Source of the DNA: Candidatus Portnoybacteria bacterium RIFCSPLOWO2_01_FULL_43_11
GTDB lineage: Bacteria > Patescibacteriota > Minisyncoccia > Portnoybacterales > UBA2143
Reading direction: 5' to 3'
NCBI GenBank assembly: GCA_001819605.1
Contig: MHNE01000017.1
Coordinates: 10 to 64,009, forward strand
DNA length: 64,000 nucleotides
Positions within the stretch are counted from its first letter, which is position 1. Each line of letters opens with the position of its first letter. The position numbers and the translations under genes are program-made. Positions 1 to 64,000 of the stretch are shown here, one piece after another. The notes under the pieces are model-generated. The model searched no databases and was not told where the DNA came from. It worked only from the letters and a program-made list of their open reading frames with translations.

Positions 1-983
1 ATTTTTCTAAAATTCCCGGCTTGGGATTTAAAAAAGAAAATCAGGTTATTCTTACTTCTTTTCGGGATTTAATTCCGGATATTAATATTTTGCCTATCCC
101 CTCCTATGAACTTTTTAACATTAAAAAATACTGGGGGCCTTATACTTCAAGAACGCCGTTTATGATTATGACAAGGTCAAGGGGCTGTCCGTTTCTCTGC
201 ACTTTCTGCGGGGTAACCAAAATGTTCGGCCGAAGATACCGGGTCCAGACGCCTCAAAGAAGCATCAAAGAGGTTGATTATTTGGTCAATCAGCTGGGCA
301 TCAAAGAAATCGGTTTTAAAGACAGCGAGTTTACTCTTGACCCCAGAAATGTTGAAGAGTTCTGCGATCTCCTTATAGAAAGAAATTATGATCTGACTTG
401 GAACTGCAACGGCCGAGTTAATCATGTCACTCCTTCTCTTTTAGCTAAAATGAAGCGAGCCGGCTGTTATTCCATCACCTACGGCATTGAATCGGGCGAC
501 CAAAAAATCTTGGACAATATCAAAAAACAAATTACTCTTCCGCAAATTAGAGAAACAATGAAAATGACCCGCGAAGCCGGCCTTCAGGTTATCGGCAATT
601 TTATGATCGGAAATCCGGGCGATACGAGAAAAACAATTAAAAAAACAATTGATTTTGCCAAAGAATTAAAGCTGGATTACGCTTATTTTGGTTTTACCAC
701 TCCATTTCCGGGCACTGAATTAAGGGACGAGGCCATTAAAAACGGCTGGATTTTAGATAAAAGCATGGAAGCGGTAAAATACGAAGACTGCATAATGAAC
801 GCCACAAGTTTACCGACTCAAGAATTAAAAACTTATCTCAATAAAGCCTACCGCTCTTTTTATTTCAGACCTTCTTATATTTTTAAAAGATTAAAAAAAC
901 TAAGCAGAAACGAAATGTATAATTCCGTGAGGGGCGCCTGGGCCATATTCAAAGACGGCTTAAGGGTAAAATTTAATTCTTAA
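1..983 (+). CDS. B12-binding-domain radical SAM protein, C-terminal part (the 5' end lies outside the window)
   Basis: The frame is open from nt 3 (FSKIPGLGFKKENQ...), and this aligns with the mid-protein ILGLVFKKDGQ segment of the paralog at 990..2408. It has the cluster motif RSRGCPFLCTFCG and the C-terminal tail YRSFYFRPSY shared with the paralogs. Confidence 0.8.
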   Translation, partial: FSKIPGLGFKKENQVILTSFRDLIPDINILPIPSYELFNIKKYWGPYTSRTPFMIMTRSRGCPFLCTFCGVTKMFGRRYRVQTPQRSIKEVDYLVNQLGIKEIGFKDSEFTLDPRNVEEFCDLLIERNYDLTWNCNGRVNHVTPSLLAKMKRAGCYSITYGIESGDQKILDNIKKQITLPQIRETMKMTREAGLQVIGNFMIGNPGDTRKTIKKTIDFAKELKLDYAYFGFTTPFPGTELRDEAIKNGWILDKSMEAVKYEDCIMNATSLPTQELKTYLNKAYRSFYFRPSYIFKRLKKLSRNEMYNSVRGAWAIFKDGLRVKFNS

Positions 984-989
984 ACTTTT

Positions 990-2408
990 ATGAGAATACT
1001 GCTTATCAACCCAAGTCTTCATCAAGCCACCACCGGCCAATACAAAGAAGATGTGGAAAAAGGACGAGGCGTTTATCCCCCCTTGGGATTGGCTTATATC
1101 GCCGCGGTTCTTCTAAAAAACAATCATCAGGTAAAAATGATTGATTACGATATTGAAGGAAGCGAAGCGGAAATTAAAATTGAAAATACCTGCCGCGATT
1201 TTAAGCCGCAAATAGTCGGTTTTTACGCGATGACCTGGTCATACGGACAGGCAAAACGACTGGCGAAAAAAATCAAAGAAATTGACAGAAATATCATAGC
1301 CCTTATCGGCGGGCCAAACGCAACTTGCTTGCCCGAGCCAACTCTTGAATTCGGGGATTTTGATTTTGGCATTTTAGGCGAAGGGGAAGAAACGATAATT
1401 GAATTAATTGAAAAACTGGAAGGAAAAAACAACTTAGAATTTGAAAAAATTTTAGGACTGGTTTTTAAAAAAGACGGACAGATTATCATTAATCCGCCCC
1501 GGCCCTTGATAAAAGATTTAAACGCAATTCCTTTTCCGGCCAGACATCTTTTGCCCATTAAAAAATATTTTGATGTTTTTTCCCGCGAGAAACGCTTTGC
1601 CACGATTATTGCCACCCGCGGCTGTCCTTTCAACTGCGTTTTTTGCGACAGAAAAAATAGAATGGGCCGGACCTGGCGCATGAGGTCGCCCGAAAATATT
1701 GAACAAGAAATTAAAGAAGTGATTGACCAATACGGCATCAGGGAATTTATGTTTTTTGACGATAATTTTATTATTGATAAAGAATGGGCCTACGAGGTCT
1801 GCGAGCGGCTTAAAAAATTAAACATTATCTGGGAATGCCGGGAAAGAGTTGATATGGTGGACGAACCAATTTTAAGGGCTATGAAGAGCGCCGGCTGCTA
1901 CCGGATTAGATTTGGTTTTGAATCCGGTGATAACCGAATTCTTAACGTTTTAAAAAAAGGAATCACCGTTGAACAATCCTTAAAGTGCGCCCAAATTTGT
2001 AAAAAAATCGGTCTGGAAATTTATGGATACTTCATGATTGGCGCGCCCGAAGAAACGCCTCAAACCATAGAAAGAACAATTAATTTAGCTTTAAAAATTG
2101 AGCCGAGCTTTGCTATTTTCAGTAAAACCATCCTGATTCCCGGGAGTGAACTTTTTGAATACGGAGTCTCAACCGGCCAAATTGACAAAGACTATTGGCC
2201 GCGATTCCTTTTGGGTCGGGAAACCAACGGCGCCCCTTCTCTGTCAAGCGAATTATTGCCGGAAAAATTGGTTGACCAATATGTGAAAAAAGCGGACAGA
2301 AAATTCTATTTCCGATTAAAATTTATATTTAAAAAAATCTTGGAAGTTAAAAGCTTCAAGCATCTTATCAGCCAAGCAAGAATCGGGTTTGCTTTATTAT
2401 TTAAATAA
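990..2408 (+). CDS. B12-binding-domain radical SAM protein
   Basis: N-terminal Rossmann-like part (MRILLINPS..., IGGPNATCLP, GEGEETIIELI) followed by ATRGCPFNCVFCD (CxxxCxxC). The gene starts 7 nt after the upstream gene. Confidence 0.85.
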   Translation: MRILLINPSLHQATTGQYKEDVEKGRGVYPPLGLAYIAAVLLKNNHQVKMIDYDIEGSEAEIKIENTCRDFKPQIVGFYAMTWSYGQAKRLAKKIKEIDRNIIALIGGPNATCLPEPTLEFGDFDFGILGEGEETIIELIEKLEGKNNLEFEKILGLVFKKDGQIIINPPRPLIKDLNAIPFPARHLLPIKKYFDVFSREKRFATIIATRGCPFNCVFCDRKNRMGRTWRMRSPENIEQEIKEVIDQYGIREFMFFDDNFIIDKEWAYEVCERLKKLNIIWECRERVDMVDEPILRAMKSAGCYRIRFGFESGDNRILNVLKKGITVEQSLKCAQICKKIGLEIYGYFMIGAPEETPQTIERTINLALKIEPSFAIFSKTILIPGSELFEYGVSTGQIDKDYWPRFLLGRETNGAPSLSSELLPEKLVDQYVKKADRKFYFRLKFIFKKILEVKSFKHLISQARIGFALLFK

Positions 2409-2414
2409 TTTCTT

Positions 2415-3374
2415 ATGAAATTTCTCGGTAAAATATTCAGCCGCTGGTATATCATTATTGGTTTTCTAATTTTCTTTTATATTGTTTTTTATAAAATTGA
2501 CGTTTCAAAAGTTTTAGAAACGCTTTCAAAAACCAATCTGTATTTAGTCGGCTTGGTAATTCTCCTTGTCTTTTCAATGTCTCTGGTTCAACCGGCCAGA
2601 TGGAACTATCTTAAAAAAGTCCAAAATATCAATTATCGGCTTAAAGATTCTTTTTTGATTTATAACGCCGGCTTTTTTTTCTCCGCTATTACGCCAGGCC
2701 ATCTTGGGGACCTGATTAAAATATTCTACTTAAAAAAAGACGGCCATTCAGTGGGCAAATCGCTCGTAAGCGTTCTTTTAGACCGCGCCTCTGACATATT
2801 ATTTCTCCTCTTGGTCGGTTATGTAAGTATGTATTTTTTTGCCCAATTTTTCCTAAAATACATCATAACCATAACCATCGTCGGGCTTTCTGTTTTATTG
2901 TTTATTTTTATCTTTCAAAGGAAGAAATTTTTAAAAATCGCCTTCCAAAAAATTATTCTTTCAATAATCCCGGTTAAATATCAAAAATCATGGCATCTGA
3001 ATTACCATGATTTTGTTATTAGTATCGCAATTTATAAATTTAAAAATTACTTTATTCTTTCGCTGGTTACCATTTTTAACTGGTTTATCTACTATCTAAG
3101 TGTGTTCTTATTGGCGAAAAGCATCGGCTTGGACAATATTCCTTTTATATTTTTAGCTATGTCAATCACTTTAGCCACTTTAGCCACGCTTATCCCGATT
3201 TCAATTTTCGGTCTTGGCACAAGAGACGCCTCTCTTCTTTTCTTTTTCTCTTTTTTTGGCGTCAGCCCGGAACAAACCATAAGTTTTTCAACTCTGTATT
3301 TATTGATGCTTTTAATCACCGCCTCCATCGGATTCATTTGCTGGCTTAAAAAACCGTTGAGGTTTAGATCTTGA
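2415..3374 (+). CDS. Polytopic membrane protein, flippase-like (LPG_synthase_TM / UPF0104-like)
   Basis: About 8 predicted TM helices. It carries the ARWNYL...ITPGHLGDLIKIFYLKK motif typical of PF03706-type proteins. It is a paralog of 22378..23319. Confidence 0.6.
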   Translation: MKFLGKIFSRWYIIIGFLIFFYIVFYKIDVSKVLETLSKTNLYLVGLVILLVFSMSLVQPARWNYLKKVQNINYRLKDSFLIYNAGFFFSAITPGHLGDLIKIFYLKKDGHSVGKSLVSVLLDRASDILFLLLVGYVSMYFFAQFFLKYIITITIVGLSVLLFIFIFQRKKFLKIAFQKIILSIIPVKYQKSWHLNYHDFVISIAIYKFKNYFILSLVTIFNWFIYYLSVFLLAKSIGLDNIPFIFLAMSITLATLATLIPISIFGLGTRDASLLFFFSFFGVSPEQTISFSTLYLLMLLITASIGFICWLKKPLRFRS

Positions 3375-4430
3375 AATTATTTTTTTTGCCAATAGTGGCC
3401 ACATTGAAAAATTATTAACAATACTGTTCTGAATCGCGTTCTCAAAAGTGCAGACGCAATTTTTATCTTTGATAAACTTAAAAATTTCTTTGGTCTTGTC
3501 TTGAGACAAGATTTTTTTAATATCATAATCAAAATCCCTTAGACTTCCGAATTCAAAATTCAGCATCTCGCACGGCTTCACCAAACCGGTTTCGGAAATA
3601 ATAATCATCTTTCTGCCGGCGGAACAGGGATAAAATCGCTTTCTGCCTCTTAAAACCTGATAAATTATATCGCGGGCCGCTAATTTATTGCCCGCGATTA
3701 TTCCTGAAAATGTAAAACCTGAACTGAAATTCCTTTCTTCTTTATCAACCAACTCCCTGACCTCGCGATAATCCGATGCTCTGATGTTTTTACTCTCCTT
3801 CTCACGAGTGTCGCCCCTGGCCCAACAGAAATCAAAAACCGCTTCAGGCATTTCGCTCCTAACAAAATCCATCACTTGTTTGACTTTTTTGTAATTAAAA
3901 GCCGAAACGGTCATATTGATCATTATTTCAAAATCCTTAACTTGTTTTTTCAGCTTAGCCAAATTTTTGTAATTCGCCCTTACTTTTTCAAAAGCGCCCG
4001 GCACCCCCCTGATTTCGTCGTGGTCTTTACCCACTCCGTCAAGAGAAAGACATAATTTTAAATACGGGTTTCTGGTTGTTTTTAAAATTTCCTCAACTGT
4101 TTCCTTTATTTTCTCTGTCATTAAAGAATTTGTCGGAATACTCAAAAATTGAACCTGATTATTTTTATCAAAAATGCGGGCAATAGCCGGCAAGTCGTTT
4201 CTAATACTCGGCTCGCCGCCGGTTAAAGTCGCATACTCTAAAAATCCAAAAGATTTAGAAATTCTTTCTATTTCCCCCAAAGACAATTCATTTGCTCTGT
4301 CGACCTTATCAATATTCTTCCAATAAAAACACATTTTACAGCGGGCGTTACAGCCGGCCGTGACATATAAAATTATGTAAGTCGGAGTTTTAGAAAACAA
4401 ATTTCTAAAACTACGCAGATATTTATTCAT
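3312..4430 (-). CDS. Radical SAM protein with Cys-rich (SPASM/twitch-like) C-terminus
   Basis: N-terminal YVTAGCNARCKMCFYW (CxxxCxxC) and a GGEP motif (LTGGEPSIRND). C-terminal Cys pattern YPCSAG...KPCEM...NCVCTFENA. It is a paralog of 29831..30919. Confidence 0.75.
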   Translation of the reverse strand: MNKYLRSFRNLFSKTPTYIILYVTAGCNARCKMCFYWKNIDKVDRANELSLGEIERISKSFGFLEYATLTGGEPSIRNDLPAIARIFDKNNQVQFLSIPTNSLMTEKIKETVEEILKTTRNPYLKLCLSLDGVGKDHDEIRGVPGAFEKVRANYKNLAKLKKQVKDFEIMINMTVSAFNYKKVKQVMDFVRSEMPEAVFDFCWARGDTREKESKNIRASDYREVRELVDKEERNFSSGFTFSGIIAGNKLAARDIIYQVLRGRKRFYPCSAGRKMIIISETGLVKPCEMLNFEFGSLRDFDYDIKKILSQDKTKEIFKFIKDKNCVCTFENAIQNSIVNNFSMWPLLAKKIISRSKPQRFFKPANESDGGGD

Positions 4431-4438
4431 ATATTAAA

Positions 4439-5950
4439 TCAAGCGCTTTGACGCTTAAGTAAAATCTCAAAGGGCAGAATAAAAAATTTATGCTTTAATC
4501 TGAAAGTCACCCATTGGTTAATTAAAGCATAAATTCCCAAATATTTTAGAATTTTATTTTTAAGCCGGTATTGTCTCATAGCCAGAAATTCTTTACTGGT
4601 GATTCTTTTAAACATAAACAAAATCCTTAAAAGCATTACCAAACGATACTGCTCATCAGTTACCCACGGCGTTACCCGTTCTGATAAATCAATTCTCCCC
4701 CACGATTCTAAATCTTTTGGCTCTTTAAAACCTCGTTGAACGCTCTCTTTATATAATTCAGTGCCGTAATAAGGAGTGTAAAAAAACAAAAATACCCGCG
4801 CCAAAGGATTCGTTTCATAAATTTTACTGGCCAGATCAACAGTCGCGCTTAATTCTTTTCTCCATGATTTTTCATAATCAGCCGCGTTATCGGTTAAAGG
4901 CGGAAAACCGGTCATAAAAGACTCAATCAGCTGAATATCATATTTTTTAGCCAAGGCCTCGCATTTAACCAGATCTTCCACGGTTGAACGTTTATTAATC
5001 AGGTTGAGCATATCCTGATCACCGGATTCTGCTCCAATTAAAAGCTCCCTAAACCCGGCTTTTTTCATTAATCGCCAAGTTTCCGGACTGTATTTGTTTA
5101 CTTGTTCGGCTCTGGCGTTGGCCCAAATAATGCCGATTTTTATGTTTCTTTCTAAAAGCCCTTCACAGATTTTTTTAACCCGTTGTTCGTCCACGCAAAA
5201 ATTAGAATCCCTTAAATCAACAGCGTCAATATTATATTCTTTAACAAGATTTTCAATCTCGTTAATCACCCGCTCGGCCGAATAGCTATCCCAGCGGCTC
5301 TTAAAAGACGAATTACTCACATAACAAAAACGGCAGTTAAAAGGACACCCCTGACTAGTTATGTAAGACAAAGTGCGTTTATCTCCGTAGTCGGTTTTTT
5401 TCAGATATTTTTCTATATTCCAAAGCAGATGATAAGGTAGAGCGGGAAATTTCTCCAATTTCTCAAGCGGCCGCTCGGGGTTATTGATGATTTGGTCATC
5501 TTTTTTATAAGTCAATCCCAAAATATCGCCAAACGGTTCTTTCTTGTCCAGCCGATGAACCAGTTCGGTAAAGGTAATCTCGCCCTGACCTTTAACTATA
5601 ATATCAACCAAGGGATGTTTTATGGTTTGTACCGGTAAGATTGTCGGATGAATGCCGCCCCAGATAATCGGCACAGTTTTATTTTTCCGGCGGACCAAAT
5701 CGGCAAACCGCAATCCGTCGGTTATCTGGTACCCGGTCATTGCCGTGATTCCAACACAAATCGCCTTATCTAAATGATTTAGAGCTTTCAAATAATATTC
5801 TTCGTCATAAGAATGGAATATTTTTATATCATAACCTTCTGAATCTAAGTAGCTGGAGATAGCCAAAAGACCCATCGGCGCGATTCGGCGTCCTTTGGGC
5901 GTCGGTTGGGGAGAAAATAATAAGATAAACTTGTCTTTATATTCAAGCAT
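4439..5950 (-). CDS. B12-binding-domain radical SAM protein
   Basis: WGGIHPTILP, GQGEITFTELV, TSQGCPFNCRFCY. Confidence 0.85.
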   Translation of the reverse strand: MLEYKDKFILLFSPQPTPKGRRIAPMGLLAISSYLDSEGYDIKIFHSYDEEYYLKALNHLDKAICVGITAMTGYQITDGLRFADLVRRKNKTVPIIWGGIHPTILPVQTIKHPLVDIIVKGQGEITFTELVHRLDKKEPFGDILGLTYKKDDQIINNPERPLEKLEKFPALPYHLLWNIEKYLKKTDYGDKRTLSYITSQGCPFNCRFCYVSNSSFKSRWDSYSAERVINEIENLVKEYNIDAVDLRDSNFCVDEQRVKKICEGLLERNIKIGIIWANARAEQVNKYSPETWRLMKKAGFRELLIGAESGDQDMLNLINKRSTVEDLVKCEALAKKYDIQLIESFMTGFPPLTDNAADYEKSWRKELSATVDLASKIYETNPLARVFLFFYTPYYGTELYKESVQRGFKEPKDLESWGRIDLSERVTPWVTDEQYRLVMLLRILFMFKRITSKEFLAMRQYRLKNKILKYLGIYALINQWVTFRLKHKFFILPFEILLKRQSA

Positions 5951-5964
5951 ATTTTTTTTATGAA

Positions 5965-6930
5965 TTATTTTTTAAACATATAACCGAGAACGGAAAGACC
6001 GGCTCCCAAAGCGGTTAAAAAACAAAATAATAAATCCAAAAAAACAAAAGAAGGAATTAAATAAACTTTTTTTTCTTTAAATAGAAAAACATAAAAGCCG
6101 AAACTATAAAAAACATAAATAAAGAAAATCAAAATGAGAAAATAAAAAACTAAAGGAGCGAAAAACGATAAAATAAAAAGAGGTAAAACTAAGGCCCCAA
6201 TTAGAGTTTTAACTCCTCTCTCTTTAGTTGAATAAACCGGATCAAATTTTTTTCTTTTTAAAAACAATCTAATCCACTGCCAGCTTCGTTTTAAAGTCTT
6301 TTTAATTGATTGCTTAAAAGTTTCAAAGTGATGAAGGACTTTAATTTCTCGGGTAATGTAGATCTTAAAGCCGGCTTTATTCAAACGATAGCCGAATTCA
6401 AAATCCTCAACATCGGCTTTTTTATATTTTTCGTCAAAATATCCAACTCTTTCAAAAATATTTTTTTTAACGGCTGATCGCTCGGTGGTAAAAGAGCTCT
6501 GAAATTCGCCCGGCTGATTCCACAAATAATATTTATAATAGGCCCAAAAAAGCGGGGTTAAGCCATCATTTAATGGGGTTTTATCTTTAATCATAATCAC
6601 GCCGTCAATTTCCGGTTTTTTCTTAAAAACCTCCGCTAATCTTTTTAGGGCATAATTACCTTTAAAAGCCACGTCAGAATCAATAAAAATAACGATCTCG
6701 CCTTTAGCTTCTTTAATGCCTCTGTTTCTGGCCGCGGCCGGGCCGGAGTTTCTTTCTAATAATACCTGACGAACTTTATATTGTCCAACTATCTGCTCTG
6801 TCTTATCTATTGAACAATCATTAATCACAATCACCTCAAAATCAGAAAAGTCTTGCTTCATTACGGAATCTAAACATTTTTTAATTGTTTTTTCGGCGTT
6901 GTAAGCCGGAATAATAATGCTGAATAACAT
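5965..6930 (-). CDS. Family 2 glycosyltransferase with C-terminal TM helices
   Basis: FSIIIPAYNAEKTI..., VIVINDCSIDKT, and FIDSDV (DxD). The C-terminal part is hydrophobic. Confidence 0.85.
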   Translation of the reverse strand: MLFSIIIPAYNAEKTIKKCLDSVMKQDFSDFEVIVINDCSIDKTEQIVGQYKVRQVLLERNSGPAAARNRGIKEAKGEIVIFIDSDVAFKGNYALKRLAEVFKKKPEIDGVIMIKDKTPLNDGLTPLFWAYYKYYLWNQPGEFQSSFTTERSAVKKNIFERVGYFDEKYKKADVEDFEFGYRLNKAGFKIYITREIKVLHHFETFKQSIKKTLKRSWQWIRLFLKRKKFDPVYSTKERGVKTLIGALVLPLFILSFFAPLVFYFLILIFFIYVFYSFGFYVFLFKEKKVYLIPSFVFLDLLFCFLTALGAGLSVLGYMFKK

Positions 6931-6937
6931 AAAAAAA

Positions 6938-8650
6938 TCACCTGATTAAATTCATCAGCCAGCTTTTAGTTTTTGAAACCTTTGGCTGACTTAAATCTAT
7001 CTCATCGGTTGTAATATTTTTTACGGAAGAATTCTCTAAAATTTCCCTGGTTAATTCCGGCGAATACCCTAAAATATAAGATACTCTGAATTTATCAAAA
7101 GCAATACTTAACTCGCCTTTTTTTATCAGCTTCTCAATAGTCTCCGGCGCAAAGACCACCATTGATTTATTGGTCAGATAATTCAATTCTGCCCATTCAG
7201 TTCCCGGGACATTAACCGCAATAACTTCTTTGTCGTTGATTTCTAATTTGTTCACTTCCCGGGCATAAACCGAAGCCATTAGAGGCGTCTCGCTGTCGTA
7301 TTCTCTCCCCCATAAAACATGGTCGGATAAAATAAGATTGTATAAAACCAAAAACGGAAGAAAAAACATTATTATCTTTTTCCCTCTTTCTCCCAACTTA
7401 AAATGCGCGGTTAAAATTTGAACCAGAAAAATTGTTCCCAAAGCAACTAAAAGAGGGATGGCCCAGCCGAAATCCATTAAATGGGTACGCCTGCCCATCA
7501 CAATAAAGGATATTGTAAAAATTGCAAAAATAATCCAAAAAACAAAAAACCGGAATAAGTATTTATTTTTCTGGTAAAGATAAATAAAACCAAAAATGAA
7601 CAAAATAAAAATAAACGGCCCGCCTATATCCTCAATAGATAAAAACCGAGAAAGATGCCTCATTAAAAGAGCGACGCCAATTTTAAACCTGGAAAATAAA
7701 TCTGGTTTTTTAAATCCTAAAAAATCAATCTCTTTTGCCATTTCAATCTTTTGGAAAAAATCCGTCTCCGAAAACAAAAGTTCGGCCTCGTATCCTTTTA
7801 AAAATTCCTCCCGGCCAAAATGATAAGTGTAAGGATCCGGAAAAAGATGGCTGTAAAAACCATAATCTAAAAAGTCTTTTCTTAACTCCCCGGTTTTGCC
7901 CCCAAGAAAAAAACTATAAGTATTTTCTCCGAAAAGCATACCCGGCAGCCAAAAAAGAGAAACTAAAACAATGAAAGGGACAAAAACGGCCAAGAGATAA
8001 ACTCTTTGTTTTTGAAAAAATAAGAAGAGGAGGAGAACCGGAGCCAAGAGAAACATCGCTTCTTTGGCCAAGCCGGCCAAAGCCAGAAAAATTCCGGCTA
8101 AAATCAGAAATAAATACTTAAATCTGAATATGTTTTTCTTTCCTAAGGAGAAAAATAAAAAAAACAAAGATAAAAAGAGTAAAGCAAACTCGTAGGTGCC
8201 GAAATTATACAAAGTTGACTGCCAAAAAAAGGGGGACAAAATATAAATAAAAGAAAATAAAAGTGCGGTCCTGAAATTAAAGGATAAATAAACCGTCAAA
8301 GTGAAAAACAAAAGAGATAGACCTAAAATTACGGCCGGGAAAAAAATCAGATTTTCGTATTGAGGCAGGCCAAAAACCTTAAAAAGCTCGCCGTAAATAA
8401 GAGCGGTCAATTTATTGCCGCTGATTGATGGATTGGCGTTTTCTTTCACTAAAGGAGGACTAACGACGATATTTAAATCGTCTTCAATGCCAAAAACTCC
8501 GAATTGAGCGTAATTACGCGCCAAAAGAAGCGCGTCGCGCGAAATTAAGGTAGAATGCTCCTTAAACAAAACGGGCGAATACCAGATAATCACAGCTAAG
8601 GGAACCACTATGAATAAAAGTAAAACGGGTTTTAATTTTTCTTTAAGCAT
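6938..8650 (-). CDS. Large polytopic membrane protein, tandem paralog A (possible GT-C-type transferase; function unknown)
   Basis: More than 10 hydrophobic segments. It shares WYSPVLFK, DPYTYHF, IEDIGGP, YNLILS.HVLWGR and an identical C-terminal KSWLMNLIR with 8655..10493. Confidence 0.5.
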   Translation of the reverse strand: MLKEKLKPVLLLFIVVPLAVIIWYSPVLFKEHSTLISRDALLLARNYAQFGVFGIEDDLNIVVSPPLVKENANPSISGNKLTALIYGELFKVFGLPQYENLIFFPAVILGLSLLFFTLTVYLSFNFRTALLFSFIYILSPFFWQSTLYNFGTYEFALLFLSLFFLFFSLGKKNIFRFKYLFLILAGIFLALAGLAKEAMFLLAPVLLLFLFFQKQRVYLLAVFVPFIVLVSLFWLPGMLFGENTYSFFLGGKTGELRKDFLDYGFYSHLFPDPYTYHFGREEFLKGYEAELLFSETDFFQKIEMAKEIDFLGFKKPDLFSRFKIGVALLMRHLSRFLSIEDIGGPFIFILFIFGFIYLYQKNKYLFRFFVFWIIFAIFTISFIVMGRRTHLMDFGWAIPLLVALGTIFLVQILTAHFKLGERGKKIIMFFLPFLVLYNLILSDHVLWGREYDSETPLMASVYAREVNKLEINDKEVIAVNVPGTEWAELNYLTNKSMVVFAPETIEKLIKKGELSIAFDKFRVSYILGYSPELTREILENSSVKNITTDEIDLSQPKVSKTKSWLMNLIR

Positions 8651-8654
8651 AAAA

Positions 8655-10493
8655 TTACCTGATTAAATTCATTAACCAGCTTTTATTTTTTGAAGTTATT
8701 GGAGGAAAAACCAATAAAGAATCGTCTGAAATATTAATTGCCTCCGTATTTTCTAAAATCTTTTCCGTTAATTCCGGAGAATAGCCCAGGACATAACGTA
8801 TCTCAAATTTATCAAAAGCTTCGGGTAATTTATTTTCCCCAATCAGCTTTTCTGCGGTCTCCGGCGTAAAAACAACCATTGACTTATCAATTAGATAATT
8901 TAATTTATTTATTTTAAACTGATCCAGATTAACCGCAATCACCTCCTTATCGGCAATATCCCGGCTGTCAATTTCTTTAGCGTAAGCCAATATTTTTAAG
9001 TGATGCGGTTCATCGTAAATCCGACCCCATAAAACATGACTGCTTAAAATTAAATTATATAAAACTAAAAAAATCAAAAATAAGCCCGTTATTGCTTTAA
9101 CTTTATTCATCATCTGAAAATACTGAGCTAAAATATCAACGAAAAACAATAAGCCAAGAGCGATAAATAAGGCAATGACCAAGCCAAAATCAATCAAATG
9201 ACTGCGCGCCGCTAAAATCACAAAAGAAAGAACCGAAATAACAAGGATAAGCCAAAAAACAAATAAATTAAACAAGTCTTTGCGTTTTTTTCTTAGAGCC
9301 AAAAAACCTAAAACAAATAATGAAAATATCAAAGGCCCCCCAATATCTTCAATGGCTGAAAATCTAAAAAGATGGCGGGGCAATAAAGAAAATCCCCACT
9401 TGGCTCTTTCTATAAAACCCGGCGCCTCTAAACCAACCTCTAAAGCCCCTTTATTTAAGGCGATTCTCTCTAAAAAAGACAAATCAGCCAACGAACTAAG
9501 ACTGTAATCTCTTAAATATTCTTCTTTCGCGAAATGATAGGTGTAAGGATCGGGATAAAAATGAGAAAGAAAATCCCAGCTTAAAAAATTAGCTTCATTT
9601 GACAAGACCTGCCCTTCTAAAGGAAAAATATATTTTATAATAACCAAATAGGAATTGCCGCCAAAAAATAAATCCGGCAGCCAGAAAAAAAGAATAATGA
9701 TAAAAAAGGGAATAAAAAGACAAAGAAATCTCTTTTTTTCTTTCTTAAACAGTAAATAAATAAAAAAAACCGGCGCGGCTAAAAACATCGCCTCTCTGGC
9801 TAAACCGGTTAAAGCTAAAAAAAATCCTGAAAGAACCGTAAAAATCAACTGGTATCTAAAATTGTTTTTCTCTCCCAAGAAAAAGAAAAGAAAAAATAAG
9901 GAAAAGAAAAAAAGACTGATTTCATAAATGCCGAAATTATAAGGACCGGCCCACCAGTTAAAAGGCAAAAGAATATAGACAAAAGCAAAAAGAGCCGCTG
10001 TTTTAAAATCAAAAAGATAATAAACCGTTAAAGTGAAAATTAAAAGCGTGAGAGCCAAAATTGTTACGGAAACGAAAATAAGTTGTTCAAATTTTACCTG
10101 ACCGGCCAGTCTAAAAATTTGCGCTAAGATAATCGGAGTGAGTTTGTTGCCTTCGGTTGATATTTGAGCGCGCTCTTTTATTAAAGAAGAAGCCAAAACT
10201 ATGTTAAGGTTATCTTCGACGCCGAAAACTCCGGCCCCGGCCAAATTGCGGGCTAAAAGAGAAGTATTCCATAAATTCATCGTTGAATAACCTTTAAATA
10301 GAACCGGCGAATACCAAACTATTGAAGCCGCAAAAAAAATTATTATTAAAAGACTGATTAAATTTAAATAATTTTTAAATTTATCCGGCATTAAAATATG
10401 GTATAGATAAAAGGCCCTAAAGCCGACGATTCGGCTAAAATAATAAAAAAGCTTAAAAGAATCAAAAGGATAATAACGGGAAAAAGCCACCAT
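8655..10493 (-). CDS. Large polytopic membrane protein, tandem paralog B
   Basis: Same conserved blocks as 6938..8650. An SD-like AAGGGTG lies 8 nt upstream of the 10493 ATG. An alternative start at 10391 (MPDKFKNY) would match the paralog's length. Confidence 0.5.
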   Translation of the reverse strand: MVAFSRYYPFDSFKLFYYFSRIVGFRAFYLYHILMPDKFKNYLNLISLLIIIFFAASIVWYSPVLFKGYSTMNLWNTSLLARNLAGAGVFGVEDNLNIVLASSLIKERAQISTEGNKLTPIILAQIFRLAGQVKFEQLIFVSVTILALTLLIFTLTVYYLFDFKTAALFAFVYILLPFNWWAGPYNFGIYEISLFFFSLFFLFFFLGEKNNFRYQLIFTVLSGFFLALTGLAREAMFLAAPVFFIYLLFKKEKKRFLCLFIPFFIIILFFWLPDLFFGGNSYLVIIKYIFPLEGQVLSNEANFLSWDFLSHFYPDPYTYHFAKEEYLRDYSLSSLADLSFLERIALNKGALEVGLEAPGFIERAKWGFSLLPRHLFRFSAIEDIGGPLIFSLFVLGFLALRKKRKDLFNLFVFWLILVISVLSFVILAARSHLIDFGLVIALFIALGLLFFVDILAQYFQMMNKVKAITGLFLIFLVLYNLILSSHVLWGRIYDEPHHLKILAYAKEIDSRDIADKEVIAVNLDQFKINKLNYLIDKSMVVFTPETAEKLIGENKLPEAFDKFEIRYVLGYSPELTEKILENTEAINISDDSLLVFPPITSKNKSWLMNLIR

Positions 10494-10557
10494 TTTTTGC
10501 GCACCCTTAAAAACGCCCAGATTTCTTTTAGAATTGATAATTTACTGATAAAGCCCA

Positions 10558-11682
10558 TTATTTTAATTTAAGGATATGTTCCTCTAAGATTTTACCGACC
10601 AGCTGATGACCGATCTTATTCAAATGACCGTCATATTTATAATACAATCTTTCGTCAAGTTTAGGCAAGGCCTTTTTAAAAAAAGGAGCTAAGTCCAAAT
10701 AAGTAATTTGATTTTCTTCAAAATAATTTTTTAACATTTGATTTGGCTTTTCCAAATCCCAATCCATGTTTTTCATCGCCGGATAAGTCCCTTCAACCTC
10801 CCGCCAAATATCTTCGTAAATCTGTTCCTGGGTCGGAAAAATAACTGCCAAAAATTTTATTTCTTTTTCATTGGTTGCCCCTTTGATTTTATTCAAAAAA
10901 TATTTTGTCTTTTCAAATCCGATTCTTAAAAAATCAGGGTATTCTTTTGAATAAATAAAATAATCAGCCGGAATATCGTCTACTTCTTTAAGATTTTCTT
11001 CTGCCCTTTTTGACCGACTAAAAAACCCAATTTTTATCAAAAAATTTCTTAAAGGGATTGAGCTGTAACTTTTTTCTCTGAAATAAGCAACTAATTTAAA
11101 ATTATCGGTCAAAAATGATTTAATTCTTTTCTTAAACCCAGCCGGCTCATCTATCACAAAAGAAGGATCTTTTTCGTCTTCCGTGTAATTATTAGGAATG
11201 TCGTTACTAATAGTAAATCCCAAAATTACCAAATCCGGCTGATATTTTAAACCATAGTGTTTTAAAGCGAGATATTCGCGGCCGGTGCCAAAACCGCTAA
11301 CTCCCAGATTAATCACTTCGGATTTCATTTGACTTTGATTTAAACCCGATTCCAGCAAACTGGAGAAATTATCAGAAACGGGGACTTGCATTGCTTCAAC
11401 TATTGAGTCGCCCAAAACAACTATTCTAAAAACTCCTTCCTCTTTTTGGGACGCATAGTCTTTGCCGATAAAGCCGTCTGAATTAATCTTTATTTGATGA
11501 GAAAATTCCTTATCGCGAGAAAGACTAACTTTCCCGGGAATGTGAATTCGGCCGATTTTTTCATCGCTTTGATAAAAGTTATCGCTCCGTTGCCAAAATA
11601 TCCTTAGGCCCATTTCCGTTAAAAAAAACATCAAAATAAGAGTTAAAAACAAAACTAATAAATTTTTTAACAGTTCTTTCAT
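10558..11682 (-). CDS. Membrane-anchored SGNH/GDSL-family hydrolase (esterase or acyltransferase)
   Basis: N-terminal TM helix, then the SGNH blocks VVLGDSIVEA (GDS), NLGVSGFG, FTISNDIPNN and DGHLNKIGH (DxxH). Confidence 0.7.
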   Translation of the reverse strand: MKELLKNLLVLFLTLILMFFLTEMGLRIFWQRSDNFYQSDEKIGRIHIPGKVSLSRDKEFSHQIKINSDGFIGKDYASQKEEGVFRIVVLGDSIVEAMQVPVSDNFSSLLESGLNQSQMKSEVINLGVSGFGTGREYLALKHYGLKYQPDLVILGFTISNDIPNNYTEDEKDPSFVIDEPAGFKKRIKSFLTDNFKLVAYFREKSYSSIPLRNFLIKIGFFSRSKRAEENLKEVDDIPADYFIYSKEYPDFLRIGFEKTKYFLNKIKGATNEKEIKFLAVIFPTQEQIYEDIWREVEGTYPAMKNMDWDLEKPNQMLKNYFEENQITYLDLAPFFKKALPKLDERLYYKYDGHLNKIGHQLVGKILEEHILKLK

Positions 11683-11684
11683 CT

Positions 11685-13436
11685 TTAATCTAAGGAAAAT
11701 TCCTTTTCTTTTAAAAATATTTCTTTAGTCGGCATTTCTTTTTTGTCTAAAAGATAATTCCCCATGGCCAGATAGTCTATGTCGGTTTTCATAAAGCATA
11801 AAAAAGCGTCTTTGGGAGTACAAACTATGGGTTCTCCCCGTACATTAAAAGAAGTATTGATGACAACGGGGCAATTGGTTAGGTTTTCGAATTCTTTTAT
11901 TAAATTGTAGTAAAGATAATTTTCTTTTATAGAAATAGTTTGAAGCCGGGCTGAATTGTCAAGGTGGGTGACCGCCGGAATAATCTGTTTTTTTACTTGA
12001 GCCGTTAAAAGCATATAGGGCGTTGGCGTGCCCTCGCCCAAAATTTTCTTAGGCAAATCAAAATACTCCTCGGTTTTTTCCTCTAAAACGGTGGGGGCAA
12101 AAGGGCGAAAACTTTCACGAAATTTGATCTTTAAATTAACTTTCTGCCAATTCTCTTTATTTCTGGCGTCGGCAATAATACTCCTGTTTCCCAATGCCCG
12201 CGGCCCCCACTCCATCCGCCCCTGAAACCAACCAATGATTTTTTGCTCCGCAATCAGCCGGGCAATAATTTTTATCATTTTTTCTTCTTCCAGTTTTTGA
12301 TATTTAACCCCCAACTTCTCTAAATACCCGCCTATTTCCTCATTGGAAAATTCCGGGCCGAGATAAGCATGAGACCATTTTGTCCGCCGGCCGTTGTCTA
12401 AAATAACATTATCAATATACAAAGCCGCGCCCATGGCTCCGCCGGCATCGCCGGCCGCCGGCTGGATAAACATTTTTTCAAAAGGAGTTTCTTTCAAAAT
12501 TTTACTGTTACTGACGCAATTTAAGGCCACGCCTCCGGCTAAACAGATATTTTTAAGTTTTGTTTCCTCGTACAGATGATTCGCCATTTTTACCATTATC
12601 TCGTTAGTTATTGCCTGGATGCTGGCCGCGATATCCCAATGTCTTTGTTCTATCTTTCTTTCCGGCTCTCGTCTCGGTCCGCCAAAAATATTTTCAAATT
12701 TCTTGTTAACCATCTTTAGGCCGTAATGATACTCAAAATAATCCATATTCATTTTAAAACTGCCGTCTTCTTTTATGTCTATCAATTCTTCTTTAATTAA
12801 ATCCGCATAAATCGGCCGACCGTAGGGAGCCGCGCCCATTACTTTATATTCGGCGCTGTTGACCTTAAAACCAAGATAATAAGTAAAAGCGCTGTAAAGC
12901 ATACCCAAAGAATCCGGCCAATTAATTTCTTTTAGAATTTCTATCTTATTATTCCGGCCGACTCCGCAGGTTGCGGCGGCCCGTTCGCCCACTGCGTCAA
13001 CGGTTAAAATGGCCGCTTCCTTGAAAGGAGAAATCAAAAAAGAACCGGCCGCGTGCGACAAATGATGCTCAATAAAATAAATTTTTCCCCGATAATTCAA
13101 TTCTTTTTTAATCAGATCCTTAATCCAAATTTTTTCTTTAAGCCAAATTTTCATCGCGGAAACAAAGGCTCTATAACTTCTGGGAAAAGTATCCACATAG
13201 CCCTCTAAAATTCTTTCAAATTTTAAAAACGGCTTTTCGTAGAAACCAATGTAATCAACATCTTGAATGTTTAAACCGGCAGTTTTTAAACAATATTTTA
13301 CCGCTTCTTTTGGAAAACGACTGTCGTGTTTTTGACGGCTGAACCGCTCTTCTTCCACGGCCGCCGTAATCTCTCCATCTTTTAAAAGACAGGCCGCCGA
13401 GTCGTGATAAAAAAAAGATAGACCCAAAATATTCAT
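11685..13436 (-). CDS. Carbamoyltransferase (NodU/CmcH family)
   Basis: The N-terminus MNILGLSFFYHDSAACLLKDGEITAAVEEERFSRQKHD is characteristic of the family. Length is 583 aa. Confidence 0.9.
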   Translation of the reverse strand: MNILGLSFFYHDSAACLLKDGEITAAVEEERFSRQKHDSRFPKEAVKYCLKTAGLNIQDVDYIGFYEKPFLKFERILEGYVDTFPRSYRAFVSAMKIWLKEKIWIKDLIKKELNYRGKIYFIEHHLSHAAGSFLISPFKEAAILTVDAVGERAAATCGVGRNNKIEILKEINWPDSLGMLYSAFTYYLGFKVNSAEYKVMGAAPYGRPIYADLIKEELIDIKEDGSFKMNMDYFEYHYGLKMVNKKFENIFGGPRREPERKIEQRHWDIAASIQAITNEIMVKMANHLYEETKLKNICLAGGVALNCVSNSKILKETPFEKMFIQPAAGDAGGAMGAALYIDNVILDNGRRTKWSHAYLGPEFSNEEIGGYLEKLGVKYQKLEEEKMIKIIARLIAEQKIIGWFQGRMEWGPRALGNRSIIADARNKENWQKVNLKIKFRESFRPFAPTVLEEKTEEYFDLPKKILGEGTPTPYMLLTAQVKKQIIPAVTHLDNSARLQTISIKENYLYYNLIKEFENLTNCPVVINTSFNVRGEPIVCTPKDAFLCFMKTDIDYLAMGNYLLDKKEMPTKEIFLKEKEFSLD

Positions 13437-13452
13437 AAATCTATATTATTTT

Positions 13453-13683
13453 TTAAAATTGCCGCTCAAAATTAGATTCATCTTTCTTTTTTTCTCTTAA
13501 AACCCAGTAAGAGTCTTGAAACGGCTTTGAAGAAAAAAAACTAATTATTTTTTTTATTGAAAAAACAAATCCGATAATTAAAAAATAAAAAATGCTTAAA
13601 ATAATATGGGTATTAAATCTGCCGATTAGATTGGCGAATTTTTTCCAGCCCCGCCAGATTTTTTTAAGAATTTGTCCAACCAT
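13453..13683 (-). CDS. Small membrane protein (76 aa) upstream of the carbamoyltransferase
   Basis: Basic N-terminus, one or two hydrophobic helices (HIILSIFYFLIIGFVFSI), and a tight operon position. No family assigned. Confidence 0.4.
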   Translation of the reverse strand: MVGQILKKIWRGWKKFANLIGRFNTHIILSIFYFLIIGFVFSIKKIISFFSSKPFQDSYWVLREKKKDESNFERQF

Positions 13684-13719
13684 ATTTTTATCTTGATTTA
13701 TTGAGCAGGTCTCTTAATT

Positions 13720-15045
13720 TTAATCTTTGATTCTTTTTAAATGCCTTACAATGAATAAGCTCCTGATTATTTTTTCTCCGGAACCGAAGTAAATAAAAAG
13801 CATTACGGCTGATTCTAACGGAGAAATAAAATTTAAAAAAATAAAAAAAAGCAAAACACCGCTTAAAATTACGGCCAGATTTAAAAAGAGGAGCACCTTC
13901 ATTTTATCTAAAATTCTGAAAAAAGCGCTGTAGCCGACGGAGAATCCGGACATAAGAAAACCTAAAGATAAAATATAAACTAATTTTATGGCCGGCAAAT
14001 ATTCCTCGCCGTATAATAAGCTGATTAAAAAAGAAGCAAAAATTATAAAGGGAATTAGGAGAAAAATAAAAAGCAAACCGGAGCCCCAAGCGGCTTTTTT
14101 AAAATTCTCCTTAAATATTTTTCCGCCATAAGCCAGCGACTGAGAAAGCTGAACCATTAAAACTCTTGAAATAGCCGTTAAAAAAACAATTGGCAGGGAC
14201 AAATAACCGGTCGCTATTTTAAAATACGCAATTTGAGAAACAGCCGAGGTAAACATACCCAAAAAAATCAGAGGCAGTCCCGCGTATAATTTATCTAAAT
14301 TTTTATTTAAAGAAACTAAAAAACCGAACTGAAGATATTTCTTAAAATTGATTTTTTTAAAATTTTTTATGATTTCAATCATTGAAGGAAGAAGTTCATT
14401 ATTTTTAGTTAGATAATGAAAAAGAAATAAAGAAACAATAGAAAATATTAAAGCGGAAATAAAGTGGCCAAAAACAATCCCGAAAAGACCGTAACCCAAC
14501 AAGACAAGAGATACAGGAAAAAGCAAATAAGTAAATTTGTTTAAATTTTCAATAACCGTCAAACTTTTAATTTTTCTAATTGACTGAAGCGTTAAAGTAA
14601 GAATAAAAAAAAGCGTTCTGACCATCACGGCTAAAATAACATAACGGGCCAAACGGCCGATTCCTTCCTGATGATAAAGCCAATCTGTTAAAAGCGGGGA
14701 AATTAAAAGGATTAGTACGCCAATAGTCAAAGAAATAAATAAACTGATATAGAAAAAATAACTCAAAATATTTTTTATTTCAACTCTATCTTTTCTCGCA
14801 TAAGCGGCCGGCAATAAGGTTAAAGCCGTGTAATCGGCGCCTAAGTCCATAAAAATTTCCGTTAAGCTGACAAAAGAGAAAATTAAGGCGTAAAGGCCGT
14901 AATTGTCCGAACCCAAAAGGCGGGCGAAAATAATTGAAGTCAGAGCGGAAATACCTAAAGAAAAAAACGAACCAAACTGAAGAATAGAAACATCGCGGAT
15001 AAATCTTTTTTGGCTAAGATTTTTAATTGTCTTAAATAAAATCAT
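13720..15045 (-). CDS. Wzx-like oligosaccharide/polysaccharide flippase (MOP superfamily)
   Basis: 441 aa with about 12 or more TM helices. The N-terminal ARLLGSDNYGLYALIF motif is typical of polysaccharide biosynthesis/flippase proteins. Confidence 0.65.
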   Translation of the reverse strand: MILFKTIKNLSQKRFIRDVSILQFGSFFSLGISALTSIIFARLLGSDNYGLYALIFSFVSLTEIFMDLGADYTALTLLPAAYARKDRVEIKNILSYFFYISLFISLTIGVLILLISPLLTDWLYHQEGIGRLARYVILAVMVRTLFFILTLTLQSIRKIKSLTVIENLNKFTYLLFPVSLVLLGYGLFGIVFGHFISALIFSIVSLFLFHYLTKNNELLPSMIEIIKNFKKINFKKYLQFGFLVSLNKNLDKLYAGLPLIFLGMFTSAVSQIAYFKIATGYLSLPIVFLTAISRVLMVQLSQSLAYGGKIFKENFKKAAWGSGLLFIFLLIPFIIFASFLISLLYGEEYLPAIKLVYILSLGFLMSGFSVGYSAFFRILDKMKVLLFLNLAVILSGVLLFFIFLNFISPLESAVMLFIYFGSGEKIIRSLFIVRHLKRIKD

Positions 15046-15047
15046 AT

Positions 15048-16529
15048 TTAATGATAATTAGCGGAAAATAAATTTTTAAGACGTTTTTTGACAATTAAAA
15101 AATTCAGCTCCCCCCTAAAAAACATAGCTGTGCCGGCGTAAACAAGTCTCATAAAACGAGAAACATTGGCCGGTATTGCTAATAACCTTGGCCGGGCTAT
15201 AAAATAATCACAGCTTAAAAAACGGACAAACCTTTTCGGAATAAACCGATTGGAAGTAAGAGAGATCAAACTATTCCAGCTATTATGACTAAATTTTATA
15301 AAATAACTATCTAAGGCTTTGGCCTTAAAATCTTCAATATCATTTCGGCCAATAGCGCCCCTTGACAATAATAATTCCGTCAAGTCGGTCTTTGGAAAAT
15401 GAGTCAGCGAATAAAGATGGAGAGCGAACGGTTTTTTAAGTTCTAATAAAAGATCTAAAGTTTCTTTTTCGCCTCCAAACGGCGTATCCATAATAACATC
15501 ATAATCAACCTTTATTTTATGCTTTAAAAGAATTTTATGAAGACTAAGAATTGATTCCCTAAAAGTATGCCTCTTATAAACATCGCGAAGAATTTCTTTG
15601 GAACCAGATTGAATGCCGGTGACCACCTTTCTTAAGCCAGCTGATTTTAAAAGAACTATCATCTCTTCGGTAACTAAATTGGGGTACAAATCAACTTCAA
15701 AGGGCAGATTGATTTCTTTTTTATATTTTTTCGTAAATTCTTTAAGCCATTTAATGTCTGAAACAAACATTTCATCAACAAAAAAAACGCCGTTTAAATT
15801 TCTAAAGTTTTTTTTAACCTCTAAAAGCTCCTCAATAAGAGAATCAACGCTTCGCCATCTGACAAATTTTTCGTGAGGATACAGCTTCTTTAGCGAGTTA
15901 TTTCCGCAATAACTGCAATTAAAAGGACATCCCCTTGTAGCCATGGCCACATATTTAACTTGCTCTAAAATAGGCGTTCCACGATAGATCGTATTGTTGT
16001 CTATCATGTATTCATTATTTTTGTCATAGATAGGCAAAGGTAATTTATTTAAATCAATAAGCGGCCTTATCTTATTTTGCTGATCTTTTGTCCAAAGATT
16101 CTCTATGCCCGGTTTTGACCAAGAAAAATTATTTTTGATTTGAGTTAATTCAAGCATTGGATACTCGCCTTCGCCCCGGCAAATTATATCAACGTATTTC
16201 AAACATTCTTCCGGACAAATAGTCGGATGTATCCCGCCCCAAACTATTAAAGAGTCGATTTCTTTTTTTACTTCATTGGTTAAATCAACCGCTGTCTTAA
16301 AAAAACCAGAACGCAGACTAAAACCGATAATATCTGGTTTAAGCTTTTTTAAGAGCTCAATTAATTTTCTCTTTTCTATTTTACTGGGTGGTTTATTGTT
16401 ATTATTGACTAATTCTTTAAAAAAAATTAAAGAAACATCAAGGCCTTCTTTTTTAAGAACCGAAAATATAGAACGAACTCCTAGGGCTAATTTGTCGTAT
16501 AAAGCGATTAAAACAATTTTTTTGTTCAT
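15048..16529 (-). CDS. B12-binding-domain radical SAM protein
   Basis: WGGIHPTICP, GEGEYPMLEL, ATRGCPFNCSYCGN. Confidence 0.8.
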   Translation of the reverse strand: MNKKIVLIALYDKLALGVRSIFSVLKKEGLDVSLIFFKELVNNNNKPPSKIEKRKLIELLKKLKPDIIGFSLRSGFFKTAVDLTNEVKKEIDSLIVWGGIHPTICPEECLKYVDIICRGEGEYPMLELTQIKNNFSWSKPGIENLWTKDQQNKIRPLIDLNKLPLPIYDKNNEYMIDNNTIYRGTPILEQVKYVAMATRGCPFNCSYCGNNSLKKLYPHEKFVRWRSVDSLIEELLEVKKNFRNLNGVFFVDEMFVSDIKWLKEFTKKYKKEINLPFEVDLYPNLVTEEMIVLLKSAGLRKVVTGIQSGSKEILRDVYKRHTFRESILSLHKILLKHKIKVDYDVIMDTPFGGEKETLDLLLELKKPFALHLYSLTHFPKTDLTELLLSRGAIGRNDIEDFKAKALDSYFIKFSHNSWNSLISLTSNRFIPKRFVRFLSCDYFIARPRLLAIPANVSRFMRLVYAGTAMFFRGELNFLIVKKRLKNLFSANYH

Positions 16530-18280
16530 ATAAATTTATAAATTTTTATATTCTTAACTTCATAGATCCGTTCAAGAAAATTATATTCGTCTAAGCTCCA
16601 TTCGGGATTTAATTGCCCGTCCCAAAGGATATAATCAACCGGATATTTTTTAAAAGCTGACTCTAAGGATATTTGATAAAATTCTGTATATTCATTTAAT
16701 ATTTTTCTAACCATATCGTCAGACGCTTCCTGGTCTTTATCGGTATAGGATAATCTATATTCATAGCCGAGCAAACGGAAAAAAATCTCATCTCTTAAAT
16801 CTCTAAAAAAGAGCTTTTCGGCCATTTCCGGAGTAATTTTATTTAACCGGTATTCCAAGAATAAAACATATAATCTATTTTCCCCGCTAATGGCTTCGTA
16901 ATGAATCCAATGATATCTGTTTTTTATCAAATATTCATCAAGGTGGGTATAAAGATTTACATAGCCGCGCTGACCGGTGTAGCTGATTCCGGTAAAAATT
17001 GACTGTTCTTTTTCCATATTTTGATTAAGCCAATTAAAGACAGAACCGTATTGTTTGGCATAAGCGTTCACTTCACCTTCATTTTTTAAAAAAACAAAAA
17101 TCTGCTGGCCGGTGATTAAATAAAAACCGATGACTGCAAAAACGCTTGTTGATAACCAAAAATATTTTGGGTGTTTATCCTGAATCAAACCGAAAACAAA
17201 CCAGACCAATAAAATAATAACTGTCGGCTTTATGATATACCAATGATAATGAGCCGGCTGAAGAATCCGGCCGGTGATTATCTGCTGATTTAAAACAGTA
17301 AAAAAAGAGATAATCAGGATAGACCAAAACCAAAGATTTTCTCCTCTGATTCTTTTGGTATAAAGATTTAAAAAATATAAAATCAGGACGATTATTAAAT
17401 ACTTGCCGATAATGGGAGAATTAGAAATAATAAAACCGGTTTGGCTGGCTGAAGAATCAAATATTGGATTATTGAGCAGTTTATAAAGATTAAACCAATA
17501 AGGTAGAGCAATTAAAGCGCTTAAAAATATAATCCAGAAAATTTTTTTAAGATTAAGCCAATCTCTTTTAATTAAAAACCAAAGAGCTGAAACAAAAATA
17601 AAAACAACTAAAAAAGTCCAGGTAAAAAAATAAATATAAAAAGAAAGACCAAAACAAATGCCGGCCGGCCAAAGATATCTTTTTTTAGATTGGGTTATGT
17701 ATAAATAGAGAAAAGACAAAAAAGAAAATAAAAGTATCAGGCCAAAAACCGGAACAATCGGCCGGGAAAAAATAGACGGCTCGGGGATAATAAAATTTTT
17801 AGCCAAAAAACTTTTGAATTCCGAGACGGAACCAAGACTATAGTAAAACATCACGCCGACTGATGACACTAAGGCGATTTTTTTATCCGAATTGAATAAA
17901 AGAACGAAAAAATAAATAACTAAAAATAAGAGAGCCGGCAGAATGAATTTAGCCAGAAGAAAAATCTGACTGACTTTTGAGAAAAAGATGCGGCCGAATT
18001 TATACATTAAAGTTTCAGCCAAAGGCGGCTGGATATATGGTTTATCCTGATTAAAAGTCCAAAAAACATTCAAAAAATCAAAATCGCCTTCGGCGATTTC
18101 TTGAAAACGAGCTAAAAAATTCGCTTCGCTGTCAGTGGCTAAAATATTGATGCCTGCGTAATCCGGCCCGGCCTGAATTATAAAAATCACTTGAGGAAAA
18201 ATCATTAAAAAACCGGCTGAAATTGAAAAAATCAAAGCCCAATAATGACGGATGAAGAATTGTTTAATCTGAAAAAACAT
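16526..18280 (-). CDS. Polytopic membrane protein with a soluble C-terminal domain (function unknown)
   Basis: About 12 hydrophobic segments followed by an ~180-aa hydrophilic C-terminus. It has a 4-bp overlap with the downstream radical SAM gene. Confidence 0.45.
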   Translation of the reverse strand: MFFQIKQFFIRHYWALIFSISAGFLMIFPQVIFIIQAGPDYAGINILATDSEANFLARFQEIAEGDFDFLNVFWTFNQDKPYIQPPLAETLMYKFGRIFFSKVSQIFLLAKFILPALLFLVIYFFVLLFNSDKKIALVSSVGVMFYYSLGSVSEFKSFLAKNFIIPEPSIFSRPIVPVFGLILLFSFLSFLYLYITQSKKRYLWPAGICFGLSFYIYFFTWTFLVVFIFVSALWFLIKRDWLNLKKIFWIIFLSALIALPYWFNLYKLLNNPIFDSSASQTGFIISNSPIIGKYLIIVLILYFLNLYTKRIRGENLWFWSILIISFFTVLNQQIITGRILQPAHYHWYIIKPTVIILLVWFVFGLIQDKHPKYFWLSTSVFAVIGFYLITGQQIFVFLKNEGEVNAYAKQYGSVFNWLNQNMEKEQSIFTGISYTGQRGYVNLYTHLDEYLIKNRYHWIHYEAISGENRLYVLFLEYRLNKITPEMAEKLFFRDLRDEIFFRLLGYEYRLSYTDKDQEASDDMVRKILNEYTEFYQISLESAFKKYPVDYILWDGQLNPEWSLDEYNFLERIYEVKNIKIYKFI

Positions 18281-18291
18281 AAATTTTGCAA

Positions 18292-19734
18292 TTAAAGATA
18301 ACCCAATTTTCCGGCGATTTTTTTAACTAAAATAAGTTCTATCGGGAAATGATAAAACTCGTAATCCCACCTGAATTTTTCCATCAGATGAAAAGTTTTA
18401 GCCAGGGATTTTAAAAAGGGATTTTTAAACAAACCGGAAAAACGGTCGTACTCGGTGGCAAAACGGGTTAAGAGCGGAAAATAAGGAGAAAATTTATGTT
18501 TGGTCCAGGGAGTTTTTACATCTTCCGGACGATAATCTCCCCACTCCATTAAACTTTTTGGCAAAACAAAGCCGGCTTGCTTGGCTTTTTGATAAAGCGG
18601 GGTGCCGGGAAAAGGAGAAAAAACCTTGATGGCCGTATTGGCTAAAGGATTAATTTGTTTGACTTTTTTCATCATTTTAATGGTTAAAGAAATATCTTCT
18701 TCGGTTTCTTCGGGAAAACCGATCATAAAAGCGTACCAAACATTAAAACCAAACTTGGCCGTCAATTCGGCGCTTTTAATAATCTCTTCAACGGTAATGC
18801 CTTTTTGAATTGTTTTTAAAACTTTTGGCGAGCCGGATTCGGCCCCTAAAAAAAGAGCGCTTAAACCGGAAGATTTTAAAAGAGTTAGAAAATCATTATC
18901 CATCCGGGCCAAAAAATCAATGCGGCAATCCGCCTCCCATTTAATATTTAAATTACGGTCAATAAGAAGACGGCAAAATTCTTCTACCCGCTTAAAATCA
19001 ACAAAAAAATTATCGTCCCAGAAGACAACGCCGTTTATTTGATGCTTTTCTTTAAGGGGAATAATCATTTCTAAAATTCTTTTGGCTGACATTTTCCGCC
19101 AGCGATTTTTATTAAATTCAAAATTATAGCAGAATTCACAGCGAAAAGGACAGCCGCGGCTGGTCTGAAGAGCCACATTCTTTGAACTTAAATTTGAAAA
19201 ATAATAATTATTAATGTCAATGAAATGCCAGGCCGGATTCGGCAGATTGTCCATTTCTAAAAACCCGCGCGGCGGATTGTGAACAATCCGGCCGTCTTTT
19301 TTAAAAGAAATGCCCAAAACATCGCTAAGATTTTTTTCACCCATTAATGCTCTCGCTAAATCCAATAAAGTTTCTTCACCTTCTCCCCTGACTACGATAT
19401 CAACGCCGTCTTCTTTTAAAGTTTCTTCAGGCACTAAAGAAGGATGGACTCCGCCCCAAATAACCGGCAAATGAAGGAAATCTTTCTTAATTAACTTGGT
19501 TATCTCAAGTCCGTTTTTTATCTGGTTGCCGGTAATGGCGGAAACGCCCACGCATAAGGCTTCCCCCGCGGCTTTAAGCAATTTCTCCGGCCAGTTTGCT
19601 TCCTGGTTAAGGTCAAAAACGGACACCTCGAGGCCGGCTCTTTCTAAATAAGCGGCCAAACATAATATCGGCAGGGGCGGCCGGCCGGTAAAAGACAAAC
19701 CAAGCTTTGGATAAACTAAAACAATTTTTTTCAT
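18292..19734 (-). CDS. B12-binding-domain radical SAM protein
   Basis: WGGVHPSLVP, GEGEETLLDL, TSRGCPFRCEFCYN. Confidence 0.85.
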   Translation of the reverse strand: MKKIVLVYPKLGLSFTGRPPLPILCLAAYLERAGLEVSVFDLNQEANWPEKLLKAAGEALCVGVSAITGNQIKNGLEITKLIKKDFLHLPVIWGGVHPSLVPEETLKEDGVDIVVRGEGEETLLDLARALMGEKNLSDVLGISFKKDGRIVHNPPRGFLEMDNLPNPAWHFIDINNYYFSNLSSKNVALQTSRGCPFRCEFCYNFEFNKNRWRKMSAKRILEMIIPLKEKHQINGVVFWDDNFFVDFKRVEEFCRLLIDRNLNIKWEADCRIDFLARMDNDFLTLLKSSGLSALFLGAESGSPKVLKTIQKGITVEEIIKSAELTAKFGFNVWYAFMIGFPEETEEDISLTIKMMKKVKQINPLANTAIKVFSPFPGTPLYQKAKQAGFVLPKSLMEWGDYRPEDVKTPWTKHKFSPYFPLLTRFATEYDRFSGLFKNPFLKSLAKTFHLMEKFRWDYEFYHFPIELILVKKIAGKLGYL

Positions 19735-19741
19735 AATACAA

Positions 19742-21265
19742 TCAATTTAATATTCTTTTTAAATAATGGATAACCCTATCGGGTTTTTTAAAAATAAGTT
19801 TTAAAATTTTAAAATATTCTTTCGGATTTGATAATTTTCTTATTAAATCCAGCCTGCTTATTTTAGCTTCCAACTCGCGGGCAAATTTTTTTAAGTCTTC
19901 CGGCGTAAAATCAGAAGTCTCAATAAGACCAAAACCCCTGGCCTGGGTAGCTAAAGCCAAATCTTTGGAAGTTATATTTTTAACTAAAAAATTTTCTTTT
20001 TGAGAAATCTCATACAGTCTTGTGCCGAACAAAGGAGTGGCAATCATTAAATTTGGTCTGACCCGATATTCCTTGTATAAAGCAAAAGCGAAATCAATAG
20101 TCTTTTGAATATCTTTTTTGGTCTCGCCGGGAAAACCGATGACAAAAAAAGAACGGAGTTTTATCTTGATTTTTCTGCATAATTGGGCTATTTTAAAAAC
20201 ATTTTCCAACCGCAAATTCTTGTTAATAATTTTATCTAAAACTTCCTGACTGCCCGATTCTGTCCCGATTATTAGTTCCTGACAGCCGCTTTTTTTCATT
20301 TTCTTTAAAAGTTTCTCGTTTAAAGTATCTACTCGAACGCCGTTAGGCGTATCCCAGCTGAATTTTATCTTTTTAGTCAAAACTTCATCTAAAATCCGTT
20401 CGCAACGTCTCGGATTAAATGTAAAATTATCGTCTTCAAAAGAAATGTGTTTAACTTTATAATCGCTAATAACTCTTTCAATATGGTTTACCACATATTC
20501 AACAGAATGAAAACGCCAGATTCTCCCCATATGAAGATGAATTGAGCAAAAAACGCAGTTATAAGGACAGCCGCGGCTCGTAATCATTGAAATAGAACGA
20601 TTATATTTGGTCGGCCGGGCTGATAAGTCGTAAGACAAAAAAAAATATCGCTCCATATCCATCAGATGATAAGCCGGCAAGGGCAGTTCGTCTATTTTTT
20701 TAATAACTGTCCAAGGATTGGTAAAAATCTTTTCCTCCCTTTCTTGATTATCTGAAAAACGATAAACTACATTACTTATTGCTTTTAAAGACCTTTTGTC
20801 TTTAATCGCTTTAGCCAATTCAAGCATCGCTAATTCTCCTTCGCCTACCACCGCCGCGTCAATGTTTTTATTCTCTTTTAAAAAATCTGCTCCTTTTACC
20901 GAGGCGTGAGGACCGCCAATAACGACAAAAATATTGGGATTAATTTGTTTAACTAAATCAGCCGCCCGAACAGCGTTATGGATTTGAGCGCTGAACGGGC
21001 CGCCGATACCGACAAGAGCCGGCTCCTCCCGGCTGACAACATCTTTAAAATAATCTTCTGAAACGCCATGATAAAGAAAATTATCTTTTTCAATAATTTC
21101 CGTTTTTTCAGAAATTAAACTGTCAAATATCTTAACGGCGCAGCCGTTTTCCTCTAAAACAGCCGCGATATACATTAAACCCAAAGGCAAACCCAGCCGC
21201 ACCCCTTTCGACCCCTGAAAATATGTTCTTGGAGGGTTAATCAATAAGATTTTCATAAATGTCAA
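19742..21265 (-). CDS. B12-binding-domain radical SAM protein
   Basis: IGGPHASVKG, GEGELAMLEL, TSRGCPYNCVFCSI. The likely true start is MKILLINPP at 21256. Confidence 0.85.
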   Translation of the reverse strand: MTFMKILLINPPRTYFQGSKGVRLGLPLGLMYIAAVLEENGCAVKIFDSLISEKTEIIEKDNFLYHGVSEDYFKDVVSREEPALVGIGGPFSAQIHNAVRAADLVKQINPNIFVVIGGPHASVKGADFLKENKNIDAAVVGEGELAMLELAKAIKDKRSLKAISNVVYRFSDNQEREEKIFTNPWTVIKKIDELPLPAYHLMDMERYFFLSYDLSARPTKYNRSISMITSRGCPYNCVFCSIHLHMGRIWRFHSVEYVVNHIERVISDYKVKHISFEDDNFTFNPRRCERILDEVLTKKIKFSWDTPNGVRVDTLNEKLLKKMKKSGCQELIIGTESGSQEVLDKIINKNLRLENVFKIAQLCRKIKIKLRSFFVIGFPGETKKDIQKTIDFAFALYKEYRVRPNLMIATPLFGTRLYEISQKENFLVKNITSKDLALATQARGFGLIETSDFTPEDLKKFARELEAKISRLDLIRKLSNPKEYFKILKLIFKKPDRVIHYLKRILN

Positions 21266-22355
21266 TATATTGCTTAGCCACCTTAACCCAATCCATCTTT
21301 TTTGCCAATTCTTCTCCGTTCCCGCCTAATTTTTCTCTCAGATCTTTATTATCAAGAATCTTTTTCACCGCTTTAGCCGTTTCTTTAATATTGTTCTGCG
21401 GCACCAATAAACCGTTAAAATTTGGTCTTATAATATCCTCGGCCCCGCAGCCAAAAGTGCCGATAACCGGTTTGGCGCAAGCGCCGGCTTCCAAATAAAC
21501 CAAACCGAATCCCTCGAATTTAGTATCTTCAATGCTTATCGGCGTCAGTAAAAAAAGATCTGCCTGACAATAAAGCTTAATTAAATCCTCATCGGAAATA
21601 TTCTCCAAAAATACGACATTATCATCAAGCCGATATTTTTTCACTAATTCTTTCAGGTATTTGAAATAATCCTTATTCTTTTGGTTGCCGACTATGTAAT
21701 ATTTTAAATCGGGATATTGTTTTTTAACTTTAGCCGCGGCCGGAATAGATATGTGATAACCCTTGCGAAACATAAGTGCCCCGACACTAATAATAGTTTT
21801 AGTATTATCTCCGGCTTTACGAAACATTCCAAATGTCTGAAATTTCTTGTAATCAATGCCGTTATTAATAACTAAAGTATTATTGACCTGAATTTGTTTT
21901 AAAAATTGATTTTGAGTAAATTTACTAACGCAGATTATTTTTCTGGCTCTTCTGTAAACCCTAGAATACACTTTCCTTAGAAGTCGTTTTTTAAAAGGAA
22001 AAACAGCGTAAGTGCCGTGAAGAGTAATGATTAACGGCTTACGGCGATTGATCAGATAAACAATCGGCCCATAGGGCTCAATCAAACTATGCACAATGTC
22101 CGATTCTTTTATTAATTTACGAATTTTTCCATAATTCCTGATTAAAGAAAGAATTTTTATCGCTCGCGAACCGAATAAGGGAGGCAATACCTTATAAACG
22201 TCTATTTGAGGCAGAGCGTTTTCTTCGGTTTTTTCAGAAACTAAAACACGGCAATTAATTTCCCTTTTTCTCATAAGCTGATTAAGAAGCCCCGTTGAAT
22301 AATTCCCCCAGCCGTGCTTGGAGGATAATTCATTGGTTAAAAAACAAATTCTCAT
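21237..22355 (-). CDS. Family 4 (GT-B) glycosyltransferase
   Basis: C-terminal EGFGLVYLEAGACAKPVIGT (EX7E-type motif). N-terminal MRICFLTNE...GWGNY. Confidence 0.85.
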   Translation of the reverse strand: MRICFLTNELSSKHGWGNYSTGLLNQLMRKREINCRVLVSEKTEENALPQIDVYKVLPPLFGSRAIKILSLIRNYGKIRKLIKESDIVHSLIEPYGPIVYLINRRKPLIITLHGTYAVFPFKKRLLRKVYSRVYRRARKIICVSKFTQNQFLKQIQVNNTLVINNGIDYKKFQTFGMFRKAGDNTKTIISVGALMFRKGYHISIPAAAKVKKQYPDLKYYIVGNQKNKDYFKYLKELVKKYRLDDNVVFLENISDEDLIKLYCQADLFLLTPISIEDTKFEGFGLVYLEAGACAKPVIGTFGCGAEDIIRPNFNGLLVPQNNIKETAKAVKKILDNKDLREKLGGNGEELAKKMDWVKVAKQYIDIYENLID

Positions 22356-22377
22356 ATAAATGAGTTTAAAAAATAAA

Positions 22378-23319
22378 TTAAACTTTTTTAAAAAAATTCC
22401 AAACAGCTCCCATTAGGCCGGGTACAACGGAAAGCAGGAAAAAATTCAAAACGGAAAAAGCCAGAATTTCTTCAAGAGAAACGCTAAACGGGCTTAATAA
22501 AACAATTAAAACCGCTTCTCTTGTGCCCCAGCCGCTTATACTAATAGGCAAAACAGAGACAACGCTGGCTATAATCAAAGCGGCCGCAAAATAAAACCAA
22601 TTAATATTAACATTGATTGATTGAATAATAAAGTAGCTCGTGGTAATTAAAATAATCCAAGTCAATAAACTTAATAAAGACGCTAAAAAAATAATTGGAT
22701 GGCTTGGAAAATCTCTATAAAAAGAATAATAAATTGATTTTAGGAATTCTTTGTATTTATGAGGAACCAATTTATAATAAACGAATCTCAGCCATTTTTT
22801 ATTTAATTTCTGATTAATAACGAAAAAAACAACGACTAATAAAAGAAACAAATACCCAATGTCTAAGTAAACGAATTTTAACGGGAGATATTGAATAAAA
22901 AATAAAATACCTAAAAACGATAAAATTAAAAGAATTAAAAAATCAATTAATTTGTCCAGAAAAACGCTGGCGCTGCATTGACCGTAAGATTTCTGAGTAT
23001 ATTTTTTCAAATAATTAATGCGGATTAAATTACCCAGGCGGCCGGGCGTAATCATGCCGTAAAACTGGCCGATTAAATTAAATTTGATTAATTTAATGAA
23101 AGGCGCTTCTATTTTCTGTTTTTTTAAAAGAACCGACCATTTAAAAGCGCTCAAAACAATACCGGCGGGAATAAAAATCAAAAGAGGCAAAAGAAATCGA
23201 TAACGGACTGATTCTAAATTCAAAATAATTTTTGAAATATCCGCCTTTTTAAGCAAAAATAAAAGAATTATAAAGCCAACGAGAACCGGACTTTTTTTAA
23301 AAAAAATTTTAAAACTCAT
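22378..23319 (-). CDS. Polytopic membrane protein, flippase-like (LPG_synthase_TM / UPF0104-like), paralog of 2415..3374
   Basis: FKWSVLL...ITPGRLGNLIRINYLKK motif and about 8 TM helices. Confidence 0.6.
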   Translation of the reverse strand: MSFKIFFKKSPVLVGFIILLFLLKKADISKIILNLESVRYRFLLPLLIFIPAGIVLSAFKWSVLLKKQKIEAPFIKLIKFNLIGQFYGMITPGRLGNLIRINYLKKYTQKSYGQCSASVFLDKLIDFLILLILSFLGILFFIQYLPLKFVYLDIGYLFLLLVVVFFVINQKLNKKWLRFVYYKLVPHKYKEFLKSIYYSFYRDFPSHPIIFLASLLSLLTWIILITTSYFIIQSINVNINWFYFAAALIIASVVSVLPISISGWGTREAVLIVLLSPFSVSLEEILAFSVLNFFLLSVVPGLMGAVWNFFKKV

Positions 23320-23328
23320 AAATTAGGA

Positions 23329-24729
23329 TCATCTAAGCCTTAAAAGCGCTTTAAAGGCAAGAAGATAAGATTTTATTTTATAAAAAGAGAGACCGGAAAC
23401 GGCTAATTCCCAAATTTTTTCCGGTCTTAAATAAAATTTTCGATAGGCCTGAATGGGAAATTTTTTTAATTCGTCGGTGGTCATTTCTCCTAAATCAACG
23501 GTTGGGATATGCATGCCTAATTTTTGCGCGTATTTCTTCCACTCGTTTTCAGAAATCTGGTTTTCTTTTAAAAGCCGGTTATAGAGCTCTGTGCCGGGCC
23601 AAGGAGTAATCATATTAAAATGAGCGAAAGTGGTATTTAATTTTTTGGCAAAAGCAATGGTCTGACTTATTGATTCTTTTGTCTCGCCGGGAATGCCCAA
23701 AACATAGGAAGCGCTTGTTTTTATGCCGGTCTTTTTTGTCATAGTAATTGCTTTTTCAATTTGTTCCAAAGTAATGCCTTTTTTCATAATATTAAGCATT
23801 CTTTGAGAGCCGGATTCTACCCCATAAGAAATAAGCTCACAGCCGGCGCTTTTCATTTTTTCTAACAAACTTGGACTAACGGCGTTCACCCGACTATAAC
23901 AAGTCCATTTCAGATCAAAATTATTTTTAATGATTAAATCGCATATTTTTATCAGTCGCTCCTTATCAAAAGTCAGAGTATCATCGTAGAATAAAATGCT
24001 TTTAACTTTATATTTTCTAACTAATTCTTTAATTTCTCCGATTACATTCTCCGGGCTTCTTAAACGGCAAACCCCCTTAGCATAAGCGCAAAATGTACAA
24101 TAAAAAGGGCAGCCGCGCGAAGTAATCATTGCAGCAAACGGCTTTGAATAATAGGCCTTGGTCGGCGGCCGGTAGCGAGAAAAATTAATAAGTTCCCGAC
24201 TTGGAAACGGAATTGAATCCAATTCTTTTATTAAATCTCTTTTGGGATTAATAGTTATTTTATCCGACTCTCTATAAGCTATGCCTTTAATTTTTTTAAG
24301 ATCCGGTGTTCCTTTTTCCAGCTCTTTTACTAATTCCAGCAAAGTTTCTTCGCCTTCGCCGATAACCATAATGTCAAAACAGGAAAAAGTTTCCAATGTT
24401 TCTTTCGGCAAAGAAGTAGCTTGATGTCCGCCTAAAATTATTTTAATTTCTTCGTTGATTTCTTTGGCAATTTTTGCCACTTGAGCCGCTTTAAGCGCGA
24501 GTGGCACATTGGCATGAATACCAATTATTCGAGGATTTTTCTCTTTGATAATTTGAGCTAATTTATCCAAAGAAATGTTATCGGCCGTTAAATCAAGAAT
24601 AGAAACTGGGACCTCGTGCTTTTTTAAATAACCGGCCAAGTAGGTCAGACATAAGGGCTCTAAGATGCCCTCGGCAGGAGTGACTAAATCTCCATAAGAG
24701 GGATAAATTAAAATCACTTCTTTAGTCAT
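23329..24729 (-). CDS. B12-binding-domain radical SAM protein
   Basis: LGGHQATSLP, GEGEETLLELV, TSRGCPFYCTFCAY, and the C-terminal YRKFYLRPEKI tail. Confidence 0.85.
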   Translation of the reverse strand: MTKEVILIYPSYGDLVTPAEGILEPLCLTYLAGYLKKHEVPVSILDLTADNISLDKLAQIIKEKNPRIIGIHANVPLALKAAQVAKIAKEINEEIKIILGGHQATSLPKETLETFSCFDIMVIGEGEETLLELVKELEKGTPDLKKIKGIAYRESDKITINPKRDLIKELDSIPFPSRELINFSRYRPPTKAYYSKPFAAMITSRGCPFYCTFCAYAKGVCRLRSPENVIGEIKELVRKYKVKSILFYDDTLTFDKERLIKICDLIIKNNFDLKWTCYSRVNAVSPSLLEKMKSAGCELISYGVESGSQRMLNIMKKGITLEQIEKAITMTKKTGIKTSASYVLGIPGETKESISQTIAFAKKLNTTFAHFNMITPWPGTELYNRLLKENQISENEWKKYAQKLGMHIPTVDLGEMTTDELKKFPIQAYRKFYLRPEKIWELAVSGLSFYKIKSYLLAFKALLRLR

Positions 24730-25252
24730 TTTTTTTAACTTTTATTTCAAAATATAACGTTTGGCAGGGAAACAAGTATCTTAAACAGGTATTTTCGTAA
24801 AACTTCGGCCAGAGATTAGCCGCCGAGATAATTAAAAAATTCCAAAACAATAATTTAATAAAAATATGCCTTCTTTTTACGACTTCCAAATCTTTGTATA
24901 TTTCCTTTTCCGGAGTGCTTAAATTATAATGAAAACTCCGCCAATGAAACATAGTCCGATGAAATTCGCCGTAAAAAGAAGGATTAGTGTCGTGAGGTAC
25001 GGTAATGAACCACTGGCCGCTATTTTTGGTAATTCTTATAAGCTCTTTTATGACATTTTTAAATTCCTCCCTTGTTTCTCCTAAATGCTCCAAAACGCCG
25101 TAAGCGTGTATTTCGTCAAATTCATTGTCGCTAAAAGGATAAGGGAATTTGGAAAAATCAACTTTTAAAACATCGGGGTGAGTTTTCATAAAATCCGCGT
25201 TAATAAAACCCGGCCTAATGTCATAGCCGCAGCCCAAATTTAATTTTTTCAT
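24722..25252 (-). CDS. Small class I SAM-dependent methyltransferase
   Basis: N-terminal MKKLNLGCGYDIRPGFINAD (motif I GxGxG-like), then VLEHL. Confidence 0.65.
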   Translation of the reverse strand: MKKLNLGCGYDIRPGFINADFMKTHPDVLKVDFSKFPYPFSDNEFDEIHAYGVLEHLGETREEFKNVIKELIRITKNSGQWFITVPHDTNPSFYGEFHRTMFHWRSFHYNLSTPEKEIYKDLEVVKRRHIFIKLLFWNFLIISAANLWPKFYENTCLRYLFPCQTLYFEIKVKKND

Positions 25253-25254
25253 AA

Positions 25255-26451
25255 TTAATCCAACAAATTCCGGCCTTGGCCGATTTTTCCCAAACCGAAA
25301 AAATCAGCGATAGTCGGAATAATGTCAATAAAATTAATTGTCTCTACTTGTTTATTAATTTTTAAATTAGTCAAAAATATCCCTTTATAGGCATTAGGCG
25401 AATAACCATGCATTGCTTTAGCCGTATTTTTAGCCCGATAATAATCGGGTTTAATTATCTTGCCGGGTTCTAAAAGAAAATGTAAATCGCCGAATTGTCT
25501 GTCCTTAAAATCAATGCCGAATTCTCTTTTTTCGTTTTTTTCTAAAATATGACCGCCTTTGATTTCTTTGAGGGCGCTGATTATTTTTTCCTCCGCTTTT
25601 TGATTAAAAAACCAGAAGACGGCGATAACCGACTCAAGAAAAACCAAATAATCTCTGCCCAAAACAAATCCCAAAGAATCTATCTCCGAAATAATATCTA
25701 TTGTTTCTTTTACTTCAACCACGCCGTGGTCGGAAATAATTACAAAAGGACGATTGCTCTTTTTAAAATATCCCTCCAAAAGCCGGTCTATTTCTTTAAG
25801 TTTATTTTTTGTTTCCAAAGAATCAACGCCGGATCCGTGAGTCAGGCCGTCAAGTTCCATAAGATAAATAAACTTAAAATCAGAGTTATCTTTTAGGGCG
25901 TTCTTGATCGTCCGTTTGTCGGACCTTGAGATTAAGTGAATCAAGTTAGCTAAAAATTTTTTATTGCTGTCTTTGTTGGCGTATTTAAGACCACCCTTGA
26001 AATAGGAAAAACTAATTTGATGCTCTCTTAACAAATTAAAAAAATTAGGCTTAACCGAGCTATTTAAAGCGGTGATTGGTTCGCGTAAAACAATATCAAA
26101 TTTATTCATTATCTTTATGGGAATTTGAACCGGCATCATATCACTTACTCCGGCCGCCAAATACGAAATCAAATCAATAAAATATTTAATAAACTTATAA
26201 TCAAAAATTTTAAAAAAAGAAAAAGGCAAAGTCCACTTAAAAATAGAAGTTTGAGGAGAAAACCTAAAGGTATTCCAAACATTTATATCTTTTGGCCAGG
26301 AACCGGAAAACAAACTGGCCAGATGCCTTTGATAGCCGATAATCGGCGTTAAATCAAAAGAAAAATTATCTTTTTTAAGCCGCGATAAAAAAGGGCAGTA
26401 CTCGTAATATTTCTCATCAAAAGCGTCAATTAAAATTAAATCTAATTTCAT
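25255..26451 (-). CDS. Alkaline-phosphatase-superfamily protein (type I phosphodiesterase/NPP-like fold)
   Basis: Metal-site-like motifs LILIDAFD, ELDGLTHGSG, ISDHGVV and MHGYSPN. By eye, the usual Thr/Ser nucleophile position seems to be substituted (PIIGYQRH). Confidence 0.6.
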   Translation of the reverse strand: MKLDLILIDAFDEKYYEYCPFLSRLKKDNFSFDLTPIIGYQRHLASLFSGSWPKDINVWNTFRFSPQTSIFKWTLPFSFFKIFDYKFIKYFIDLISYLAAGVSDMMPVQIPIKIMNKFDIVLREPITALNSSVKPNFFNLLREHQISFSYFKGGLKYANKDSNKKFLANLIHLISRSDKRTIKNALKDNSDFKFIYLMELDGLTHGSGVDSLETKNKLKEIDRLLEGYFKKSNRPFVIISDHGVVEVKETIDIISEIDSLGFVLGRDYLVFLESVIAVFWFFNQKAEEKIISALKEIKGGHILEKNEKREFGIDFKDRQFGDLHFLLEPGKIIKPDYYRAKNTAKAMHGYSPNAYKGIFLTNLKINKQVETINFIDIIPTIADFFGLGKIGQGRNLLD

Positions 26452-27737
26452 AATAATTTCTGGAAATAATATAAACGCCAGATATCAGAAAATATCTTCC
26501 GTAAATTCTCGTAGCCGTCTAAATCATAAGGGGGAGTTTTAAACGGATAAATTGATTTTAAAATTTTTATACCCTGAACCATCATTTCTTTGTTTAAACC
26601 GCCGTCATTTCTTACGGCCTGACACAGAAACAACGAAGCGTAAAAAATTAAAATTCCCGGGTCAATAAAGCCGAAAAGGAGCGGCCAGTGGATATTTTTT
26701 TTAAATTTTATCAGCCGAAAAAACCAAAGTAAATTTAAATATTTGTGAAGCAAAAGATTGGCCAAAAGTGATAAAAACTCTAAGGTCCCGAAACGATTAA
26801 AAAGAAATACGCTCAGATATGGTTTAAAATAATTTTTAGCGGCGATTCTTTTAAAGTCGCGCCAGTTCCCGGCTCCGTATTTTTCTTTTAAAACGAATTC
26901 CAAAACTCCAATAGCGCAATCTCTAGTTTCAAACCAAATTTTTTTAATGTCTTTGATTTCTTTAAAATTCGGCTGTAATTTTTGGCCGGTAAAATATTTT
27001 ATTTTATTTAAAAGATCTGGAAATCTCTGCCAAAGCTCCTTAAATTCGCCCTCATGAACCACCAACTGCTCTAATCTTTTTTGGTAAGTCGGCTCATAAT
27101 AGCCCCTTAAAAGAGTTAAAATAGTGGCGCATTCCAAATAAGTTTTAGACATATCATAAATCAATGTTTCTTTTTCCCAGTCTTTAACCGATTCGTTTTT
27201 AAGATAGTTTACGGAAAACCACTCAGTAATATGACAAATCCTATTCAAAAGAAACCTCAAACCGTCAGAAAACGGCAAATCGTTTTTATTAAATTCCGGC
27301 ATTAAATTCCTTAGATCTTCGCCAAAAATAAGCATGGAAGAATGCCTAAACTCGTAATATTTTATAAGCGGCGGCAGTTTTTTTAATTGAGCCAAAGTAA
27401 CCAATCTTAAATCAAAATAAAATTCTTTTTCCGAATAACCGTAGAGCGAGTAGCCGCGGCTGCCCGCTTCTTTCTCTATTTCTTTAGCCGTCTTATTTAA
27501 TCTATCTTCTTCTATCGGCTTTTCGGCAATAAGATATAAATCATAATCGTTAATCGGAATAATTTTCTTTTGTTCTTTTTCTAATCTTACACTCCCTTCG
27601 CCGCGGCCAAAACCGCCGACTAAAAATATTGACAAAACCTGCGGCAAATGAGCTTTTATTTTGTCTGCCGCAATTTTGATGTGCCTTTCAATCTCTTCAT
27701 CAACCCACGGCTCATTATAGGTCGTATATTTACCCAT
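26448..27737 (-). CDS. Pol-beta-like nucleotidyltransferase-fold protein with a long helical C-terminal region
   Basis: VGGFGRGEGSV ... INDYDLYLI (G[GS]x(R)GE ... DxD pattern). The C-terminal part is hydrophobic and helical. Confidence 0.45.
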   Translation of the reverse strand: MGKYTTYNEPWVDEEIERHIKIAADKIKAHLPQVLSIFLVGGFGRGEGSVRLEKEQKKIIPINDYDLYLIAEKPIEEDRLNKTAKEIEKEAGSRGYSLYGYSEKEFYFDLRLVTLAQLKKLPPLIKYYEFRHSSMLIFGEDLRNLMPEFNKNDLPFSDGLRFLLNRICHITEWFSVNYLKNESVKDWEKETLIYDMSKTYLECATILTLLRGYYEPTYQKRLEQLVVHEGEFKELWQRFPDLLNKIKYFTGQKLQPNFKEIKDIKKIWFETRDCAIGVLEFVLKEKYGAGNWRDFKRIAAKNYFKPYLSVFLFNRFGTLEFLSLLANLLLHKYLNLLWFFRLIKFKKNIHWPLLFGFIDPGILIFYASLFLCQAVRNDGGLNKEMMVQGIKILKSIYPFKTPPYDLDGYENLRKIFSDIWRLYYFQKLL

Positions 27738-28845
27738 TATTTTGGCCGGGCCTTGAAATACCCTTAATTATTATTGCCTCGTAGGGACAAACCTCAAAAC
27801 ATTTTAAACAGCGGATATAAGCGCATTTTTTAAAATCAAGGCCGGTCTCTTTCTTAATGGCCCCAACCGGACATATGTCCAAACAATCTCGGCAGGCGGG
27901 AAAAGAATGACATTTTTTAATGTCTAATTTCGGTCTCATGCCAAAACGTCTGTGCCACCAAGCGATTGATGTTTTTTTTGTAATTTTTTCCTGAAGATAA
28001 TCAAAAAAATAAACCAGCCAATAAAGTAAATTATAAAATCTGTTTTTAGGCAGAACAACTGAAAGATCTTCGGTTTTTGTCTGTCTTTTTTGGTCTTCCG
28101 GAATAAGACCTCGCTTTTTGGCTATTTTTAAATGACCGATTTCTAAGGGATTGATATTTAAAAATTGAGCGGCAGAAAAATCAACGGCAAAAACATTAAG
28201 GCCGGCTAATAAATAGCCCAGTTTAATTCTGTCGCCAAAGGCCGGACCCTTGCCGTGCATGATCACCGAAGCGTCCACAATGGTCAAGTGAGTCGGGATG
28301 ATTAAATTTAATTCAACAATGCTTCTGGCTAATCCGAAAAGATGCATTTTCCTTCTTTCCTTTAAAGGTAGAAGACCTATTAAATTCTTGAGCCCGCAGG
28401 AAAAGCCGGTCAGCATATGGGTTTTTAATTTGGGAACATTGATGATTTTATGAACCTCTTTTAAAATCTCTGGCAATTCTATTTTTTTAAAAATCGGGCT
28501 TGGCGTTTTTTTGAAAAAAGTTTTTGAGCGACGCAAGTCTATAAACTGAATATCGTGTTTTCTAACGAGTTTATCAATGCCTAAAATGGAGAAAACCCGC
28601 GAGTCAAATTCATAACCGACTCCCTCGGCCAAAATCGGAATAGCTTTGTTTTCTTTAATGATTTCAATTAAAGCGGATATTAAATCCAAATCGGTTGTGG
28701 CGCCGGTCGCGGCTTCGCGCGGCAACACTAAATTGGGTTTAATCAAAATCTTCTCGCCGGAAACGATTTTAAAATTTAGAGCTGAAAAAATTTCGCGGAC
28801 ATTTTCTTTATAGTCTTTTATTTTAACAATTTTAACTCCGCTCAT
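27730..28845 (-). CDS. DUF362-domain protein fused to a 2x[4Fe-4S] ferredoxin-like C-terminus
   Basis: DUF362-like ILIKPNLVLP and GLKNLIGLLP. C-terminal Cys clusters CRDCLDICPVGAI and CLKCFEVCPYEAI. Confidence 0.7.
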   Translation of the reverse strand: MSGVKIVKIKDYKENVREIFSALNFKIVSGEKILIKPNLVLPREAATGATTDLDLISALIEIIKENKAIPILAEGVGYEFDSRVFSILGIDKLVRKHDIQFIDLRRSKTFFKKTPSPIFKKIELPEILKEVHKIINVPKLKTHMLTGFSCGLKNLIGLLPLKERRKMHLFGLARSIVELNLIIPTHLTIVDASVIMHGKGPAFGDRIKLGYLLAGLNVFAVDFSAAQFLNINPLEIGHLKIAKKRGLIPEDQKRQTKTEDLSVVLPKNRFYNLLYWLVYFFDYLQEKITKKTSIAWWHRRFGMRPKLDIKKCHSFPACRDCLDICPVGAIKKETGLDFKKCAYIRCLKCFEVCPYEAIIIKGISRPGQNNG

Positions 28846-29834
28846 TTTAAAAACCCTTTTCTTCTTTGCGCCTCAATCGTCAACCTAACGCCCTCGTTAA
28901 AAGCAAACTTCGGCTGATAAGCAAGTTCTTTTTGGGCTTTGACGATAGAAGAAGCGCGGCTGTCAATAAAAAATCTTAAACGGCTTTTGGTAAGAATCGG
29001 GTCAAAGCGAAAAATTTTAGACAAAAAAACAAGCGGGTATAAAACTAAAAAAGCGAACCAAACCGGAATTTTTAATTTTGGCAATTTTACATTGAGACCT
29101 TTGGCGATAATTTCTAAAAAATCTTTCAACTTTATCGTTTCTTTCCCACAAATATTATAACTCTGGCCAATAGCGCGAGAATTGTTTAAAACTGATAAAA
29201 AACCAGAAATTAAATCGTCAATGTAAACCGGATGAATAATATTTTCGCCCCGGCCGATTAAAAAGAATTTTTTATTCTGAACTGCCTTAAAAATATCCAA
29301 GACATGGAGATCACCGGGCCCATAGACAAGCCCCGGCCTTATAATGGTGGCCGGAAAGCCATTTTTAATAAATTCAAGCACTAATTTTTCGGCCTCGGAT
29401 TTGGTTTTTTCGTAAATGTTAGTCGGACTATGAGTATAGCTTTCGGTAAAAAATTCTCCCCTAAAAGGGCCGAAAACGCCAATGGTGCTTGTAAAAATAA
29501 ATTGCTTGAAATCGGGAATGCCCAAAGAGACTTCCAAAAGATTTTTTGTGCTTAAAACATGAGTCCTGTAATAAACCTCGTTTGACAAGCCGAATTTGCC
29601 CAATTGGCCGGCCAAATGAAAAATTACTTTAATCCCGGAAACAGCTTTGATTAAGGAATCTTTATCTTCCAAACTTCCTTCTGTTATTTCTAAACTGCTG
29701 TCCTTTAAATCTTTTAATCTGTCCAATCGGCTGAACTCCCTGACTAAAACTCTAACCTCGTGACCGGCCGCGATTAAAACCCTGACTAAATGAGAGCCGA
29801 TAAAACCGCTGGCGCCGGTGACTAATATTTTCAT
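28842..29834 (-). CDS. NAD-dependent nucleotide-sugar epimerase/dehydratase (extended SDR)
   Basis: MKILVTGASGFIGSHLV (GxxGxxG) and YEKTK (YxxxK). Confidence 0.85.
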   Translation of the reverse strand: MKILVTGASGFIGSHLVRVLIAAGHEVRVLVREFSRLDRLKDLKDSSLEITEGSLEDKDSLIKAVSGIKVIFHLAGQLGKFGLSNEVYYRTHVLSTKNLLEVSLGIPDFKQFIFTSTIGVFGPFRGEFFTESYTHSPTNIYEKTKSEAEKLVLEFIKNGFPATIIRPGLVYGPGDLHVLDIFKAVQNKKFFLIGRGENIIHPVYIDDLISGFLSVLNNSRAIGQSYNICGKETIKLKDFLEIIAKGLNVKLPKLKIPVWFAFLVLYPLVFLSKIFRFDPILTKSRLRFFIDSRASSIVKAQKELAYQPKFAFNEGVRLTIEAQRRKGFLK

Positions 29835-30919
29835 AGATTAGTTAACAACCTTAAACCCACTTTTAATAAAGTTGGCAGATGGCAAAGCATGTTGGTATAA
29901 GAAGCGTTAGCTAAAGGACAAAAACATTTTCTCTCCTTAATCGCCTTTCTTATACTTTTTGCTCTTTGACTTTGCCAAATCTTATTAAAATCGTAATTGG
30001 CCCGCCTTAGATCCCCCATTGATTCGCCTTTAATACAGCAGGCCCAAACATAGCCGTCCGGCGTAATCTGGACTGAAGTTATCGCCGCAAAACAAGGCAG
30101 GGCTCTTTTTTTATTTAACAGAATTTTTTTAACTAAATTATAATATTCTATTCTAAAGGCCTGAATAACTCTGTCCAAGCCGGAAAATTTTTCTTTTTTG
30201 ATTTCCGAAATCAGAAAATCTACGACTCTGATGTAATCGGCTGTTAAGGGACTTATCATGGAACCGAGAGTGTTAAGCTCCACTCTTTCTTCGGCGATTT
30301 CGGTGATAAACGGCGGCGAACCCAACTCATCTCTTATGTAGCGATAAATTTGAGGGATTTCTTTAACATTAAATTTAGAAATTACCGTATGGATTTTAAA
30401 ATCCAAATTTTTATTCCCGGCTTTTAAAGACCTTAGAGCGTTATAAGTCTTTAGGGCTTTATCAAAATTACCCGGAATCCCCCTGATTTTGTCGTGCAAA
30501 GGCCCAAAGCCGTCCAAGGACAAATTAACAACAATATCTGTTTTTGGGAGAGATTTTAAAATTTCTTCCACTCTTTTGGGGATAATTTCTGACAATAAAC
30601 CGTTGGTCGGAATAATAATCGCTTTTGGCTTGAGGTATTTGTCTATAAGTCCGCAGATTGAAACGATTTCTTTTTTTAAAAACGGTTCGCCGCCGGTTAA
30701 AATTATTTCATAAGGGAAGCGGCCGATGCTTTTAAAAATTTTTTTGTGTTCGTCCAAGTTGAGCTCCCTAACCGGTGTTTTTCTCCAAATGTTACAGGTT
30801 TGACAGCGGGAGTTGCAGTTATAAGTTAAACCTAAAGTGATATTAAAAGGCCCTATTTTTGGCCAGCCGAAATAATAAAAAAGATTGTAAAAAAAAATCT
30901 TGGGTATTAAATTAATCAT
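29831..30919 (-). CDS. Radical SAM protein with Cys-rich (SPASM/twitch-like) C-terminus, paralog of 3312..4430
   Basis: LTYNCNSRCQTCNIW, LTGGEPFLKKE, and C-terminal LPCFAA...WACCIKG...KCFCPLANA. Confidence 0.75.
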   Translation of the reverse strand: MINLIPKIFFYNLFYYFGWPKIGPFNITLGLTYNCNSRCQTCNIWRKTPVRELNLDEHKKIFKSIGRFPYEIILTGGEPFLKKEIVSICGLIDKYLKPKAIIIPTNGLLSEIIPKRVEEILKSLPKTDIVVNLSLDGFGPLHDKIRGIPGNFDKALKTYNALRSLKAGNKNLDFKIHTVISKFNVKEIPQIYRYIRDELGSPPFITEIAEERVELNTLGSMISPLTADYIRVVDFLISEIKKEKFSGLDRVIQAFRIEYYNLVKKILLNKKRALPCFAAITSVQITPDGYVWACCIKGESMGDLRRANYDFNKIWQSQRAKSIRKAIKERKCFCPLANASYTNMLCHLPTLLKVGLRLLTNL

Positions 30920-31811
30920 TTTTTAATTTTTTGCTTCCTTCTATGTAATCCCAGTCTAATTTTATTTTTCCTCTTTTTAAATCTCTTTTGGCCAAAAAAA
31001 CGGCGTACTGCTCGCAAAAAGCGACAATTAAAGTATAAATTATTTTAAGCGGCGTATAATCCATATGTCTTAGAACGGCCGGAATGACAAGTAAAGGATT
31101 CGTGGTTGAGACATGGTGGCCGGTTAATTTCTGAAGCTCCAAATGCCCCAAACGGATGCGCCGGCGCTGTCTAATCAAGTATTTGAAACTGGTCGGGTGC
31201 ATAATATTAACAACAGCGTGCGGCTCATAATAAATTTTATAACCCTGACTAAAAATTGTGTGCCCAATATATAAATCATCTTGAATAATGGCCGGTATCT
31301 TGTCAACCAATCCTTTTTTAATAGCGTAAAGATAGCCGGATAAGTGGCAAAAATTTTCTTTTTTCGTGCCTTCCCAAGCCGCGTGGTCAAAAAGCCGGAA
31401 GCGAAAATCCGCAATATAGCCCCAGAAAGTGTCTTTTTGATTTAAAGGAATGGTTTTTCCGCAGACCGCGCCCACCTTCGGTTTATCAAAATCAGGCAGA
31501 AGATAATCTATGGCCTTATCCCTTAACAAGCAGTCTGCGTCGGTCATCACTAAAATTTCCGACTGATTATTGGCTAAAATTAAATTTACGGCCGAGTATT
31601 TTCCTTTCCTTTCCGGCTCAATAATTAATCTAATTCTTTTATTTTTTTGAACCCAGTTATTGACAATCTCGTTCGTTTTGTCAATAGAGCCGGAGGAAAC
31701 AATAATAACCTCGTCTAAATAATGCTTTGTCTTATGGGTTAAAATATTTTCCAATAAATAGCCGATATTTCGCTCCTCATTATAGGCGCAAATACCCACT
31801 GAAAAATTCAT
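30912..31811 (-). CDS. Family 2 glycosyltransferase
   Basis: FSVGICAYNEERNI, IIVSSGSIDKT, MTDADC (DxD). Confidence 0.8.
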   Translation of the reverse strand: MNFSVGICAYNEERNIGYLLENILTHKTKHYLDEVIIVSSGSIDKTNEIVNNWVQKNKRIRLIIEPERKGKYSAVNLILANNQSEILVMTDADCLLRDKAIDYLLPDFDKPKVGAVCGKTIPLNQKDTFWGYIADFRFRLFDHAAWEGTKKENFCHLSGYLYAIKKGLVDKIPAIIQDDLYIGHTIFSQGYKIYYEPHAVVNIMHPTSFKYLIRQRRRIRLGHLELQKLTGHHVSTTNPLLVIPAVLRHMDYTPLKIIYTLIVAFCEQYAVFLAKRDLKRGKIKLDWDYIEGSKKLKND

Positions 31812-31846
31812 AAAAATATTATTTTATCCAGAAAGTTAATTCTCTA

Positions 31847-31875
31847 ATCTTAGCAGAAAAACCCTTGATTGGCAA
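31847..31875 (-). promoter_or_regulatory. Candidate sigma70-type promoter of the 23-gene array (TTGCCA-N17-TAAGAT)
   Basis: On the minus strand, TTGCCA (31875..31870) is followed by a 17-nt spacer and TAAGAT (31852..31847). It lies ~36 nt upstream of the ATG at 31811, immediately downstream of a terminator-like hairpin. Confidence 0.35.
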
Positions 31876-31878
31876 GAA

Positions 31879-31905
31879 TTTTAAAAGACAAGACCGACCG
31901 TCTTG
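31879..31905 (-). terminator. Candidate intrinsic terminator after the GT-C gene
   Basis: On the minus strand, a CAAGAC/GTCTTG 6-bp stem (31905..31900 and 31894..31889) with a 5-nt loop is followed by TCTTTTAAAA. It starts ~25 nt after the stop at 31931. Confidence 0.45.
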
Positions 31906-31930
31906 CCCTGTTTTAATACGGAACAAAACC

Positions 31931-33328
31931 CTAAAGAATACTTTGTTTCTCCTTTATGAGATATTTATTATAGAGCCAGTAAAGCCCATAAAAGAAAAAA
32001 AGAAAAAGAAACGGCTGAAATGGCAGGCGCAAACGGGCCAAAGCGGCCCAACTGGAAGCAAAAACAAAATAGCCGATAATTAAAAGCATTACTAAGGAAA
32101 TTTTTAAAAGCTCCTTTCTTAAAAACATAAAAATTATTCCTAAAAAAGCGATAAAGTCAATAAAAAGCCAGAAGCCCACGCCGATTATTCTTATCAGAAA
32201 AATCCGGTTATCTTTCATAGCTGAAGCCAAAGCCGAAAAATCCCGCTGAATAATTAAATTAGAAATATTAACTTTCTGGGCTTTATCTGCTTTAATATGC
32301 CAAAAAACCAAGATTTCCATCCAGCCGGAATCGGTTAAAACCGGGATTGATTTAATCAAATGCCATTTAAAATAACCCGAAAGATCGGCTTTTATGAGCG
32401 ATTGGGTTATTTCCTTTAAAACCGGTATGTATTTATCCTTCATTAAAATCTGGTTAAAATTTTCTACGCCGGCTTTTTCAATCGCCAAATTTTGAAGATA
32501 ATTGTCAGCTTCTATTTCTGACATTCCTTGGCTTAAAATCAAAAAATCGCGCGCCGCGGTTAAAAAATACAAATAATTAGGAAGAGTGGAAATCGCATAA
32601 TCGTTAAACTGAATTTTGTTTCTAACGCTCCAGGACGAAATAACGGCTAAAAAAACGATTAAATAAACGAGTAAAAATTTAACCAATTTTGGCTGGGTAA
32701 TTTTTGGCCAACTCATAATGACCGAACTTATAAAAATAACCGGATAAAAATATGTAACAATGGGTCTTATTAAAGCGGCTAAACCCAATAAAACCGCGGA
32801 GTAGATAATGAATTTCCATTTTTCTTCTTTCCAGAATAAAGCTAAAAAATATAAAGAGAGCATAAAAAACAGCAAAAACGGCGTCTCTGACATTACTACA
32901 TTGGGCCAAAGAATACTAAATGGTTCAAGCGCCGTAAAAATAGCGGCGGCAAAAGAAATAAAATCATTAAAAAATAATCGGCTGAATTTATAAATATAAA
33001 CAATAAATATGGAAAACATTATATTCTGCCAAAAAACAACAAAGACATACTTAGGAATAATCAGCCAGGAAACAGCCAATAAAACCGGGTAGCCCGGCGC
33101 CGGAAAAGAATGAGGCGTCAGGGGAAAATTAGACTCGCCGGTAAAAACGCCGTGGAGCAGTAAATTCAGACCCGCGTCTAAATAGCCGTCCTGGCCTTCC
33201 CTAAAACTATAATCGCCCTGAATAAAATACGAAGCCAGCATAAAAATTAAGCGCGGAATAAAAGCGATAAGAAAAATAATTATAATTTTTCTGTTGTTTT
33301 TTAACCAAGTTTTAATTTTTTCCATCAT
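31931..33328 (-). CDS. GT-C-fold membrane glycosyltransferase (PMT_2/ArnT-like)
   Basis: 465 aa, about 12 TM helices, and an N-terminal pattern typical of GT39/GT83-like proteins. It has a 4-bp overlap with the upstream radical SAM gene. Confidence 0.55.
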   Translation of the reverse strand: MMEKIKTWLKNNRKIIIIFLIAFIPRLIFMLASYFIQGDYSFREGQDGYLDAGLNLLLHGVFTGESNFPLTPHSFPAPGYPVLLAVSWLIIPKYVFVVFWQNIMFSIFIVYIYKFSRLFFNDFISFAAAIFTALEPFSILWPNVVMSETPFLLFFMLSLYFLALFWKEEKWKFIIYSAVLLGLAALIRPIVTYFYPVIFISSVIMSWPKITQPKLVKFLLVYLIVFLAVISSWSVRNKIQFNDYAISTLPNYLYFLTAARDFLILSQGMSEIEADNYLQNLAIEKAGVENFNQILMKDKYIPVLKEITQSLIKADLSGYFKWHLIKSIPVLTDSGWMEILVFWHIKADKAQKVNISNLIIQRDFSALASAMKDNRIFLIRIIGVGFWLFIDFIAFLGIIFMFLRKELLKISLVMLLIIGYFVFASSWAALARLRLPFQPFLFLFFFYGLYWLYNKYLIKEKQSIL

Positions 33329-34758
33329 TTTTTATATAAATCAAAAATAAATTTTGTCCCGATTTTTATCAGATTTAAAAATTGTCTCGGGGTTTTGGCC
33401 AGTTTTAAAATCCGCCAGAAAATTATCGGTCTTTTATAAAATTTTCCATAGGCCGAAGCGACCATCTTTGAAACTAATTCTTCGCTCAACTCCCCGGTCT
33501 TCAAACTATATTCATTCTGGCTGACTCGGGAAAAATCTTCTTCTCTTAGCCAATACCTCTCTCTGGCTTCTATAAAAAGCAAAGAGCCGGGAAACGGGGT
33601 AGCCATATAAAAATGAGCGAAAGTTAAGGGAAGTTTAAGAGCCAAATCAATGGTTTCTTTCATTGTTTCTTTATTTTCACCCGGAAAACCAAGGATAAAA
33701 TGCCCGTCAACTGCCAAACCGGCCTCGGAAGCAAGATTGGCCGCTGTTTGGGCTTGAGCAACCGTGGCCTCTCCACCTTTATTGGCTAATTTTAAAATCT
33801 GGTCGCTTCCAAATTCAATTCCAAAAATAATCTGCCAACAGCCGCTCTTTCTCATTTTTTGAAAAATTTCCAAATCAACAAAATCAACCCGGCTGTTTGA
33901 AACCCACCTGATTTTTTTATTTAAACCCTCTTCAATGATTTTATCAAGCACGGAAAATAAATATTTTCTGTCAACCGTGGCTGATTCGGTCCAGAATAAA
34001 AAATCGTAAATACCCCTATCCATATTCTCTTCTATCTCGTCAATGATTTTTTCCGGACTTCTCTGACGAATCTTTTTGCCGTAATAAGCCGCGGCGCTGC
34101 AAAACCGGCAGTTATACGGACAGCCCCGAGAGAAAACAATCAAATTAAAAGGCCGGCCGATAATCGGCATTAAGTAATCTTTAAAATCAACCCCGGACCA
34201 GTCCGGCTTTTCTAAATCATCCAAGTTTTCTATAAAGGGACGCTGGTTATTGATAATAATTTTATCTCTCTCGCGAAAGCCCAACCCTAAAATATCTGAA
34301 AGTTTCGGCTCGTTGGTTTTTAAATGATTAACCAGCTCCCGGCCAATGATTTCCGGCTCGCCTGAAATAACAAAATCTAGAGAGGGAAATCGCTCTAAAG
34401 TTTCCTTTGGCAAGGCGGTTATGTGAATGCCCAGAGCGGCAATTTTTATTTGAGGCATCTCATTTTTTACGGCCCGGGCAAACCAACCCAAGTCAGAATC
34501 AATAGTCGGCGTGGCCACGGTTAAAAAAATAATATCCGGATTAAAACTCCTTATTTTTTCCAATACTTTTTCTAATTTAAGTTTTTTCGGCGCGCAATCT
34601 AAAGTTTCTATTTGGGCCATATCCTTAATCTGACCGGCTGTCATAGCCAAACTCAAAGGCGGAAAAGGCGCTCCCCAAATATCAAACTGCTGGCACCGGC
34701 CTTCTCTAATCCATGTCTCATTTTTAGGAGTTGGCGGATTAATAAATAAAACTTTCAT
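33325..34758 (-). CDS. B12-binding-domain radical SAM protein
   Basis: MKVLFINPP, LGIHITALP, SGEPEIIGRELV, FSRGCPYNCRFCSA, and a YGKFYKRP tail. Confidence 0.85.
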   Translation of the reverse strand: MKVLFINPPTPKNETWIREGRCQQFDIWGAPFPPLSLAMTAGQIKDMAQIETLDCAPKKLKLEKVLEKIRSFNPDIIFLTVATPTIDSDLGWFARAVKNEMPQIKIAALGIHITALPKETLERFPSLDFVISGEPEIIGRELVNHLKTNEPKLSDILGLGFRERDKIIINNQRPFIENLDDLEKPDWSGVDFKDYLMPIIGRPFNLIVFSRGCPYNCRFCSAAAYYGKKIRQRSPEKIIDEIEENMDRGIYDFLFWTESATVDRKYLFSVLDKIIEEGLNKKIRWVSNSRVDFVDLEIFQKMRKSGCWQIIFGIEFGSDQILKLANKGGEATVAQAQTAANLASEAGLAVDGHFILGFPGENKETMKETIDLALKLPLTFAHFYMATPFPGSLLFIEARERYWLREEDFSRVSQNEYSLKTGELSEELVSKMVASAYGKFYKRPIIFWRILKLAKTPRQFLNLIKIGTKFIFDLYKK

Positions 34759-34792
34759 TTTTTAAAAATATGTAGCCCCGTTTAATATCAAT

Positions 34793-35473
34793 TTATTTTG
34801 TCCAAGGCCAGTATAAAGAAACAATAAAATGCCAGATAAATTTAAAACCCTGGCTGGTCTTGAGTTTTGACCGCCCGCCTTTTCGGCTAAATTCATGGCT
34901 GACCGCTTCTTTTACTCTATAACCTTTTTTTAAAGCGTTAAAAACCATTTCCTGCTCAATAACAAAATCATTTCTTTTTAAATTTAAATCTAAAAAAACA
35001 GATTTTTTTATAGCCCGAAAACCATTCTCAATATCGGTTAGATTGGTTTTCCATTTTTTATTGACAAAAACCACCAAAAGATTACTGCCGGTATTTCTGA
35101 TAAAATTATCCCAAGTGCCGTGGAGCTCCTCGCTTCCGCCAAGCATCCTTGAAGCCACGACCAAATCCGCCTGTTCCTCAATAATCGGCTGAACCAATTT
35201 GGGAATATCAGCCGGCTCATGAGAGCCGTCCGCGTCAATAAAAACAATTATGTCTCCCTTTGCCTCTTTAACGCCGCATTTATAGCCGTCTCCCTTACTT
35301 ATCTTATTATCAAGAATTACTTTAGCGCCAAGTTCTTGGGCTATTTCGCGAGTTCTGTCAGTTGAATGCCCGTCAACCACCAAAACTTCGTCGCCGTAAT
35401 TTTTAGCTTTAGCAATAACTTCCCCGATAGTTTCCTCCTCATTTTTCGCCGGTATAATAATTGAAATTTTCAT
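34793..35473 (-). CDS. Family 2 glycosyltransferase (soluble, DPM/GPG-synthase-like size)
   Basis: MKISIIIPAKNEEETI, VVDGHSTDRT, FIDADGSHEP. Confidence 0.85.
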   Translation of the reverse strand: MKISIIIPAKNEEETIGEVIAKAKNYGDEVLVVDGHSTDRTREIAQELGAKVILDNKISKGDGYKCGVKEAKGDIIVFIDADGSHEPADIPKLVQPIIEEQADLVVASRMLGGSEELHGTWDNFIRNTGSNLLVVFVNKKWKTNLTDIENGFRAIKKSVFLDLNLKRNDFVIEQEMVFNALKKGYRVKEAVSHEFSRKGGRSKLKTSQGFKFIWHFIVSLYWPWTK

Positions 35474-35569
35474 GAGTTTATATAAGTTGATTTATCTTTA
35501 AGAATAAACATCGTCAAATCTAATCTTATCTTTTAAAATAGCGTAAAAAGTTATTCACATCTAAAACTA

Positions 35570-35599
35570 TTGACAGGTATTTATATTTAATGTTAAGAT
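35570..35599 (+). promoter_or_regulatory. Candidate promoter TTGACA-N18-TAAGAT
   Basis: A perfect -35 TTGACA at 35570..35575 and TAAGAT at 35594..35599. No plus-strand CDS follows, only the structured element at 35612..35680. Confidence 0.35.
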
Positions 35600-35606
35600 A
35601 TTATCG

Positions 35607-35690
35607 GAATTACTCCTGCCTTGAACTGTCGCTTTCATAGCGCGCATTTCTTACCACAGCGTAAGAATAGAGGCAGGAGTTTTAATTTCT
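35607..35690 (+). ncRNA. Candidate small structured RNA (three-way junction plus U-tract); family unknown
   Basis: A 10-bp closing stem ACTCCTGCCT (35612..35621) / AGGCAGGAGT (35671..35680) encloses the hairpins CGCT-TTCAT-AGCG and TTCTTAC-CACAGC-GTAAGAA. It is followed by TTTTAATTTCTTC. Confidence 0.3.
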
Positions 35691-35691
35691 T

Positions 35692-36318
35692 CTAACGAGG
35701 CCAAATTTGAACATAAATCTCTTTATGGACAATAAATTTCTTATATTCATCAGCCCGTTTTTTCTTTAAAATATTTCTATTAACCACCCCAGCGATATAA
35801 TCAACTAATTGTAATAAATTATTTCCTTTTGAGCGCTGGGTTTTTATTTTCCTAATTATGGCCTTGTTGATATTTGCTTTTTCTTTTAAGTACTTTCTTA
35901 ATTCAACCTGAAAATGTTTATGACCGCTTTTATCAATTACAACCGTAGCGTTTCTTAAATACGGTTTTGCGTTTTCAAAAACTAAACTACAAGCATACTT
36001 ATATAAGGACTCTTTAACTTTAAATCCCTCGCCCCATAACTTCTCCGGATCTTTATTTAGCGCAATCCCAAAATAAAAGAAATTATAAGGAGCAATCGCC
36101 TCTAAAAACTTCAATCTTATTCTATGCGAATTTTCCTTAAAATGGAATTCAAAATTATCCGGTAATTTAATTTCTCGCCGAAGTAAATTTATCCGTTGGT
36201 CACAAGCCACGGCTTCGCCATTATCCTCAAATACAACTAATGCGACCACAAAGAATCGGCTTGAACCTCTATTTAATTTGAATCCCGGATCCCCGGACTC
36301 ATCGATAAAAACTAACAT
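35692..36318 (-). CDS. DUF3800-domain protein
   Basis: The N-terminal MLVFIDESGDPGF and C-terminal LLQLVDYIAG are characteristic of DUF3800. Confidence 0.7.
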   Translation of the reverse strand: MLVFIDESGDPGFKLNRGSSRFFVVALVVFEDNGEAVACDQRINLLRREIKLPDNFEFHFKENSHRIRLKFLEAIAPYNFFYFGIALNKDPEKLWGEGFKVKESLYKYACSLVFENAKPYLRNATVVIDKSGHKHFQVELRKYLKEKANINKAIIRKIKTQRSKGNNLLQLVDYIAGVVNRNILKKKRADEYKKFIVHKEIYVQIWPR

Positions 36319-36485
36319 ACTGTTATATTATTTACCTATCAAATTTTTCTCAACCTCTGGATAAATTTTATCTATTTCTTTTTGCGATTTTTTCGCGCAA
36401 TGATTCATGGTGTATATATTTAACACAAATTTTTAATTTGTTTAATCTGAATGAATTAAATAATCTAAATGAAGCAAAAATTATT

Positions 36486-36941
36486 TTAGATCTTACCCCA
36501 CTTAATTAGCTGTGGTGTGTTGAAGTAAATTAGAGAGAGATTCTGGGCTCGTTCAACTTTTATTTTAGAATAAAATCTATTTCCATTTGTATTTTCGTAT
36601 TCAAAATGAATTATTACGGATCTTGAAGGTTGTAGCATCTTATCATCTTTAAAGCTGATTATTTTCGAGATACCAGGACTTTTTACTCGGAGATAATCAA
36701 TAGGGCCTACAAAATTCCACAGTTCGCTTGGCACATCTTTCAATAACCCATCTTTCTCCTGTATATTCTTGGCGATATCCGTACCTATATTACGAATTCC
36801 AAGTGAATTATTGAATGGTGTCTCAATAACAACCTTTGGGCTCTTTAATACCCAATATGTTCTATAGGCAAAAATCGCGGCGAAAAAAGCGGAAAGGGCA
36901 GAAATGGATGCAATAATGATTGTGATAATATTTATTGTCAT
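36486..36941 (-). CDS. Small N-terminally membrane-anchored protein, unknown function
   Basis: N-terminal TM helix (INIITIIIASISALSAFFAAIFAY) followed by a beta-rich ~120-aa domain. It starts 12 nt downstream of the type IIG gene's stop. Confidence 0.4.
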   Translation of the reverse strand: MTINIITIIIASISALSAFFAAIFAYRTYWVLKSPKVVIETPFNNSLGIRNIGTDIAKNIQEKDGLLKDVPSELWNFVGPIDYLRVKSPGISKIISFKDDKMLQPSRSVIIHFEYENTNGNRFYSKIKVERAQNLSLIYFNTPQLIKWGKI

Positions 36942-36953
36942 ACGAATATATTT

Positions 36954-39764
36954 TTAATTTTGGGTATTTTCAATAATTTTTATTTCTTTCTTTGTTAATC
37001 CGTATAATTCATAAACTCTTTGGTCAATGAGTTTATCGATTTCTTTTATTTCCGACTTTATTTCATTGTATTCTTTATCGTCCATAATTGGATGTAATTT
37101 TTGTAGTTCTCTGTTTAATTTGATGATTCTATCTACTATTCTAGAAATTATCTTAATTTCTCTCTCGGGCGGTATTATAATGGGTAGTTCTTTTATTTGT
37201 GGTGCACCAACACGTAAATAACCGCCCTGTAAAGAGAGGGATTTAAAAATATTTTTATAAATAAAGGTCAATAATTTACTATTTAATAATGCTAAAATAA
37301 ACTTTAAGTTTATTTTTTTGTTTTCTATAATTACTGTAGATTTTCCCGCTAAATATTCTCCCCCTTCATCCAAAATACACTCAAGTTGTTTTACCATCCC
37401 GGCAATAATTATTTTGCTCCTTATCGACTCTTTGTATCTTCTTGGTAGTATCTTTTTTAATCGCTTCGTCTTGATTATCGGCTTTAAATAAGCAGATTTA
37501 ATGTATTGTGTCTTTTGATAATCCCATAATGATTTGTATCTATCAATAGTGCCTGTATTGATAAATTTAAGATATCTTTTTTCTTTATTGTCCGTTAAAT
37601 TTTCTATTATCTCTTTTATTCTATAAGCTTCATCAACCGTAGCCGCTCCATGAATATCACAAAATTCACCTAATTTCTTTGAATTTCGCATAATTCTATT
37701 AATAAAACCTGTATTTTTTGTATACTCAAAAATAAATGACCAGCTCTTTTTATATTTTTCTAAAATAGCTTGTTTTATCTTTTTAGTGTTTGTTAATTTT
37801 ATTTGCTCTTCATAATTACTATAGGAATTAACGGTAATATTGTGATTTTGGCTGGGCTTTATCTTTTGAATAACAATTACAATAGGATAAACATTAGCAC
37901 CAAAAACCTTTATATTTGAATAATCATTTATTGAAATTATTGAGTATCTCTTCATAACTGTTCTTATTGATTCCGCATAGTCTGCAGATAATAATTTATT
38001 AGGCACAATCATGCCAAAGTATCCTCCGTCTTTCAACAAATAAAGGCCTTTTTCTATAAAAATACAAAATATATCCCAATTACCTTTAGCGCTCTCGTAA
38101 AAATCAGAACAGTATAACCTAAAATCTTTATCTTTTTTAACCATCTCTTCAGAATCAATATATGGCGGATTACCAACGATTATTCCAAAACCACCTTGTT
38201 TGAAAACTTCGGAAAATTTTTCTTGCCAATTAAAGGGCTTTTTATTTTTCCAATCCTTGCCAAAATATTTTTTAAGCTCTTTTTCATCGCCGGATATTAG
38301 AGAATTACCGCAAGTAAGACTATGGGATAAATTTGGAAGCAACTGGCGGCGCTCCATTATCTTTAAAAGTAAATTCAGTTGAGCAATCTCTATTGCTTCT
38401 TCGTCTAAATCTACTCCGTAAATATTATTTCTTAATAGCTCCATTTTAAAGGGTGAAGCTAATCCTTTTTGTCCTTTGAGCATTTTGAAGCTTTTTTCCA
38501 AATTTCCCAAGTGAGTCCCTTTTCCGTATTTCATATTTTTACCAATCCGCGCTTGCCAGTAAGTAATCAATTCCTCAAGGGCTTTAATTAAAAATGACCC
38601 GCTTCCACAAGCAGGATCTAAAATTCTAATATCTCTGATTTCTTCCGGTGATTTTTCTTTTAGTACCTCGCCTAAGGTATTTTTAACAATATAATCAACT
38701 ATATATCGCGGAGTATAATAAATCCCCTGAGATTTTCTTTTGCTTTTCTTATCTTTTTCTTCTCCATTCCCTCGTTGAATATAACCTAAATATTGCTCGT
38801 AAATACTACCGAATACATCAGTATTAATAGCGGCAAAATTATAACGAATGCCTCTTTGATTTTTATAAAGCTCATTTATAATAACGGCATATATATTATC
38901 ATCAGCAGTCAAATTTTCACAAGAATGAAAGCTGAATAATTTACTGTTATAACTTTTATCATACTGCCTAAAAAGCTGATTTAATTCTTTTATTAATTCA
39001 CCCACTTTTATTCTTTTTAAATCTTCCCAAGTCCTAACCATTCCTTGTAAAATTCTTTCTTCAATGTTTCTGTCTTCAGTCGTTCTGATAAAAATCAGAC
39101 GGTCTAAAATAATTTGCACTGATTCAGATATTTTTTGAGGACTAACTGATGAATTATCCGCCTCTAATTCTTTGTATAATAAATCACGCCAGCGAATTAA
39201 GTCAGCGGCTAATTGTTTATCAACTGGAACTCTTTTTGGTTTATGCCCCCATTTTAGCGCTTCTTTGTCTAAAACTCCTTTTTGAAAACCCTCCTTGCTC
39301 AACCACCATAACCGCTCAAAATCTTTTACGTAATCCTGATATTTTATCTCAAAAAACAAACTATTTTCTGCTCTTGGCTCGTCCCATTCAGCGTTATAGA
39401 CTTTAATTGATTCAAAATCAGTTAAAATTGCCCAAGGGACGCTTTTATGCCAGGCATACCAGATAGCTTGGTCTGCCCATTTTTCTTCGTCTAAATTTAT
39501 ATTAAATGCTTTAGCTTCTAAATAAAATTTAGTTATGCCATCAATCTTAAAAGCGTAGTCTACGCTTTTACCCGAAACAGACTCTTCCTCTATTACCTCG
39601 TCTGCTTTTGTATTATAAACATCCCATCCTAAGGCTTGAAAAAGGGGTAAAATAAAATCTTTACGAGTATTAGCTTCCTTATATTTTCTAATCCTTTCTT
39701 GATCTAAACGCTCGTATTTTTCTATCAATTTTTTTATTCTGTTTTTTGTTTGCTCTTGAGACAT
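36954..39764 (-). CDS. Type IIG restriction-modification enzyme (N-terminal PD-(D/E)xK nuclease + gamma-class N6-adenine methyltransferase + TaqI-like C-terminal specificity domain)
   Basis: Nuclease-like VDYAFKIDG...YLEAK. Motif I LDPACGSGSFL. Motif IV IVGNPPYIDSEE. 936 aa in a single polypeptide. Confidence 0.85.
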   Translation of the reverse strand: MSQEQTKNRIKKLIEKYERLDQERIRKYKEANTRKDFILPLFQALGWDVYNTKADEVIEEESVSGKSVDYAFKIDGITKFYLEAKAFNINLDEEKWADQAIWYAWHKSVPWAILTDFESIKVYNAEWDEPRAENSLFFEIKYQDYVKDFERLWWLSKEGFQKGVLDKEALKWGHKPKRVPVDKQLAADLIRWRDLLYKELEADNSSVSPQKISESVQIILDRLIFIRTTEDRNIEERILQGMVRTWEDLKRIKVGELIKELNQLFRQYDKSYNSKLFSFHSCENLTADDNIYAVIINELYKNQRGIRYNFAAINTDVFGSIYEQYLGYIQRGNGEEKDKKSKRKSQGIYYTPRYIVDYIVKNTLGEVLKEKSPEEIRDIRILDPACGSGSFLIKALEELITYWQARIGKNMKYGKGTHLGNLEKSFKMLKGQKGLASPFKMELLRNNIYGVDLDEEAIEIAQLNLLLKIMERRQLLPNLSHSLTCGNSLISGDEKELKKYFGKDWKNKKPFNWQEKFSEVFKQGGFGIIVGNPPYIDSEEMVKKDKDFRLYCSDFYESAKGNWDIFCIFIEKGLYLLKDGGYFGMIVPNKLLSADYAESIRTVMKRYSIISINDYSNIKVFGANVYPIVIVIQKIKPSQNHNITVNSYSNYEEQIKLTNTKKIKQAILEKYKKSWSFIFEYTKNTGFINRIMRNSKKLGEFCDIHGAATVDEAYRIKEIIENLTDNKEKRYLKFINTGTIDRYKSLWDYQKTQYIKSAYLKPIIKTKRLKKILPRRYKESIRSKIIIAGMVKQLECILDEGGEYLAGKSTVIIENKKINLKFILALLNSKLLTFIYKNIFKSLSLQGGYLRVGAPQIKELPIIIPPEREIKIISRIVDRIIKLNRELQKLHPIMDDKEYNEIKSEIKEIDKLIDQRVYELYGLTKKEIKIIENTQN

Positions 39765-39774
39765 AAGTTAATTT

Positions 39775-40908
39775 TTAACCTATTTTTATAAACCCCAAAA
39801 TATTCTCCGCCCGCTGGCGCCAGCTGTACTGCTGGACATCAATAAAGGCCCGCTGGGCTTTTTCTTTGTCATTTATGGCCATTTCTATTTTTTGAGCTAA
39901 ATCTTTGGCGTTGTCCGGTTTAAATAAAAAACAATTTTTCTCGTTTAAAACCTCTCTGATTGAGGGCAAATCAGAGGCGACAATCGGTCTTTTTGAAGCC
40001 ATATATTCAAACATTTTAATTGGTGAAGTGTAAAGCCGCGAAATTTTTTCTTGGGAGGAGTTCGGTAAAACTAAAACATCGGCTGATTTTAAATACAAAG
40101 GAATTAAATAGGGCGGCTGATGCTTAATTATCGTTATTTTCTCTAAATTATTTTTTTTGATAAACTCTTCTAATCTTATTCTATCATTTTCCATGCCGCC
40201 GACAAAAACTATCTGATAATCATCGCTTAAAAACCGGCTGGCTTTGGCTAAAACGTAAACTCCTTTCCATCTGAATAAATGACCGGTATAAATTACTAAT
40301 TTTTTATCAAGAGGAAGACTTAATTCTTGACGACACTCTTCTCTAGATTTTTTAATGTCAAACTGCTCCAAATCAACGCCGTCAGGAGCAACTAAAATTT
40401 TACCTGGCTCCACCCCTAAATCAATTAAGAGTTTTTTTAGCTGATGGGTGATGACAATAATTTTTCTGACTCTTTTGAAGAGCCGCTTATATAAAAAAAA
40501 CTTGGAGCGGGGGAAAATATGAAGCTCTAAAACCAAATTTCTTTTTAAAAAACTCAAAAAAAATAAACTGAATTCGTCGCGGGAATAAATAATATCCGCT
40601 TTTTTAAAAAGGAGATAAAAAAATAATGCTAAAGCGAAACTCGCGCCGGAAAGCAAAGCAGAAAAACCTTTGAAAGGACGTTCAAAATCAACTAAATCCA
40701 AATGCCAAAGCCGCCTAATCGGAAACTTCTCCTTAATTTTATAATAATCAAAAGTGTCAATGTTTTTAAATTGAGGATTGCCCTTTTTGGCCGCCGCTAA
40801 TTCAACCTCAAAATTATGTTTTCTAAAGGCCTGACACATTTTCATAATCTGAAGGCCGTGCGCCTTTTCAGTGGGAATTCTGGCTAAAGCCAGATAAATA
40901 ATTTTCAT
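39775..40908 (-). CDS. Family 4 glycosyltransferase
   Basis: C-terminal SPIKMFEYMASKRPIVASDLPSIREV. N-terminal MKIIYLALARIPTEKAHGLQ. Confidence 0.8.
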   Translation of the reverse strand: MKIIYLALARIPTEKAHGLQIMKMCQAFRKHNFEVELAAAKKGNPQFKNIDTFDYYKIKEKFPIRRLWHLDLVDFERPFKGFSALLSGASFALALFFYLLFKKADIIYSRDEFSLFFLSFLKRNLVLELHIFPRSKFFLYKRLFKRVRKIIVITHQLKKLLIDLGVEPGKILVAPDGVDLEQFDIKKSREECRQELSLPLDKKLVIYTGHLFRWKGVYVLAKASRFLSDDYQIVFVGGMENDRIRLEEFIKKNNLEKITIIKHQPPYLIPLYLKSADVLVLPNSSQEKISRLYTSPIKMFEYMASKRPIVASDLPSIREVLNEKNCFLFKPDNAKDLAQKIEMAINDKEKAQRAFIDVQQYSWRQRAENILGFIKIG

Positions 40909-40910
40909 TT

Positions 40911-42794
40911 TTATTTGGGAATTAAAGCCCTCTGTTTATACCACCTTCTATACCACTCTTGAAACATAAGCAATGTCCAAATCTTTTTTCGATGGTCGGC
41001 TTTTTTGTTTACATGTTCGTCCAATAATTTTTTAATTTCAGAATAATTAAAAATACCCTGCTCTTTTATCTTTTTTTCGCTTAATAAATCAAAAGCGAAG
41101 TCTTTTAATTCATTGGTCAGCCACTTGGCAATCGGCAGGCCAAAGCCCTTTTTCGGCCTGTTGATTATATTTTCCGGCAACTTATTTTTCATCAACCTCT
41201 TTAAAATATATTTGGTTTTGAATCCTTTAAGCTTTAAATGATAGGGCAAAGAATTTATAAACTCAACCAACCGGTAATCCAAAAACGGCGCTCTTACCTC
41301 CAAAGACGCGAACATTGAAGCCCTGTCCGCTTTAACCAAAATGTCATCAGCCAAATATTGTTTCAGATACAGATAAATCAGCCGGTTTTCCAATGGCTCT
41401 TTTTTTACCTCTTCTATAAGTTTTTGGGTTATTAAAAAACTTTCATTAAAATCAATCTGACTGACTGTTTCTTTTGAAAATAATTTTTGATTTTCTTTTG
41501 GCAAAAAAGAGCCCAGCCAAATCTGATTTTGAATTTCCGGCGAAAAATCGTAGCCGGAAAGTATTCTTTTAACTCTGAAATCAAAACTAAAATTATTAAA
41601 TGAAACCGGCAAATAATCAACCATTCCTTGAATGATTTTTCTTAGTAATTGAGGAAATTTACGGAATAATTTGGCGAATTTAAGGGCCTGAAAAGTAGGA
41701 TAGCCGGCTAAAAGCTCGTCTCCGCCGTCGCCGGCCAAAGCCACTTTAACTCTCTCACGAGTGAATTTTGACAAGAGATAAGTGGGAATAACTGAAGCGT
41801 CGGCAAACGGTTCGTCATTAATTTCTGAAACATCGTCAATTAAAGACAATAAATCATTCGGAGTAAAAGTTTGGTGATAATGCTCGGTTTTTAAAAACTT
41901 GGCGACCTCTTTTGCGTGAATTGACTCGTCAAAAGATTTGTCGGTAAAACCAATGGAAAATGTTTTAATTTTAGCTGAAGAATTTTTCTGGGCAAAATAG
42001 GCAATGGTTGAGGAATCAAGGCCGCCGGATAAAAATACGCCCAAAGGCACATCAGCAATAAGTCTTTTTTTAACCGAATCTTCCAACAAATTTTCAAATT
42101 CAATTAAATAATTTTTAGTATTTTCTAATTGACTAAACTTTATCTCCCAATATTTAGAAAGCTTTATTTGATTATTCTCAAAAATTAAAAACTGGCCCGG
42201 CTCTAATTTTTTTACCCCTTTAATAATAGTCTTTGGCGCCGGCGCATATTCGTAAATCAGATACTTATTCAGCTCGTCCAAGTCAATTTCTCTTTTAATT
42301 AAAGGGTGTTCTAATAACACCTTTAATTCCGAACCAAAAACTAAAGTATTATTAACTAAACTATAGTAAAGCGGCTTTTGGCCCAATCTGTCGCGGGCTA
42401 AAATTATTTTTTTTTCTTTTTGGTCCCAAAGAGCCAAAGCGAACATGCCGTTTAATTTATTTAAAAAACTTTCTCCTTCCTCTTCGTAGAGATGAACAAT
42501 TACTTCCGTATCAGTTTGGGTCTTAAATTTATGGCCTTTTTTTTCCAAGCCCTTTCTTAATTCTAAAAAATTATAAATTTCGCCGTTAAAAATAATCCAG
42601 ACGGTTTTATCTTCGTTAGACAAGGGCTGATGACCAAGAGAAAGATCAATAATGCTTAAACGGCGATGACCCAAATACAGATTTTCAAAGTTATAAAAAC
42701 CTTCATCGTCGGGCCCGCGATGTTTAACCGCGCTTGTCATTTTTCCAAGAATTTCCCGATTGCCCTGACCTAAAAAACCGGCTAAACCGCACAT
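40911..42794 (-). CDS. asnB: Asparagine synthase (glutamine-hydrolysing) family amidotransferase
   Basis: N-terminal nucleophile MCGLAGFLG, the PP-loop FLSGGLDSS, and a length of 627 aa. Confidence 0.9.
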   Translation of the reverse strand: MCGLAGFLGQGNREILGKMTSAVKHRGPDDEGFYNFENLYLGHRRLSIIDLSLGHQPLSNEDKTVWIIFNGEIYNFLELRKGLEKKGHKFKTQTDTEVIVHLYEEEGESFLNKLNGMFALALWDQKEKKIILARDRLGQKPLYYSLVNNTLVFGSELKVLLEHPLIKREIDLDELNKYLIYEYAPAPKTIIKGVKKLEPGQFLIFENNQIKLSKYWEIKFSQLENTKNYLIEFENLLEDSVKKRLIADVPLGVFLSGGLDSSTIAYFAQKNSSAKIKTFSIGFTDKSFDESIHAKEVAKFLKTEHYHQTFTPNDLLSLIDDVSEINDEPFADASVIPTYLLSKFTRERVKVALAGDGGDELLAGYPTFQALKFAKLFRKFPQLLRKIIQGMVDYLPVSFNNFSFDFRVKRILSGYDFSPEIQNQIWLGSFLPKENQKLFSKETVSQIDFNESFLITQKLIEEVKKEPLENRLIYLYLKQYLADDILVKADRASMFASLEVRAPFLDYRLVEFINSLPYHLKLKGFKTKYILKRLMKNKLPENIINRPKKGFGLPIAKWLTNELKDFAFDLLSEKKIKEQGIFNYSEIKKLLDEHVNKKADHRKKIWTLLMFQEWYRRWYKQRALIPK

Positions 42795-42797
42795 AAA

Positions 42798-43751
42798 CTA
42801 ATTATATTTTTCCTTTATTACATAAATCTTTCTGTCGCGCGATTCGTGATAAACCCTCATCACCATTTCAGCCAAAAGACCGATTAAAATCAGAATTATG
42901 CCAACGATAAAAAATAAAGCGGTCAAGACCGGCAGAGGCGTCTCAATAAATGTTTTTCCTCCCCAAAATTTATAGTAAACGGATAAAAGAAAAGTTAAAA
43001 AAGAAAGAATAATGGAAAAAATGCCGACCCGGCCGAAAAAATAAATCGGTTTGGTAAAGTAGCCGCTTAAAAATTTAATGACGATTAAATCCAAAATCAC
43101 TTTTATTATTCTTTCCAGGCCGTATTTAGAATGACCGAATTGGCGAGGCGTAAAATTAACGACTACTTCAGCTATTTTTGCTCCCTGCCACGAAGCTAAA
43201 ATGGCTAAAAACCTGTGCATCTCGCCGTATAATTTAACATCTTTTAAAACTTCTTGACGATAAGCTTTAAGACTGCATCCAAAATCGTGAAGCTTCACTC
43301 CGCTGATTTTCGCTATCAGCCAATTAGCCAGCCGGGAAGTCAATCTCCGACTTAAGGGGTTATTGGCCCAGCGGTTTTTCCGCCAGCCGGAAACTATATC
43401 ATAGCCCTCGTCAATTTTAGACAAAAGCAAAAGAATGTCAGAAGGATCGTTTTCCAAGTCCGAATCCATAATAACGATAATTTCTCCCTTAGTCTCGTCA
43501 AGACCGGCGGCCCAAGCCGCGGTTTGGCCAAAGTTTTTTCTTAATCTGATAATCCGCCAATTATTTTTATTAGTTAATAATGATTTCAAAATATCAAAAC
43601 CATTATCGTCTGAACCGTCATCAATAAAAATTACTTCAAAAGTTTTGCCCAAAGAAGGCAAGACTTGATTTAGTTTCTCAACCAAAAAAGGAAGGTTTTC
43701 TTCTTCATTATAAAAAGGAATGATTAAAGACAAATAAGATGTTTTATCCAT
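42798..43751 (-). CDS. Polyprenyl-phosphate glycosyltransferase (GT2, GtrB/ArnC/DPM1-like, two C-terminal TM helices)
   Basis: LSLIIPFYNEEENL, FIDDGSDDNG, MDSDLENDP, and a C-terminal TM pair. Confidence 0.8.
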   Translation of the reverse strand: MDKTSYLSLIIPFYNEEENLPFLVEKLNQVLPSLGKTFEVIFIDDGSDDNGFDILKSLLTNKNNWRIIRLRKNFGQTAAWAAGLDETKGEIIVIMDSDLENDPSDILLLLSKIDEGYDIVSGWRKNRWANNPLSRRLTSRLANWLIAKISGVKLHDFGCSLKAYRQEVLKDVKLYGEMHRFLAILASWQGAKIAEVVVNFTPRQFGHSKYGLERIIKVILDLIVIKFLSGYFTKPIYFFGRVGIFSIILSFLTFLLSVYYKFWGGKTFIETPLPVLTALFFIVGIILILIGLLAEMVMRVYHESRDRKIYVIKEKYN

Positions 43752-43753
43752 TA

Positions 43754-45379
43754 TTATTTTAGTTTATAAATTTCCACAATTGGCCCGAGCCGTTTGTCTT
43801 TGAACCGCTCGTGAGGAAAAATAACCGGACCTTCGTCAGAGGGATTATAGAGCGAGCCTTCAAATTTTTTAATCAATTGGGCGTTCTCTGTTAATTTTTC
43901 GCCCAAATGACCAAAGCGCCGAGTAGTATATTCGTCAATTAAATAATATTCGTATTCAGAAACATTGGGCGGCAGAACCCCGATTAAATCAAGCGGCCAG
44001 ACGCAATAACTATCAGGAAACGGCCGCGACATCATCACATAATCCCTGCTTCTTAAGCTCATATTCCTGATGAGCTGCTGCTGATTAAGACATTCCTGAT
44101 TTCTAATCAGATTAAATTCCCATGAATTAGTAATTATTTTTGACCCGGCCGGCAAATTCTCCTCTATCCAATTTTTAGCCAGATTTCTGGTATCTGTTTG
44201 GCTGATTATTTTATCAAACATAACAGCGTTTTTAAGAGGCAAAAATATCACTATCAGAGAGATTAAACCCGCTATTATATTTGACTTAATTCTTAAGAAA
44301 TTAATAATCCGGTCAAGGCCAAAGCCGGCCGCGATCGCCAAAACCGGCAGAAAAAGCAAAATATATCTCGGTTCAAAATGGAATAAAAAATAATATAAAA
44401 AAGGGGAAATTAAAGGAATAAAGATTAAAAGCGAAAAAATTCTCTTGTTTTGAAAAAAAAGAAACAAATAACCAAATAAAGATAAAATAAAAATAAAAGG
44501 AGCTAAATAGAATAAAACATTAAAAACCTGAAAAACTACGTCAAAAAAAGGCACAAATTCTTTGGACGGATTTTGACCCGAATCTTCGCCAAAAGCCATA
44601 CGATAAAACTCCTGCGGATAAACCAAAATTGCCGAAACGGAAATAATCAAAGAAATTACAATAAAAAGCCATAATTTTTTGCTAAAAAATTTTCTTCCAA
44701 ATGACTGGCCCGGCAGTAAAAAATGGATTAAAACCGCAAGAGAACCGTAAACGGCCATCACGTAATCGCTGAAAAAAGCCAAGCCGACCGCTAAAGACCC
44801 GAGAAGATAATTTTTAGTTTTCGGATTTTTAAAAAAAGAAAAAGAAAAAGAGACGATAAGCAAGGCGAAAAATATACCGAAATTCCAATGTTTTGAAAAA
44901 TGTCCCTGATGAAAAGGCAAAAAACTTACGCCGTAGAGCAAAGCGGCCATTAACCCGGCTCTTTTTGAAAATATCTTTTTAGCAATTAAATAAATCAGAA
45001 AAACAGCGGCGGTGGAAAAAAGAACATTAATTATTCTGGCTATCAGAAAAAAAACAGCCGGTTCCATAACAAAGAAATCCCTCAATTCGGCCAAAGAACC
45101 AAAGTCGCCCGTCAAATAAACAAAAATCACATAAGGAGCAAAAAAAATCAGGTAGACCCAAGGGATAAAAGTCGGGTAATATAAAAGCCGAAAAACATCC
45201 TGCTCCAAAACTGGGAAAATATTTTTCTCAAAAATCATCTTAAGAGCGCCGCCGACAAGCGACTTCTCATCGCCGATAAAAAGGCCGGGCAAGCCGTATG
45301 AGATTCCCCACAACCGCAAAAATAAAGCCAATAATAAAATTAAAAAAATCAGATAATTTTTTTTAAGAAGAGATAACAT
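43754..45379 (-). CDS. GT-C-fold membrane glycosyltransferase (ArnT/PMT-like)
   Basis: 541 aa. N-terminal FLRLWGISYGLPGLFIGDEKS, about 11 TM helices, then a soluble C-terminal domain. It sits directly between the GT2 and the aminotransferase. Confidence 0.65.
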   Translation of the reverse strand: MLSLLKKNYLIFLILLLALFLRLWGISYGLPGLFIGDEKSLVGGALKMIFEKNIFPVLEQDVFRLLYYPTFIPWVYLIFFAPYVIFVYLTGDFGSLAELRDFFVMEPAVFFLIARIINVLFSTAAVFLIYLIAKKIFSKRAGLMAALLYGVSFLPFHQGHFSKHWNFGIFFALLIVSFSFSFFKNPKTKNYLLGSLAVGLAFFSDYVMAVYGSLAVLIHFLLPGQSFGRKFFSKKLWLFIVISLIISVSAILVYPQEFYRMAFGEDSGQNPSKEFVPFFDVVFQVFNVLFYLAPFIFILSLFGYLFLFFQNKRIFSLLIFIPLISPFLYYFLFHFEPRYILLFLPVLAIAAGFGLDRIINFLRIKSNIIAGLISLIVIFLPLKNAVMFDKIISQTDTRNLAKNWIEENLPAGSKIITNSWEFNLIRNQECLNQQQLIRNMSLRSRDYVMMSRPFPDSYCVWPLDLIGVLPPNVSEYEYYLIDEYTTRRFGHLGEKLTENAQLIKKFEGSLYNPSDEGPVIFPHERFKDKRLGPIVEIYKLK

Positions 45380-46481
45380 TTTTAATTGTCTGACAAATAA
45401 ATTTTATATCCGATTTCTTTAGGGCCTGATAAGACGGCAAACTCATTCCTCTTTTTGAAAGATACTCGGCTGTTTTAAAAGTCTGATTTGCTTTTAGATA
45501 CTTTTTATAGGGAGGCATTTTATGAATCGGGTAAAAAAATGGACGAGCGTCTATATTATTTTCCCTTAGCCCCTCTATTAATCTGTCTCGGATTTTGGGT
45601 TCTTTTCTATTAATTATAATTGAATAAAGCCAGCAAACCGGCTTGGCCCAATCTTTACTGGGAGGCAGAATCAAGCCGTCAATATCTTTTAAATGCCTGT
45701 TATAAGCGGCGCTGATTTGTTCCCTTTCTTCCAAAAACTTATGAATCTGCTCCAACTGGGCCAAACCAATGGCGGCCTGAATATTAGTCAGACGATAATT
45801 AAAGCCAATCTGATCGTGCCAATATCTCTTTTTGGGACTCATGCCGTGATTCAATAGTATCCTCATTTTATCCGCCAATTTTTTGTCGTTTGTCAGACAC
45901 ATGCCGCCGCCGCCGGTCGTAATAATCTTATTGCCGTAAAAACTAAAACAGCTGACATGGCCAAAGCCGCCTATTTTTCCGCCCAGGTATTCAGCGCCGT
46001 GGGCTTCGGCGCAATCCTCTATGACAAACAAATTATATTTTTTGGCGATTTCTAAAATTTTATCAAGCCGGGAGGGGTGACCGTAAAGATGAACGACGAT
46101 AATCGCTTTGGTCTTTTGAGTAATTTCTTTCTCAATTTTATCAATGTCAATATTCCAAGTTTCTTTATCCGCGTCAACTAAAACCGGCTCAGCCCCGGTA
46201 TAAATTATTGCGTTAACCGGAGAAATAAAAGTCAAATCCGGCGCAATAACTTCGTCGCCCGGCCCGATTCCTAAAGCGGCTAAAGCCAAATGAAGGGCCG
46301 TGGTCCCGTTAGCGTTGGCTACGCCGTATTTTACTCCGCAATATTTGGCAAATGCCTGTTCAAATTTGTCAATAAATTCCCCCTGCGAAGAAATCCAGCC
46401 GGTTTTAACGCACTGTTCAATATATTCTTTTTCTTTACCGATTAAAATTGGCTTAGCAATAGGTATAAACTTCATAGCCAT
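45363..46481 (-). CDS. DegT/DnrJ/EryC1/StrS-family PLP aminotransferase (perosamine-synthetase-like)
   Basis: PIAKPILIGKEKEYIEQCVKTGWISSQGEFIDKFE, NGTTALHLAL, and FYGNKIITTGGGGM, which contains the expected PLP-binding Lys. Confidence 0.9.
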   Translation of the reverse strand: MAMKFIPIAKPILIGKEKEYIEQCVKTGWISSQGEFIDKFEQAFAKYCGVKYGVANANGTTALHLALAALGIGPGDEVIAPDLTFISPVNAIIYTGAEPVLVDADKETWNIDIDKIEKEITQKTKAIIVVHLYGHPSRLDKILEIAKKYNLFVIEDCAEAHGAEYLGGKIGGFGHVSCFSFYGNKIITTGGGGMCLTNDKKLADKMRILLNHGMSPKKRYWHDQIGFNYRLTNIQAAIGLAQLEQIHKFLEEREQISAAYNRHLKDIDGLILPPSKDWAKPVCWLYSIIINRKEPKIRDRLIEGLRENNIDARPFFYPIHKMPPYKKYLKANQTFKTAEYLSKRGMSLPSYQALKKSDIKFICQTIKNVISS

Positions 46482-46546
46482 AAGATAGCACGATTTTTGA
46501 AATTAGACAAGGTAAACTTTTGATTTAAAACAGTATTTAAAATTTT

Positions 46547-46577
46547 AAAAAGGCGCTCTTTGGAAGCGCCTTTTTTT
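46547..46577 (-). terminator. Rho-independent (bidirectional-looking) terminator
   Basis: AAAAA-GGCGCT (46552..46557), a 7-nt loop, then AGCGCC (46565..46570)-TTTTTTT. It begins ~40 nt downstream of the stop at 46615. Confidence 0.7.
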
Positions 46578-46614
46578 GTTAACAAAAAACTAAAGCCCTG
46601 AAGGACGATTTACT

Positions 46615-47508
46615 TTAACAACTAAGCCAGGAAAGAATCCTCCTTATACTCTCCCTTGACTCTTTTGGGTTTTTAAAATCAGAATCATTTACCTCTAAAT
46701 TTATGGTATAGTTCATTGTATTCCATGAGTCATTCTTAAAGAATGAGAATAATTCTCTAAACTGTTCTTCGCCCAAAAACCCATCGCCTGGGACAAGGCC
46801 CTCTTTAAAAACACTTGTACCCGGGATCCAATGCCCCCAGCAATCGCTTATATGAAAGTGTGAAATTTTCTCTTTAAACTTGTTTACAATTGTTTTTAAA
46901 GAGACGGGAAAACCCAATGTCCCCCAATGACAAGTGTCAAAAGTCATAAAAATCCCAATTTCGCTGACAAATTCATAAAGTTCAAACGGGTCGGCAAAAA
47001 ATGGATCCCATACCATATCCTCATAACTATACATTACATCTCCCATCAAGGGATATGGCATATTTTCAAGGGACAATTTGACCGCCGGTCTGATAACCAA
47101 TCTTTTTAAATTTTCTTTCAGGTTTTCTTTCTTTTTTTGCCTTTCGGATATCAAAGGAGTAAAACTTAATACTTCAGCATGAACAATAACTTGCTCGGCC
47201 CCAATCATACGAGCAAGTCCGTAAACCGATTTTAGGGTCTCCATACCTTTCTCGGTAGAAAGATTAGTATTCCCTGAAAAATAGTTTTCGCGTTCAACCG
47301 GAGAATGGATTATTAAGAAATCTAATTCTCGTTTGATTTCTTTTATATTACTTATAATAAGCTCTCTCTCATAGAAAAAATCGTCTATCGGCCCCACTAT
47401 TTCAAAACCAATGGGATATTTCCCTTTAATCTCTTGAAGTAAATTTAACCTAACTCGTACATCTTCCCTTTTTACTGCCCTGCATGGCGTACAAATTCCT
47501 CTTATCAT
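46615..47508 (-). CDS. Xylose-isomerase-like TIM-barrel protein (sugar-phosphate isomerase/epimerase family)
   Basis: VIVHAEV, LENMPYP, TFDTCHW, HFHISDC. The start was moved to ATG 47508 (MIRGICT) because AGGAGG lies 9 nt upstream. The ORF-track start at 47580 has no RBS. Confidence 0.6.
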   Translation of the reverse strand: MIRGICTPCRAVKREDVRVRLNLLQEIKGKYPIGFEIVGPIDDFFYERELIISNIKEIKRELDFLIIHSPVERENYFSGNTNLSTEKGMETLKSVYGLARMIGAEQVIVHAEVLSFTPLISERQKKKENLKENLKRLVIRPAVKLSLENMPYPLMGDVMYSYEDMVWDPFFADPFELYEFVSEIGIFMTFDTCHWGTLGFPVSLKTIVNKFKEKISHFHISDCWGHWIPGTSVFKEGLVPGDGFLGEEQFRELFSFFKNDSWNTMNYTINLEVNDSDFKNPKESRESIRRILSWLSC

Positions 47509-47609
47509 CACTTCTCTCCTCCTGTTTGAGTTTATTGAATTTAAAAGGACAACGATAAGTACTTCAATATACTCTATCAAAATATCAAAAATGTCAAGGG
47601 TAAAAAATT

Positions 47610-48608
47610 TTAAAATATTATTCCCGGGCCTTTTTGCTGGTATCTTTCCAAATCCGCCTCTACCATTATTTTGATAAGCTGGTCAAAAGATGTTTTTCTT
47701 GGGTTCCAATTAAGTTCTTTCTGGGCTTTTTTTGAATCGCCCAAAAGCGAGGGCACATCAGAGGGCCGGAAAAAACTTTTGTCTATCTTTACGTAATCGC
47801 GGTAATCCAAACCAAGACAGGCAAACGCTTTTTGGACGAATTCGCGAACCGTGTGATTTTCACCGCTCGCAATAACAAAATCCTCCGGAGACTTTTTTTG
47901 AAGCATTAAATACATACACTCGCAGTAATCTGGCGCGTAACCCCAATCCCTTTTCGCGTCTAAATTACCCAGTCTTAATTCTTTAGCCAGGCCTAATTTT
48001 ATTTTAGCCGCGGCCGAAGTTATTTTTCTAGTAACGAATTCCTGACCCCTTAAAGGCGATTCGTGATTAAACAAAATCCCGGAGCAGGCAAAAAGATTAT
48101 AAGATTCCCTGTAATTTAGAGTAATCCAATGAGCGAATAATTTAGCTACGCCATAAGGACTTTTAGGATAAAAGGGCGTATTTTCATTCAACGACCCCTT
48201 TTTAACGCCGCCGAACATTTCAGAAGTAGAGGCCTGATAAAATCTTATTTTGGGCTTTAGTAATCTGATAACTTCCAAGAGCCGTAAAACACTCAAACCG
48301 GTGATTTGGGCGGTGGCAATCGGTTCGGAAAAAGAAGCGTCAACGAATGATTGAGCGGCTAAATTGTAAATTTCATCCGGGTCAGAAATTTTTAAAGCCG
48401 TGGCCAAAGAGCCCTCGTCCAATAAATCGCAGGGTATTAATTTTATCTTGTCTTTAATGCCTAAATGTTCTAAACGCCAAAAATTAGGCGAGCTGATTCG
48501 CCGATAAGTGCCAAAAACTTTATAGCCCTTTTCTAATAAAAATTTTGATAAATAAGTGCCGTCTTGGCCGGTAATCCCGGTAATTAAAGCGCTTTTTATT
48601 TTTCTCAT
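47610..48608 (-). CDS. gmd: GDP-mannose 4,6-dehydratase
   Basis: ALITGITGQDGTYLSKFLLEKGYKVFG, ASTSEMFG, SPYGVAKL, LFNHESPLRG. Confidence 0.9.
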   Translation of the reverse strand: MRKIKSALITGITGQDGTYLSKFLLEKGYKVFGTYRRISSPNFWRLEHLGIKDKIKLIPCDLLDEGSLATALKISDPDEIYNLAAQSFVDASFSEPIATAQITGLSVLRLLEVIRLLKPKIRFYQASTSEMFGGVKKGSLNENTPFYPKSPYGVAKLFAHWITLNYRESYNLFACSGILFNHESPLRGQEFVTRKITSAAAKIKLGLAKELRLGNLDAKRDWGYAPDYCECMYLMLQKKSPEDFVIASGENHTVREFVQKAFACLGLDYRDYVKIDKSFFRPSDVPSLLGDSKKAQKELNWNPRKTSFDQLIKIMVEADLERYQQKGPGIIF

Positions 48609-48650
48609 TGATTGCCTGAATTTTATTTGGATAGAATAACAGAATCTTTA

Positions 48651-49814
48651 TTATTTTTCAAGCAGGTCGTAAATTCTCTGAAAATAATTATTCCAAGTGG
48701 AATTGGTCAGATCTATTTTTGCCGATACTTCGGTTTCAAGGGCCTTTTCAAGACCTTGGGTAAAATCATCAATATTGGGATTTGCCAAAAAAACCAAAGG
48801 GTGATTTAGAACCGGCTCTTCCGCTTCAGTGGTCCAGACAACTTTTTTCCCAAAAGCCAGCGCTTCATAAGGAGTAATCCCTGAAGTTGTCCAACTGGGA
48901 AAAGCAAAAATATCACAGCCGGCGTAATAATCATATAAATCTTTATCGTCAATAAAGCCGGCAAAAATGACTTTATCTGTTAAATTGAGCTGTTTGACTA
49001 AATTTTTTAAATTTTCCTCTTCCGGCCCCCGGCCGCCGATAACAAGAACCGCGTCCTTGTGTTTTTCGGCTAATTGATGAAAACATTTTATCAATAAATC
49101 AATCCTCTTTCTTTTGTCTAAACGGCCAACGCTTAAGATAATTTTTTTGTCCCGCAACTGATATTTTTGCCTTATATCTTCCTTTGACTCATGTTTAAAT
49201 ATCTCCGGATTCAGACAACCTCTTGAAATAACCGCCTCTACTCCGTATAGTTTTTCAACCTCCCATTTAATCTGCTTGGTTAAAACAATAACCTTGGCGC
49301 TTTTTCTGATGGCCAAATAATCCAAAAAAGATTTCAGCTCTAAAACCATTCTTTTGTACGGATTTATTTTCGGCGCTTGGGCCGGGATAAATTCCCGATG
49401 GCCGATTAAGCTGTTTCTGATTTGATGAAAAACTCTTTTATGAATCAGAGAGTATTTATAAGGATTGTCAAGAAACCAAAACATAGTGCCGTGCAAATGC
49501 GTGAGATAAGGAATATTAAGACGGGTTAAATACAAAAGATGGCTGTCGCCGGCTGATTGAGCGATAATATAATCCGGCTTAATTTCTTTTAATCTTTTTC
49601 TTAATTGATATAATCTTTTTAAAAACCCTCCGTCTTTAATTGTTTCTAAATCTATTAGATTTGAATAGTTAAAAAGAGCGGCTGGATTAAATCTAAAAGT
49701 TAAAATTTTAACCCGATACCCTTTTTGGGTTAGAAATTTAGCCTCTTCAAACATCAGCCGTTCGGCTCCGCCCGGGTTAAGGATCGCGTTATAAAATAAG
49801 ACAACGGTTTTCAT
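48651..49814 (-). CDS. Family 4 glycosyltransferase
   Basis: GT-B architecture. C-terminal FPSWTTSGITPYEALAFGKKVVWT. Confidence 0.75.
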   Translation of the reverse strand: MKTVVLFYNAILNPGGAERLMFEEAKFLTQKGYRVKILTFRFNPAALFNYSNLIDLETIKDGGFLKRLYQLRKRLKEIKPDYIIAQSAGDSHLLYLTRLNIPYLTHLHGTMFWFLDNPYKYSLIHKRVFHQIRNSLIGHREFIPAQAPKINPYKRMVLELKSFLDYLAIRKSAKVIVLTKQIKWEVEKLYGVEAVISRGCLNPEIFKHESKEDIRQKYQLRDKKIILSVGRLDKRKRIDLLIKCFHQLAEKHKDAVLVIGGRGPEEENLKNLVKQLNLTDKVIFAGFIDDKDLYDYYAGCDIFAFPSWTTSGITPYEALAFGKKVVWTTEAEEPVLNHPLVFLANPNIDDFTQGLEKALETEVSAKIDLTNSTWNNYFQRIYDLLEK

Positions 49815-50863
49815 TTAAACTGCTCAATAATTTTAACGACTAAATTGTCTAAATTGTGATTTTTGACCACTTCGGCTCTTAATTTTTCCTGTATTTGTTT
49901 TTTTGCTTCTTTGTCTAAATTCATCACCCATTTGATTTTTTCAGTTAAAAATTTCGGATTATTTTCTTCAACCATTAAATTATTATTAAGAATATTAACA
50001 AAGGCCTCATTAGAAGTTAAAACTATTTTTTCACAGGCCATTGCCTCTAAAACACTTTTATCAACGCTTCCTGTCTGGCTAAGGTTAATAAATAAATCGC
50101 AGTTCTCATAATAAAATTGAATCTCGCGGTGCGGGACCGGCCCGATAAACTTAATATAATTTCCCAAATTATTTCCGCTGACCATTTTTTTTAAATTTTT
50201 AAAATATGTTTTATGCTCTTTTAGTCCCGGGCCGCCGATAATCTGAACTTCTAATCCGCCGGCTGGCGGACTATCTTTAACCAAAATATCTACGGCCTTT
50301 ATCAAAGTCTCGTAATCTTTTATTGGTGAAATTCTCCCTATTGAAAGTATTTTAAATTTTGAATTTTTAACTTTTAACTTTGAACTTTGAACTTTGAACT
50401 TATCTACGTTTATCCCGTGCCCCGCCACCTCAATCTTTTTCCTGTTTTTTAAGCGGCAGCTTTCTTCTGAAGCGGTTAAAATTTTGTCGGTCAATAAATT
50501 AACTAAATATAATTTCCAATTTACCGCTTTGTGAGCGTACCAAGAAACAACTTTTCTGCTGAATAACTTAGCGATTGGCGCGGCTAAAATTGTGTATTCC
50601 GGATTCATGTGACAAAACAAGCCGTCTATTTTCCTGATATTTTTAAAAACTAATTTCTTAAATTCCATAATCCTGCCTATTTTTGATTTTTTAGTCAAAT
50701 TAAAAACTTTTATATTTTCCGGCAAATCTGAAATATCGCCTTTCTGCCAGGCAATCACCCGCAATTCATCAACGGCTTGGCCGATTTTAAAAACCCAGTC
50801 ATAAGCAAAACCGGCCAAAGGGTCGTTTTTATCAACTTTTCTCGTAATCATCAATAAACGCAT
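49811..50863 (-). CDS. Family 4 glycosyltransferase (contains a 7-bp tandem repeat in the interdomain linker)
   Basis: SQTGSVDKSVLEAMACEKIVLTSN. The start was set to MRLLMITRK (50863), which avoids a 28-bp overlap. The ORF-track start is 50896. Confidence 0.75.
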   Translation of the reverse strand: MRLLMITRKVDKNDPLAGFAYDWVFKIGQAVDELRVIAWQKGDISDLPENIKVFNLTKKSKIGRIMEFKKLVFKNIRKIDGLFCHMNPEYTILAAPIAKLFSRKVVSWYAHKAVNWKLYLVNLLTDKILTASEESCRLKNRKKIEVAGHGINVDKFKVQSSKLKVKNSKFKILSIGRISPIKDYETLIKAVDILVKDSPPAGGLEVQIIGGPGLKEHKTYFKNLKKMVSGNNLGNYIKFIGPVPHREIQFYYENCDLFINLSQTGSVDKSVLEAMACEKIVLTSNEAFVNILNNNLMVEENNPKFLTEKIKWVMNLDKEAKKQIQEKLRAEVVKNHNLDNLVVKIIEQFK

Positions 50864-50868
50864 AAATT

Positions 50869-51978
50869 CTAAATGTTGATTATCTCCATCAGCCATGGTC
50901 GGGTTAAATAATTTATCAAAACATAAATAATTAAAATAATTGCGATAAGATATTTCTTTTTTAATCTTGATAATCCGTAACCGCTAATCATCGCCAACCA
51001 GGGAACAAGAATAAAAGCGATTCTTTGAGTGAGGCCGGGCCAAGCCAAAAAAGAAACAGAGGCGGGAAGAATGGCCAATAAAATTTTAGCTCTTTCTTTA
51101 TTAAAGTTTCTATATTCCTGATACAAACCGAAAATAAAAATAGGCCAACCCGCCAAAAAAAGCCAGCCCAAAATCTTAATCAATAATAAAAAGCTCCAGT
51201 CAATGCCCGGCGCGGCCGGGTTATTAATAACTTCTTTAAAAGAAAAACCATACCAATTAAGATAAGAAAAACCAAGCCGCCAATAAATAAACAAATGATA
51301 AAAGCCGGGAATGATTAAAAATAAAACAGCGGCTTTTAAAATCTTCTTCATTCTATTTAAGAAATTTTCCGGCAGAAAAAGAATAAGAATACCCAAGGGA
51401 ATCATACCTAAAGCGCCGTATTCTTTGAATAAAACTCCGATTGAAGCCGAAAGAATCGCCAAATAATAATTTTTTTTGTTGTTTGGGTTATTAAAAAATT
51501 TAACAGCCAGTAGGGTGGTCAGTAAAAAGAAAAACCAGCCGCCGATGTCAGTCCGATAAGTAACTCCGTAATTAATCATAGCGTAATTGGTAAAAAATAA
51601 AACTGCGCCACAAAAAGCTGTCCGGTGACTCTGATAAATCAAGTAAACTAATTTATAAAAAATAAAAATTATCAAAAAATAAAAAACAATATTAACCAAA
51701 AGCATGCCGTTGTATTCGCCGCCGGCCAGCTTGCCCAAGGCAATGGAGCTGTAAAGCATTAAAGGAGTGGTTAAAATTCTGGTTTTTAGAAAAACTTCCA
51801 TGTTTTCGTCGTAATCCGCTTTGTCGTATTCCCGGCCTTGTAAAAATTTCATAGCCGCCAAATAAGTGGGAGCGTCTCCGTTTAATTTTAACGGATAGGG
51901 CAAAAGAGAAAAAGCAATAACTAAATTTAAAATCACTAAAACAGATATAAAAAAATAAGGAGATTCAATGATTTTCAT
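50869..51978 (-). CDS. Polytopic membrane protein (GT-C- or polymerase-like; function unknown)
   Basis: 369 aa with about 10 TM helices, embedded among GT4 genes. Confidence 0.4.
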   Translation of the reverse strand: MKIIESPYFFISVLVILNLVIAFSLLPYPLKLNGDAPTYLAAMKFLQGREYDKADYDENMEVFLKTRILTTPLMLYSSIALGKLAGGEYNGMLLVNIVFYFLIIFIFYKLVYLIYQSHRTAFCGAVLFFTNYAMINYGVTYRTDIGGWFFFLLTTLLAVKFFNNPNNKKNYYLAILSASIGVLFKEYGALGMIPLGILILFLPENFLNRMKKILKAAVLFLIIPGFYHLFIYWRLGFSYLNWYGFSFKEVINNPAAPGIDWSFLLLIKILGWLFLAGWPIFIFGLYQEYRNFNKERAKILLAILPASVSFLAWPGLTQRIAFILVPWLAMISGYGLSRLKKKYLIAIILIIYVLINYLTRPWLMEIINI

Positions 51979-52031
51979 ATATTTGTTCTTTTGTTGATAT
52001 TCTGATTGAAATTATCGCTTTCATTATTTTT

Positions 52032-52805
52032 TTATTTTTTAGTTTCCTTTTTAGAAACATAATCAATTATTTTATTCCAATTCAAGTTATTATTTGCATA
52101 AAAGAGCTCTATTAAATCTTTAGTCATTTCGTTTAATTTCTTAACATATAGGTCCTGAAATATTTCATCTCTTTTTTTAACTTCCTTATCTAATGGTTTG
52201 ATTATTTTTTTATAAAGTTTGTTGTCAACGGATATTAACTCCCAAAATTGTTGGCCACATAATTTATAATAGTTTTTCTTATAATCTTTTCTATCTTTCT
52301 TGAATGGCTTGTTATCTTTGCCATACATACAACCATTTACGCTGATAATTCTTAATTTTTCGCCTTCTTTTTTTAGGATTTCTTTCGCCTTTTTAAAGTT
52401 TCTTTTCATAGTGTTTATTTGGTCGCTATTGCCCCAGTTGGGCCCAGATTTAATACTAACAATATAAAATTTATTATCTCTTTTGAAAATTAGGTCAACG
52501 CTACGAAATTTTATTTGTTCTGCTTTTTCACCATCAAATACTTGTTTGCAAATATGAACAGCAAGACTTTCAAGGAGATCGCCAAAAATTGTTTCTTCTT
52601 GCGATGATAGAAATGCATCTAATAAATATCTCGCAAAATCTCCTGCCGTTTGGATGTTTTTTGCTTTAAATAAATATGGATTCTTTCTTTTTATCAAGTA
52701 ATTTAATTTTATCTTTTTAAGTTTTAATAATCTTTTTTGATAAAAAGGACGAATAACATCGCTTACGATAAATTTATTTAGTTGGTTGTGGTTTAATTTT
52801 CTCAT
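52032..52805 (-). CDS. Candidate type II restriction endonuclease
   Basis: Starts 6 nt downstream of the methyltransferase stop. It has a possible PD-(D/E)xK-like core, SVDLIF...YIVSIKSG. No family assigned. Confidence 0.5.
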   Translation of the reverse strand: MRKLNHNQLNKFIVSDVIRPFYQKRLLKLKKIKLNYLIKRKNPYLFKAKNIQTAGDFARYLLDAFLSSQEETIFGDLLESLAVHICKQVFDGEKAEQIKFRSVDLIFKRDNKFYIVSIKSGPNWGNSDQINTMKRNFKKAKEILKKEGEKLRIISVNGCMYGKDNKPFKKDRKDYKKNYYKLCGQQFWELISVDNKLYKKIIKPLDKEVKKRDEIFQDLYVKKLNEMTKDLIELFYANNNLNWNKIIDYVSKKETKK

Positions 52806-52811
52806 AGTTTT

Positions 52812-53675
52812 TTAGATGTTTTTATTTATGTTTTCTATAGCTAAATTATAATACTCTTTAAGTATTTCTATGCCGACTGAATTTCTATCTAATTCTAAGG
52901 AGGCAATTAAGGTTGTCCCCGAACCCAAAAATGGGTCTAATACGGTATCGCCTCGCTTTGTAAATAATTTAATGAACCAAACAGGAAGACTTTTTGGAAA
53001 AACAGCACTATGATTTTTATTACCTGTCTCGGTTGCTAATGCTAATACATTTGTTGGATAGGCCATTTCCCTTCCAACCCATTTAGAGACATTCTTCCCA
53101 AAGCCACTACCAACTTTTGAATTATCTCTTCGCATATCGATTTCGCTTAGATTTTTTAACCTTACTTTAGCCCATTCACCCATAGGAATCATAACTTCTT
53201 CTTGATACATATTAAATTTTTTAGTTTTATTGAATTGTAGTAATCTTTCCCAAGAGTCTCTGAATCTATTTGTCCATTTTCCTGGATAGCAATTTTTTTT
53301 GTGCCAAATATACTCTTCTGTCCATAGCCATCCCTGTTCTCTCATTTTTAAAATTAACTCTATAACATAAGTATGCCTTTCGCTATTCACTACTTTTTCT
53401 TTTATATTCAGTATAAATGTCCCCGTTGGTTTTAAGACTCTTAATAATTCTTTTGTGATTGGTAAAAACCATTCAACATAGTGATCAGGTTTAATTCCTC
53501 CGTATGTGCTATTCCTTTGGTCGGCATAAGGAGGTGAGGTTATGACCAAATCAATGCCATCTGATTTGAAACCTTTTAATACTTCCAAGGAATTACCTAA
53601 ATAAATTTCAGCCCTCGTCGCTTTTTGAGAAAAAAGATTATGTTTTTTAAATACTTTTTTATTCTTACTAATCAT
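52812..53675 (-). CDS. Beta-class DNA methyltransferase (N4-cytosine or N6-adenine; the SPPY motif favours m4C)
   Basis: Motif IV DLVITSPPYADQ lies near the N-terminus and motif I VLDPFLGSGTT near the C-terminus, which is the beta-class order. Confidence 0.85.
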   Translation of the reverse strand: MISKNKKVFKKHNLFSQKATRAEIYLGNSLEVLKGFKSDGIDLVITSPPYADQRNSTYGGIKPDHYVEWFLPITKELLRVLKPTGTFILNIKEKVVNSERHTYVIELILKMREQGWLWTEEYIWHKKNCYPGKWTNRFRDSWERLLQFNKTKKFNMYQEEVMIPMGEWAKVRLKNLSEIDMRRDNSKVGSGFGKNVSKWVGREMAYPTNVLALATETGNKNHSAVFPKSLPVWFIKLFTKRGDTVLDPFLGSGTTLIASLELDRNSVGIEILKEYYNLAIENINKNI

Positions 53676-53687
53676 GTTTATTTTTAA

Positions 53688-54182
53688 TTATAGATTTAAA
53701 GCCCGTTGTACTTTTATTACCATTTCTTTTATCATTTTTCCTGTTGTTTGATGAAATTCTTTGTGTCTCGATGCAACACGCATTGCCTCCACCGCTTTAT
53801 TAGGTATAAGCTCCTTACTTATGTGGTGATAAAAAGTCAAATATCCAATAATTGTTTGATCCCAAGTTGGCTTTTCAATGCTTCCGATTAAAGCAAAATA
53901 GGGTGGCTGACTTATAAAAAGCTTGCCATAATCTTCCATAAACATACTACAAGCAGTAAATCCATTACAAGACGACATACATAATATTAAAGAATCGCCC
54001 AAAGATGAATTTATTTTAGCAAGTTCTTTTTTCATCCAGTCCCAAGTCATTAATTCGCCGTTTGTCAGACCTAACCCATCTTCACTTCCATGAGAGCTTA
54101 TATGTAATATTGGGACTATAGCTATATTTTCTTTAGCGTATTTCTCTTTTTTTGTTAATACTTTTTCTAAAAAATCTTCCAT
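53688..54182 (-). CDS. His/Cys-dyad (clan CD, caspase/CHAT-like) protein, downstream reading-frame segment
   Basis: PILHISSHGSEDGLGL (hydrophobic strand then HG) and LILCMSSCNGF (hydrophobic strand then C). The frame stays open upstream of the annotated ATG as far as the T7 tract. Confidence 0.45.
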   Translation of the reverse strand: MEDFLEKVLTKKEKYAKENIAIVPILHISSHGSEDGLGLTNGELMTWDWMKKELAKINSSLGDSLILCMSSCNGFTACSMFMEDYGKLFISQPPYFALIGSIEKPTWDQTIIGYLTFYHHISKELIPNKAVEAMRVASRHKEFHQTTGKMIKEMVIKVQRALNL

Positions 54183-54229
54183 TGCCTTAATAAAAAAGCA
54201 TCTACTTGTTATTAATTTATAATTAGTCT

Positions 54230-54373
54230 CTATAACAGGAAAAAAACTGAAAGTACTTCTATTAAGGCGGCACCTTCTTTTTTATTTTCATAGAAATCTC
54301 TTTCGGAAGGCGATTCAATAATGTATATAAATAATTTGTATTTTAATGGAGATTGTTTAGTTTGTTCTAACAT
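54230..54373 (-). CDS. N-terminal segment (47 codons) of the same His/Cys-dyad gene, in the 0 frame
   Basis: ATG at 54373 with AAGGGA 7 nt upstream. It encodes MLEQTKQSPLKYKLFIYIIESPSERDFYENKKEGAALIEVLSVFF. It joins the downstream frame by a -1 shift at 54239..54245. Confidence 0.45.
   Translation of the reverse strand: MLEQTKQSPLKYKLFIYIIESPSERDFYENKKEGAALIEVLSVFFLL
54239..54245 (-). promoter_or_regulatory. U_UUU_UUC slippery heptamer / T7 homopolymer at the frame junction
   Basis: Minus-strand GTT TTT TTC CTG. A -1 slip gives ...V F F P V I E..., which is continuous with the 164-aa ORF. Confidence 0.5.
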
Positions 54374-54416
54374 ATCTTTATCCCTTACTACGCCTTACAA
54401 TAATATTTTTAAATTT

Positions 54417-55115
54417 TCATTTAAATAAGTTAAATTTAACGATGTGATAAACAGCGGCCAGACCGTCCCGCCAGGTGATTTTCTTGCCATCGCTGTAAGT
54501 CCGGCCGTAATAAGAAATTCCTATTTCATAAATTTTTAATTTATTTTTAGCCACTAAAGCGGTTATTTCCGGCTCAATGCCAAATCTTTTAGAAGTGATT
54601 TTATCCTTGATTTTATCAAGGGCTTGACGGTTAAAAGCTTTGTAGCAGGTTTCTATATCGGTCAAAGAAAGATTGGAAAGCATATTTGATAAATGAGTCA
54701 AAAGTCTGTTGCCCTGGTAATGCCAGAAAAATAAAACGCGATGAGGTTCTGAACCAATAAAACGGGAGCCGTAAACCACATCGGCTTGGCCGTCTAAAAT
54801 AGGCCCGATAAGCCGACTGTATTCATTGGGATTATATTCTAAATCAGCGTCTTGAATAAGAATGATGTCGCCGCTCGCCCTTAAAAATCCCTGCTTAATC
54901 GCGGCTCCTTTACCTTCGTTTTTTTCTTTGAAAATAATAGCATATTTATCTCTTAATCGCTCCAGAGTTTCTCGCGTGCCGTCGGTTGATTTATCGTCAA
55001 CAATAATAATTTCTTTCTGAATATCTTTTAATTCAACTTGTTCTATTAATTTTAATATCCGTTTAATGGTATTTTTTTCGTTGTAGACCGGAATAATAAT
55101 TGAAAGAGTTGTCAT
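54417..55115 (-). CDS. Family 2 glycosyltransferase
   Basis: LSIIIPVYNEKNTI, IIVDDKSTDGT, IQDADLEYNPNEY. Confidence 0.85.
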   Translation of the reverse strand: MTTLSIIIPVYNEKNTIKRILKLIEQVELKDIQKEIIIVDDKSTDGTRETLERLRDKYAIIFKEKNEGKGAAIKQGFLRASGDIILIQDADLEYNPNEYSRLIGPILDGQADVVYGSRFIGSEPHRVLFFWHYQGNRLLTHLSNMLSNLSLTDIETCYKAFNRQALDKIKDKITSKRFGIEPEITALVAKNKLKIYEIGISYYGRTYSDGKKITWRDGLAAVYHIVKFNLFK

Positions 55116-55126
55116 TTTTTTAAAAA

Positions 55127-57379
55127 TTATTCAACCAAATCGCGCCAAAAGTTAACTATCTTTCCGATATTTTTTTGGCGGTTGAATCTAACTTTGACCA
55201 TTTTTCTACCCGCCTCCCCCATTTGTCTGGCTTTTTCCGGATGATTGAGGAGGTACAAAGCTTTTTCAGTCAAGCCGCGGCTATCGCCAATCGGCGTTAA
55301 AAATCCGTTTTTACCGTCAATTACAATCTCTTTTGAACCGGTGGTGGCTGTGGCCACGACCGGCAAACCAGCGGCCATGGCTTCAATCAAGACTTTGCCA
55401 AAGCTTTCGTGTTTTGAGGAAGAGACATAAACATCGGAAGCGTGGTAATAATTAGTCAATTCGCTTTGCTTGATTTTGGGGGTAGAAGTTAAAATTAAAC
55501 TTTCGTCAGCTTTTATTTTCTCCGGCAGATAAAAATCAGCCCCGATTTGTAAAAAAGCCAGATTTTTATATTTTTCATAAACTAAGCTAATGGTTTTAAA
55601 AAGATTTTCGTAGTCTTTAGTTATTTCAGCCCGACGGCCCACATTGATAATAGTTTTTTTATTTTGGTGCTTCTCTCTTAAATCCCTTACTTTTTCGCGG
55701 TCGTAATTTTCAAAAATTTCCAAATCAACCGGCGTGGGAATAACTCTGATTTTATTTTTGTCAATTCCGGCCGCGATCAGTTTTTGCCTAATGCCCGAAC
55801 TGACCGCCCTAATGCCGTCAGCTCTTTTTGTTAAAAATTTACTCAAAAAAAGCAATAAAAAATTAAACCATCTTTCTTCCAACCAATATTTATTTTCCCA
55901 AAAATCTCCGTGAAAATGAATAAGCAAAGGAATTTTCAACTTCTTTTTTAAAAACCAGCCGGCCAAACCAGTAATAAAAGGGTCTTGAACGATGATTAAA
56001 CCGCTGTCTAAATGTTTCCGGCCGATTCTATACGCGTCAAAAACATAAAAAATCTTTAGCAACGAATTAGTCGGATAAGCCGTTAAGTTATTTTTAAATT
56101 TTTTTTTCTTAAAACCCTTTTTTGAAAAAACAATAATCTTAAGCCCTTTTAGCCACGGCTTAAGCCGCCTGGCGTATTCCTCGTGTCTTTCTATAACATC
56201 TCCGCTGTAATCAACTCCGAACCACGTCCTATCCGTCCCAATCATTAAAACTTTCTTTTTTATCAAGTTATTAAAAATATTTATATGGCTTTCAACCACC
56301 TCTGGCCAGGAATAATCCGCAGAAATCAGAGAAATCCGCTCTTGGTATTTTTTGTAATTCTCCTCATCTAAAAGATAATTTATTTTATCCGTTAAATCTT
56401 TTTGATTAAAGGGGTCAATAAAAATCAGATTATTTTTAAATCGCTCGTAGAATCCTGTTTCTTTGGTTAAAAGAATGGGTTTTTTAAGTTTAATGCATTC
56501 CAAAGCCAAATTTGGGCTAACCTCTGATAAAGAAGGGAGGATAACTAAAAAACATTTAGAAATTTCTTGAGTCAGCTTTTGAAAAGACAATTTATCTCTA
56601 AAAATAACATTCTTTTCCAAGTTATTTTCTCTCGTTATTTTTTCTAAATATTTTTTTTGGGGACCTTGGCCGATAATTTCCAGCCGCAAATCAGGATTTT
56701 TAACTAAAATCAGTTTAAAGGATTTGATTAAATAATCTATGTTTTTTAATTTGATTAGCCGGCCGGCAAAAATAATTTTTTGATTATTGGCGGCTTTAGA
56801 GAATGGTTTATCTTGAGGAAAAGGATTCTCAATAATTTTTGCTTTTTCTTTTTTAATTTTATAATTTTTAAAATATATTTCTTTTTGCCAACTTGTAGAA
56901 AATATAACTAAATCCGCTGTCTTTAACACCTGCCTTCCAAGCCAAAAAAATAATCTTTCTTTAAAATTTTTCGTCTTCTCGTAATATCGGCTCAAAGGCT
57001 TTTCTGACCACCCTTTTTCAACGGCTTTTTCCCATAAAAAATCGCCGCCTAAACGAATGATTAATTTCTTTTTAAGGAACTTTTTAACCAGAGCAGACGG
57101 CAGGCCGGAGCTGAATAAATCTTGAGCGTAAATTATATGAGCGTCTTTGGCTATTTTAAATAAATTCCGAAAATAAAAAAAATAACGGATAAGCAGGGAA
57201 CGGCCTCTTATGATTCTTACAAGCGGGAAATTATCTGAATAATCTTTTTGGCTGTCGGAGTAAGTGATAACGCTGATTTCTATGTTTTTCTTTTTAAGCT
57301 CGTCAGCCAGTTTTTTTACATAAACGGCTGGCCCGCCAATGTCCGGAGGAAAAATACCGCTGGCGATTAAAATTTTCAT
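55127..57379 (-). CDS. Fused double family 4 glycosyltransferase (two GT-B modules in one 750-aa protein)
   Basis: Module 1: MKILIASGIFPPDIGGPAVY ... SEVSPNLALECIKLKKPILLT. Module 2: KVLMIGTD ... HESFGKVLIEAMAAGLPVVAT. Confidence 0.75.
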   Translation of the reverse strand: MKILIASGIFPPDIGGPAVYVKKLADELKKKNIEISVITYSDSQKDYSDNFPLVRIIRGRSLLIRYFFYFRNLFKIAKDAHIIYAQDLFSSGLPSALVKKFLKKKLIIRLGGDFLWEKAVEKGWSEKPLSRYYEKTKNFKERLFFWLGRQVLKTADLVIFSTSWQKEIYFKNYKIKKEKAKIIENPFPQDKPFSKAANNQKIIFAGRLIKLKNIDYLIKSFKLILVKNPDLRLEIIGQGPQKKYLEKITRENNLEKNVIFRDKLSFQKLTQEISKCFLVILPSLSEVSPNLALECIKLKKPILLTKETGFYERFKNNLIFIDPFNQKDLTDKINYLLDEENYKKYQERISLISADYSWPEVVESHINIFNNLIKKKVLMIGTDRTWFGVDYSGDVIERHEEYARRLKPWLKGLKIIVFSKKGFKKKKFKNNLTAYPTNSLLKIFYVFDAYRIGRKHLDSGLIIVQDPFITGLAGWFLKKKLKIPLLIHFHGDFWENKYWLEERWFNFLLLFLSKFLTKRADGIRAVSSGIRQKLIAAGIDKNKIRVIPTPVDLEIFENYDREKVRDLREKHQNKKTIINVGRRAEITKDYENLFKTISLVYEKYKNLAFLQIGADFYLPEKIKADESLILTSTPKIKQSELTNYYHASDVYVSSSKHESFGKVLIEAMAAGLPVVATATTGSKEIVIDGKNGFLTPIGDSRGLTEKALYLLNHPEKARQMGEAGRKMVKVRFNRQKNIGKIVNFWRDLVE

Positions 57380-58560
57380 AATTTTTTAAATATTTCCTCC
57401 ATTTTTAAAGCGATACTTTCCCAGTCGTATTTTTCAAAAATCAGCTTTTTCCCGTTTTTTATAATTCTTTCTTTTAGCTCGTTATCGGACAATATTTCTT
57501 TAATTTTTAAAGCGATGCTTTTGGGATTTCCCGGTTCGCAAAAAAGACCTGTTTCTCTTTCTTTTAAAAAATCAGGAATGCCGCCCACCGGCGTGCCGAT
57601 AACGGGCAGGCCAACGGCCATCGCTTCTAAAAACGCGTTGCCCAACCCCTCGGACAAAGAAGGTCTCACAAAAACATCGCTTATGGACAAATATTGAGGC
57701 AAATCCAGATGTTTAATATAGCCCAAGAATATTACTTTATTTTTAAATTTCAATTTTTCAACTAAAGATTTCAATTTTTGTTCGTCTTTGCCTTGACCAA
57801 TAATTAAAATTTTAAACGGCAAATCCAGATATTGTCCCGCTTTAATTAAATCGTCAACGGCGTTTTTTTTCACTAATCTTGAAACAGTAATAATAACTTT
57901 TTCATTCGTTTTTACGCCTAATTTTAATTTTAATTCGGACTCTTGCCTCTCGTCTGTCTCTCTTAAATTATTTATTTTAAAATTTTTAAGACTAACGCCG
58001 TTGGGAACTGTCTCAATCGGACATTTGGCCCCGCTTCTTATGACCCGCTCCTTTAAATCAGCGCTGATAACGGTAATATAATCAGCCCGCCTAAAAGGCA
58101 AAAGATGCCACGGTCTGATAAATATTTTATATAAAAATTCAATATTTAAAACATATCTTTTTAAATATTCTTCCGGGTCTCCTTCCTGAATCGTCAAAAG
58201 AATTTTTTTAGCCGGATAAAATAATTTAAAATAAACGGCGGCTATACCGGCCTGACTGGCCATTATTGACCAAATAAACCGGTAATTTCTTTTTTTATTT
58301 AACCTGACTGCTTTTAAAAAACCCGAAATCGGAAGAAGAAACTTGTCTAAAAATCCCAACCCAAGGCCAAGCCGATAAATATTAACATTCCCTTGTTTTT
58401 CAAATTTGCTTAATCGTCTGTCCTGCCGAGCGGTAATTAAATCAAAGCTCCAATTTTTAACTCTATCAGTAATTTCTTTAATTGCCAGCTCGGCGCCGCC
58501 GATAAAAGGCAGATAGGCGGTAGAAAAAATCAAAACTCTTGGCTCTTGATTATTGGCCAT
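57376..58560 (-). CDS. Family 4 glycosyltransferase
   Basis: SEGLGNAFLEAMAVGLPVIGTPVGGIPDF. The start was set to MANNQEPRVLIFST (58560). The ORF-track extension to 58659 is antisense to the divergent gene. Confidence 0.8.
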   Translation of the reverse strand: MANNQEPRVLIFSTAYLPFIGGAELAIKEITDRVKNWSFDLITARQDRRLSKFEKQGNVNIYRLGLGLGFLDKFLLPISGFLKAVRLNKKRNYRFIWSIMASQAGIAAVYFKLFYPAKKILLTIQEGDPEEYLKRYVLNIEFLYKIFIRPWHLLPFRRADYITVISADLKERVIRSGAKCPIETVPNGVSLKNFKINNLRETDERQESELKLKLGVKTNEKVIITVSRLVKKNAVDDLIKAGQYLDLPFKILIIGQGKDEQKLKSLVEKLKFKNKVIFLGYIKHLDLPQYLSISDVFVRPSLSEGLGNAFLEAMAVGLPVIGTPVGGIPDFLKERETGLFCEPGNPKSIALKIKEILSDNELKERIIKNGKKLIFEKYDWESIALKMEEIFKKL

Positions 58561-58582
58561 ATATCGTCTACTATAGTATAAA

Positions 58583-59776
58583 ATGGCTGAAAAATCAACT
58601 TGTTCGCAAAAGAGAGTCTTATATGTCATTACCAAATCAGTCTGGGGCGGAGCCGCCAAGTATGTTTATGATTTATCCACTTGCCTTTCAAAAGAAAATT
58701 TTGAGGTATTTATAGCGGCTGGCCCAGCGCCTAAAAAAGCCCGTTATGGAAAAGGAAATCAGGGAAAATTCGCCCAAAAAATCAAGGAAGCCGGCCTTCC
58801 TTATCTTAATATTTCCAGTTTTCAAAGAAGCGTCAATCCTCTAAAAGACATTTTTGCCTTCTTTGAAATATTGATTCTGCTTTTAAAAATAAAACCGGAT
58901 GTCATCCATGTCAACAGCCCTAAAGCCGGCGGGATCACCGGAGTGGCCGCTTTTATTTATAAAATTCTATATAAAACTCATATTGTCTACACTCCCCACG
59001 GCTGGGCCGTAAATGAAGACAGACCTAAATGGCAGATTTTTTTAATTAAATTTTTCAGTAAATTAACCTGCTTATTCTATGACCGGATAATCTGCGTTTC
59101 TGAATACGATAAAAAAATAGCTTTTGAAAATAATATTGCGCCGTCTTATAAAATAACTTTGATTCATGTGAGTATCACTCCTAAAAATATATTATTTCTT
59201 CCCCGTCAGGAGGCCCAAAAAAAATTACTCAACGGTAAAATATCTCCTCTGGTTATCGGAACAATCGCTGAATGGAATAAAAATAAAGGATTATTTTTTC
59301 TCCTTGAAGCGATAATAAAAATTAAGCCATTGATTAAAGAGTTTGATGTAGTTTTAATCGGCAGCGGAGAAAACGCGGATAAAGTTAAAATGTATGATTT
59401 TGTCAAAAAGAATAATTTAGAAAATGTTCATTTAATAGAATGGATTGACCAGGCCGCGGCTTATTTAAAAGCCCTTGATATTTTTGTCCTTCCTTCAATT
59501 AAGGAAGGTTTTCCTTATTCCATTCTTGAAGCCATGGCCGCAGAACTACCGATCATTACAACGCCGGCCGGCGGTATTCCAGAAGTTATTGAAAATAATA
59601 TTAACGGAATTTTAGTCCATTCAAAAAACAGCCAAGAAATAGCTGAAAAAATCCTTTATTTAATAAATAATCCGGAAATCGGCCGCGAATTGGCAAAAAA
59701 AGCGAAAGAAAAAGTTGAAAAAGAATTCAGCTTGGAAAAAATGGTCAAAGAAACAGAAAAGATTTATTCTATTTGA
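58583..59776 (+). CDS. Family 4 glycosyltransferase
   Basis: RVLYVITKSVWGGAAKYV and KEGFPYSILEAMAAELPIITTPAGGIPEV. Confidence 0.8.
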   Translation: MAEKSTCSQKRVLYVITKSVWGGAAKYVYDLSTCLSKENFEVFIAAGPAPKKARYGKGNQGKFAQKIKEAGLPYLNISSFQRSVNPLKDIFAFFEILILLLKIKPDVIHVNSPKAGGITGVAAFIYKILYKTHIVYTPHGWAVNEDRPKWQIFLIKFFSKLTCLFYDRIICVSEYDKKIAFENNIAPSYKITLIHVSITPKNILFLPRQEAQKKLLNGKISPLVIGTIAEWNKNKGLFFLLEAIIKIKPLIKEFDVVLIGSGENADKVKMYDFVKKNNLENVHLIEWIDQAAAYLKALDIFVLPSIKEGFPYSILEAMAAELPIITTPAGGIPEVIENNINGILVHSKNSQEIAEKILYLINNPEIGRELAKKAKEKVEKEFSLEKMVKETEKIYSI

Positions 59777-61583
59777 CCTCTTTTTCTATATCCTTTAATT
59801 CCTTGCCCACGAATCTCTCGGCGTCGTCTAAATCTTTCTTAAGCTGTTTGAGAATCTTTTGCTCCTCTTTTGTCAGGCCTCTTTTATTCCTGGTTTTTTC
59901 AAGCAGTTTAATCTGCTCCTGAATTTCCTCCCTTAACAAATTAAAGGCCTTATGAAGCGCCTGCTCCGCTTCTCCCACTTCTTTTCTTAATCTTTTTTTG
60001 AAAAGATTGAATTTATGCCAGCCGTACCAAACCACAAATAACATTAAAACAATAAGCGCTATAATAGGAACCGCTACTGAAAGCAAATTTATCGTCTTGG
60101 ATCCGATTCGCAAAAAAGCTGAAGGTTTTACTGCGATAGTTATCTTTTCCGTGGGCAAGCTCTTGGCGCCTCTTTCATCCATTACTTCAGCCCAAAATCC
60201 ATAGACTCCATCTTTTGGTTTTTCATCAGCCGCGAAAATAAAATTACCATCTTTATCGCTTCTGGTTGTCCGGCTTTTAGCGGCCTCATCCTGACGCTCT
60301 AACCCCGTTATAATTTGAGCACTTGGATATTCATCCTGACGCTCTAGCCACGCTATAATTTGAGCGTTTGGATACTTAGTCGTTCCTTTGATAATTAGCT
60401 GCTCTCCGCTCTCTAATTCTTTTGGCCATTCAGTGATAAAAGGCGATTCTAATGGTTCAATAATAAATTCCACTGAATTAGCCAAGCTGTTGCCGGCTCT
60501 GTCTGTGGCTTTCGCAATTAAAATATGCTTGCCCGGCCATAAAACGGCTGTCTCGTAAATATGACGGCCGTCATCTTGCCAGATCTCCGGGCTTTTAGCG
60601 TCAATCTGAATCTCATAAAAATCAATACCGGAAGTTTTATCCTCCGCGTTAAAAACAAATTTTGCTTTTGGTTCGGTTAAATCCTCGCGGATAATTTCTT
60701 TAATTTCAAAATAGTCCGGTTTTTGGCTGTCAATCTGAAACCGGAAATGAGAAACCTCTCCCCAACCAGCCTGATTTTTAAAACGAGCGTGAAAATACCA
60801 GACTCCGTCATTTAAGCCCGAGATTTCTTTAGATGAAACAGGAGGAATATAAGATGTTATTGGAACAGCGCTGGGAAGTTCGCCGACCAAAAGCCGAACG
60901 CCCGTTACATTTTCCGGCAGGTCCCAGGTAAATTTGGGATTATTTTCTCTATACCACTTATTGGGATCAGGGTGCGTTGACGAAGAAATGCGCGGCGCCA
61001 AAGGAACGCCGGCCGCTTCAGAAGGCGTTGTCGCTTCCGGCGCCGAAGGACCGGCCGCGCCAAAAGAGAAACCAGCTCCTCCCAAACTGGCTAAAATATT
61101 TGTTCCCTTGCCGTCATTGGCCAGAACCGAACCGGAAGAAAAAGTCAAAGCCGCTGAACCGGCCGCTTTTATCTTAAAATTAACCGTAATGATTTTTCCC
61201 AACGAACCGATAAAACCCGGATTTAAAATAATTCCCTCAAAATTGACCGTGCCAACTGAATTAGAAAATGACGGCTCCTGAACCCAAAGAGTTATTATTG
61301 AACCGGCTTTGGAAATTCCAGTAACTTCCAGCTTATCCGGCGGATATGAAATAATGCCGGAAGCCGCGTTCATTGCCTGATCCGGACTTGAAGTATAGAT
61401 ACTGACGGAGAATGCGCCGCCGACTCCGTAAGAACCGGAAGAAGGAGAAAAATAAAGGCTCGCGGCATTCGCCGCTTTGCCTAAAACACTAAACAACACG
61501 AATAGGAACACAAAAAGACACAAACACAAAATAATTTTCGTGTAGTTTCGTGTTAGTATTTGTGTCTTTTCGTGTTTTATCAT
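59769..61583 (-). CDS. Secreted, C-terminally membrane-anchored cohesin-like domain protein with a cytoplasmic coiled-coil tail
   Basis: Signal peptide ...FSVLGKAANA. A cohesin-like module LYFSPSSGSYGVGGAFSVSIY...VNFEGIILNPGF...FKIKAAG, then an STHPDPNKWY segment, a TM helix (LLSVAVPIIALIVLMLFVVWYGW) and a K/E-rich tail. The start at 61583 forms an ATGA overlap with the upstream stop. Confidence 0.6.
   Translation of the reverse strand: MIKHEKTQILTRNYTKIILCLCLFVFLFVLFSVLGKAANAASLYFSPSSGSYGVGGAFSVSIYTSSPDQAMNAASGIISYPPDKLEVTGISKAGSIITLWVQEPSFSNSVGTVNFEGIILNPGFIGSLGKIITVNFKIKAAGSAALTFSSGSVLANDGKGTNILASLGGAGFSFGAAGPSAPEATTPSEAAGVPLAPRISSSTHPDPNKWYRENNPKFTWDLPENVTGVRLLVGELPSAVPITSYIPPVSSKEISGLNDGVWYFHARFKNQAGWGEVSHFRFQIDSQKPDYFEIKEIIREDLTEPKAKFVFNAEDKTSGIDFYEIQIDAKSPEIWQDDGRHIYETAVLWPGKHILIAKATDRAGNSLANSVEFIIEPLESPFITEWPKELESGEQLIIKGTTKYPNAQIIAWLERQDEYPSAQIITGLERQDEAAKSRTTRSDKDGNFIFAADEKPKDGVYGFWAEVMDERGAKSLPTEKITIAVKPSAFLRIGSKTINLLSVAVPIIALIVLMLFVVWYGWHKFNLFKKRLRKEVGEAEQALHKAFNLLREEIQEQIKLLEKTRNKRGLTKEEQKILKQLKKDLDDAERFVGKELKDIEKEVK
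60286..60375 (-). repeat. 45-bp in-frame tandem duplication (2 copies)
   Basis: 60286..60330 and 60331..60375 are near-identical. They encode YPSAQIITGLERQDE and YPNAQIIAWLERQDE. Confidence 0.8.
61496..61575. repeat. Imperfect palindrome built from ACAC(G/A)AA / TT(C/T)GTGT heptamers at the gene junction
   Basis: Plus-strand ACACRAA at 61496, 61508, 61518 and 61524. TTYGTGT at 61537, 61547, 61559 and 61569. The 17-nt arms 61508..61524 and 61559..61575 are complementary at 16 of 17 positions, and the mismatch gives a G-U pair in RNA. Confidence 0.65.
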
Positions 61584-62527
61584 GTTTTTGTCTGCGAATG
61601 TCTCTTTCGTAAAACTTTTTTCATAATGTAAAAAATAAATGCAACGCCTAATATAATTATAACCCAAATTTCATACCTTTCATACCATCTAAGCGGATAT
61701 TTCGGAAGCAGTATTTCTATTCTTTCATTGCCCGCTTTGTCAATTGCTTTAATGTAGATCCAGCTTTTAAGCCCTTGGTCTTTTAAAATATACGGACTCT
61801 CTACCTTAATCCATTTATTCGTGTCTATTCGTGTTTCATCTATTTTTCGTGTTGTTTCGTGGACAAAATATCCGGCCATACCGGATATTTTGTCTTGAGT
61901 GGTAAAAACCAAAGACCATTTATTTTCAAAAAGCATGGGGTCGCGGGTAATTTCCGGTTTAAAGGTTTCCGGCGGCTCATTATCTTGGGATTCAATAATA
62001 ATATTTTCCTTGCCCTTGATAATCGGGAGTCTCATTTCTTCAAGCTCAAGCTCGTCTTCTATGCCGTAAGGAGTATTAAGATAGATTTTAGTTTTCTCTT
62101 TGTTAAAACTCAAAACTCCAATACCTATTTCTTTTTCAGCTTTTAATTTTACAATCAGAAGCGGCGCCCCCTCCCCCTTAAAGCCGCCCGGAATAATTCC
62201 CGAAAAGGTTAAGAGCCGGCTGGCTTCGTCAAAATGGGGTTTTTCAAGCCAGAGATTTATAATGGAACTGCCGTCGTTCGTGTCAATAGGAGTTAATTCC
62301 TCTGAAACAAAAATCGCCAAAGAAATAGCGTTAACCGGTTCTTCCGCGTCAATATTCAGCACGGCTGAAAATTCGTCTTTTTCGCCTATTACCTGCTCCT
62401 GCGGCTCGAAATACAGTCTGGCCGCCTCCGCTACTCTGACCGTAAAAATGAGGAACGAAAAAATAAAAATGTAAAATGACAATGAAAAATTCAAAATTAT
62501 TCTTTTAGGTTTTGAAAATTCGGTCAT
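61580..62527 (-). CDS. Secreted cohesin-like domain protein with a C-terminal TM anchor
   Basis: Signal peptide ...FTVRVAEA. LYFEPQEQVIG...INLWLEKPHF...LTFSGIIPGGF...VKLKAEKEIG parallels the module in 59769..61583. C-terminal TM helix IWVIIILGVAFIFYIM. Confidence 0.5.
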   Translation of the reverse strand: MTEFSKPKRIILNFSLSFYIFIFSFLIFTVRVAEAARLYFEPQEQVIGEKDEFSAVLNIDAEEPVNAISLAIFVSEELTPIDTNDGSSIINLWLEKPHFDEASRLLTFSGIIPGGFKGEGAPLLIVKLKAEKEIGIGVLSFNKEKTKIYLNTPYGIEDELELEEMRLPIIKGKENIIIESQDNEPPETFKPEITRDPMLFENKWSLVFTTQDKISGMAGYFVHETTRKIDETRIDTNKWIKVESPYILKDQGLKSWIYIKAIDKAGNERIEILLPKYPLRWYERYEIWVIIILGVAFIFYIMKKVLRKRHSQTKT

Positions 62528-62588
62528 TGGAATTTGTTTAGAAATTAGGATTTAGAAATTAGAAATTCTGGACCGGCTAAAATAAATT

Positions 62589-63557
62589 TTAGCCGGTCCA
62601 GTAGTACGCCATTATTGAAAAATCAATCAAATCAATTCTGTTATCGCCGTTTAAGTCAACTGTCTTCGGGGGATTCGGTCTTTTGTACCAATAAGCGGCA
62701 ATAGAAAAATCAACCAAATTTACCTTTTTATCATTATTTAAATCACCCTCTTTTTCCCGGCTCGGGCTTGGCTCTGCCGCTGTAGTTTTTGTTCCGACTT
62801 TAAAGCCGAGCACCTTACTGAACGAGCTGATTAAATTTTCAAGCGAAGATTTTGATTTTGTAAAATGCTGGCCAAATTCAAGAGGCGAGGTGTCAAAATT
62901 ATACAAATACACCCCATCCTTGTCAGCGGGCGTTTTTGCGAAAAACTCCTCGTCTGAATTTACCGATATGGTAATTTCAGAACTTGGCGCGCTTTGCCCA
63001 AAAATCGCGATGTTGTCGCCGCGTTTAACTTCACTCTTATCAACCGCAATAGTGGGCGCAATGAAAACGCCACCAATGTTCGTGGTGGCGCCGGAAGTTA
63101 CGCTTACCGGAAAAGTTAAAAGAGATGAGCGAACACCCTTGTTGTCTTCGCTATAGACGGAAAAAATATAATTTCCGCCCGAAAGCCCGGAAAGAGTTAC
63201 CGTAAAATTCGCGTCCGCGCCGGCAATAGTGGTTGCGGCAATTTGAGCGTCTTTAAGAAGTGTGACCGCGCTTTTAGGATACGCGCGGCCGGAGAAAATC
63301 GCGCTGGTCACGGGGGCTATTATTCCTCCGCCCCCGCCGCCTCCACCGCCACCCCCGCCGCATTGTCCACAATCAGCCGAACAAGACGAGCAGGTTTCAG
63401 AACCGTTGCAGGAACCGTCCCCGCAAGAGGACGACTGAATAACCGTTACCGTTAAGGTAGGATTTTCCGCGCTGACTTTAGAAGTTAGAAAATAAAGGGT
63501 AGAAAATAGAAGAATTATTAAGAAAATAGAAAGTAGAAAGTAGAAATTTTGAGACAT
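62589..63557 (-). CDS. Secreted protein with a Cys-rich module, a Gly12 linker, Ig-like region(s) and a C-terminal dockerin
   Basis: Signal peptide ...LTSKVSA. Cys-rich module CGDGSCNGSETCSSCSADCGQC, then 12 consecutive Gly. Two F-hand repeats, DLNNDKKVNLVD and DLNGDNRIDLID, each followed by FSI(A/M)AY(W/Y). Confidence 0.7.
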   Translation of the reverse strand: MSQNFYFLLSIFLIILLFSTLYFLTSKVSAENPTLTVTVIQSSSCGDGSCNGSETCSSCSADCGQCGGGGGGGGGGGGIIAPVTSAIFSGRAYPKSAVTLLKDAQIAATTIAGADANFTVTLSGLSGGNYIFSVYSEDNKGVRSSLLTFPVSVTSGATTNIGGVFIAPTIAVDKSEVKRGDNIAIFGQSAPSSEITISVNSDEEFFAKTPADKDGVYLYNFDTSPLEFGQHFTKSKSSLENLISSFSKVLGFKVGTKTTAAEPSPSREKEGDLNNDKKVNLVDFSIAAYWYKRPNPPKTVDLNGDNRIDLIDFSIMAYYWTG

Positions 63558-63560
63558 TCA

Positions 63561-64000
63561 TTATTTATTGATTGAAACTGAAATTTTAATCCTCTTTTTT
63601 AAAAATTTAATGATAAAGAAAATTATTGCGGCCGCCGCGGCAAAAGCGAGAACAAACCAAAGGGGAAAAGTAAAAAAAGATATTTCTTCGGTCGTCAGTT
63701 CATTCCCTTCGCCGTCAATTATCTTGGCTTTCGCTTTATATTGGCCAAAAAGCAGGCCTTTTGGAACCCAATCGCTGTTTATCTCGCGAACCCAGCCTGG
63801 AAGAGCAATCTGACCGGCTATGGCCGTTTCCCCAGCTTCCCTGCCGAACATATTCGTAATTTTTATGCTTCCTTTGGGCTCAAAGTGAACCGTGCCGGTG
63901 TTTTCAAATTTAAGAGAAAAATTAACAGCCGGCGTTTTTCTTTTTAAAATATCTCTGATATTTTTCGGCCCTAAAATAAATTTAGGACCTGAAAAATCTG
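63561..64000 (-). CDS. Surface protein with a C-terminal TM anchor, C-terminal part (the 5' end lies outside the window)
   Basis: The frame stays open from the ORF-track ATG (63851) up to the window edge (...KFENTGTVHFEPKGSIKITNMFGREAGE...). C-terminal TM helix FVLAFAAAAAIIFFII followed by KKR. Confidence 0.5.
   Translation of the reverse strand, partial: DFSGPKFILGPKNIRDILKRKTPAVNFSLKFENTGTVHFEPKGSIKITNMFGREAGETAIAGQIALPGWVREINSDWVPKGLLFGQYKAKAKIIDGEGNELTTEEISFFTFPLWFVLAFAAAAAIIFFIIKFLKKRIKISVSINK

Follow-up and report, generated by a model that had tools for sequence, protein, structure and literature searches.

Radical SAM enzymes interleaved with glycosyltransferase and flippase-like genes in a surface-glycan locus of a Candidatus Portnoybacteria bacterium: possible tailoring of lipid-linked sugars

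Extent and composition of the locus

What could ten radical SAM enzymes be modifying when their genes are interleaved with those of glycosyltransferases? The question is raised by a groundwater bacterium of the Rifle aquifer, Candidatus Portnoybacteria, from which we analyzed a stretch of 64,000 nucleotides (the window). All ten radical SAM ORFs that an earlier note on this DNA had listed were present at their coordinates within positions 1-35473: eight of class B (PF02310 plus PF04055) and two of about 365 aa with a SPASM/twitch-like tail. They account for 10 of the 28 genes in these positions and about 38% of the DNA, far above the genomic background, in which radical SAM genes represent roughly 1% of genes. 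The tight packing described in that note is borne out by the ORF coordinates, which give 4-bp overlaps at 16526, 26448, 28842, 29831 and 33325 and 8-bp overlaps at 24722, 27730 and 30912, the overlapping pairs including radical SAM genes with glycosyltransferase, flippase and GT-C genes. According to Pfam and NCBIfam, the neighbors in 1-35473 are three GT2 and one GT4 glycosyltransferases, two PF03706 proteins, a Wzx protein, a carbamoyltransferase, an SGNH protein, a weak Methyltransf_11 match and an SDR, and there are also four GT-C-like membrane proteins.

An envelope-glycan locus had been proposed, and it proved larger than first stated. Longer contigs carry genes for a phosphoglycosyl transferase, DegT, an SDR and a UDP-sugar dehydrogenase upstream of the window, and further GT, GT-C, DegT, GMD and AsnB genes were found downstream by Pfam, as far as about 59.8 kb:

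39775..51978 (-), further part of the glycan locus, devoid of radical SAM genes: GT4, AsnB-type amidotransferase, ArnC-like GT2, GT-C, DegT aminotransferase, TIM-barrel protein, GDP-mannose 4,6-dehydratase, two GT4, GT-C (Pfam)
54417..59776 (strand.), last glycan genes of the locus: more GT2 (AglJ-like) and GT4 (Pfam, NCBIfam)

In all, the surface-glycan locus exceeds 70 kb, with this region as its core, and the same locus, identical, is found in many metagenome assemblies. Genes for Ig-like and dockerin surface proteins lie at 59.8-63.6 kb.

The class-B radical SAM proteins

The class-B genes are the following:

3..983 (+), B1, class-B radical SAM truncated at the window edge, with 326 C-terminal aa remaining; PF04055 90 bits, no PF02310 in the fragment
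990..2408 (+), B2, class-B radical SAM; PF02310 76.5 bits, PF04055 90.1 bits
4439..5950 (-), B3, class-B radical SAM; PF02310 51.6 bits, PF04055 65.2 bits
15048..16529 (-), B4, class-B radical SAM; PF02310 56.8 bits, PF04055 63.1 bits
18292..21265 (-), B5 (18292-19734) and B6 (19742-21265), two class-B radical SAM; PF02310 and PF04055 each
23329..24729 (-), B7, class-B radical SAM; PF02310 and PF04055; AF2 model with pLDDT 89
33325..34758 (-), B8, class-B radical SAM; PF02310 43.1 bits, PF04055 91.9 bits

The seven full-length ORFs scored 43-76 bits with PF02310 (Pfam cut-off, 32.1 bits), each together with PF04055. B1 was completed from longer contigs of the same organism (L093/L094), where it has 465 aa, carries both domains and is preceded by a polyprenyl-phosphate-sugar-synthase-like GT2 gene. 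HMM searches on the ten proteins yielded the radical SAM and B12-domain calls that had been anticipated. Concerning the motifs ascribed to all eight, the motif scan found CxxxCxxC intact in each of the ten radical SAM proteins, whereas GGxHxT/S was exact in only five of the eight (the variants being GGPNAT in B2, GGHQAT in B7 and LGIHIT in B8) and GEGE in six (GQGE in B3, GEPE in B8).

Since one architecture is common to eight genes of a single locus, it could be argued that most of them are redundant or decaying duplicates lacking a distinct function. We give this hardly any credence: the genes are full length with intact cluster motifs, their pairwise identity is only 24-39%, seven of the eight have closer kin in other genomes than within the window, and orthologs of B4 (56% identity, L011), B5 (62%, L011) and B7 (71% in L011, 53% in Thermodesulfobacteriota and 51%) retain the architecture. 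The identical locus in many assemblies also speaks against decay. B6 has its closest relative in a genome of Pacearchaeota (L018, 43% identity), and B8 in one of Gottesmanbacteria (L070), where GT2_c-like genes flank it. Judged by their divergence, the paralogs are old.

The eight had also been called B12-binding. In a Foldseek search, the B7 model matched AprD4 first (TM 0.75), followed by TsrM, QCMT, OxsB, TokK and CysS. AprD4, a radical SAM 1,2-diol dehydratase of apramycin biosynthesis, is also the best solved match over the whole sequence (E 1.7e-26), has a similar size and acts on a sugar, but it does not bind cobalamin (PMC12931638), and the locus proteins reach at most 132 bits with the NCBIfam AprD4 family (cut-off, 500). 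In contrast, the N-domain profile of the window paralogs matched the cobalamin domains of TokK (3e-14), OxsB (1.5e-12) and TsrM (1.4e-8) and gave no match to the AprD4 N-terminal domain; in B2, a Trp aligns with TokK Trp76. The B12 label denotes a domain call, and cobalamin use is plausible because the N-terminal domains resemble those of TokK, OxsB and TsrM, while the best whole fold is that of a cobalamin-free enzyme. Like TokK, OxsB, TsrM, CysS and QCMT/MgmA, the locus proteins combine an N-terminal Rossmann domain with a radical SAM barrel, and a GGPH-type motif is common to them and TokK. They differ in identity (17-20% to TokK, OxsB, TsrM, CysS and QCMT), in being shorter (about 470 aa), in lacking the long C-terminal domains that TokK and TsrM possess, and in their putative cobalamin binding, and the substrates of the characterized enzymes (carbapenem, nucleoside, tryptophan, protein) are unrelated. 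The host is, as supposed, a reduced-genome organism (CPR). Its dependence on cobamides we only infer, because "B12-binding" is a domain call and AprD4 the best whole fold; neither a cobalamin riboswitch nor a cobamide uptake gene was found within the window.

Averaged over the B family, the C-terminal 45 residues have a net charge of +7.5 (the body, about 0 for an equal length), and aromatic and aliphatic side chains are abundant among them. No TM helices were predicted in the radical SAM proteins, and these family-wide basic, hydrophobic tails suggest work at the membrane surface. A basic tail of this kind could also have a non-membrane ligand.

Twitch/partial SPASM proteins and accessory genes

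The two shorter radical SAM proteins and the tailoring genes are:

3312..4430 (-), S1, radical SAM with a twitch/partial-SPASM tail; PF04055 61 bits, SPASM 16.7 bits, below cut-off
10558..13436 (-), SGNH/GDSL hydrolase and NodU/CmcH-type O-carbamoyltransferase; PF13472; PF02543 322 bits, PF16861 235 bits, partial NodU match in NCBIfam
24722..25252 (-), small class-I methyltransferase with an 8-bp overlap with B7; PF08241 26.5 bits
25255..26451 (-), alkaline-phosphatase-superfamily phosphodiesterase-like protein; PF01663 42 bits
26448..27737 (-), U429, Pol-beta-type nucleotidyltransferase of a small CPR/DPANN family; motif, AF2 model and fold match
27730..28845 (-), DUF362 protein with a C-terminal 2x[4Fe-4S] ferredoxin domain; PF04015 151 bits and Fer4 families
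28842..29834 (-), SDR of the HpnA / 3-beta-HSD type; PF01370, PF01073
29831..30919 (-), S2, radical SAM/SPASM of a ~358-aa family; PF04055, PF13186 33 bits, above cut-off

The SPASM-like label given earlier to S1 and S2 (32% identical) holds by score for S2 only (PF13186 cut-off, 21.5 bits), and "twitch/partial SPASM" appears the more exact term for both, because their tails show the first half-motif (C..GxxxxC) and then only CxC. The S2 family is large (4691 homologs at E<=1e-10) and highly conserved, with 50-55% identity across bacteria and archaea, and a GT2 gene lies immediately upstream of the S2-type gene in 29 of 65 loci. Among solved structures, S2 is closest to the cytosylglucuronate decarboxylase BlsE, which, like BtrN, is a sugar-modifying SPASM/twitch enzyme with the radical SAM core and Cys-poor tail seen in S1 and S2. 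However, only the core aligns between BlsE and S2 (E about 5e-6), and S2 belongs to a family of its own, paired with a GT2 and an HpnA-like SDR.

In 11 of 48 loci, a DUF362-ferredoxin gene neighbors an S2-type gene, and its product is a candidate reductant or electron donor for the clusters. U429 has no Pfam match and only 113 homologs; it carries the motif GGFGRGEGS...NDYD, and its model (pLDDT 94.6) has aminoglycoside O-adenylyltransferases as best folds. The phosphodiesterase-like gene occurs together with U429 and B7-like genes in three other loci (L011, L007, L057).

Glycosyltransferases and membrane proteins

The remaining genes discussed here are:

2415..3374 (+), PF03706 flippase-like membrane protein a, about 7 TM; PF03706 153.8 bits
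5965..6930 (-), GT2_a with two C-terminal TM helices; PF00535 120.5 bits, NCBIfam best match EpsD-like
6938..10493 (-), U570 and U612, tandem paralogous 10-TM GT-C-like proteins; profile comparison
13720..15045 (-), Wzx-type flippase; PF13440 72.5 bits, PF01943 63.2 bits
16526..18280 (-), U584, 8-TM GT-C-like protein within the radical SAM array; hhalign versus PMT_2, probability 94%
21237..22355 (-), GT4 glycosyltransferase; PF00534 140 bits
22378..23319 (-), PF03706 flippase-like membrane protein b; PF03706 155 bits, TIGR00374 73 bits, above its cut-off of 43.2
30912..31811 (-), GT2_b, conserved partner of S2; PF00535, PF13641
31931..33328 (-), PMT_2-type GT-C, 8 TM; PF13231 42 bits
34793..35473 (-), GT2_c, polyprenyl-phosphate-sugar-synthase-like, first gene of the operon; PF00535 110 bits

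U570 and U612 (51% identical) have no Pfam match and were aligned to PMT_2 by hhalign (probability 96.7%). U584 is labeled "Glycosyltransferase RgtA/B/C/D-like" in UniRef, and its homologs lie within radical SAM arrays in L051 and L061. Four GT2s are closest to polyprenyl-phosphate-sugar synthases (AglJ, PpgS, Dol-P-hexose transferase, ArnC), among them GT2_c (best NCBIfam matches AglJ, 138 bits, PpgS and Dol-P-hexose transferase), GT2_e (AglJ, PpgS) and GT2_d (ArnC, 194 bits); GT2_a and GT2_b are nearer to polymer-type GT2s (EpsD, PgaC). These GT2 and GT-C identities are to be read at family level.

Cassettes in other genomes

The synteny survey of related genomes that the earlier note had called for showed cassettes recurring across phyla and domains. 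At least six cassettes, all of them conserved elsewhere as well, make up this mosaic locus. A contiguous trio of GT-C, B12-domain radical SAM and small GT2 genes occurs in Nanoarchaeota (L028) and Woesearchaeota (L042), its counterpart in the window being GT2_c / B8 / PMT_2; the GT2 / SPASM-type radical SAM / HpnA-like SDR cassette is very widely distributed, with the GT2_b / S2 pair in L096-L098 and many of L099-L178; GT2 / B pairs are found in Dehalococcoidia, Dependentiae and Gottesmanbacteria; and the B / GT2_a / S1 cassette is present in four further loci (L037, L076, L081, L089). Two cassettes, GT2 / B1 / B2 / PF03706a and B7 / PF03706b, include a flippase-like gene without an adjacent GT-C. 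Of 31 fully flanked loci, 13 have a GT2 no more than 3 kb from the B7-like seed, compared with 3 of 31 distal control windows (p = 0.008). Fusions elsewhere join a GT4-like domain with B12-domain radical SAM modules, a SPASM-type radical SAM with several B12-domain ones, or a class-I methyltransferase with a B12-domain radical SAM (P0404, P0414).

Comparable radical SAM arrays exist in other CPR, DPANN, Bathyarchaeia and Chloroflexi, the largest with 8 + 1 genes in 16.5 kb; the locus composition is shared with other genomes and hence not unique to this host. The B family extends beyond glycan contexts, because many B-type arrays of Bathyarchaeia have no GT neighbor recognizable at the sensitivity used. 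In agreement with the earlier note, neither NCBIfam nor full-text literature searches returned a characterized pathway of such composition. That note had proposed a single, repeatedly radical-modified product. Several differently edited lipid-linked sugar donors would fit at least as well, because the locus is a mosaic of separately conserved cassettes of GT2 plus radical SAM (plus flippase or GT-C) genes. Recurring in many uncultivated bacteria and archaea, the cassettes point to an uncharacterized chemical editing of lipid-carried sugars before surface display.

Proposed mechanism and comparison with known systems

We tentatively favor, as possible though somewhat short of probable, a model in which radical SAM enzymes tailor lipid-linked sugars at a step that follows the GT2 synthase and precedes the flippase or GT-C, by analogy with HpnI/HpnJ and Cds. 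A membrane-associated GT2 would load a sugar onto a lipid carrier, most likely polyprenyl phosphate for GT2_c, GT2_d, GT2_e and the GT2 upstream of the window. In each cassette, between one and three soluble radical SAM enzymes, brought to the membrane by their basic amphipathic tails, would then abstract hydrogen from the lipid-linked sugar and rework it, the candidate reactions being C-methylation, deoxygenation, oxidation/epimerization and ring contraction to a carbocycle. The HpnA-like SDR, class-I methyltransferase, nucleotidyltransferase plus phosphodiesterase, carbamoyltransferase and SGNH protein may add more groups, a PF03706 flippase-like protein or Wzx would move the product across the membrane, and a GT-C (PMT_2 type, U570, U612 or U584) would transfer it to a surface polymer or protein.

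In HpnI/HpnJ/HpnK (with HpnA) and Cds, a GT2 likewise adds a hexose to a lipid and a radical SAM enzyme reworks the lipid-linked sugar, by ring contraction to a cyclitol; together with PtmC, HpnI/HpnJ and Cds are precedents for a radical SAM enzyme acting after a GT has attached a sugar to a lipid or carrier (PMC13459092, PMC9092360). The closest curated families or folds act on sugars or lipid-linked sugars: HpnJ, the top NCBIfam family for B1, B2 and B7; HpnA, matched full length by the SDR; AprD4; and BlsE for S2. Scores are, however, under half of the cut-offs (244 vs 578 for HpnJ, 232 in the case of B2; 156 vs 368 for HpnA), and the NCBIfam search of the radical SAM, GT, SDR and other proteins of the locus reached no radical SAM, GT2 or SDR functional family cut-off, so the functional analogies rest on distant similarity. 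In contrast to the hopanoid system, squalene-hopene cyclase and other hpn genes are absent from the window, the carrier is probably polyprenyl phosphate with a GT-C passing the product on, and there are eight paralogs instead of one enzyme.

The three-component polyprenyl-phosphate-sugar systems (ArnC / ArnE-F / ArnT; GtrA / GtrB / Gtr-type GT-C; CsbB / GtcA / YfhO; Rhizobium RgtA-D) also encode a small GT2 synthase, a flippase and a GT-C transferase together, and in ArnD there is a precedent for modifying a sugar while on undecaprenyl phosphate. The locus departs from them in having radical SAM enzymes between synthase and transferase, PF03706 flippase candidates rather than GtrA or EmrE-like ones, and several systems concatenated in one operon.

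The modified molecules might instead be proteins or peptides (S-layer, pilin or a RiPP-like product, as with QCMT, Mmp10 and RiPP C-methylases), the glycosylation genes being merely co-located. The partial matches include QCMT (9CCB) as well as ApyD and TIGR03975, two RiPP methylase families; proteins can serve as acceptors for PMT_2 enzymes; and the Ig-like/dockerin proteins are encoded nearby. We regard this as very improbable, given that the scores are all far under family cut-offs, the partners conserved across phyla are GT2, GT-C and flippase genes, and the window yielded neither a precursor peptide nor a leader peptidase nor a RiPP recognition element; its only sizeable gap (13437-13719) holds one 76-aa single-TM ORF.

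That the end products are glycolipids with radical-modified head groups or lipid tails, flipped outward as such and not used as polymer donors, is unlikely in our opinion. Calditol-GDGT and the bacteriohopanetetrol cyclitol ether would be the analogs, with HpnJ and Cds as precedent (PMC13459092), and HpnJ-, HpnA- and HpnB-like similarities, partial matches of about 150 bits to TIGR04072 ("lipid biosynthesis B12-binding/radical SAM"), the two cassettes without adjacent GT-C, and PF03706, the flippase domain family of the lipid flippase MprF, agree with it. Yet six GT-C-like transferases, Wzx, a priming phosphoglycosyl transferase and many GT4s argue for polymer or protein glycosylation, Pfam detected no hopanoid or ether-lipid genes in the window, and the GT-C / B / GT2 trio favors onward transfer from the lipid.

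Finally, soluble NDP-sugars could be tailored in the cytoplasm (C-methylation, deoxygenation, epimerization) and assembled by ordinary GTs into a Wzx-dependent repeat unit, much as in antibiotic sugar pathways. This is rather unlikely but deserves consideration: SDR, DegT, GDP-mannose dehydratase, UDP-sugar dehydrogenase and phosphoglycosyl transferase genes are in or beside the locus, AprD4 and BlsE use soluble sugar derivatives, and the radical SAM proteins lack TM helices. The tailoring of lipid-linked sugars accounts better for the cross-phylum partners, which are small GT2s, flippase-like proteins and GT-Cs and not nucleotidyltransferases or NDP-sugar dehydratases, for the C-terminal tails suggestive of membrane-surface work, and for the GT-radical SAM fusions of other genomes. 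As to the DegT, GMD and SDR genes in and around the locus, they fit the tailoring of soluble NDP-sugars equally well.

Layout and extent of the locus

Each ORF coordinate given in the earlier note was reproduced by the ORF listing, and ten of the 28 genes in window 1-35473 encode radical SAM proteins: eight of class B (B1-B8) and two, of about 365 aa, with a twitch/partial-SPASM tail (S1 and S2). The features referred to below by handle are these:

3..983, plus strand: B1, class-B radical SAM protein
990..2408, plus strand: B2, class B
2415..3374, plus strand: PF03706a, flippase-like protein
3312..4430, minus strand: S1
4439..5950, minus strand: B3, class B
5965..6930, minus strand: GT2_a, glycosyltransferase
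6938..10493, minus strand: U570 and U612, ORFs without Pfam match
15048..16529, minus strand: B4, class B
16526..18280, minus strand: U584, ORF without Pfam match
18292..19734, minus strand: B5, class B
19742..21265, minus strand: B6, class B
22378..23319, minus strand: PF03706b, flippase-like protein
23329..24729, minus strand: B7, class B
26448..27737, minus strand: U429, ORF without Pfam match
29831..30919, minus strand: S2
30912..31811, minus strand: GT2_b, glycosyltransferase
33325..34758, minus strand: B8, class B
34793..35473, minus strand: GT2_c, glycosyltransferase

Pfam, NCBIfam and TM counts confirmed the envelope-glycan neighbours first listed for these genes and added some others. 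They comprise three GT2 and one GT4 transferases, two PF03706/TIGR00374 flippase-like proteins, a Wzx and one PMT_2 GT-C protein, the tailoring-type NodU/CmcH-type carbamoyltransferase, SGNH protein, small class-I methyltransferase and HpnA/3-beta-HSD-type SDR, and also an alkaline-phosphatase-family phosphodiesterase, a DUF362-ferredoxin and the four ORFs without a Pfam match. From 35473 down to 3312 the minus-strand genes overlap by 4 or 8 bp or lie less than 35 bp apart, the exceptions being gaps of 64, 119 and 283 bp. Promoter and terminator scans of window 1-37000 gave counts no higher than those of shuffled controls, and a tRNA gene search of the window found none. Between the Wzx and carbamoyltransferase genes, in the one large intergenic gap that the operon has, lies a 76-aa ORF with one hydrophobic helix (13453-13683, minus strand), annotated as a gene on a single metagenome contig (L002).

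Proteins identical to those of the window are recorded as 'hypothetical protein' in Candidatus Portnoybacteria MAGs from the Rifle aquifer, which places the host in the CPR/Patescibacteria, as had been suspected. They appear in the records of several Candidatus Portnoybacteria bins and of another with the name 'candidate division WWE3', so the same contig has been binned into differently named genomes. More than 20 contigs of several metagenomes carry the locus without change, and it extends on both sides past the bounds first drawn. Upstream of the window, longer contigs carry genes for a polyprenyl-P-sugar-synthase-like GT2, a DegT protein, an SDR, a phosphoglycosyl transferase (Bac_transf) and a UDP-sugar dehydrogenase. 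In the downstream direction Pfam identified, as far as about 59.8 kb, more GT4, GT2 and GT-C genes together with DegT, GDP-mannose dehydratase and AsnB, in a stretch broken by two apparent restriction-modification islands and one DUF3800 gene.

Domains and family assignment of the radical SAM proteins

The ten proteins identified by motif all matched PF04055 above the gathering cut-off of 29.5 (57-92 bits; 63-92 bits in the seven full-length B ORFs), and in these seven the proposed class-B architecture was established by PF02310 (43-76 bits, cut-off 32.1) followed by PF04055. B1, which is clipped at the window edge, presented only PF04055 there; on longer contigs of the same organism it reaches 465 aa and has both domains. 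The three cysteines of CxxxCxxC are intact in all ten window proteins and present in 155 of the 155 family members sampled, and the B family displays further motifs conserved throughout the sample (G-x-T/S-x-x-T after strand 3, GGxHxT/S, GEGE and (T)SRGCPxxCxxC). Such conservation, with all ten proteins intact, excludes the decaying duplicates that the earlier note had considered, and we give that explanation practically no credence. Of the two proteins first labelled 'SPASM-like', S2 exceeds the PF13186 cut-off (33.1 bits; cut-off 21.5) and S1 remains below it (16.7 bits). Since the alignment of S1/S2 homologs contains only C..GxxxxC(C) and CxC, that is, five conserved C-terminal cysteines as against seven in a full SPASM domain, 'twitch/partial SPASM' is the better term, and the alignment suggests that the family may hold one auxiliary, twitch-like cluster.

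We scanned the ten radical SAM proteins and 18 neighbours against the NCBIfam curated cut-offs, and none of the ten attained any of them; full-text literature searches found no paper on such a locus, those on AprD4 and on calditol/HpnJ yielding background reviews. Both results agree with the initial remark that no characterised pathway of this composition was known. The comparison with characterised class-B enzymes rests on HMM scores and PDB matches as proxies for phylogeny, and on these grounds membership was rejected for HpnJ (TIGR03471; best score 243.9 bits for B7, cut-off 577.6), BchE (TIGR02026; 231.7 bits for B7, cut-off 481), the AprD4-family diol dehydratases (NF033070; 131.8 bits for B1, cut-off 500, though AprD4 is the best fold match) and the PhpK / Sden_1168 P-methyltransferases (227 bits against 575 for B6; 192 against 600 for B7). 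The NCBIfam cut-offs for ladderane-type TIGR04072, QCMT and RiPP methylases were not reached either. As to whole pathways, hopanoid synthesis was discarded, shc, hpnH, hpnG, hpnI and hpnK being absent among the roughly 50 ORFs of the window, and so was phosphonate synthesis, the PEP mutase family not being found in any window ORF. The mycofactocin system was also rejected: the GT2s scored 55-75 bits to MftF (cut-off 280), the methyltransferase 18.5 to MftM and S2 40 to MftC (cut-off 265), and MftA, MftB, MftD, MftE and other Mft genes were not found in the window.

Cobalamin binding

The AF2 model of B7 (pLDDT 89) matched best the fold of AprD4 (TM 0.75), followed by TsrM, QCMT/MgmA, OxsB, TokK and CysS (TM 0.62-0.73). 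AprD4, a sugar diol dehydratase, has no bound cobalamin (PMC12931638), so a PF02310 match by itself does not establish that cobalamin is used. At the sequence level AprD4 was matched over the radical SAM half only, and a profile of the eight N-domains alone, compared with solved structures, matched TokK (3e-14), OxsB (1.5e-12) and TsrM (1.4e-8), and also CysS, TM0182-N, QCMT and MetH, with AprD4 not matched at E<=1. By this profile the N-domains are of the kind seen in structurally verified cobalamin binders and not of the cobalamin-free AprD4 kind. We consider it likely that the predicted B12-binding domains of the B paralogs bind cobalamin. It is known that the loop after strand 3 places a residue under the cobalt (TokK Trp76, OxsB Asn186, TsrM Arg69; PMC13331322). 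In our alignments this loop differs among the B paralogs, B2 carrying Trp where TokK does and B7 Asn where OxsB does, which is a hint, not evidence, that their cobalamin chemistries may differ. Within the window, neither a cobalamin riboswitch (Rfam scan) nor a cobalamin uptake gene (Pfam) was found.

Relatives of the paralogs and recurrence of gene cassettes

Pairwise identities were 24-39% among the B paralogs and 32% between S1 and S2. When the window B paralogs were compared by distance with 147 B-type proteins taken from other loci, the nearest relative lay outside the window for all of them but the B3/B5 pair. A recent in-situ duplication is ruled out by the identities and the nearest-neighbour analysis together. 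The best among the matches listed in a genome-contig scan was 43% identical. At E<=1e-30 the B7-like family counts about 16,000 representatives of 50%-identity clusters.

Nearest relatives of window B paralogs in other genomes
B7: related CPR contig L011, 71% identity
B7: Thermodesulfobacteriota, 53% identity
B5: L011, 62% identity
B4: L011, 56% identity
B6: Pacearchaeota genome from the same aquifer, 43% identity
B8: Gottesmanbacteria, 41% identity

A survey of synteny, proposed in the earlier note, was carried out by annotating homologous loci (L-numbers) by BLAST against the window proteins, with coordinates checked directly, and it disclosed that the locus is a mosaic of six cassettes conserved elsewhere. 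For cassette (a), GT2_c / B8 / PMT_2, the trio of GT-C, B and small GT2 genes is contiguous in Nanoarchaeota (L028) and Woesearchaeota (L042), and a GT2 gene is paired with a B gene in Dehalococcoidia (L021, L026, L029), Dependentiae (L039) and Gottesmanbacteria (L070). Cassette (c), PF03706b / B7 / methyltransferase / phosphodiesterase / U429, has parts in L011, L007, a Thermodesulfobacteriota MAG (L009) and Nano-, Pace- and Woesearchaeota (L057, L038, L059). Cassette (d), B4 / U584 / B5 / B6, has its counterpart in a block made up of B, U584, an ORF of 230 aa and several further B genes, which is common to a Nealsonbacteria locus with 6 B genes in 11.8 kb (L051) and one of an unclassified bacterium with 8 B and one S genes in 16.5 kb (L061). 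Cassette (e), GT2_a / B3 / S1, is contiguous as B / GT2_a / S1 in Thermoleophilia, Gaiellales and Iainarchaeum, and its GT2_a / S1 pair is found in a Gammaproteobacteria MAG; cassette (f) consists of the upstream GT2, B1, B2 and PF03706a.

Cassette (b), GT2_b / S2 / SDR (plus DUF362), occupies window 27730-31811 and has counterparts in loci L096-L178. The S2 family (about 358 aa, 4691 members at E<=1e-10) keeps 50-55% identity across bacteria and archaea. In 29 of 65 loci the S2-type gene is directly preceded by a GT2 gene of the same strand, and among the 48 S2-type loci of at least 8 kb an SDR is present in 21 and DUF362 in 11. As a set, the GT2, the radical SAM-SPASM protein of about 358 aa and the HpnA-like SDR show 45-55% identity across diverse bacteria and archaea, including Methanoperedens, Altiarchaeota and varied metagenomes, usually without any B12-type radical SAM gene, and appear to be an uncharacterised unit in their own right.

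Relatives of B7 served as seeds for 63 species-representative loci not shorter than 8 kb; two or more B genes were present in 33 of these and four or more in 12, and a GT2 gene lay within 3 kb of the B7-like seed in 13 of 31 fully flanked loci versus 3 of 31 distal control windows (p = 0.008). The cassettes and multi-B loci of other genomes thus indicate that the phenomenon is widespread and that it is concatenated to an extreme degree in the window. For a number of window genes (B6, U429, the GT-C / B / GT2 trio, and the set of PF03706, B, U429 and phosphodiesterase) the nearest or near relatives lie in DPANN loci, some from the same aquifer (L018, L028, L038, L042, L057, L059, L081), which suggests that cassettes may have been exchanged across domains between two groups of ultra-small episymbionts, the CPR and DPANN.

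Transferases, membrane association and proposed function

The best NCBIfam matches of GT2_c, of GT2_e (an AglJ-like GT2 farther right) and of the upstream GT2 were AglJ, PpgS and Dol-P-hexose transferase, and that of GT2_d, also farther right, was ArnC, all of them below the equivalog cut-offs. These four GT2s bear a likeness to polyprenyl-phosphate sugar synthases. PMT_2 was above its cut-off in three window proteins, and PF03706/TIGR00374 was also above cut-off. As in polyprenyl-P-sugar three-component systems, GT-C and flippase are encoded alongside, although the window flippase type differs from GtrA. U570 and U612 share 51% identity and possess 10 TM helices each, against eight in U584; hhalign related the three to the PMT_2 GT-C family at 96.7% (U570/U612) and 94% (U584), and UniRef labels U584 RgtA-D-like. 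As for the Wzx/Wzy pathway, Bac_transf lies upstream of the window and Wzx within it, and no Wzy or chain-length regulator was recognised by Pfam among the window ORFs. U429, which carries a Pol-beta nucleotidyltransferase motif, had 113 homologs among 5.8 billion proteins, mostly in CPR and DPANN with few others, and was always beside or near the alkaline-phosphatase-family phosphodiesterase (25255-26451 in the window) and B7-like radical SAM genes. Its AF2 model (pLDDT 94.6) resembles aminoglycoside O-adenylyltransferases, and we infer that U429 and the adjoining phosphodiesterase may nucleotidylate and process a sugar hydroxyl.

The radical SAM proteins have no TM helices. The last 45 residues of the B family bear a mean net charge of +7.5 (155 sequences), versus about 0 per 45 residues elsewhere, and the C-termini of B1-B8, with net charges of +4 to +10, are rich in Phe, Leu, Ile and Tyr (the B7 tail corresponds to window 23329-23463), so that they look like membrane-interface tails. 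A hydrophobic N-terminus is conserved in the S2 family alignment, and both features would fit work at the membrane surface. Predicted fusion proteins were observed among the B7 relatives (P0354, P0375, P0404, P0414): a 2331-aa protein with a SPASM-rSAM and four more radical SAM modules, a GT4-like domain flanked by two B12-rSAM modules, and class-I methyltransferases joined to B12-rSAM in both orders. In the window the methyltransferase gene and B7 overlap by 8 bp, an arrangement akin to the last of these fusions.

Sugars or lipid-linked sugars are the substrates of the closest relatives that are curated or solved (HpnJ, AprD4, BlsE and HpnA). Published genetics of HpnI/HpnJ, Cds and PtmC places the action of the radical SAM enzymes after a glycosyltransferase has joined a lipid or other carrier to the sugar (PMC13459092, PMC9092360). 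Of the rival explanations, we regard the tailoring of soluble NDP-sugars as unlikely, the modification of a terminal glycolipid head group as about equally unlikely, and that of a protein or peptide as very improbable. On the basis of the transferase likeness, the fusions, the membrane-surface features, the relatives and the above genetics, we propose, tentatively and at somewhat less than an even chance, that the radical SAM enzymes edit lipid-linked sugars between the GT2 and the flippase or GT-C step, with chemistry, substrate and cobalamin use all inferred. A GT2 would load a sugar onto a lipid carrier, the radical SAM and tailoring enzymes would edit the lipid-borne sugar, a PF03706 protein or Wzx would flip it, and a GT-C would transfer it to a surface acceptor.

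Every part falls within a known superfamily, and HpnI/J, Cds and ArnC/D/T set precedents for the logic. What is new is the apparently systematic insertion of radical SAM enzymes into cassettes of polyprenyl-P-sugar glycosylation type, as predicted from sequence, the spread of such cassettes across CPR, DPANN and other anaerobes, and their stacking, within a single operon of a reduced genome, to 8 + 2 enzymes. A broader reading, possible but doubtful, is that a toolkit of class-B and SPASM-type radical SAM enzymes, passed on by horizontal transfer, is common to CPR, DPANN and further uncultivated anaerobes and would edit polyprenyl-phosphate-borne sugars into carbocyclic, C-alkylated or deoxygenated ones, to be installed at the surface by GT-C. 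If true, this would be a new branch of glycan biochemistry, cobamide-dependent, in organisms unable to make cobamides. Class-B radical SAM proteins are among the largest enzyme groups without an assigned function; the locus and its relatives offer thousands of them a concrete genomic context (putative lipid-loading GT2, radical SAM, flippase or GT-C), and the three-gene cassettes are small enough for heterologous expression. The data further suggest that the ultra-small CPR/DPANN episymbionts devote much of a reduced genome to surface sugars of unusual chemistry and exchange modules across the divide between bacteria and archaea, and that they may need the cobamides of their neighbours to build their surface. 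C-modified or carbocyclic sugars would withstand glycosidases and phage depolymerases.

Other features of the region

The sole Rfam match in the window was a DUF3800-IX RNA (RF02968; 35612-35684, plus strand; 52.5 bits, gathering score 36.8). The 218-nt spacer that contains it is bounded by the start of GT2_c (35473) and the stop of the DUF3800 gene (35692-36318), both of which are encoded on the minus strand, opposite to the RNA. The restriction-modification systems within the glycan locus (36954-39764 and 52032-53675), one a 936-aa Eco57I/MmeI-type fused enzyme and the other an EcoO109I-family endonuclease plus N4/N6 methylase, coincide with the two stretches of lowest GC in the window (0.30 versus about 0.35). 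They look like inserted islands, and their presence is consistent with strong phage pressure. Just past the glycan locus (59769-63557) the GC rises up to 0.42 and there are putative surface proteins with Ig-like (Big_13, Big_6) and dockerin domains, possibly acceptors or neighbours of the glycan machinery. Finally, two divergent GT4 genes (57376-58659, minus strand, TTG start; 58583-59776, plus strand) overlap as listed by 77 bp at their 5' ends, and the true start of the minus-strand gene is probably farther downstream than listed.

Follow-up and report, generated by a model that had tools for sequence, protein, structure and literature searches.

The two adjacent genes described here, one encoding a B12-binding radical SAM enzyme (B12-rSAM) and one a PF03706 membrane protein, are part of a larger cassette, which is widely conserved and occurs mainly in Patescibacteria (CPR). 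This cassette consists of a polyprenyl-phosphate-type GT2 glycosyltransferase, followed by zero to four tailoring genes, most commonly B12-rSAMs, and then by the PF03706 gene, usually in the company of a membrane protein of about 570 amino acids. The window, i.e., the whole analyzed stretch of 64,000 nucleotides from Candidatus Portnoybacteria bacterium RIFCSPLOWO2_01_FULL_43_11, contains two versions of the rSAM-PF03706 core, which diverged long ago. An earlier note on this DNA had treated the gene pair itself as the unit; this view had to be given up, as the GT2 is the most constant partner of both the rSAM and the PF03706 protein and other tailoring enzymes can stand in for the rSAM. On balance, we favor a role of the cassette in decorating the cell surface via a lipid carrier, on which a sugar would be loaded, tailored by radical chemistry and flipped outward.

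Gene content of the two modules

In the first module, located on the plus strand, a B12-rSAM gene (w990; positions 990-2408, 472 amino acids; PF02310 E 2e-21, PF04055 E 2.3e-25) is followed after 6 nt by copy 1 of the gene for a PF03706, or MprF-flippase-domain, membrane protein (2415-3374, 319 amino acids; PF03706 153.8 bits). The same order is found on the minus strand in the second module, in which w23329 (23329-24729, 466 amino acids; PF02310 E 1.7e-20, PF04055 E 2.4e-25) is separated by 9 nt from copy 2 (22378-23319, 313 amino acids; PF03706 155.4 bits). The open reading frames, both gaps and the motifs shared by the membrane proteins (ARW/FKW...ITPG(H/R)LG(D/N)LI(K/R)I.YLKK) are exactly as the earlier note had described them.

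Upstream of w990 the window holds the 3' part of a further B12-rSAM of the HpnJ-like clade (w21; 3-983, ORF 21-983, plus strand; PF04055 E 2.3e-25), whose reading frame is open as far as the window start. The full-length gene on the source contig (L001:7172-8569) encodes 465 amino acids with PF02310 and PF04055 and is preceded, just outside the window, by a polyprenyl-phosphate-type GT2 (L001:6267-7175). As ORF 21-983 represents a third B12-rSAM of the same clade and the first of two in tandem, copy 1 therefore reads GT2, rSAM, rSAM, PF03706, with synthase, tailoring genes and PF03706 in a single operon, an arrangement that recurs in other genomes. Convergent with copy 1, and overlapping it by 63 nt, is another radical SAM gene (3312-4430, minus strand; PF04055 E 1.8e-16) with a weak, sub-threshold SPASM match (E 0.009; 16.7 bits vs. 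a cut-off of 21.5). A convergent rSAM beside PF03706 was also observed in three related loci (L007, L017 and L040).

The second module is directly preceded by a class I SAM methyltransferase gene (24722-25252, minus strand; PF08241 E 1e-5), a frequent cargo of the cassette in related loci. Directly downstream of copy 2 is a GT4 glycosyltransferase (21237-22355, minus strand; PF00534 E 6e-41), followed by two more B12-rSAM paralogs (19742-21265 and 18292-19734, minus strand), which sequence comparison assigned to other clades. Copy 2 is without an adjacent polyprenyl-phosphate-type GT2; the nearest one lies about 11 kb upstream (34793-35473, minus strand; AglJ 137.7, PpgS 83, Dol-P-hexose transferase 69 bits) at the head of the same long gene run, followed by a B12-rSAM identified by Pfam scan (33325-34758, minus strand) and a PMT_2 GT-C transferase (31931-33328, minus strand; PMT_2 E 1.2e-10). 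This minus-strand run, including the second module, is presumed to form one operon. Between the two modules, the minus strand carries a B12-rSAM paralog of a different clade (w4439; 4439-5950; PF02310 and PF04055), which clusters with w18292 and not with w990 and w23329, and an EpsD/TuaG-like GT2 that is not of the polyprenyl-phosphate type (5965-6930; PF00535 E 9e-35, NCBIfam EpsD 114 bits); a relative of the latter is fused to a SPASM rSAM in the related island L008.

Both paired rSAMs combine PF02310 and PF04055, as the earlier note had proposed, with a CxxxCxxC motif (RGCPFNCVFC in w990 and RGCPFYCTFC in w23329, as read from the translations) and are predicted to be cobalamin-dependent (class B) radical SAM enzymes. 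They share 35% identity (274 bits) and are mutual best matches among the B12-rSAM paralogs compared. The nearest solved relative of w990 is AprD4 (6fd2, E 5.7e-27), and its best NCBIfam match is HpnJ (TIGR03471). Identity with HpnJ was, however, rejected, since w990, w23329 and w21 scored 232.3, 243.9 and 199.1 bits vs. a cut-off of 577.6, while a true HpnJ scores 843 bits. A hopanoid context (shc, hpnH, hpnI) did not occur among the annotated neighbors in the window, the first 36 kb of which were Pfam-scanned, or in the related loci. About 4,500 relatives in this very large clade of B12-rSAMs were found at E <= 1e-10.

The membrane proteins, which are 30% identical to each other (E 4e-24), matched PF03706 from end to end (profile positions 6-296 for copy 1 and 5-300 for copy 2, of 302; E ~1e-45; cut-off 33.4 bits), in line with the earlier assignment, and also exceeded the cut-off of 43.2 bits for the TIGR00374 'flippase-like domain' (86.6 and 73.3 bits). 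Other names of the PF03706 family are LPG_synthase_TM, UPF0104, COG0392 and 'PplT'. A sequence-only PDB search with a PF03706 protein yielded no match. The AF2 model of copy 1 (pLDDT 89.7, pTM 0.86) has the MprF flippase-domain fold, as its six best PDB fold matches are all MprF (7f47, 9goe, 6lvf, 7duw, 9j8q and 9j8s; probability 1.00, TM 0.56-0.63) and the next match has a probability of 0.28. The proteins do not represent MprF proper, as PF03706 is the sole domain within their 319 and 313 amino acids, without the C-terminal aminoacyl-PG synthase domain (DUF2156) of the bifunctional enzyme, and the MprF model NF033480 was matched with E 0.0049 and 15 bits vs. a cut-off of 600. HpnL was rejected as well, since neither copy matched TIGR03476 at E <= 1 (cut-off 195.65 bits; true HpnL, 340 bits). 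HpnL and the window's PF03706 family could be aligned over the full length by hhalign with a probability of 85%, which corresponds to remote homology.

Conservation of the cassette across genomes

For the window taken by itself, adjacency is weak evidence, since B12-rSAMs make up about one quarter of the island genes (eight among some 30 genes in the first 36 kb). Neighborhood statistics in other genomes, based on simple in-house ORF calls, demonstrated an enrichment beyond chance: an rSAM is directly upstream of, or fused to, PF03706 in 14 of 30 species-level loci, whereas a within-locus null predicts 2.95 (binomial P 2.5e-7, without phylogenetic correction). The GT2 occupies the upstream position as operon head in 21 of 25 species-level loci. 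When loci were taken from relatives of the rSAM, a GT2 was upstream in all 18, and PF03706 shared the operon in 12 of 17. Relatives at 29-60% identity retain the order GT2, cargo, PF03706, and the same frame was found in a locus whose PF03706 protein is labeled Bacteroidetes and in L077.

Among the B12-rSAM clades, only that of w990, w23329 and w21 holds the slot between GT2 and PF03706. Slots lacking an rSAM are filled by methyltransferases, Asn-synthase-like or FrhB-like proteins, or a deacetylase plus a formyltransferase, the latter an Arn-like variant (L037). A deacetylase is present in L012, in the order GT2, deacetylase, rSAM, PF03706, and in L037, and is absent from the window's modules. 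An rSAM directly beside PF03706 is missing from about half of the loci, and in about one locus in three the operon contains no rSAM at all, so that the coupling is facultative.

The close coupling of rSAM and PF03706 postulated earlier is borne out by co-inheritance as well as by enrichment. The trees of PF03706 and the partner rSAM are congruent (Mantel r 0.56, reached by 0 of 5000 permutations), and a complete B12-rSAM and a complete PF03706 domain are naturally fused in one 797-amino-acid protein, of which a second, 80% identical copy comes from an independent assembly. The fusion places the rSAM on the cytoplasmic side of TM1. The earlier note had further described the module as duplicated. 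There are indeed two paralogous copies, but pairwise comparison and trees identify them as ancient paralogous lineages and not as products of a recent event. Each module has its own orthologous pairs in other genomes (60-75% identity): w990 orthologs (57-75%) occur upstream of PF03706, and a w23329 ortholog (75%) is directly upstream of a copy 2 ortholog in L047, where a w18292 ortholog (67%) follows downstream of PF03706. Copy 2 has orthologs of its own at 56-79% identity, is basal to the copy 1 clade and is the farthest from copy 1 among 16 paired relatives.

The GT2 of the first module best matched AglJ (118 bits), PpgS (90), the Dol-P-hexose transferase (81), PgfS (75) and ArnC (62), and the GT2s of L076 and L077 and that at 34793 likewise best matched polyprenyl-phosphate-sugar synthases; every score falls under its equivalog cut-off, and the GT2s are putative members of this group.

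The membrane protein of about 570 amino acids is represented in the window by MEM570 (6938-8650, minus strand), its paralog MEM612 (8655-10493, minus strand; 51% identity), the HMM of which recovers the same proteins as that of MEM570, and the distant paralog MEM584 (16526-18280, minus strand; ~21% identity). In 17 of 27 loci, PF03706 is followed within three genes by a member of this conserved multi-pass family. MEM570 itself has no Pfam or NCBIfam match and MEM584 no Pfam match. Sub-threshold matches to PMT_2 were obtained for 9 of 25 family members (profile positions 6-151 of 160; best E 9.7e-6; 19-24 bits vs. a cut-off of 26.1), the L077 equivalent of MEM570 also matches PMT_2 weakly, and the window's own three proteins do not match. 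Comparison of the family with GT-C by hhalign was not significant (probability 0.5-18%), and the AF2 model of MEM570 reached a pLDDT of 39. Judged by these profile matches, the protein beside PF03706 may be a GT-C transferase.

Proposed pathway and competing explanations

In the pathway that we favor, a small AglJ/PpgS/ArnC-like GT2, as its family suggests, would load one sugar onto polyprenyl phosphate at the cytoplasmic face. One to three cobalamin-dependent rSAMs of the HpnJ-like clade, sometimes joined by SPASM rSAMs or methyltransferases, would then tailor the lipid-linked sugar at the membrane surface, most likely by C-methylation or alternatively by an HpnJ-type ring rearrangement. We infer that the stand-alone PF03706 protein, consistent with its modeled fold, moves the tailored lipid-linked sugar to the outer leaflet; the rSAM is probably docked onto this protein, and both form a single polypeptide in one lineage. 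Finally, the 570-amino-acid membrane protein, possibly a GT-C transferase, might pass the sugar to an extracytoplasmic acceptor, probably a glycan made by the Bac_transf/Wzx genes of the island. The earlier suggestion that the rSAM acts on a lipid-linked substrate which is then translocated fits the GT2-headed operon, the gene order and the fusion.

The foremost alternative, which we consider unlikely though the least so of those weighed, is that the rSAM acts on a soluble nucleotide sugar before the GT2 step and that PF03706 flips the finished lipid-linked sugar, the adjacency reflecting no more than a shared operon. AprD4, the solved relative, works on a soluble aminoglycoside, and epimerase and DegT aminotransferase genes are close to the modules. 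In addition, a B12-rSAM is fused to an NAD-dependent epimerase/dehydratase in the related island L008, and such fusions indicate that some island rSAMs may act on nucleotide sugars. However, the epimerase-fused rSAM is a different gene from that in the slot between GT2 and PF03706, the order is almost always GT2, then rSAM, then PF03706, the rSAM-PF03706 fusion tethers the enzyme to a membrane protein, and a lipid-linked sugar is the proposed substrate of HpnJ, the family that the rSAM matches best.

Slightly less probable still is a role of the PF03706 protein as a membrane scaffold, as a substrate-presenting subunit that holds the head group for cytoplasmic enzymes, or as an enzyme, with another protein flipping the lipid. 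The literature contains no demonstration of flipping by any stand-alone PF03706 protein, HpnL is still without an assigned function, and HexF and GpgF are dispensable for product synthesis. In E. coli, PplT/YbhN binds to several enzymes of lipid synthesis, fusions join the domain to enzymes of many kinds, and the rSAM fusion would fit a docking role. Against this, the only PDB entries with a matching fold are MprF flippase domains, the gene order puts PF03706 after the cytoplasmic tailoring enzymes and ahead of a large membrane protein that may be a GT-C transferase, and the island does possess a Wzx-like gene but outside the cassette; docking and flipping would also be mutually compatible.

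That the lipid is a structural one, and that the cassette makes a modified glycolipid head group which is retained in the membrane like the products of HexSDF, GpgSDF and HpnIJK, appears improbable. All three studied operons containing PF03706 target structural lipids, HpnJ is the best rSAM family match, and the deacetylase variant of L012 and L037 mirrors HpnK, HexD and GpgD. Yet the best matches of the GT2 are polyprenyl- and dolichyl-phosphate sugar synthases rather than enzymes of the HpnI or MGDG-synthase type, a large membrane protein that may be a GT-C transferase is regularly found nearby, and in their remaining content, with Bac_transf, Wzx and Wzy, the islands are typical of loci for glycans built on carrier lipids. 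Chance adjacency in an island this rich in B12-rSAMs, although about one-quarter likely per copy in the window alone, was rejected as highly improbable on the locus statistics, the clade-specific slot occupancy, the congruent partner trees and the fusion protein.

Comparison with known systems and significance

HexSDF of C. difficile and GpgSDF of P. aeruginosa similarly combine a lipid-directed glycosyltransferase, a tailoring enzyme and a stand-alone MprF-type flippase-domain protein in one operon. Their glycosyltransferase is, however, of the GT4/MGDG-synthase type and acts on glycerolipids, the tailoring enzyme is a deacetylase instead of an rSAM, the product is a membrane glycolipid, and a GT-C partner is lacking; HexF and GpgF are not needed for product formation, and flipping has been deduced for these systems.

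In the three-component systems GtrA/GtrB/GtrX, ArnC/ArnD/ArnE-F/ArnT and CsbB/GtcA/YfhO, a GT2 loads Und-P, the sugar is optionally tailored on the lipid (the ArnD deformylase), and a small flippase and an external GT-C follow. The deacetylase plus formyltransferase of L037 is chemically Arn-like, and the window GT2 at 42798 matches ArnC (194 bits). The cassette differs in its PF03706 flippase, in place of GtrA or the EmrE-like ArnE/F, in its tailoring by B12-rSAMs and in a GT-C partner that is a candidate. MoeK5 and the C-methylases GenK/GenD1 are likewise cobalamin-dependent rSAMs that modify sugars, but they are secondary-metabolite enzymes without a PF03706 partner.

In hopanoid clusters, the same three families are encoded side by side (the B12-rSAM gene hpnJ, the GT2 gene hpnI, then the gene for HpnL, a membrane protein of the PF03706 superfamily, on Paraburkholderia graminis pPHS1_P): a lipid receives a sugar, a deacetylase (hpnK) and a radical enzyme tailor it, and a membrane protein of unassigned role attends. 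HpnJ, with lipid-linked glucosamine as its proposed substrate, is the NCBIfam model that the paired rSAMs of the window match best, and the L012 variant with GT2, deacetylase, rSAM and PF03706 resembles this set. In a network analysis, HpnJ groups with Fom3 and MoeK5 when the threshold is stringent (PMC9204698). Differences are the rSAM scores of 232-244 bits, far from the HpnJ cut-off, PF03706 proteins that miss TIGR03476, a GT2 of the polyprenyl-phosphate type instead of HpnI, a different gene order, the large, possibly GT-C, partner, and the absence of squalene-hopene cyclase and hpnH from the annotated parts of the island.

An archaeal neighborhood of arCOG00899 (PF03706), arCOG00897 (AglD-like GT2) and arCOG00563 (PMT/STT3-like) was described by Makarova, Galperin and Koonin (2015), who predicted that PF03706 flips a lipid-linked saccharide and reported a second context with a deacetylase and a glycosyltransferase. 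It resembles the present cassette, in which a GT2 of putative Dol-P/polyprenyl-phosphate type, PF03706 and a possibly PMT/STT3-like membrane protein are likewise combined, and the archaeal GT2-PF03706 fusion of AglD parallels the rSAM-PF03706 fusion. In contrast, neither Makarova et al. (2015) nor the PplT survey mentions a radical SAM, and the present loci are bacterial (CPR) with an expanded tailoring slot. The statement that the pairing is not a described functional unit was therefore too strong, given hpnJ-hpnI-hpnL, HexSDF, GpgSDF and the archaeal neighborhood as precedents; it stands for the radical-SAM version and the rSAM-PF03706 fusion, no description of which was found in the literature searched.

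Even if the model were wrong, a well-defined conserved synteny remains, for which annotation pipelines at present give no more than the labels 'radical SAM protein' and 'flippase-like domain-containing protein.' The cassette provides a testable substrate hypothesis, a sugar linked to a lipid carrier, for a very large uncharacterized B12-rSAM clade, and the enzyme-flippase fusion and the co-inheritance contribute data to the as yet unproven view that lipid-linked head groups are generally flipped by PF03706 proteins of the stand-alone type. A possible role for HpnL in hopanoid clusters is suggested as well. As a more tentative extension, a large undescribed B12-rSAM family (thousands of members, mostly in Patescibacteria) might act directly on polyprenyl-phosphate monosaccharides while bound to an MprF-type flippase or joined with it in one polypeptide, giving rise to C-methylated or ring-rearranged (carbocyclic) surface sugars, and HpnL might be the membrane partner or flippase for the HpnJ product. 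The findings point to an unusual surface-sugar chemistry and a strong cobalamin dependence in CPR bacteria. For host-dependent organisms with such small genomes, the make-up of the cell surface and the demand for cofactors matter for attachment and survival.

Two radical SAM-PF03706 pairs in a glycan island

The earlier note had described a B12-radical SAM gene followed directly by a gene for a PF03706-type membrane protein, occurring twice in this order. Both pairs were recovered: copy 1 consists of w990 (990-2408, plus strand) and a PF03706 gene (2415-3374, plus strand) separated by 6 nt, and copy 2 of w23329 (23329-24729, minus strand) and a PF03706 gene (22378-23319, minus strand) separated by 9 nt. 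The membrane proteins matched nearly the whole PF03706 profile with 153.8 and 155.4 bits (cut-off 33.4), which places them within this family, and both were also accepted by the NCBI model TIGR00374 ('flippase-like domain'). They contain the common motifs quoted for them and are 30% identical to each other (E 4e-24). Both upstream proteins matched PF02310 (E about 1e-20) and PF04055 (E about 2e-25), and a CxxxCxxC motif is readable in the translations of w990 and w23329. These two (35% identity, 274 bits) were mutual best matches among the B12-radical SAM paralogs of the window that were compared, and the partial open reading frame w21 (21-983) grouped with them.

The frame of w21 is open at the window edge; the full gene on the source contig encodes a B12-radical SAM protein of 465 aa, with a 302-aa GT2 glycosyltransferase ahead of it and, farther upstream, Bac_transf, epimerase and DegT aminotransferase genes. 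Module 1 therefore reads GT2, radical SAM, radical SAM, PF03706. Its GT2 was most similar to AglJ, PpgS, Dol-P-hexose transferase, PgfS and ArnC, with every score below the equivalog cut-off; enzymes of these types attach a sugar to polyprenyl phosphate or dolichyl phosphate. No polyprenyl phosphate GT2 occurs among the genes adjacent to copy 2. The nearest (34793-35473, AglJ 138 bits) heads copy 2's long minus-strand gene run, followed by a B12-radical SAM gene and then a PMT_2 enzyme. At the other end of module 1, the 3' ends of the PF03706 gene (plus strand) and a convergent radical SAM gene (minus strand) overlap by 63 nt (3312-3374), a convergent layout also seen in the related loci L007, L017 and L040.

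Genes for cell-envelope glycans are densely packed into the first 36 kb of the window (35.7% GC). This island contains eight B12-radical SAM paralogs and two further radical SAM genes that match SPASM, one of them with a score under the Pfam cut-off. Also present are glycosyltransferases of the GT2 and GT4 types, a Wzx-like flippase, a GT-C enzyme of the PMT_2 family, a carbamoyltransferase, an SGNH protein and three large membrane proteins without Pfam match. The density of radical SAM genes is so high that adjacency within the window alone proves little. The eight B12-binding paralogs and the two other radical SAM genes in about 36 kb of a low-GC, Patescibacteria-like genome also imply that the organism, an unlikely cobalamin producer, needs much of this cofactor. 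A third polyprenyl phosphate-type GT2, clearly ArnC-like (194 bits), lies at 42798-43751 (minus strand). The neighbouring but separate GT2 (5965-6930) and radical SAM (3312-4430) genes of the window correspond to a single 685-aa GT2-radical SAM/SPASM protein in L008 (10443-12500, minus strand).

The module had also been regarded as duplicated. Two paralogous copies are indeed present, but a recent segmental duplication was rejected, as each module has an orthologous pair elsewhere and the distances are deep. Copy 2 is the farthest from copy 1 among 16 paired relatives, and w23329 ranks 14th of 16 by distance from w990. Pairs orthologous to module 1 were found in L007, L008, L017 and L019 (67-75% identity for w990, about 53-60% for PF03706) and one orthologous to module 2 in L047 (75% for w23329, 60% for PF03706). 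Two PF03706 genes per island also occur in L032 and L043.

Gene order in other genomes

PF03706 relatives at 60, 53, 46, 38, 36 and 29% identity all keep the order GT2, B12-radical SAM, PF03706 on one strand, sometimes with inserted methyltransferases, a PF01522 deacetylase, a SPASM radical SAM protein or an amidotransferase, and usually adjoined by a membrane protein of about 570 aa (MEM570). A relative at 25% identity lies in an STT3/Alg13/Alg14-type cluster without radical SAM gene. Species-representative genomes were then scanned with a tighter PF03706 alignment, the first, broad one being too diverse for this use, which yielded 31 loci, mostly from Patescibacteria; these were annotated by simple open reading frame calls of our own and HMMs built from the window proteins. 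In 14 of 30 loci, a B12-radical SAM gene directly preceded PF03706 on the same strand or was fused to it, compared to 2.95 expected for random gene order within each locus (binomial P 2.5e-7, a statistic without phylogenetic correction), and chance adjacency was rejected. At least 18 of the 30 had a radical SAM gene anywhere in the upstream operon. A polyprenyl phosphate-type GT2 preceded PF03706 in 21 of 25 loci, and a MEM570-family protein followed within three genes in 17 of 27. Starting from close w990 relatives in metagenomes, the GT2 was upstream in all 18 assessable loci, and in 12 of 17 the operon held PF03706 downstream; this set was not de-replicated against the genome scan. The GT2 is thus the steadiest partner of both radical SAM and PF03706 genes, indicating that the two-gene pair, taken earlier as the unit, is only the 3' half of a larger one.

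Where the radical SAM gene is absent, the slot between GT2 and PF03706 is filled by class I methyltransferases, a deacetylase with a formyltransferase, an Asn-synthase-type amidotransferase, a nitroreductase, or a fusion of FrhB-like Fe-S flavoprotein and methyltransferase. The same frame is present, with radical SAM, in one locus that has a Bacteroidetes-labelled PF03706 protein. It recurs in L077, whose downstream membrane protein weakly matches PMT_2. In L037 (5541-8948), the order is GT2, PF01522 deacetylase, formyltransferase, PF03706, resembling the Arn (aminoarabinose) pathway in its chemistry on the lipid carrier. L012 carries a ferredoxin and an FAD/NAD(P)-binding reductase directly downstream of PF03706 (6961-7892), which likely represent a dedicated electron supply of the radical SAM enzymes. 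In five loci labelled Woesearchaeota or 'Methanosarcinales' (L022, L028, L034, L036, L039), the PF03706 protein has 37-44% identity to copy 1 and the gene order is GT2, FrhB-like Fe-S flavoprotein, PF03706, without radical SAM; in L022, flavoprotein and methyltransferase form one 556-aa protein, and reading frames of equal length occupy that slot in L028, L034 and L036. These loci reflect either cross-domain spread or mis-binning. In L057 (about 7.6-9.3 kb), a GT2 and two radical SAM genes are followed by a 564-aa protein of unknown family in the usual place of PF03706. A cluster on the Solidesulfovibrio magneticus plasmid pDMC1 (L050; NC_012797.1, 22-27 kb) has a VTT/DedA-domain membrane protein, two GT2 and a B12-radical SAM gene and no PF03706 gene. 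DedA-family proteins have been implicated as undecaprenyl phosphate flippases, so that this cluster may be analogous, with another membrane protein in the partner role.

Folds, co-inheritance and fusion

A model of the copy 1 PF03706 protein (66-sequence alignment, pLDDT 89.7) was compared to the PDB by fold; the best six matches were all MprF (probability 1.00, TM 0.56-0.63), and all others had a probability of 0.3 or less. No MprF match emerged when the PDB was searched by sequence alone with the PF03706 profile, so that the fold search was needed to reveal this likeness. Neither window protein is MprF proper: the synthase domain is absent, and they are therefore stand-alone flippase-type domains. 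Among NCBI families, the paired radical SAM proteins were closest to HpnJ (232-244 bits, cut-off 577.6); HpnJ identity, and HpnL identity of the PF03706 proteins, were rejected on score. Of the proteins with a solved structure, AprD4 is the closest to the radical SAM proteins, ahead of TokK, CysS and OxsB. A role in RiPP or peptide modification (ApyD and rSAM_ocin matches) was set aside, as the context consists entirely of glycan and lipid-carrier genes and the operon has no precursor-like gene.

Nearly all radical SAM proteins encoded between GT2 and PF03706 are members of the w990/w23329/w21 clade, and the other paralog types of the window occur elsewhere in the islands, outside this slot. 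Neighbour-joining trees of 17 PF03706 proteins and their immediately upstream radical SAM partners gave the same subclades, and the two distance matrices were correlated (r 0.56; 0 of 5000 permutations as high). In one lineage, a single 797-aa protein comprises a complete B12-radical SAM and a complete PF03706 domain, and a second, 80% identical fusion from an independent assembly rules out a sequencing error. The natural fusion shows that both can function as one polypeptide and places the PF03706 N-terminus on the cytoplasmic side, with the radical SAM part held at the membrane surface. The second reading frame of L054 is unusually long (1189 aa), scores as B12-radical SAM and may be another multi-domain fusion.

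MEM570, a multi-pass membrane protein with the window paralogs MEM612 and MEM584, is by sequence a weak candidate for a GT-C transferase. Nine of 25 relatives gave sub-threshold PMT_2 matches in the same region; the window's own members gave none. A profile of the 25 relatives retrieved nothing meaningful from the PDB by sequence, its hhalign comparison with three PMT_2-like single sequences was not significant, and the structure model (three-sequence alignment of the window paralogs) was unreliable (pLDDT 39.4).

A proposed lipid-linked sugar pathway

The best-supported reading is a colinear pathway of loading, tailoring, flipping and transfer. The GT2 would load a sugar onto a putative polyprenyl phosphate acceptor, B12-radical SAM and other enzymes would tailor the lipid-linked sugar at the membrane surface, the PF03706 protein would flip the product, and the sugar would be transferred outside, possibly by MEM570 acting as GT-C, to a glycan from the Wzx-type genes of the same island. 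Radical chemistry on a lipid-linked substrate followed by translocation, as proposed in the earlier note, fits the polyprenyl phosphate-type GT2 at the operon head, the gene order and the fusion. Protein families, PF03706 fold, synteny, clade specificity, co-inheritance and fusion were observed directly, whereas we infer the lipid acceptor, what the radical SAM enzymes act on and how, the flipping and the transfer outside.

Three main alternatives were considered. The radical SAM enzymes may act on a nucleotide sugar, as B12-radical SAM proteins fused to an NAD-dependent epimerase/dehydratase in L008 (1-166; 861 aa, running off the locus) and L018 (first reading frame) suggest that some island members work at this level. 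PF03706 may be a docking subunit and no flippase, and the lipid may be a structural one, as in hopanoids. In Paraburkholderia graminis, a plasmid encodes true HpnJ, HpnI and HpnL (843, 496 and, for TIGR03476, 340 bits) side by side and in one direction, and hopanoid HpnL aligns over its full length with the window's PF03706 family. Work on a deletion mutant led to the proposal that HpnJ catalyses contraction of the sugar ring in lipid-linked glucosamine.

The earlier view that the pairing is not a described functional unit holds in part. In the studied operons HexSDF and GpgSDF, a PF03706 gene stands together with those of a deacetylase and a glycosyltransferase acting on a lipid, flipping being inferred there as in the window cassette. 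In archaea, PF03706 neighbours a GT2 resembling AglD and a protein of PMT/STT3 type, and all COG0392 members were predicted to be flippases of lipid-linked saccharides (Makarova, Galperin and Koonin, 2015). Radical SAM partners of PF03706 are mentioned neither in that study nor in the PplT survey, and the literature searched contained no account of this cassette from CPR bacteria. The combination of lipid-linked sugar synthase, tailoring enzyme and PF03706 flippase, to which a GT-C may or may not be added, is of a known kind; new are the radical SAM tailoring and the enzyme-flippase fusion. The cassette does not overturn current understanding, but provides testable substrates for a very large uncharacterised radical SAM clade and a hint on the role of HpnL.

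What the first reader, a model, noticed from the sequence alone, without database searches (positions are those of the whole stretch)
54230..54250. The protease-like gene is split exactly at a canonical -1 slippery heptamer (U_UUU_UUC) within a T7/A7 homopolymer
A 47-codon ORF has a good RBS (AAGGGA-N7-ATG at 54373). It runs into GTT TTT TTC CTG TTA TAG. The -1 frame reads CCT GTT ATA GAG... and is open for 19 codons into the annotated ATG of the 164-aa ORF. A -1 slip on U_UUU_UUC (54245..54239), or an 8th T, gives a seamless protein: ...ALIEVLSVFF-PVIETNYKLITSRCFFIKA-MEDFLEK.... There are three possible explanations: a programmed ribosomal or transcriptional frameshift controlling the dose of a potentially toxic effector, a phase-variable homopolymer switch, or a sequencing/assembly indel or recent pseudogenisation.
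Basis: seen in the sequence. Interest (0 to 1): 0.65.

Follow-up and report, generated by a model that had tools for sequence, protein, structure and literature searches.

The report
Frameshifted caspase-like gene, probably a young pseudogene
A small caspase-like gene next to a restriction-modification pair has lost one base, which splits it in two at a run of seven T's. This looks like an ordinary recent gene inactivation, not an evolved frameshifting signal.

Summary
On the minus strand a 47-codon ORF (54373..54230) ends GTT TTT TTC CTG TTA TAG. The -1 frame is open from 54239 into the ATG of the 164-aa ORF (54182..53688). A -1 slip on T_TTT_TTC, or an eighth T, gives a 228-aa protein.

That fused protein models as one compact caspase-fold (clan CD, CHAT-like) domain, with pLDDT 94. 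It belongs to a large family of single ~220-aa polypeptides.

The split is not a family feature:
- The closest orthologue (74% identity) is uninterrupted and reads GTTTTTTCTCCTGTT. Deleting its C gives exactly the window sequence and creates the T7 run.
- 39 independent homologous loci run through the site in one frame. Five more are damaged at other positions.
- No stimulatory structure, SD-like element or Rfam element flanks the site.
- The same in-frame heptamer occurs 19 times in intact genes of this window.

All assemblies of this Portnoybacteria population (27 contigs) carry T7, and no intact allele is on record, so it is not an assembly error. dN/dS is about 0.2 in all three segments and there are no further lesions, so the lesion is recent.

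Verdict: a young, population-fixed frameshift pseudogene. Low-level adventitious slippage is possible but unsupported. Low interest.

The parts
53688..54373 (-). The whole disrupted gene. It is an ancestral single ORF of about 228 codons for a minimal caspase-fold (clan CD, CHAT-like) protein, now broken by a 1-nt deletion.
   Evidence: End-to-end alignment with the uninterrupted 232-aa orthologue P0001/L001 at 74% amino-acid identity. AF2 model of the fused sequence: pLDDT 94.4, pTM 0.91. Foldseek hits to SAVED-CHAT, caspases, gingipain, C11 and legumain.
54230..54373 (-). ORF1, 47 codons plus TAG. It is the N-terminal fragment: strand beta1 (KLFIYIIESPS) and helix alpha1. The last two codons (LL) are out-of-frame read-through.
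   Evidence: It holds the family's near-invariant residues E20, S21, P22, D26 and E33. It was called as a 47-aa gene on 27 contigs.
54239..54246 (-). The lesion. T7 run at 54246..54240; heptamer T_TTT_TTC at 54245..54239. One base is missing relative to the orthologue.
   Evidence: Window GTTTTTT-TCCTGTT against L001 GTTTTTTCTCCTGTT. T7 in L002-L005 and T6-C-T in L001.
54183..54239 (-). Nineteen-codon 'linker' in the -1 frame (PVIETNYKLITSRCFFIKA). This is former coding sequence for strand beta2 and the start of helix alpha2. It is translated by neither annotated ORF.
   Evidence: dN/dS against L001 is 0.20, the same as the rest of the gene. Secondary structure E48-54 and H58-80.
53688..54182 (-). 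ORF2, 164 aa (P0002; UniRef name 'CHAT domain-containing protein'). It is the C-terminal fragment. It carries the catalytic-type His95 (CAT 54092..54090, motif ISSHG) and Cys136 (TGT 53969..53967, motif SSCNG). It starts inside helix alpha2.
   Evidence: C136 is invariant; H95 and G96 are conserved in at least 90% of 142 family members. Met65 aligns with Ile in both homologues.
52812..53675 (-). Context: an intact N6/N4 DNA methyltransferase 12 nt downstream of the disrupted gene.
   Evidence: Pfam N6_N4_Mtase, E 2e-44, profile positions 1-220 of 221.
52032..52805 (-). Context: an intact type II restriction endonuclease of the EcoO109I family, 6 nt downstream of the methyltransferase.
   Evidence: Pfam RE_EcoO109I, E 6e-74, profile positions 6-198 of 198.

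Best explanation
The feature is a recent loss-of-function frameshift mutation. An accessory gene for a minimal (about 228 aa) caspase-fold, CHAT-like cysteine-protease-type protein sits at the head of a small methyltransferase/EcoO109I-type restriction block. It has lost one base at codon 45/46.

From a sequence like that of the nearest orthologue (GTT TTT TCT CCT GTT), deleting the single C gives exactly the window sequence (GTT TTT T-T CCT GTT). The same event creates the T7 run and the 'slippery heptamer'. A C-to-T change followed by loss of one T from a T8 run is equally possible.

Translation from the good start site now stops after 47 codons. The annotated 164-aa ORF starts at an internal Met in the middle of a helix and lacks two core beta strands, so neither product can form the domain.

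The mutation is fixed in the sampled Candidatus Portnoybacteria population. It is young, because no second lesion has accumulated. Spontaneous ribosomal or transcriptional slippage on U7 may yield traces of full-length protein, but nothing indicates that this has been selected.

Shown: the lesion, its absence from homologues, its fixation at consensus level, the fold, and the absence of stimulators. Inferred: loss of function, recency, and the direction of the mutation.
For: 1. Single-polypeptide family. An exhaustive HMMER search gives 1784 cluster representatives. Nearly all of the best 150 are 200-260 aa and cover profile positions ~13-217. The window's ORF2 is the top hit and covers only 65-227.
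2. The closest orthologue, P0001, is uninterrupted. It differs at the site by one extra base and has no T7 and no heptamer.
3. By tblastn, L001 plus 38 more of the 43 loci L006-L048 cross the site in one frame. Only the window's own strain is split there.
4. Other members are damaged at unrelated places. L018 and L045 have in-frame stops, and L045 an extra frameshift. L019, L020 and L046 are truncated. L050 has lost its 5' end. This is the pattern of a dispensable accessory gene.
5. The fused protein models as one compact domain (pLDDT 94.4, pTM 0.91). The break lies between alpha1 (33-44) and beta2 (48-54), and Met65 lies inside helix 58-80. Five near-invariant residues lie in ORF1.
6. No frameshift stimulator was found. 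Folding z-scores downstream of the site are -0.19, -0.34, -1.18 and +0.27. Long-range pairing is no better than shuffles, with 126 of 300 as good. There is no Rfam match. No SD-like sequence lies in the 20 nt upstream (read).
7. The motif is uninformative here: 19 in-frame T_TTT_TTC heptamers and 154 A/T runs of 7 or more in 50 intact ORFs.
8. It is not an artefact. T7 is present in four further assemblies from different samples and assemblers, all 99.7-100% identical. The 47-aa ORF is on 27 contigs and the 164-aa ORF is in four NCBI MAG records. Neither possible intact 228-aa allele exists among 15 billion proteins.
Against: - U_UU.U_UU.C is a shift-prone heptamer in E. coli. It gives more than 0.1% frameshifting without a stimulator, high levels with a pseudoknot, and is used by some IS elements (PMC4066793). 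Some full-length protein is therefore plausible.
- All three segments show dN/dS of about 0.2 against the orthologue, and there are no further stops or indels. That fits a gene still under selection as well as it fits a very young pseudogene. With dS near 1 the terminal branch cannot be isolated.
- The frameshift is fixed and not polymorphic in every assembly.
- The flanking methyltransferase and endonuclease genes are intact.
- Read-level heterogeneity could not be examined.
Confidence: 0.8

Rival explanations
1. Utilised (programmed or 'compensatory') -1 ribosomal frameshifting or transcriptional slippage. The fixed frameshift on U_UUU_UUC keeps a potentially toxic caspase-like effector at a very low dose, with the 47-aa product as waste.
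For: The heptamer is in the correct register and is shift-prone in E. coli (PMC4066793). The zero-frame stop follows two codons later. The lesion is fixed in the population. There are no secondary lesions and dN/dS is about 0.2. 'Savior indel plus low-level frameshifting' is a documented concept (PMC5009743).
Against: - No orthologue or homologue shares the heptamer or the split.
- The heptamer appears to be created by the deletion itself.
- There is no downstream hairpin or pseudoknot, no upstream SD-like element, no long-range pairing and no Rfam element.
- The same heptamer occurs 19 times in frame in intact genes of the window.
- Bacterial transcriptional slippage is described for runs of 9 A/T (PMC5009743), and this run is 7.
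Confidence: 0.08
2. Phase-variable homopolymer switch. The T7 tract is the OFF state and T8 the ON state of a contingency gene linked to a restriction-modification block.
For: T8 would restore the frame with the same protein sequence. The gene sits in a defence-type block, and homopolymer phase variation is well known for such genes (established knowledge).
Against: - All 27 contigs, from several samples and assemblers, are T7, and no ON allele is recorded.
- The tract is short, and such tracts are ubiquitous in this genome.
- The orthologue has an interrupted T6-C-T at the site, so the tract is not conserved.
Confidence: 0.07
3. Sequencing or assembly indel. The real genome has eight bases there and the gene is intact.
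For: Homopolymers are classic sites of indel error. The restored frame is seamless.
Against: The same T7 is found in independent assemblies from different samples and assemblers: MEGAHIT k141 contigs, JGI, an ENA scaffold assembly, and four NCBI MAG records. No intact version is found among 15 billion proteins. A 7-base run is not normally problematic for short-read chemistry (established knowledge).
Confidence: 0.03
4. The fragments are functional as they stand, either as a two-piece enzyme (47 aa plus 164 aa) or as an N-terminally truncated 164-aa protein.
For: Both catalytic-type residues, H95 and C136, lie in the 164-aa ORF. Gene callers annotate it as a protein.
Against: - Strand beta2 and the start of alpha2 (residues 46-64) would be translated by neither ORF.
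- Met65 lies inside a helix and aligns with Ile in both homologues.
- Its only SD-like sequence, AAGG, is 2 nt from the ATG.
- Five near-invariant residues are in ORF1.
- N-terminally short family members that were checked are a start-codon miscall or a truncated remnant.
Confidence: 0.02

Closest known systems
Ordinary frameshifted pseudogenes of accessory or defence-island genes in bacteria
   Same: A single-base indel at or next to a homopolymer. Homologues are uninterrupted. Neither fragment is a whole domain. Other family members are inactivated at unrelated positions.
   Different: It is very young. There is no second lesion, and dN/dS against the nearest orthologue is still about 0.2. 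It is fixed in all sampled assemblies.
Programmed -1 ribosomal frameshift sites of dnaX and IS3/IS1-family transposases
   Same: An X_XXY_YYZ heptamer in the zero-frame register, with a zero-frame stop shortly after. U_UU.U_UU.C is among the motifs used by some IS elements (PMC4066793).
   Different: There is no downstream hairpin or pseudoknot and no upstream SD-like stimulator. The motif and the two-ORF layout are not conserved in homologues. The short zero-frame product is not a domain.
Frameshifts in homopolymer tracts rescued by polymerase slippage in reduced genomes (Buchnera, Blochmannia), and 'savior indels' such as the G7 run of herpesvirus thymidine kinase
   Same: A frameshifted gene in an A+T-rich reduced genome, with the lesion in a homopolymer. 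Low-level slippage could restore the frame (concept from PMC5009743).
   Different: The tract is only 7 bases, and bacterial slippage is described for runs of 9. The frameshift is not conserved across lineages. No expression data exist.
Clan CD cysteine peptidases: CHAT domain (for example SAVED-CHAT, PDB 8tl0), caspases (C14), legumain (C13), gingipain, C11
   Same: This concerns the protein, not the frameshift. It has the caspase fold: Foldseek E 5e-7 to SAVED-CHAT and 1e-4 to caspase-7 and caspase-8, with TM about 0.5-0.6. It has a conserved SHG...SC.G His/Cys dyad. Some members give weak Pfam hits to C13, CHAT and C14.
   Different: It is a stand-alone domain of about 220 aa with no sensor or partner domain. 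The window protein is below Pfam's gathering scores. There is no PADLOC, NCBIfam or PDB sequence match. Neighbouring genes vary. Activity and substrate are unknown.

Membership tests
Programmed -1 ribosomal frameshift signal | A slippery heptamer X_XXY_YYZ in the zero-frame register at the junction of the two ORFs | tested here: met
   T_TTT_TTC at 54245..54239, zero-frame codons GTT TTT TTC. The motif is shift-prone in E. coli (PMC4066793). It also occurs 19 times in frame in intact genes of the window.
Programmed -1 ribosomal frameshift signal | A stimulatory element: a hairpin or pseudoknot 5-9 nt downstream, or an SD-like sequence about 10 nt upstream | tested here: not met
   Fold z-scores are -0.19, -0.34, -1.18 and +0.27. 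The hairpin next to the site is only -1.9 kcal/mol. Long-range duplex energy equals the shuffles. No Rfam match. No GGAGG-like sequence upstream.
Programmed -1 ribosomal frameshift signal | The shift site and the two-frame layout are conserved among orthologues | tested here: not met
   The orthologue L001 is a single ORF with T6-C-T. L001 plus 38 of the 43 loci L006-L048 cross the site in one frame. N-terminally short relatives are a miscalled start or a truncation.
Programmed -1 ribosomal frameshift signal | Measured frameshifting above background that yields a functional trans-frame product | not testable with these tools
   This needs a reporter assay or proteomics.
Phase-variable homopolymer (contingency locus) | Tract-length polymorphism between cells, strains or samples | tested here: not met
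   This was tested at assembly-consensus level only. T7 is present in all five sequences read. The 47-aa ORF is on 27 contigs, and no intact allele exists among 15 billion proteins. Read-level heterogeneity was not testable.
Phase-variable homopolymer (contingency locus) | An unusually long tract, conserved at that position | tested here: not met
   T7 is one of 154 A/T runs of 7 or more in the coding sequence of this window. The orthologue has an interrupted tract.
Frameshifted pseudogene | Homologues encode one uninterrupted polypeptide spanning both fragments | tested here: met
Frameshifted pseudogene | The lesion is explained by a simple mutation relative to an intact relative | tested here: met
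   Deleting one C from the L001 sequence reproduces the window sequence exactly.
Frameshifted pseudogene | Neither fragment can form the domain | tested here: met
   The AF2 model places the break between alpha1 and beta2. Residues 46-64 are untranslated. ORF2 begins inside a helix. Conserved residues lie on both sides of the break. This is an inference from a model, not an assay.
Frameshifted pseudogene | Signs of relaxed selection, or further lesions | tested here: inconclusive
   dN/dS is 0.22, 0.20 and 0.16 for the three segments, with dS of 0.87-1.0 over the whole divergence from L001. There are no extra stops or indels, and no SNPs in the gene among strain variants. This fits a very recent event but cannot separate it from continued function.
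Frameshifted pseudogene | The lesion is real and not an assembly artefact | tested here: met
   Independent assemblies and samples agree. Raw reads were not available.
Clan CD caspase-fold peptidases (CHAT / C13 / C14) | Caspase-hemoglobinase fold | tested here: met
   Foldseek against PDB: SAVED-CHAT 8tl0 at E 4.9e-7; caspase-7 and caspase-8, CED-3, RgpB, C11, legumain, MALT1 and Csx29 at E 1e-4 to 2e-3. The model has pLDDT 94.4.
Clan CD caspase-fold peptidases (CHAT / C13 / C14) | A conserved catalytic His (His-Gly) after one strand and a Cys after the next | tested here: met
   C136 is invariant; H95 and G96 are conserved in at least 90% of 142 members. The motifs ISSHG and SSCNG are in the window.
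Clan CD caspase-fold peptidases (CHAT / C13 / C14) | A sequence match above the curated threshold of a Pfam clan CD family | tested here: not met
   The fused protein scores 13.6 bits against Peptidase_C13, whose cut-off is 22.8. Among 142 family members, 17 hit C13, 8 hit CHAT and 2 hit C14 at E of 0.01 or less. There is no NCBIfam, PADLOC or PDB sequence match.
Clan CD caspase-fold peptidases (CHAT / C13 / C14) | Peptidase activity | not testable with these tools
   This needs biochemistry.

The most novel reading that the evidence does not exclude
The fixed frameshift could be a 'savior indel'. In this reduced, A+T-rich CPR genome a self-damaging caspase-like defence effector would be kept at roughly 0.1-1% of its normal dose. 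Spontaneous ribosomal or transcriptional slippage on U_UUU_UUC, with no dedicated stimulator, would supply that trace. Selection would maintain the arrangement, which would explain why all three segments are still clean.
Probability: 0.07. Interest if true: 0.5.

Novelty: already known. Interest (0 to 1): 0.12.

Why it matters
As found, it matters little. It is an annotation correction: the 47-aa and 164-aa 'genes' of these Portnoybacteria MAGs are two pieces of one frameshifted gene.

It also shows that in A+T-rich genomes a 'canonical slippery heptamer' at a gene break carries almost no information. Indels tend to fall in such runs, or create them, and the same motif is frequent in intact genes.

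If the minority reading were true, it would be an example of dose control of a caspase-like effector by uncorrected frameshifting in a CPR bacterium. That would be of moderate interest to the recoding and phage-defence fields.

The protein family may deserve a separate look. It is a widespread stand-alone caspase fold of about 220 aa with no curated model.

Tried and rejected
- **Downstream stimulatory structure.** I folded four segments around and after the heptamer. None was better than shuffles.
- **Long-range pairing.** The repeat finder reported a 32-nt imperfect inverted repeat (I2) between the site (54234..54265) and the 3' end of the gene (53714..53745). An RNAduplex shuffle test showed it is not better than chance: -19.1 against a mean of -19.0 kcal/mol, with 126 of 300 shuffles as good.
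- **Known RNA elements.** Rfam, including frameshift elements, gave nothing at E up to 1.
- **Closer relatives.** The first metagenome scan with the fused protein found nothing. The second scan, and the genome scan with the alignment, found only relatives of 27-39% identity over full-length matches. The only relative between 40% and 99% identity remains P0001.
- **Segment-wise dN/dS.** It is uniform at about 0.2, so it cannot date the lesion.
- **SNPs among strain variants.** There are none in the gene.
- **Conserved partner gene.** I looked for one that would suggest a function. The neighbours are heterogeneous.
- **Short family members.** N-terminally short members might have shared the split. 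P0103 is a start-codon miscall, with the N-terminus in the same frame. P0076 is a 5'-truncated remnant.
- **Other searches.** PADLOC, NCBIfam and PDB sequence searches gave no hits. A literature search for a described stand-alone CHAT or caspase defence family found nothing specific.

Full report
**1. The observation**

- On the minus strand an ATG at 54373 is preceded by AAGGGA-N7. It opens a 47-codon ORF that ends GTT TTT TTC CTG TTA TAG, with the stop at 54232..54230.
- The T run is seven bases long (54246..54240). T_TTT_TTC (54245..54239) is in the X_XXY_YYZ register of the zero frame.
- The -1 frame from 54239 is open for 19 codons (PVIETNYKLITSRCFFIKA). It runs into the ATG (54182) of the 164-aa ORF 54182..53688.
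- A -1 slip, or an eighth T, gives a 228-aa protein.

**2. What the gene is**

The fused protein is one caspase-fold domain.

- *Close relatives.* A search of 5.8 billion protein clusters found the 164-aa ORF itself (P0002, Candidatus Portnoybacteria MAGs). It also found an uninterrupted 232-aa orthologue with 74% identity over 100% of the query (P0001), and an uninterrupted 203-aa relative with 39% identity (P0003).
- *Wider family.* An exhaustive profile search found 1784 cluster representatives at E of 1e-3 or below. Nearly all of the best 150 are 200-260 aa and cover profile positions ~13-217. The window's ORF2 is the top hit but covers only 65-227.
- *Conserved residues.* In an alignment of 142 members C136 is invariant. 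At least 90% conserved are E20, S21, P22, D26, E33, P88, H91, S93, H95, G96, G100, L103, W111, L114, S134, G138, Y182, M198, A201 and F207. Five of these lie in the 47-aa ORF.
- *Structure.* With that alignment AlphaFold2 models the fused sequence as one compact domain, with pLDDT 94.4 and pTM 0.91. Foldseek against the PDB finds SAVED-CHAT (8tl0, E 5e-7), then caspase-7, caspase-8 and caspase-3, CED-3, gingipain RgpB, a C11 peptidase, legumain, MALT1 and Csx29.
- *Sequence families.* The fused protein is below Pfam thresholds (Peptidase_C13, 13.6 bits). Individual members do hit C13 (17 of 142), CHAT (8) and C14 (2). There is no PADLOC, NCBIfam or PDB sequence match.
- *Motifs.* ISSHG (H95) and SSCNG (C136) correspond to the SHG and QACxG motifs of caspases (established knowledge).

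So 'protease-like' is justified at the level of fold and dyad. Activity is untested.

**3. Where the break falls in the fold**

The junction (residues 45/46) lies between helix alpha1 (33-44) and strand beta2 (48-54). Met65 lies inside helix 58-80.

- ORF1 carries beta1 and alpha1.
- The 19 linker codons (beta2 and the start of alpha2) are translated by neither ORF.
- ORF2 lacks two core strands.
- Met65 aligns with Ile in both homologues. Its only SD-like sequence, AAGG, is 2 nt from the ATG.

Neither annotated product is therefore a plausible functional protein. This is an inference from the model.

**4. Is the split a conserved feature?**

No.

- *The nearest orthologue.* At the DNA level L001 reads CTTTCGGTTTTTTCTCCTGTTATA, and the window reads CTTTCAGTTTTTT-TCCTGTTATA. 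Removing the single C from the orthologue's TCT codon reproduces the window sequence and creates the T7 run. The heptamer may thus be a product of the lesion, not a pre-existing signal. A C-to-T change followed by T8-to-T7 is equally possible, and the ancestral state cannot be determined at dS near 1.
- *Other loci.* tblastn of the fused protein against every fetched locus gives a single HSP across the site in L001 and in 38 of the 43 loci L006-L048. These come from Omnitrophota, Nostoc, Rhodanobacter, Bacteroidota and many metagenomes. Two HSPs in adjacent frames meeting at residue 45 are seen only in the window's own strain.
- *Damaged members.* Several members are damaged at other positions. 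L018 and L045 have in-frame stops, and L045 has an additional frameshift. L019, L020 and L046 break off after about 100 residues. L050 has lost its 5' end.
- *A short member.* P0103 begins just after the site, but it is only a miscalled start. Its N-terminus continues upstream in the same frame.

This is the pattern of a dispensable accessory gene that is repeatedly inactivated.

**5. Is it an artefact?**

No.

- Four further contigs from different samples and assemblers are 99.7-100% identical to the window and all carry T7.
- The 47-aa ORF is on 27 contigs and the 164-aa ORF on 19 contigs. The latter is in four NCBI MAG records.
- Neither possible intact allele (…SVFFPV… or …SVFSPV…) exists among about 15 billion proteins.

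The same data give no sign of ON/OFF polymorphism, but only at consensus level.

**6. Is there a frameshift signal beyond the heptamer?**

No.

- Folding the region, and three segments starting just after the heptamer, gives z-scores of -0.19, -0.34, -1.18 and +0.27. The hairpin adjacent to the site is worth only -1.9 kcal/mol.
- A 32-nt imperfect complementarity between the site and the 3' end of the gene is no better than shuffles, with 126 of 300 as good.
- Rfam gives nothing.
- No SD-like sequence precedes the site.

The motif is also commonplace. The window (36% G+C) has 125 A/T runs of exactly 7 and 37 of exactly 8. Its 50 intact ORFs hold 19 in-frame T_TTT_TTC, 30 T_TTT_TTT, 14 A_AAA_AAG and 33 A_AAA_AAA heptamers.

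In fairness, U_UU.U_UU.C is shift-prone in E. coli. It gives more than 0.1% frameshifting without a stimulator, is efficient with a pseudoknot, and is used by some IS elements (PMC4066793). 'Savior indels' compensated by very low frameshifting are documented (PMC5009743). The same review describes bacterial transcriptional slippage on runs of 9 A or T, longer than this run.

**7. Age of the lesion**

Nei-Gojobori dN/dS against L001 is 0.22 for codons 1-45, 0.20 for the 19 linker codons and 0.16 for the 164 C-terminal codons, with dS of 0.87-1.0.

- The linker was therefore coding sequence for nearly all of the divergence.
- The gene has no further stop or indel.
- Strain variants show no SNP in it.

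The lesion is recent relative to the split from L001. It does predate the small strain diversity sampled. This test cannot separate 'very young pseudogene' from 'still selected'.

**8. Context**

The gene heads a tight co-directional block. It is followed after 12 nt by an intact N6/N4 DNA methyltransferase, and then after 6 nt by an intact EcoO109I-family endonuclease. The block lies inside a long run of glycosyltransferase genes. Its G+C is slightly lower than that of the flanks, 0.27-0.34 against 0.34-0.39.

Homologues sit next to varied genes: GmrSD and an HTH protein (L001), UvrD-PD-(D/E)XK helicase-nucleases (L006 and L014), another N6/N4 methylase (L014), RecD2, a PIN protein and a trypsin-like protease. 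One sits next to an enoyl reductase. This fits a mobile accessory or defence-island gene with no fixed partner. Its function remains unknown.

**9. Verdict**

- Most likely (about 0.8): a recent single-base deletion that inactivated an accessory caspase-like gene and became fixed in this Portnoybacteria population. The 'canonical slippery heptamer' reflects A+T-rich sequence and the bias of indels towards homopolymers.
- Utilised or compensatory frameshifting: about 0.08.
- Phase variation: about 0.07.
- Sequencing or assembly error: about 0.03.
- Functional fragments: about 0.02.

None of the rivals is excluded. Reads, transcripts or a reporter assay would be needed to revive them. The finding is ordinary and scores low. 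Its practical value is an annotation correction, and a caution about reading slippery motifs in A+T-rich genomes.

Noticed in passing
window 53688..54373 (-); family members P0004-P0152; loci L006-L048: The protein belongs to a large family with no curated model: 1784 cluster representatives at E of 1e-3 or below. Members are stand-alone caspase-fold proteins of about 220 aa with the consensus FVYIIESPS…PILHISAHG…CMSSC.G. There is no Pfam, NCBIfam or PADLOC model for it. It occurs in Cyanobacteria, Proteobacteria, Bacteroidota, Omnitrophota and CPR.
   Followed up: partly
L014 1080..8585; L006 153..4699; L001 1618..4239; window 52032..54373: Homologues often sit beside DNA-targeting defence-type genes. 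In L014 (Anabaena) and L006 (Omnitrophota) a UvrD-PD-(D/E)XK helicase-nuclease lies immediately upstream. L014 and the window have an N6/N4 DNA methylase downstream. L001 has GmrSD. This may point to an undescribed defence module, but other neighbours are unrelated: an enoyl reductase and a secreted BNR protein.
   Followed up: partly
L018 3941..4700; L045 3941..4720; L019 and L020 4001..4300; L046 943..1300; L050 1..460: The family is repeatedly pseudogenised at unrelated positions. There are in-frame stops (L018, L045), an extra frameshift (L045) and truncations (L019, L020, L046). L050 is a 5'-truncated remnant that abuts a P-type-ATPase-like ORF.
   Followed up: yes
window 52000..54400 against its flanks: The three-gene block (caspase-like gene, methylase, EcoO109I-type endonuclease) is embedded in a minus-strand gene array of more than 50 kb that includes many glycosyltransferases. 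Its G+C is slightly lower, 0.27-0.34 against 0.34-0.39, which suggests a horizontally acquired insertion. No flanking repeats were found.
   Followed up: partly
window 54180..54192 (-): The annotated start of the 164-aa ORF (Met65, ATG 54182) aligns with Ile in both homologues (ATA in L001). AAGG lies only 2 nt upstream. The start codon looks like an incidental internal Met and not a real initiation site.
   Followed up: partly
window 51478..51513 and 55747..55768; locus L003: Strain variant L003 (ENA ERZ28563660) has a 9-bp deletion and clustered substitutions in the PMT_2-family gene (51478..51513). Its copy of the 750-aa glycosyltransferase gene is called as two genes of 555 and 198 aa, around a stretch that does not align with the window.
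   Followed up: no
L006 153..3641: The UvrD-like helicase-nuclease next to the Omnitrophota homologue contains an intein, with Intein_splicing and Hint domains at residues ~104-468.
   Followed up: no
P0002 accessions: The identical 164-aa protein is deposited under three Candidatus Portnoybacteria MAGs and one 'candidate division WWE3' MAG. The contig was probably binned into different phyla in different samples.
   Followed up: no
window 53714..53745 and 54234..54265: A 32-nt inverted repeat, 72% complementary, links the frameshift site to the 3' end of the same gene. It has a perfect 11-bp core, UUUUUCCUGUU with AACAGGAAAAA. A shuffle test shows it is not beyond chance.
   Followed up: yes
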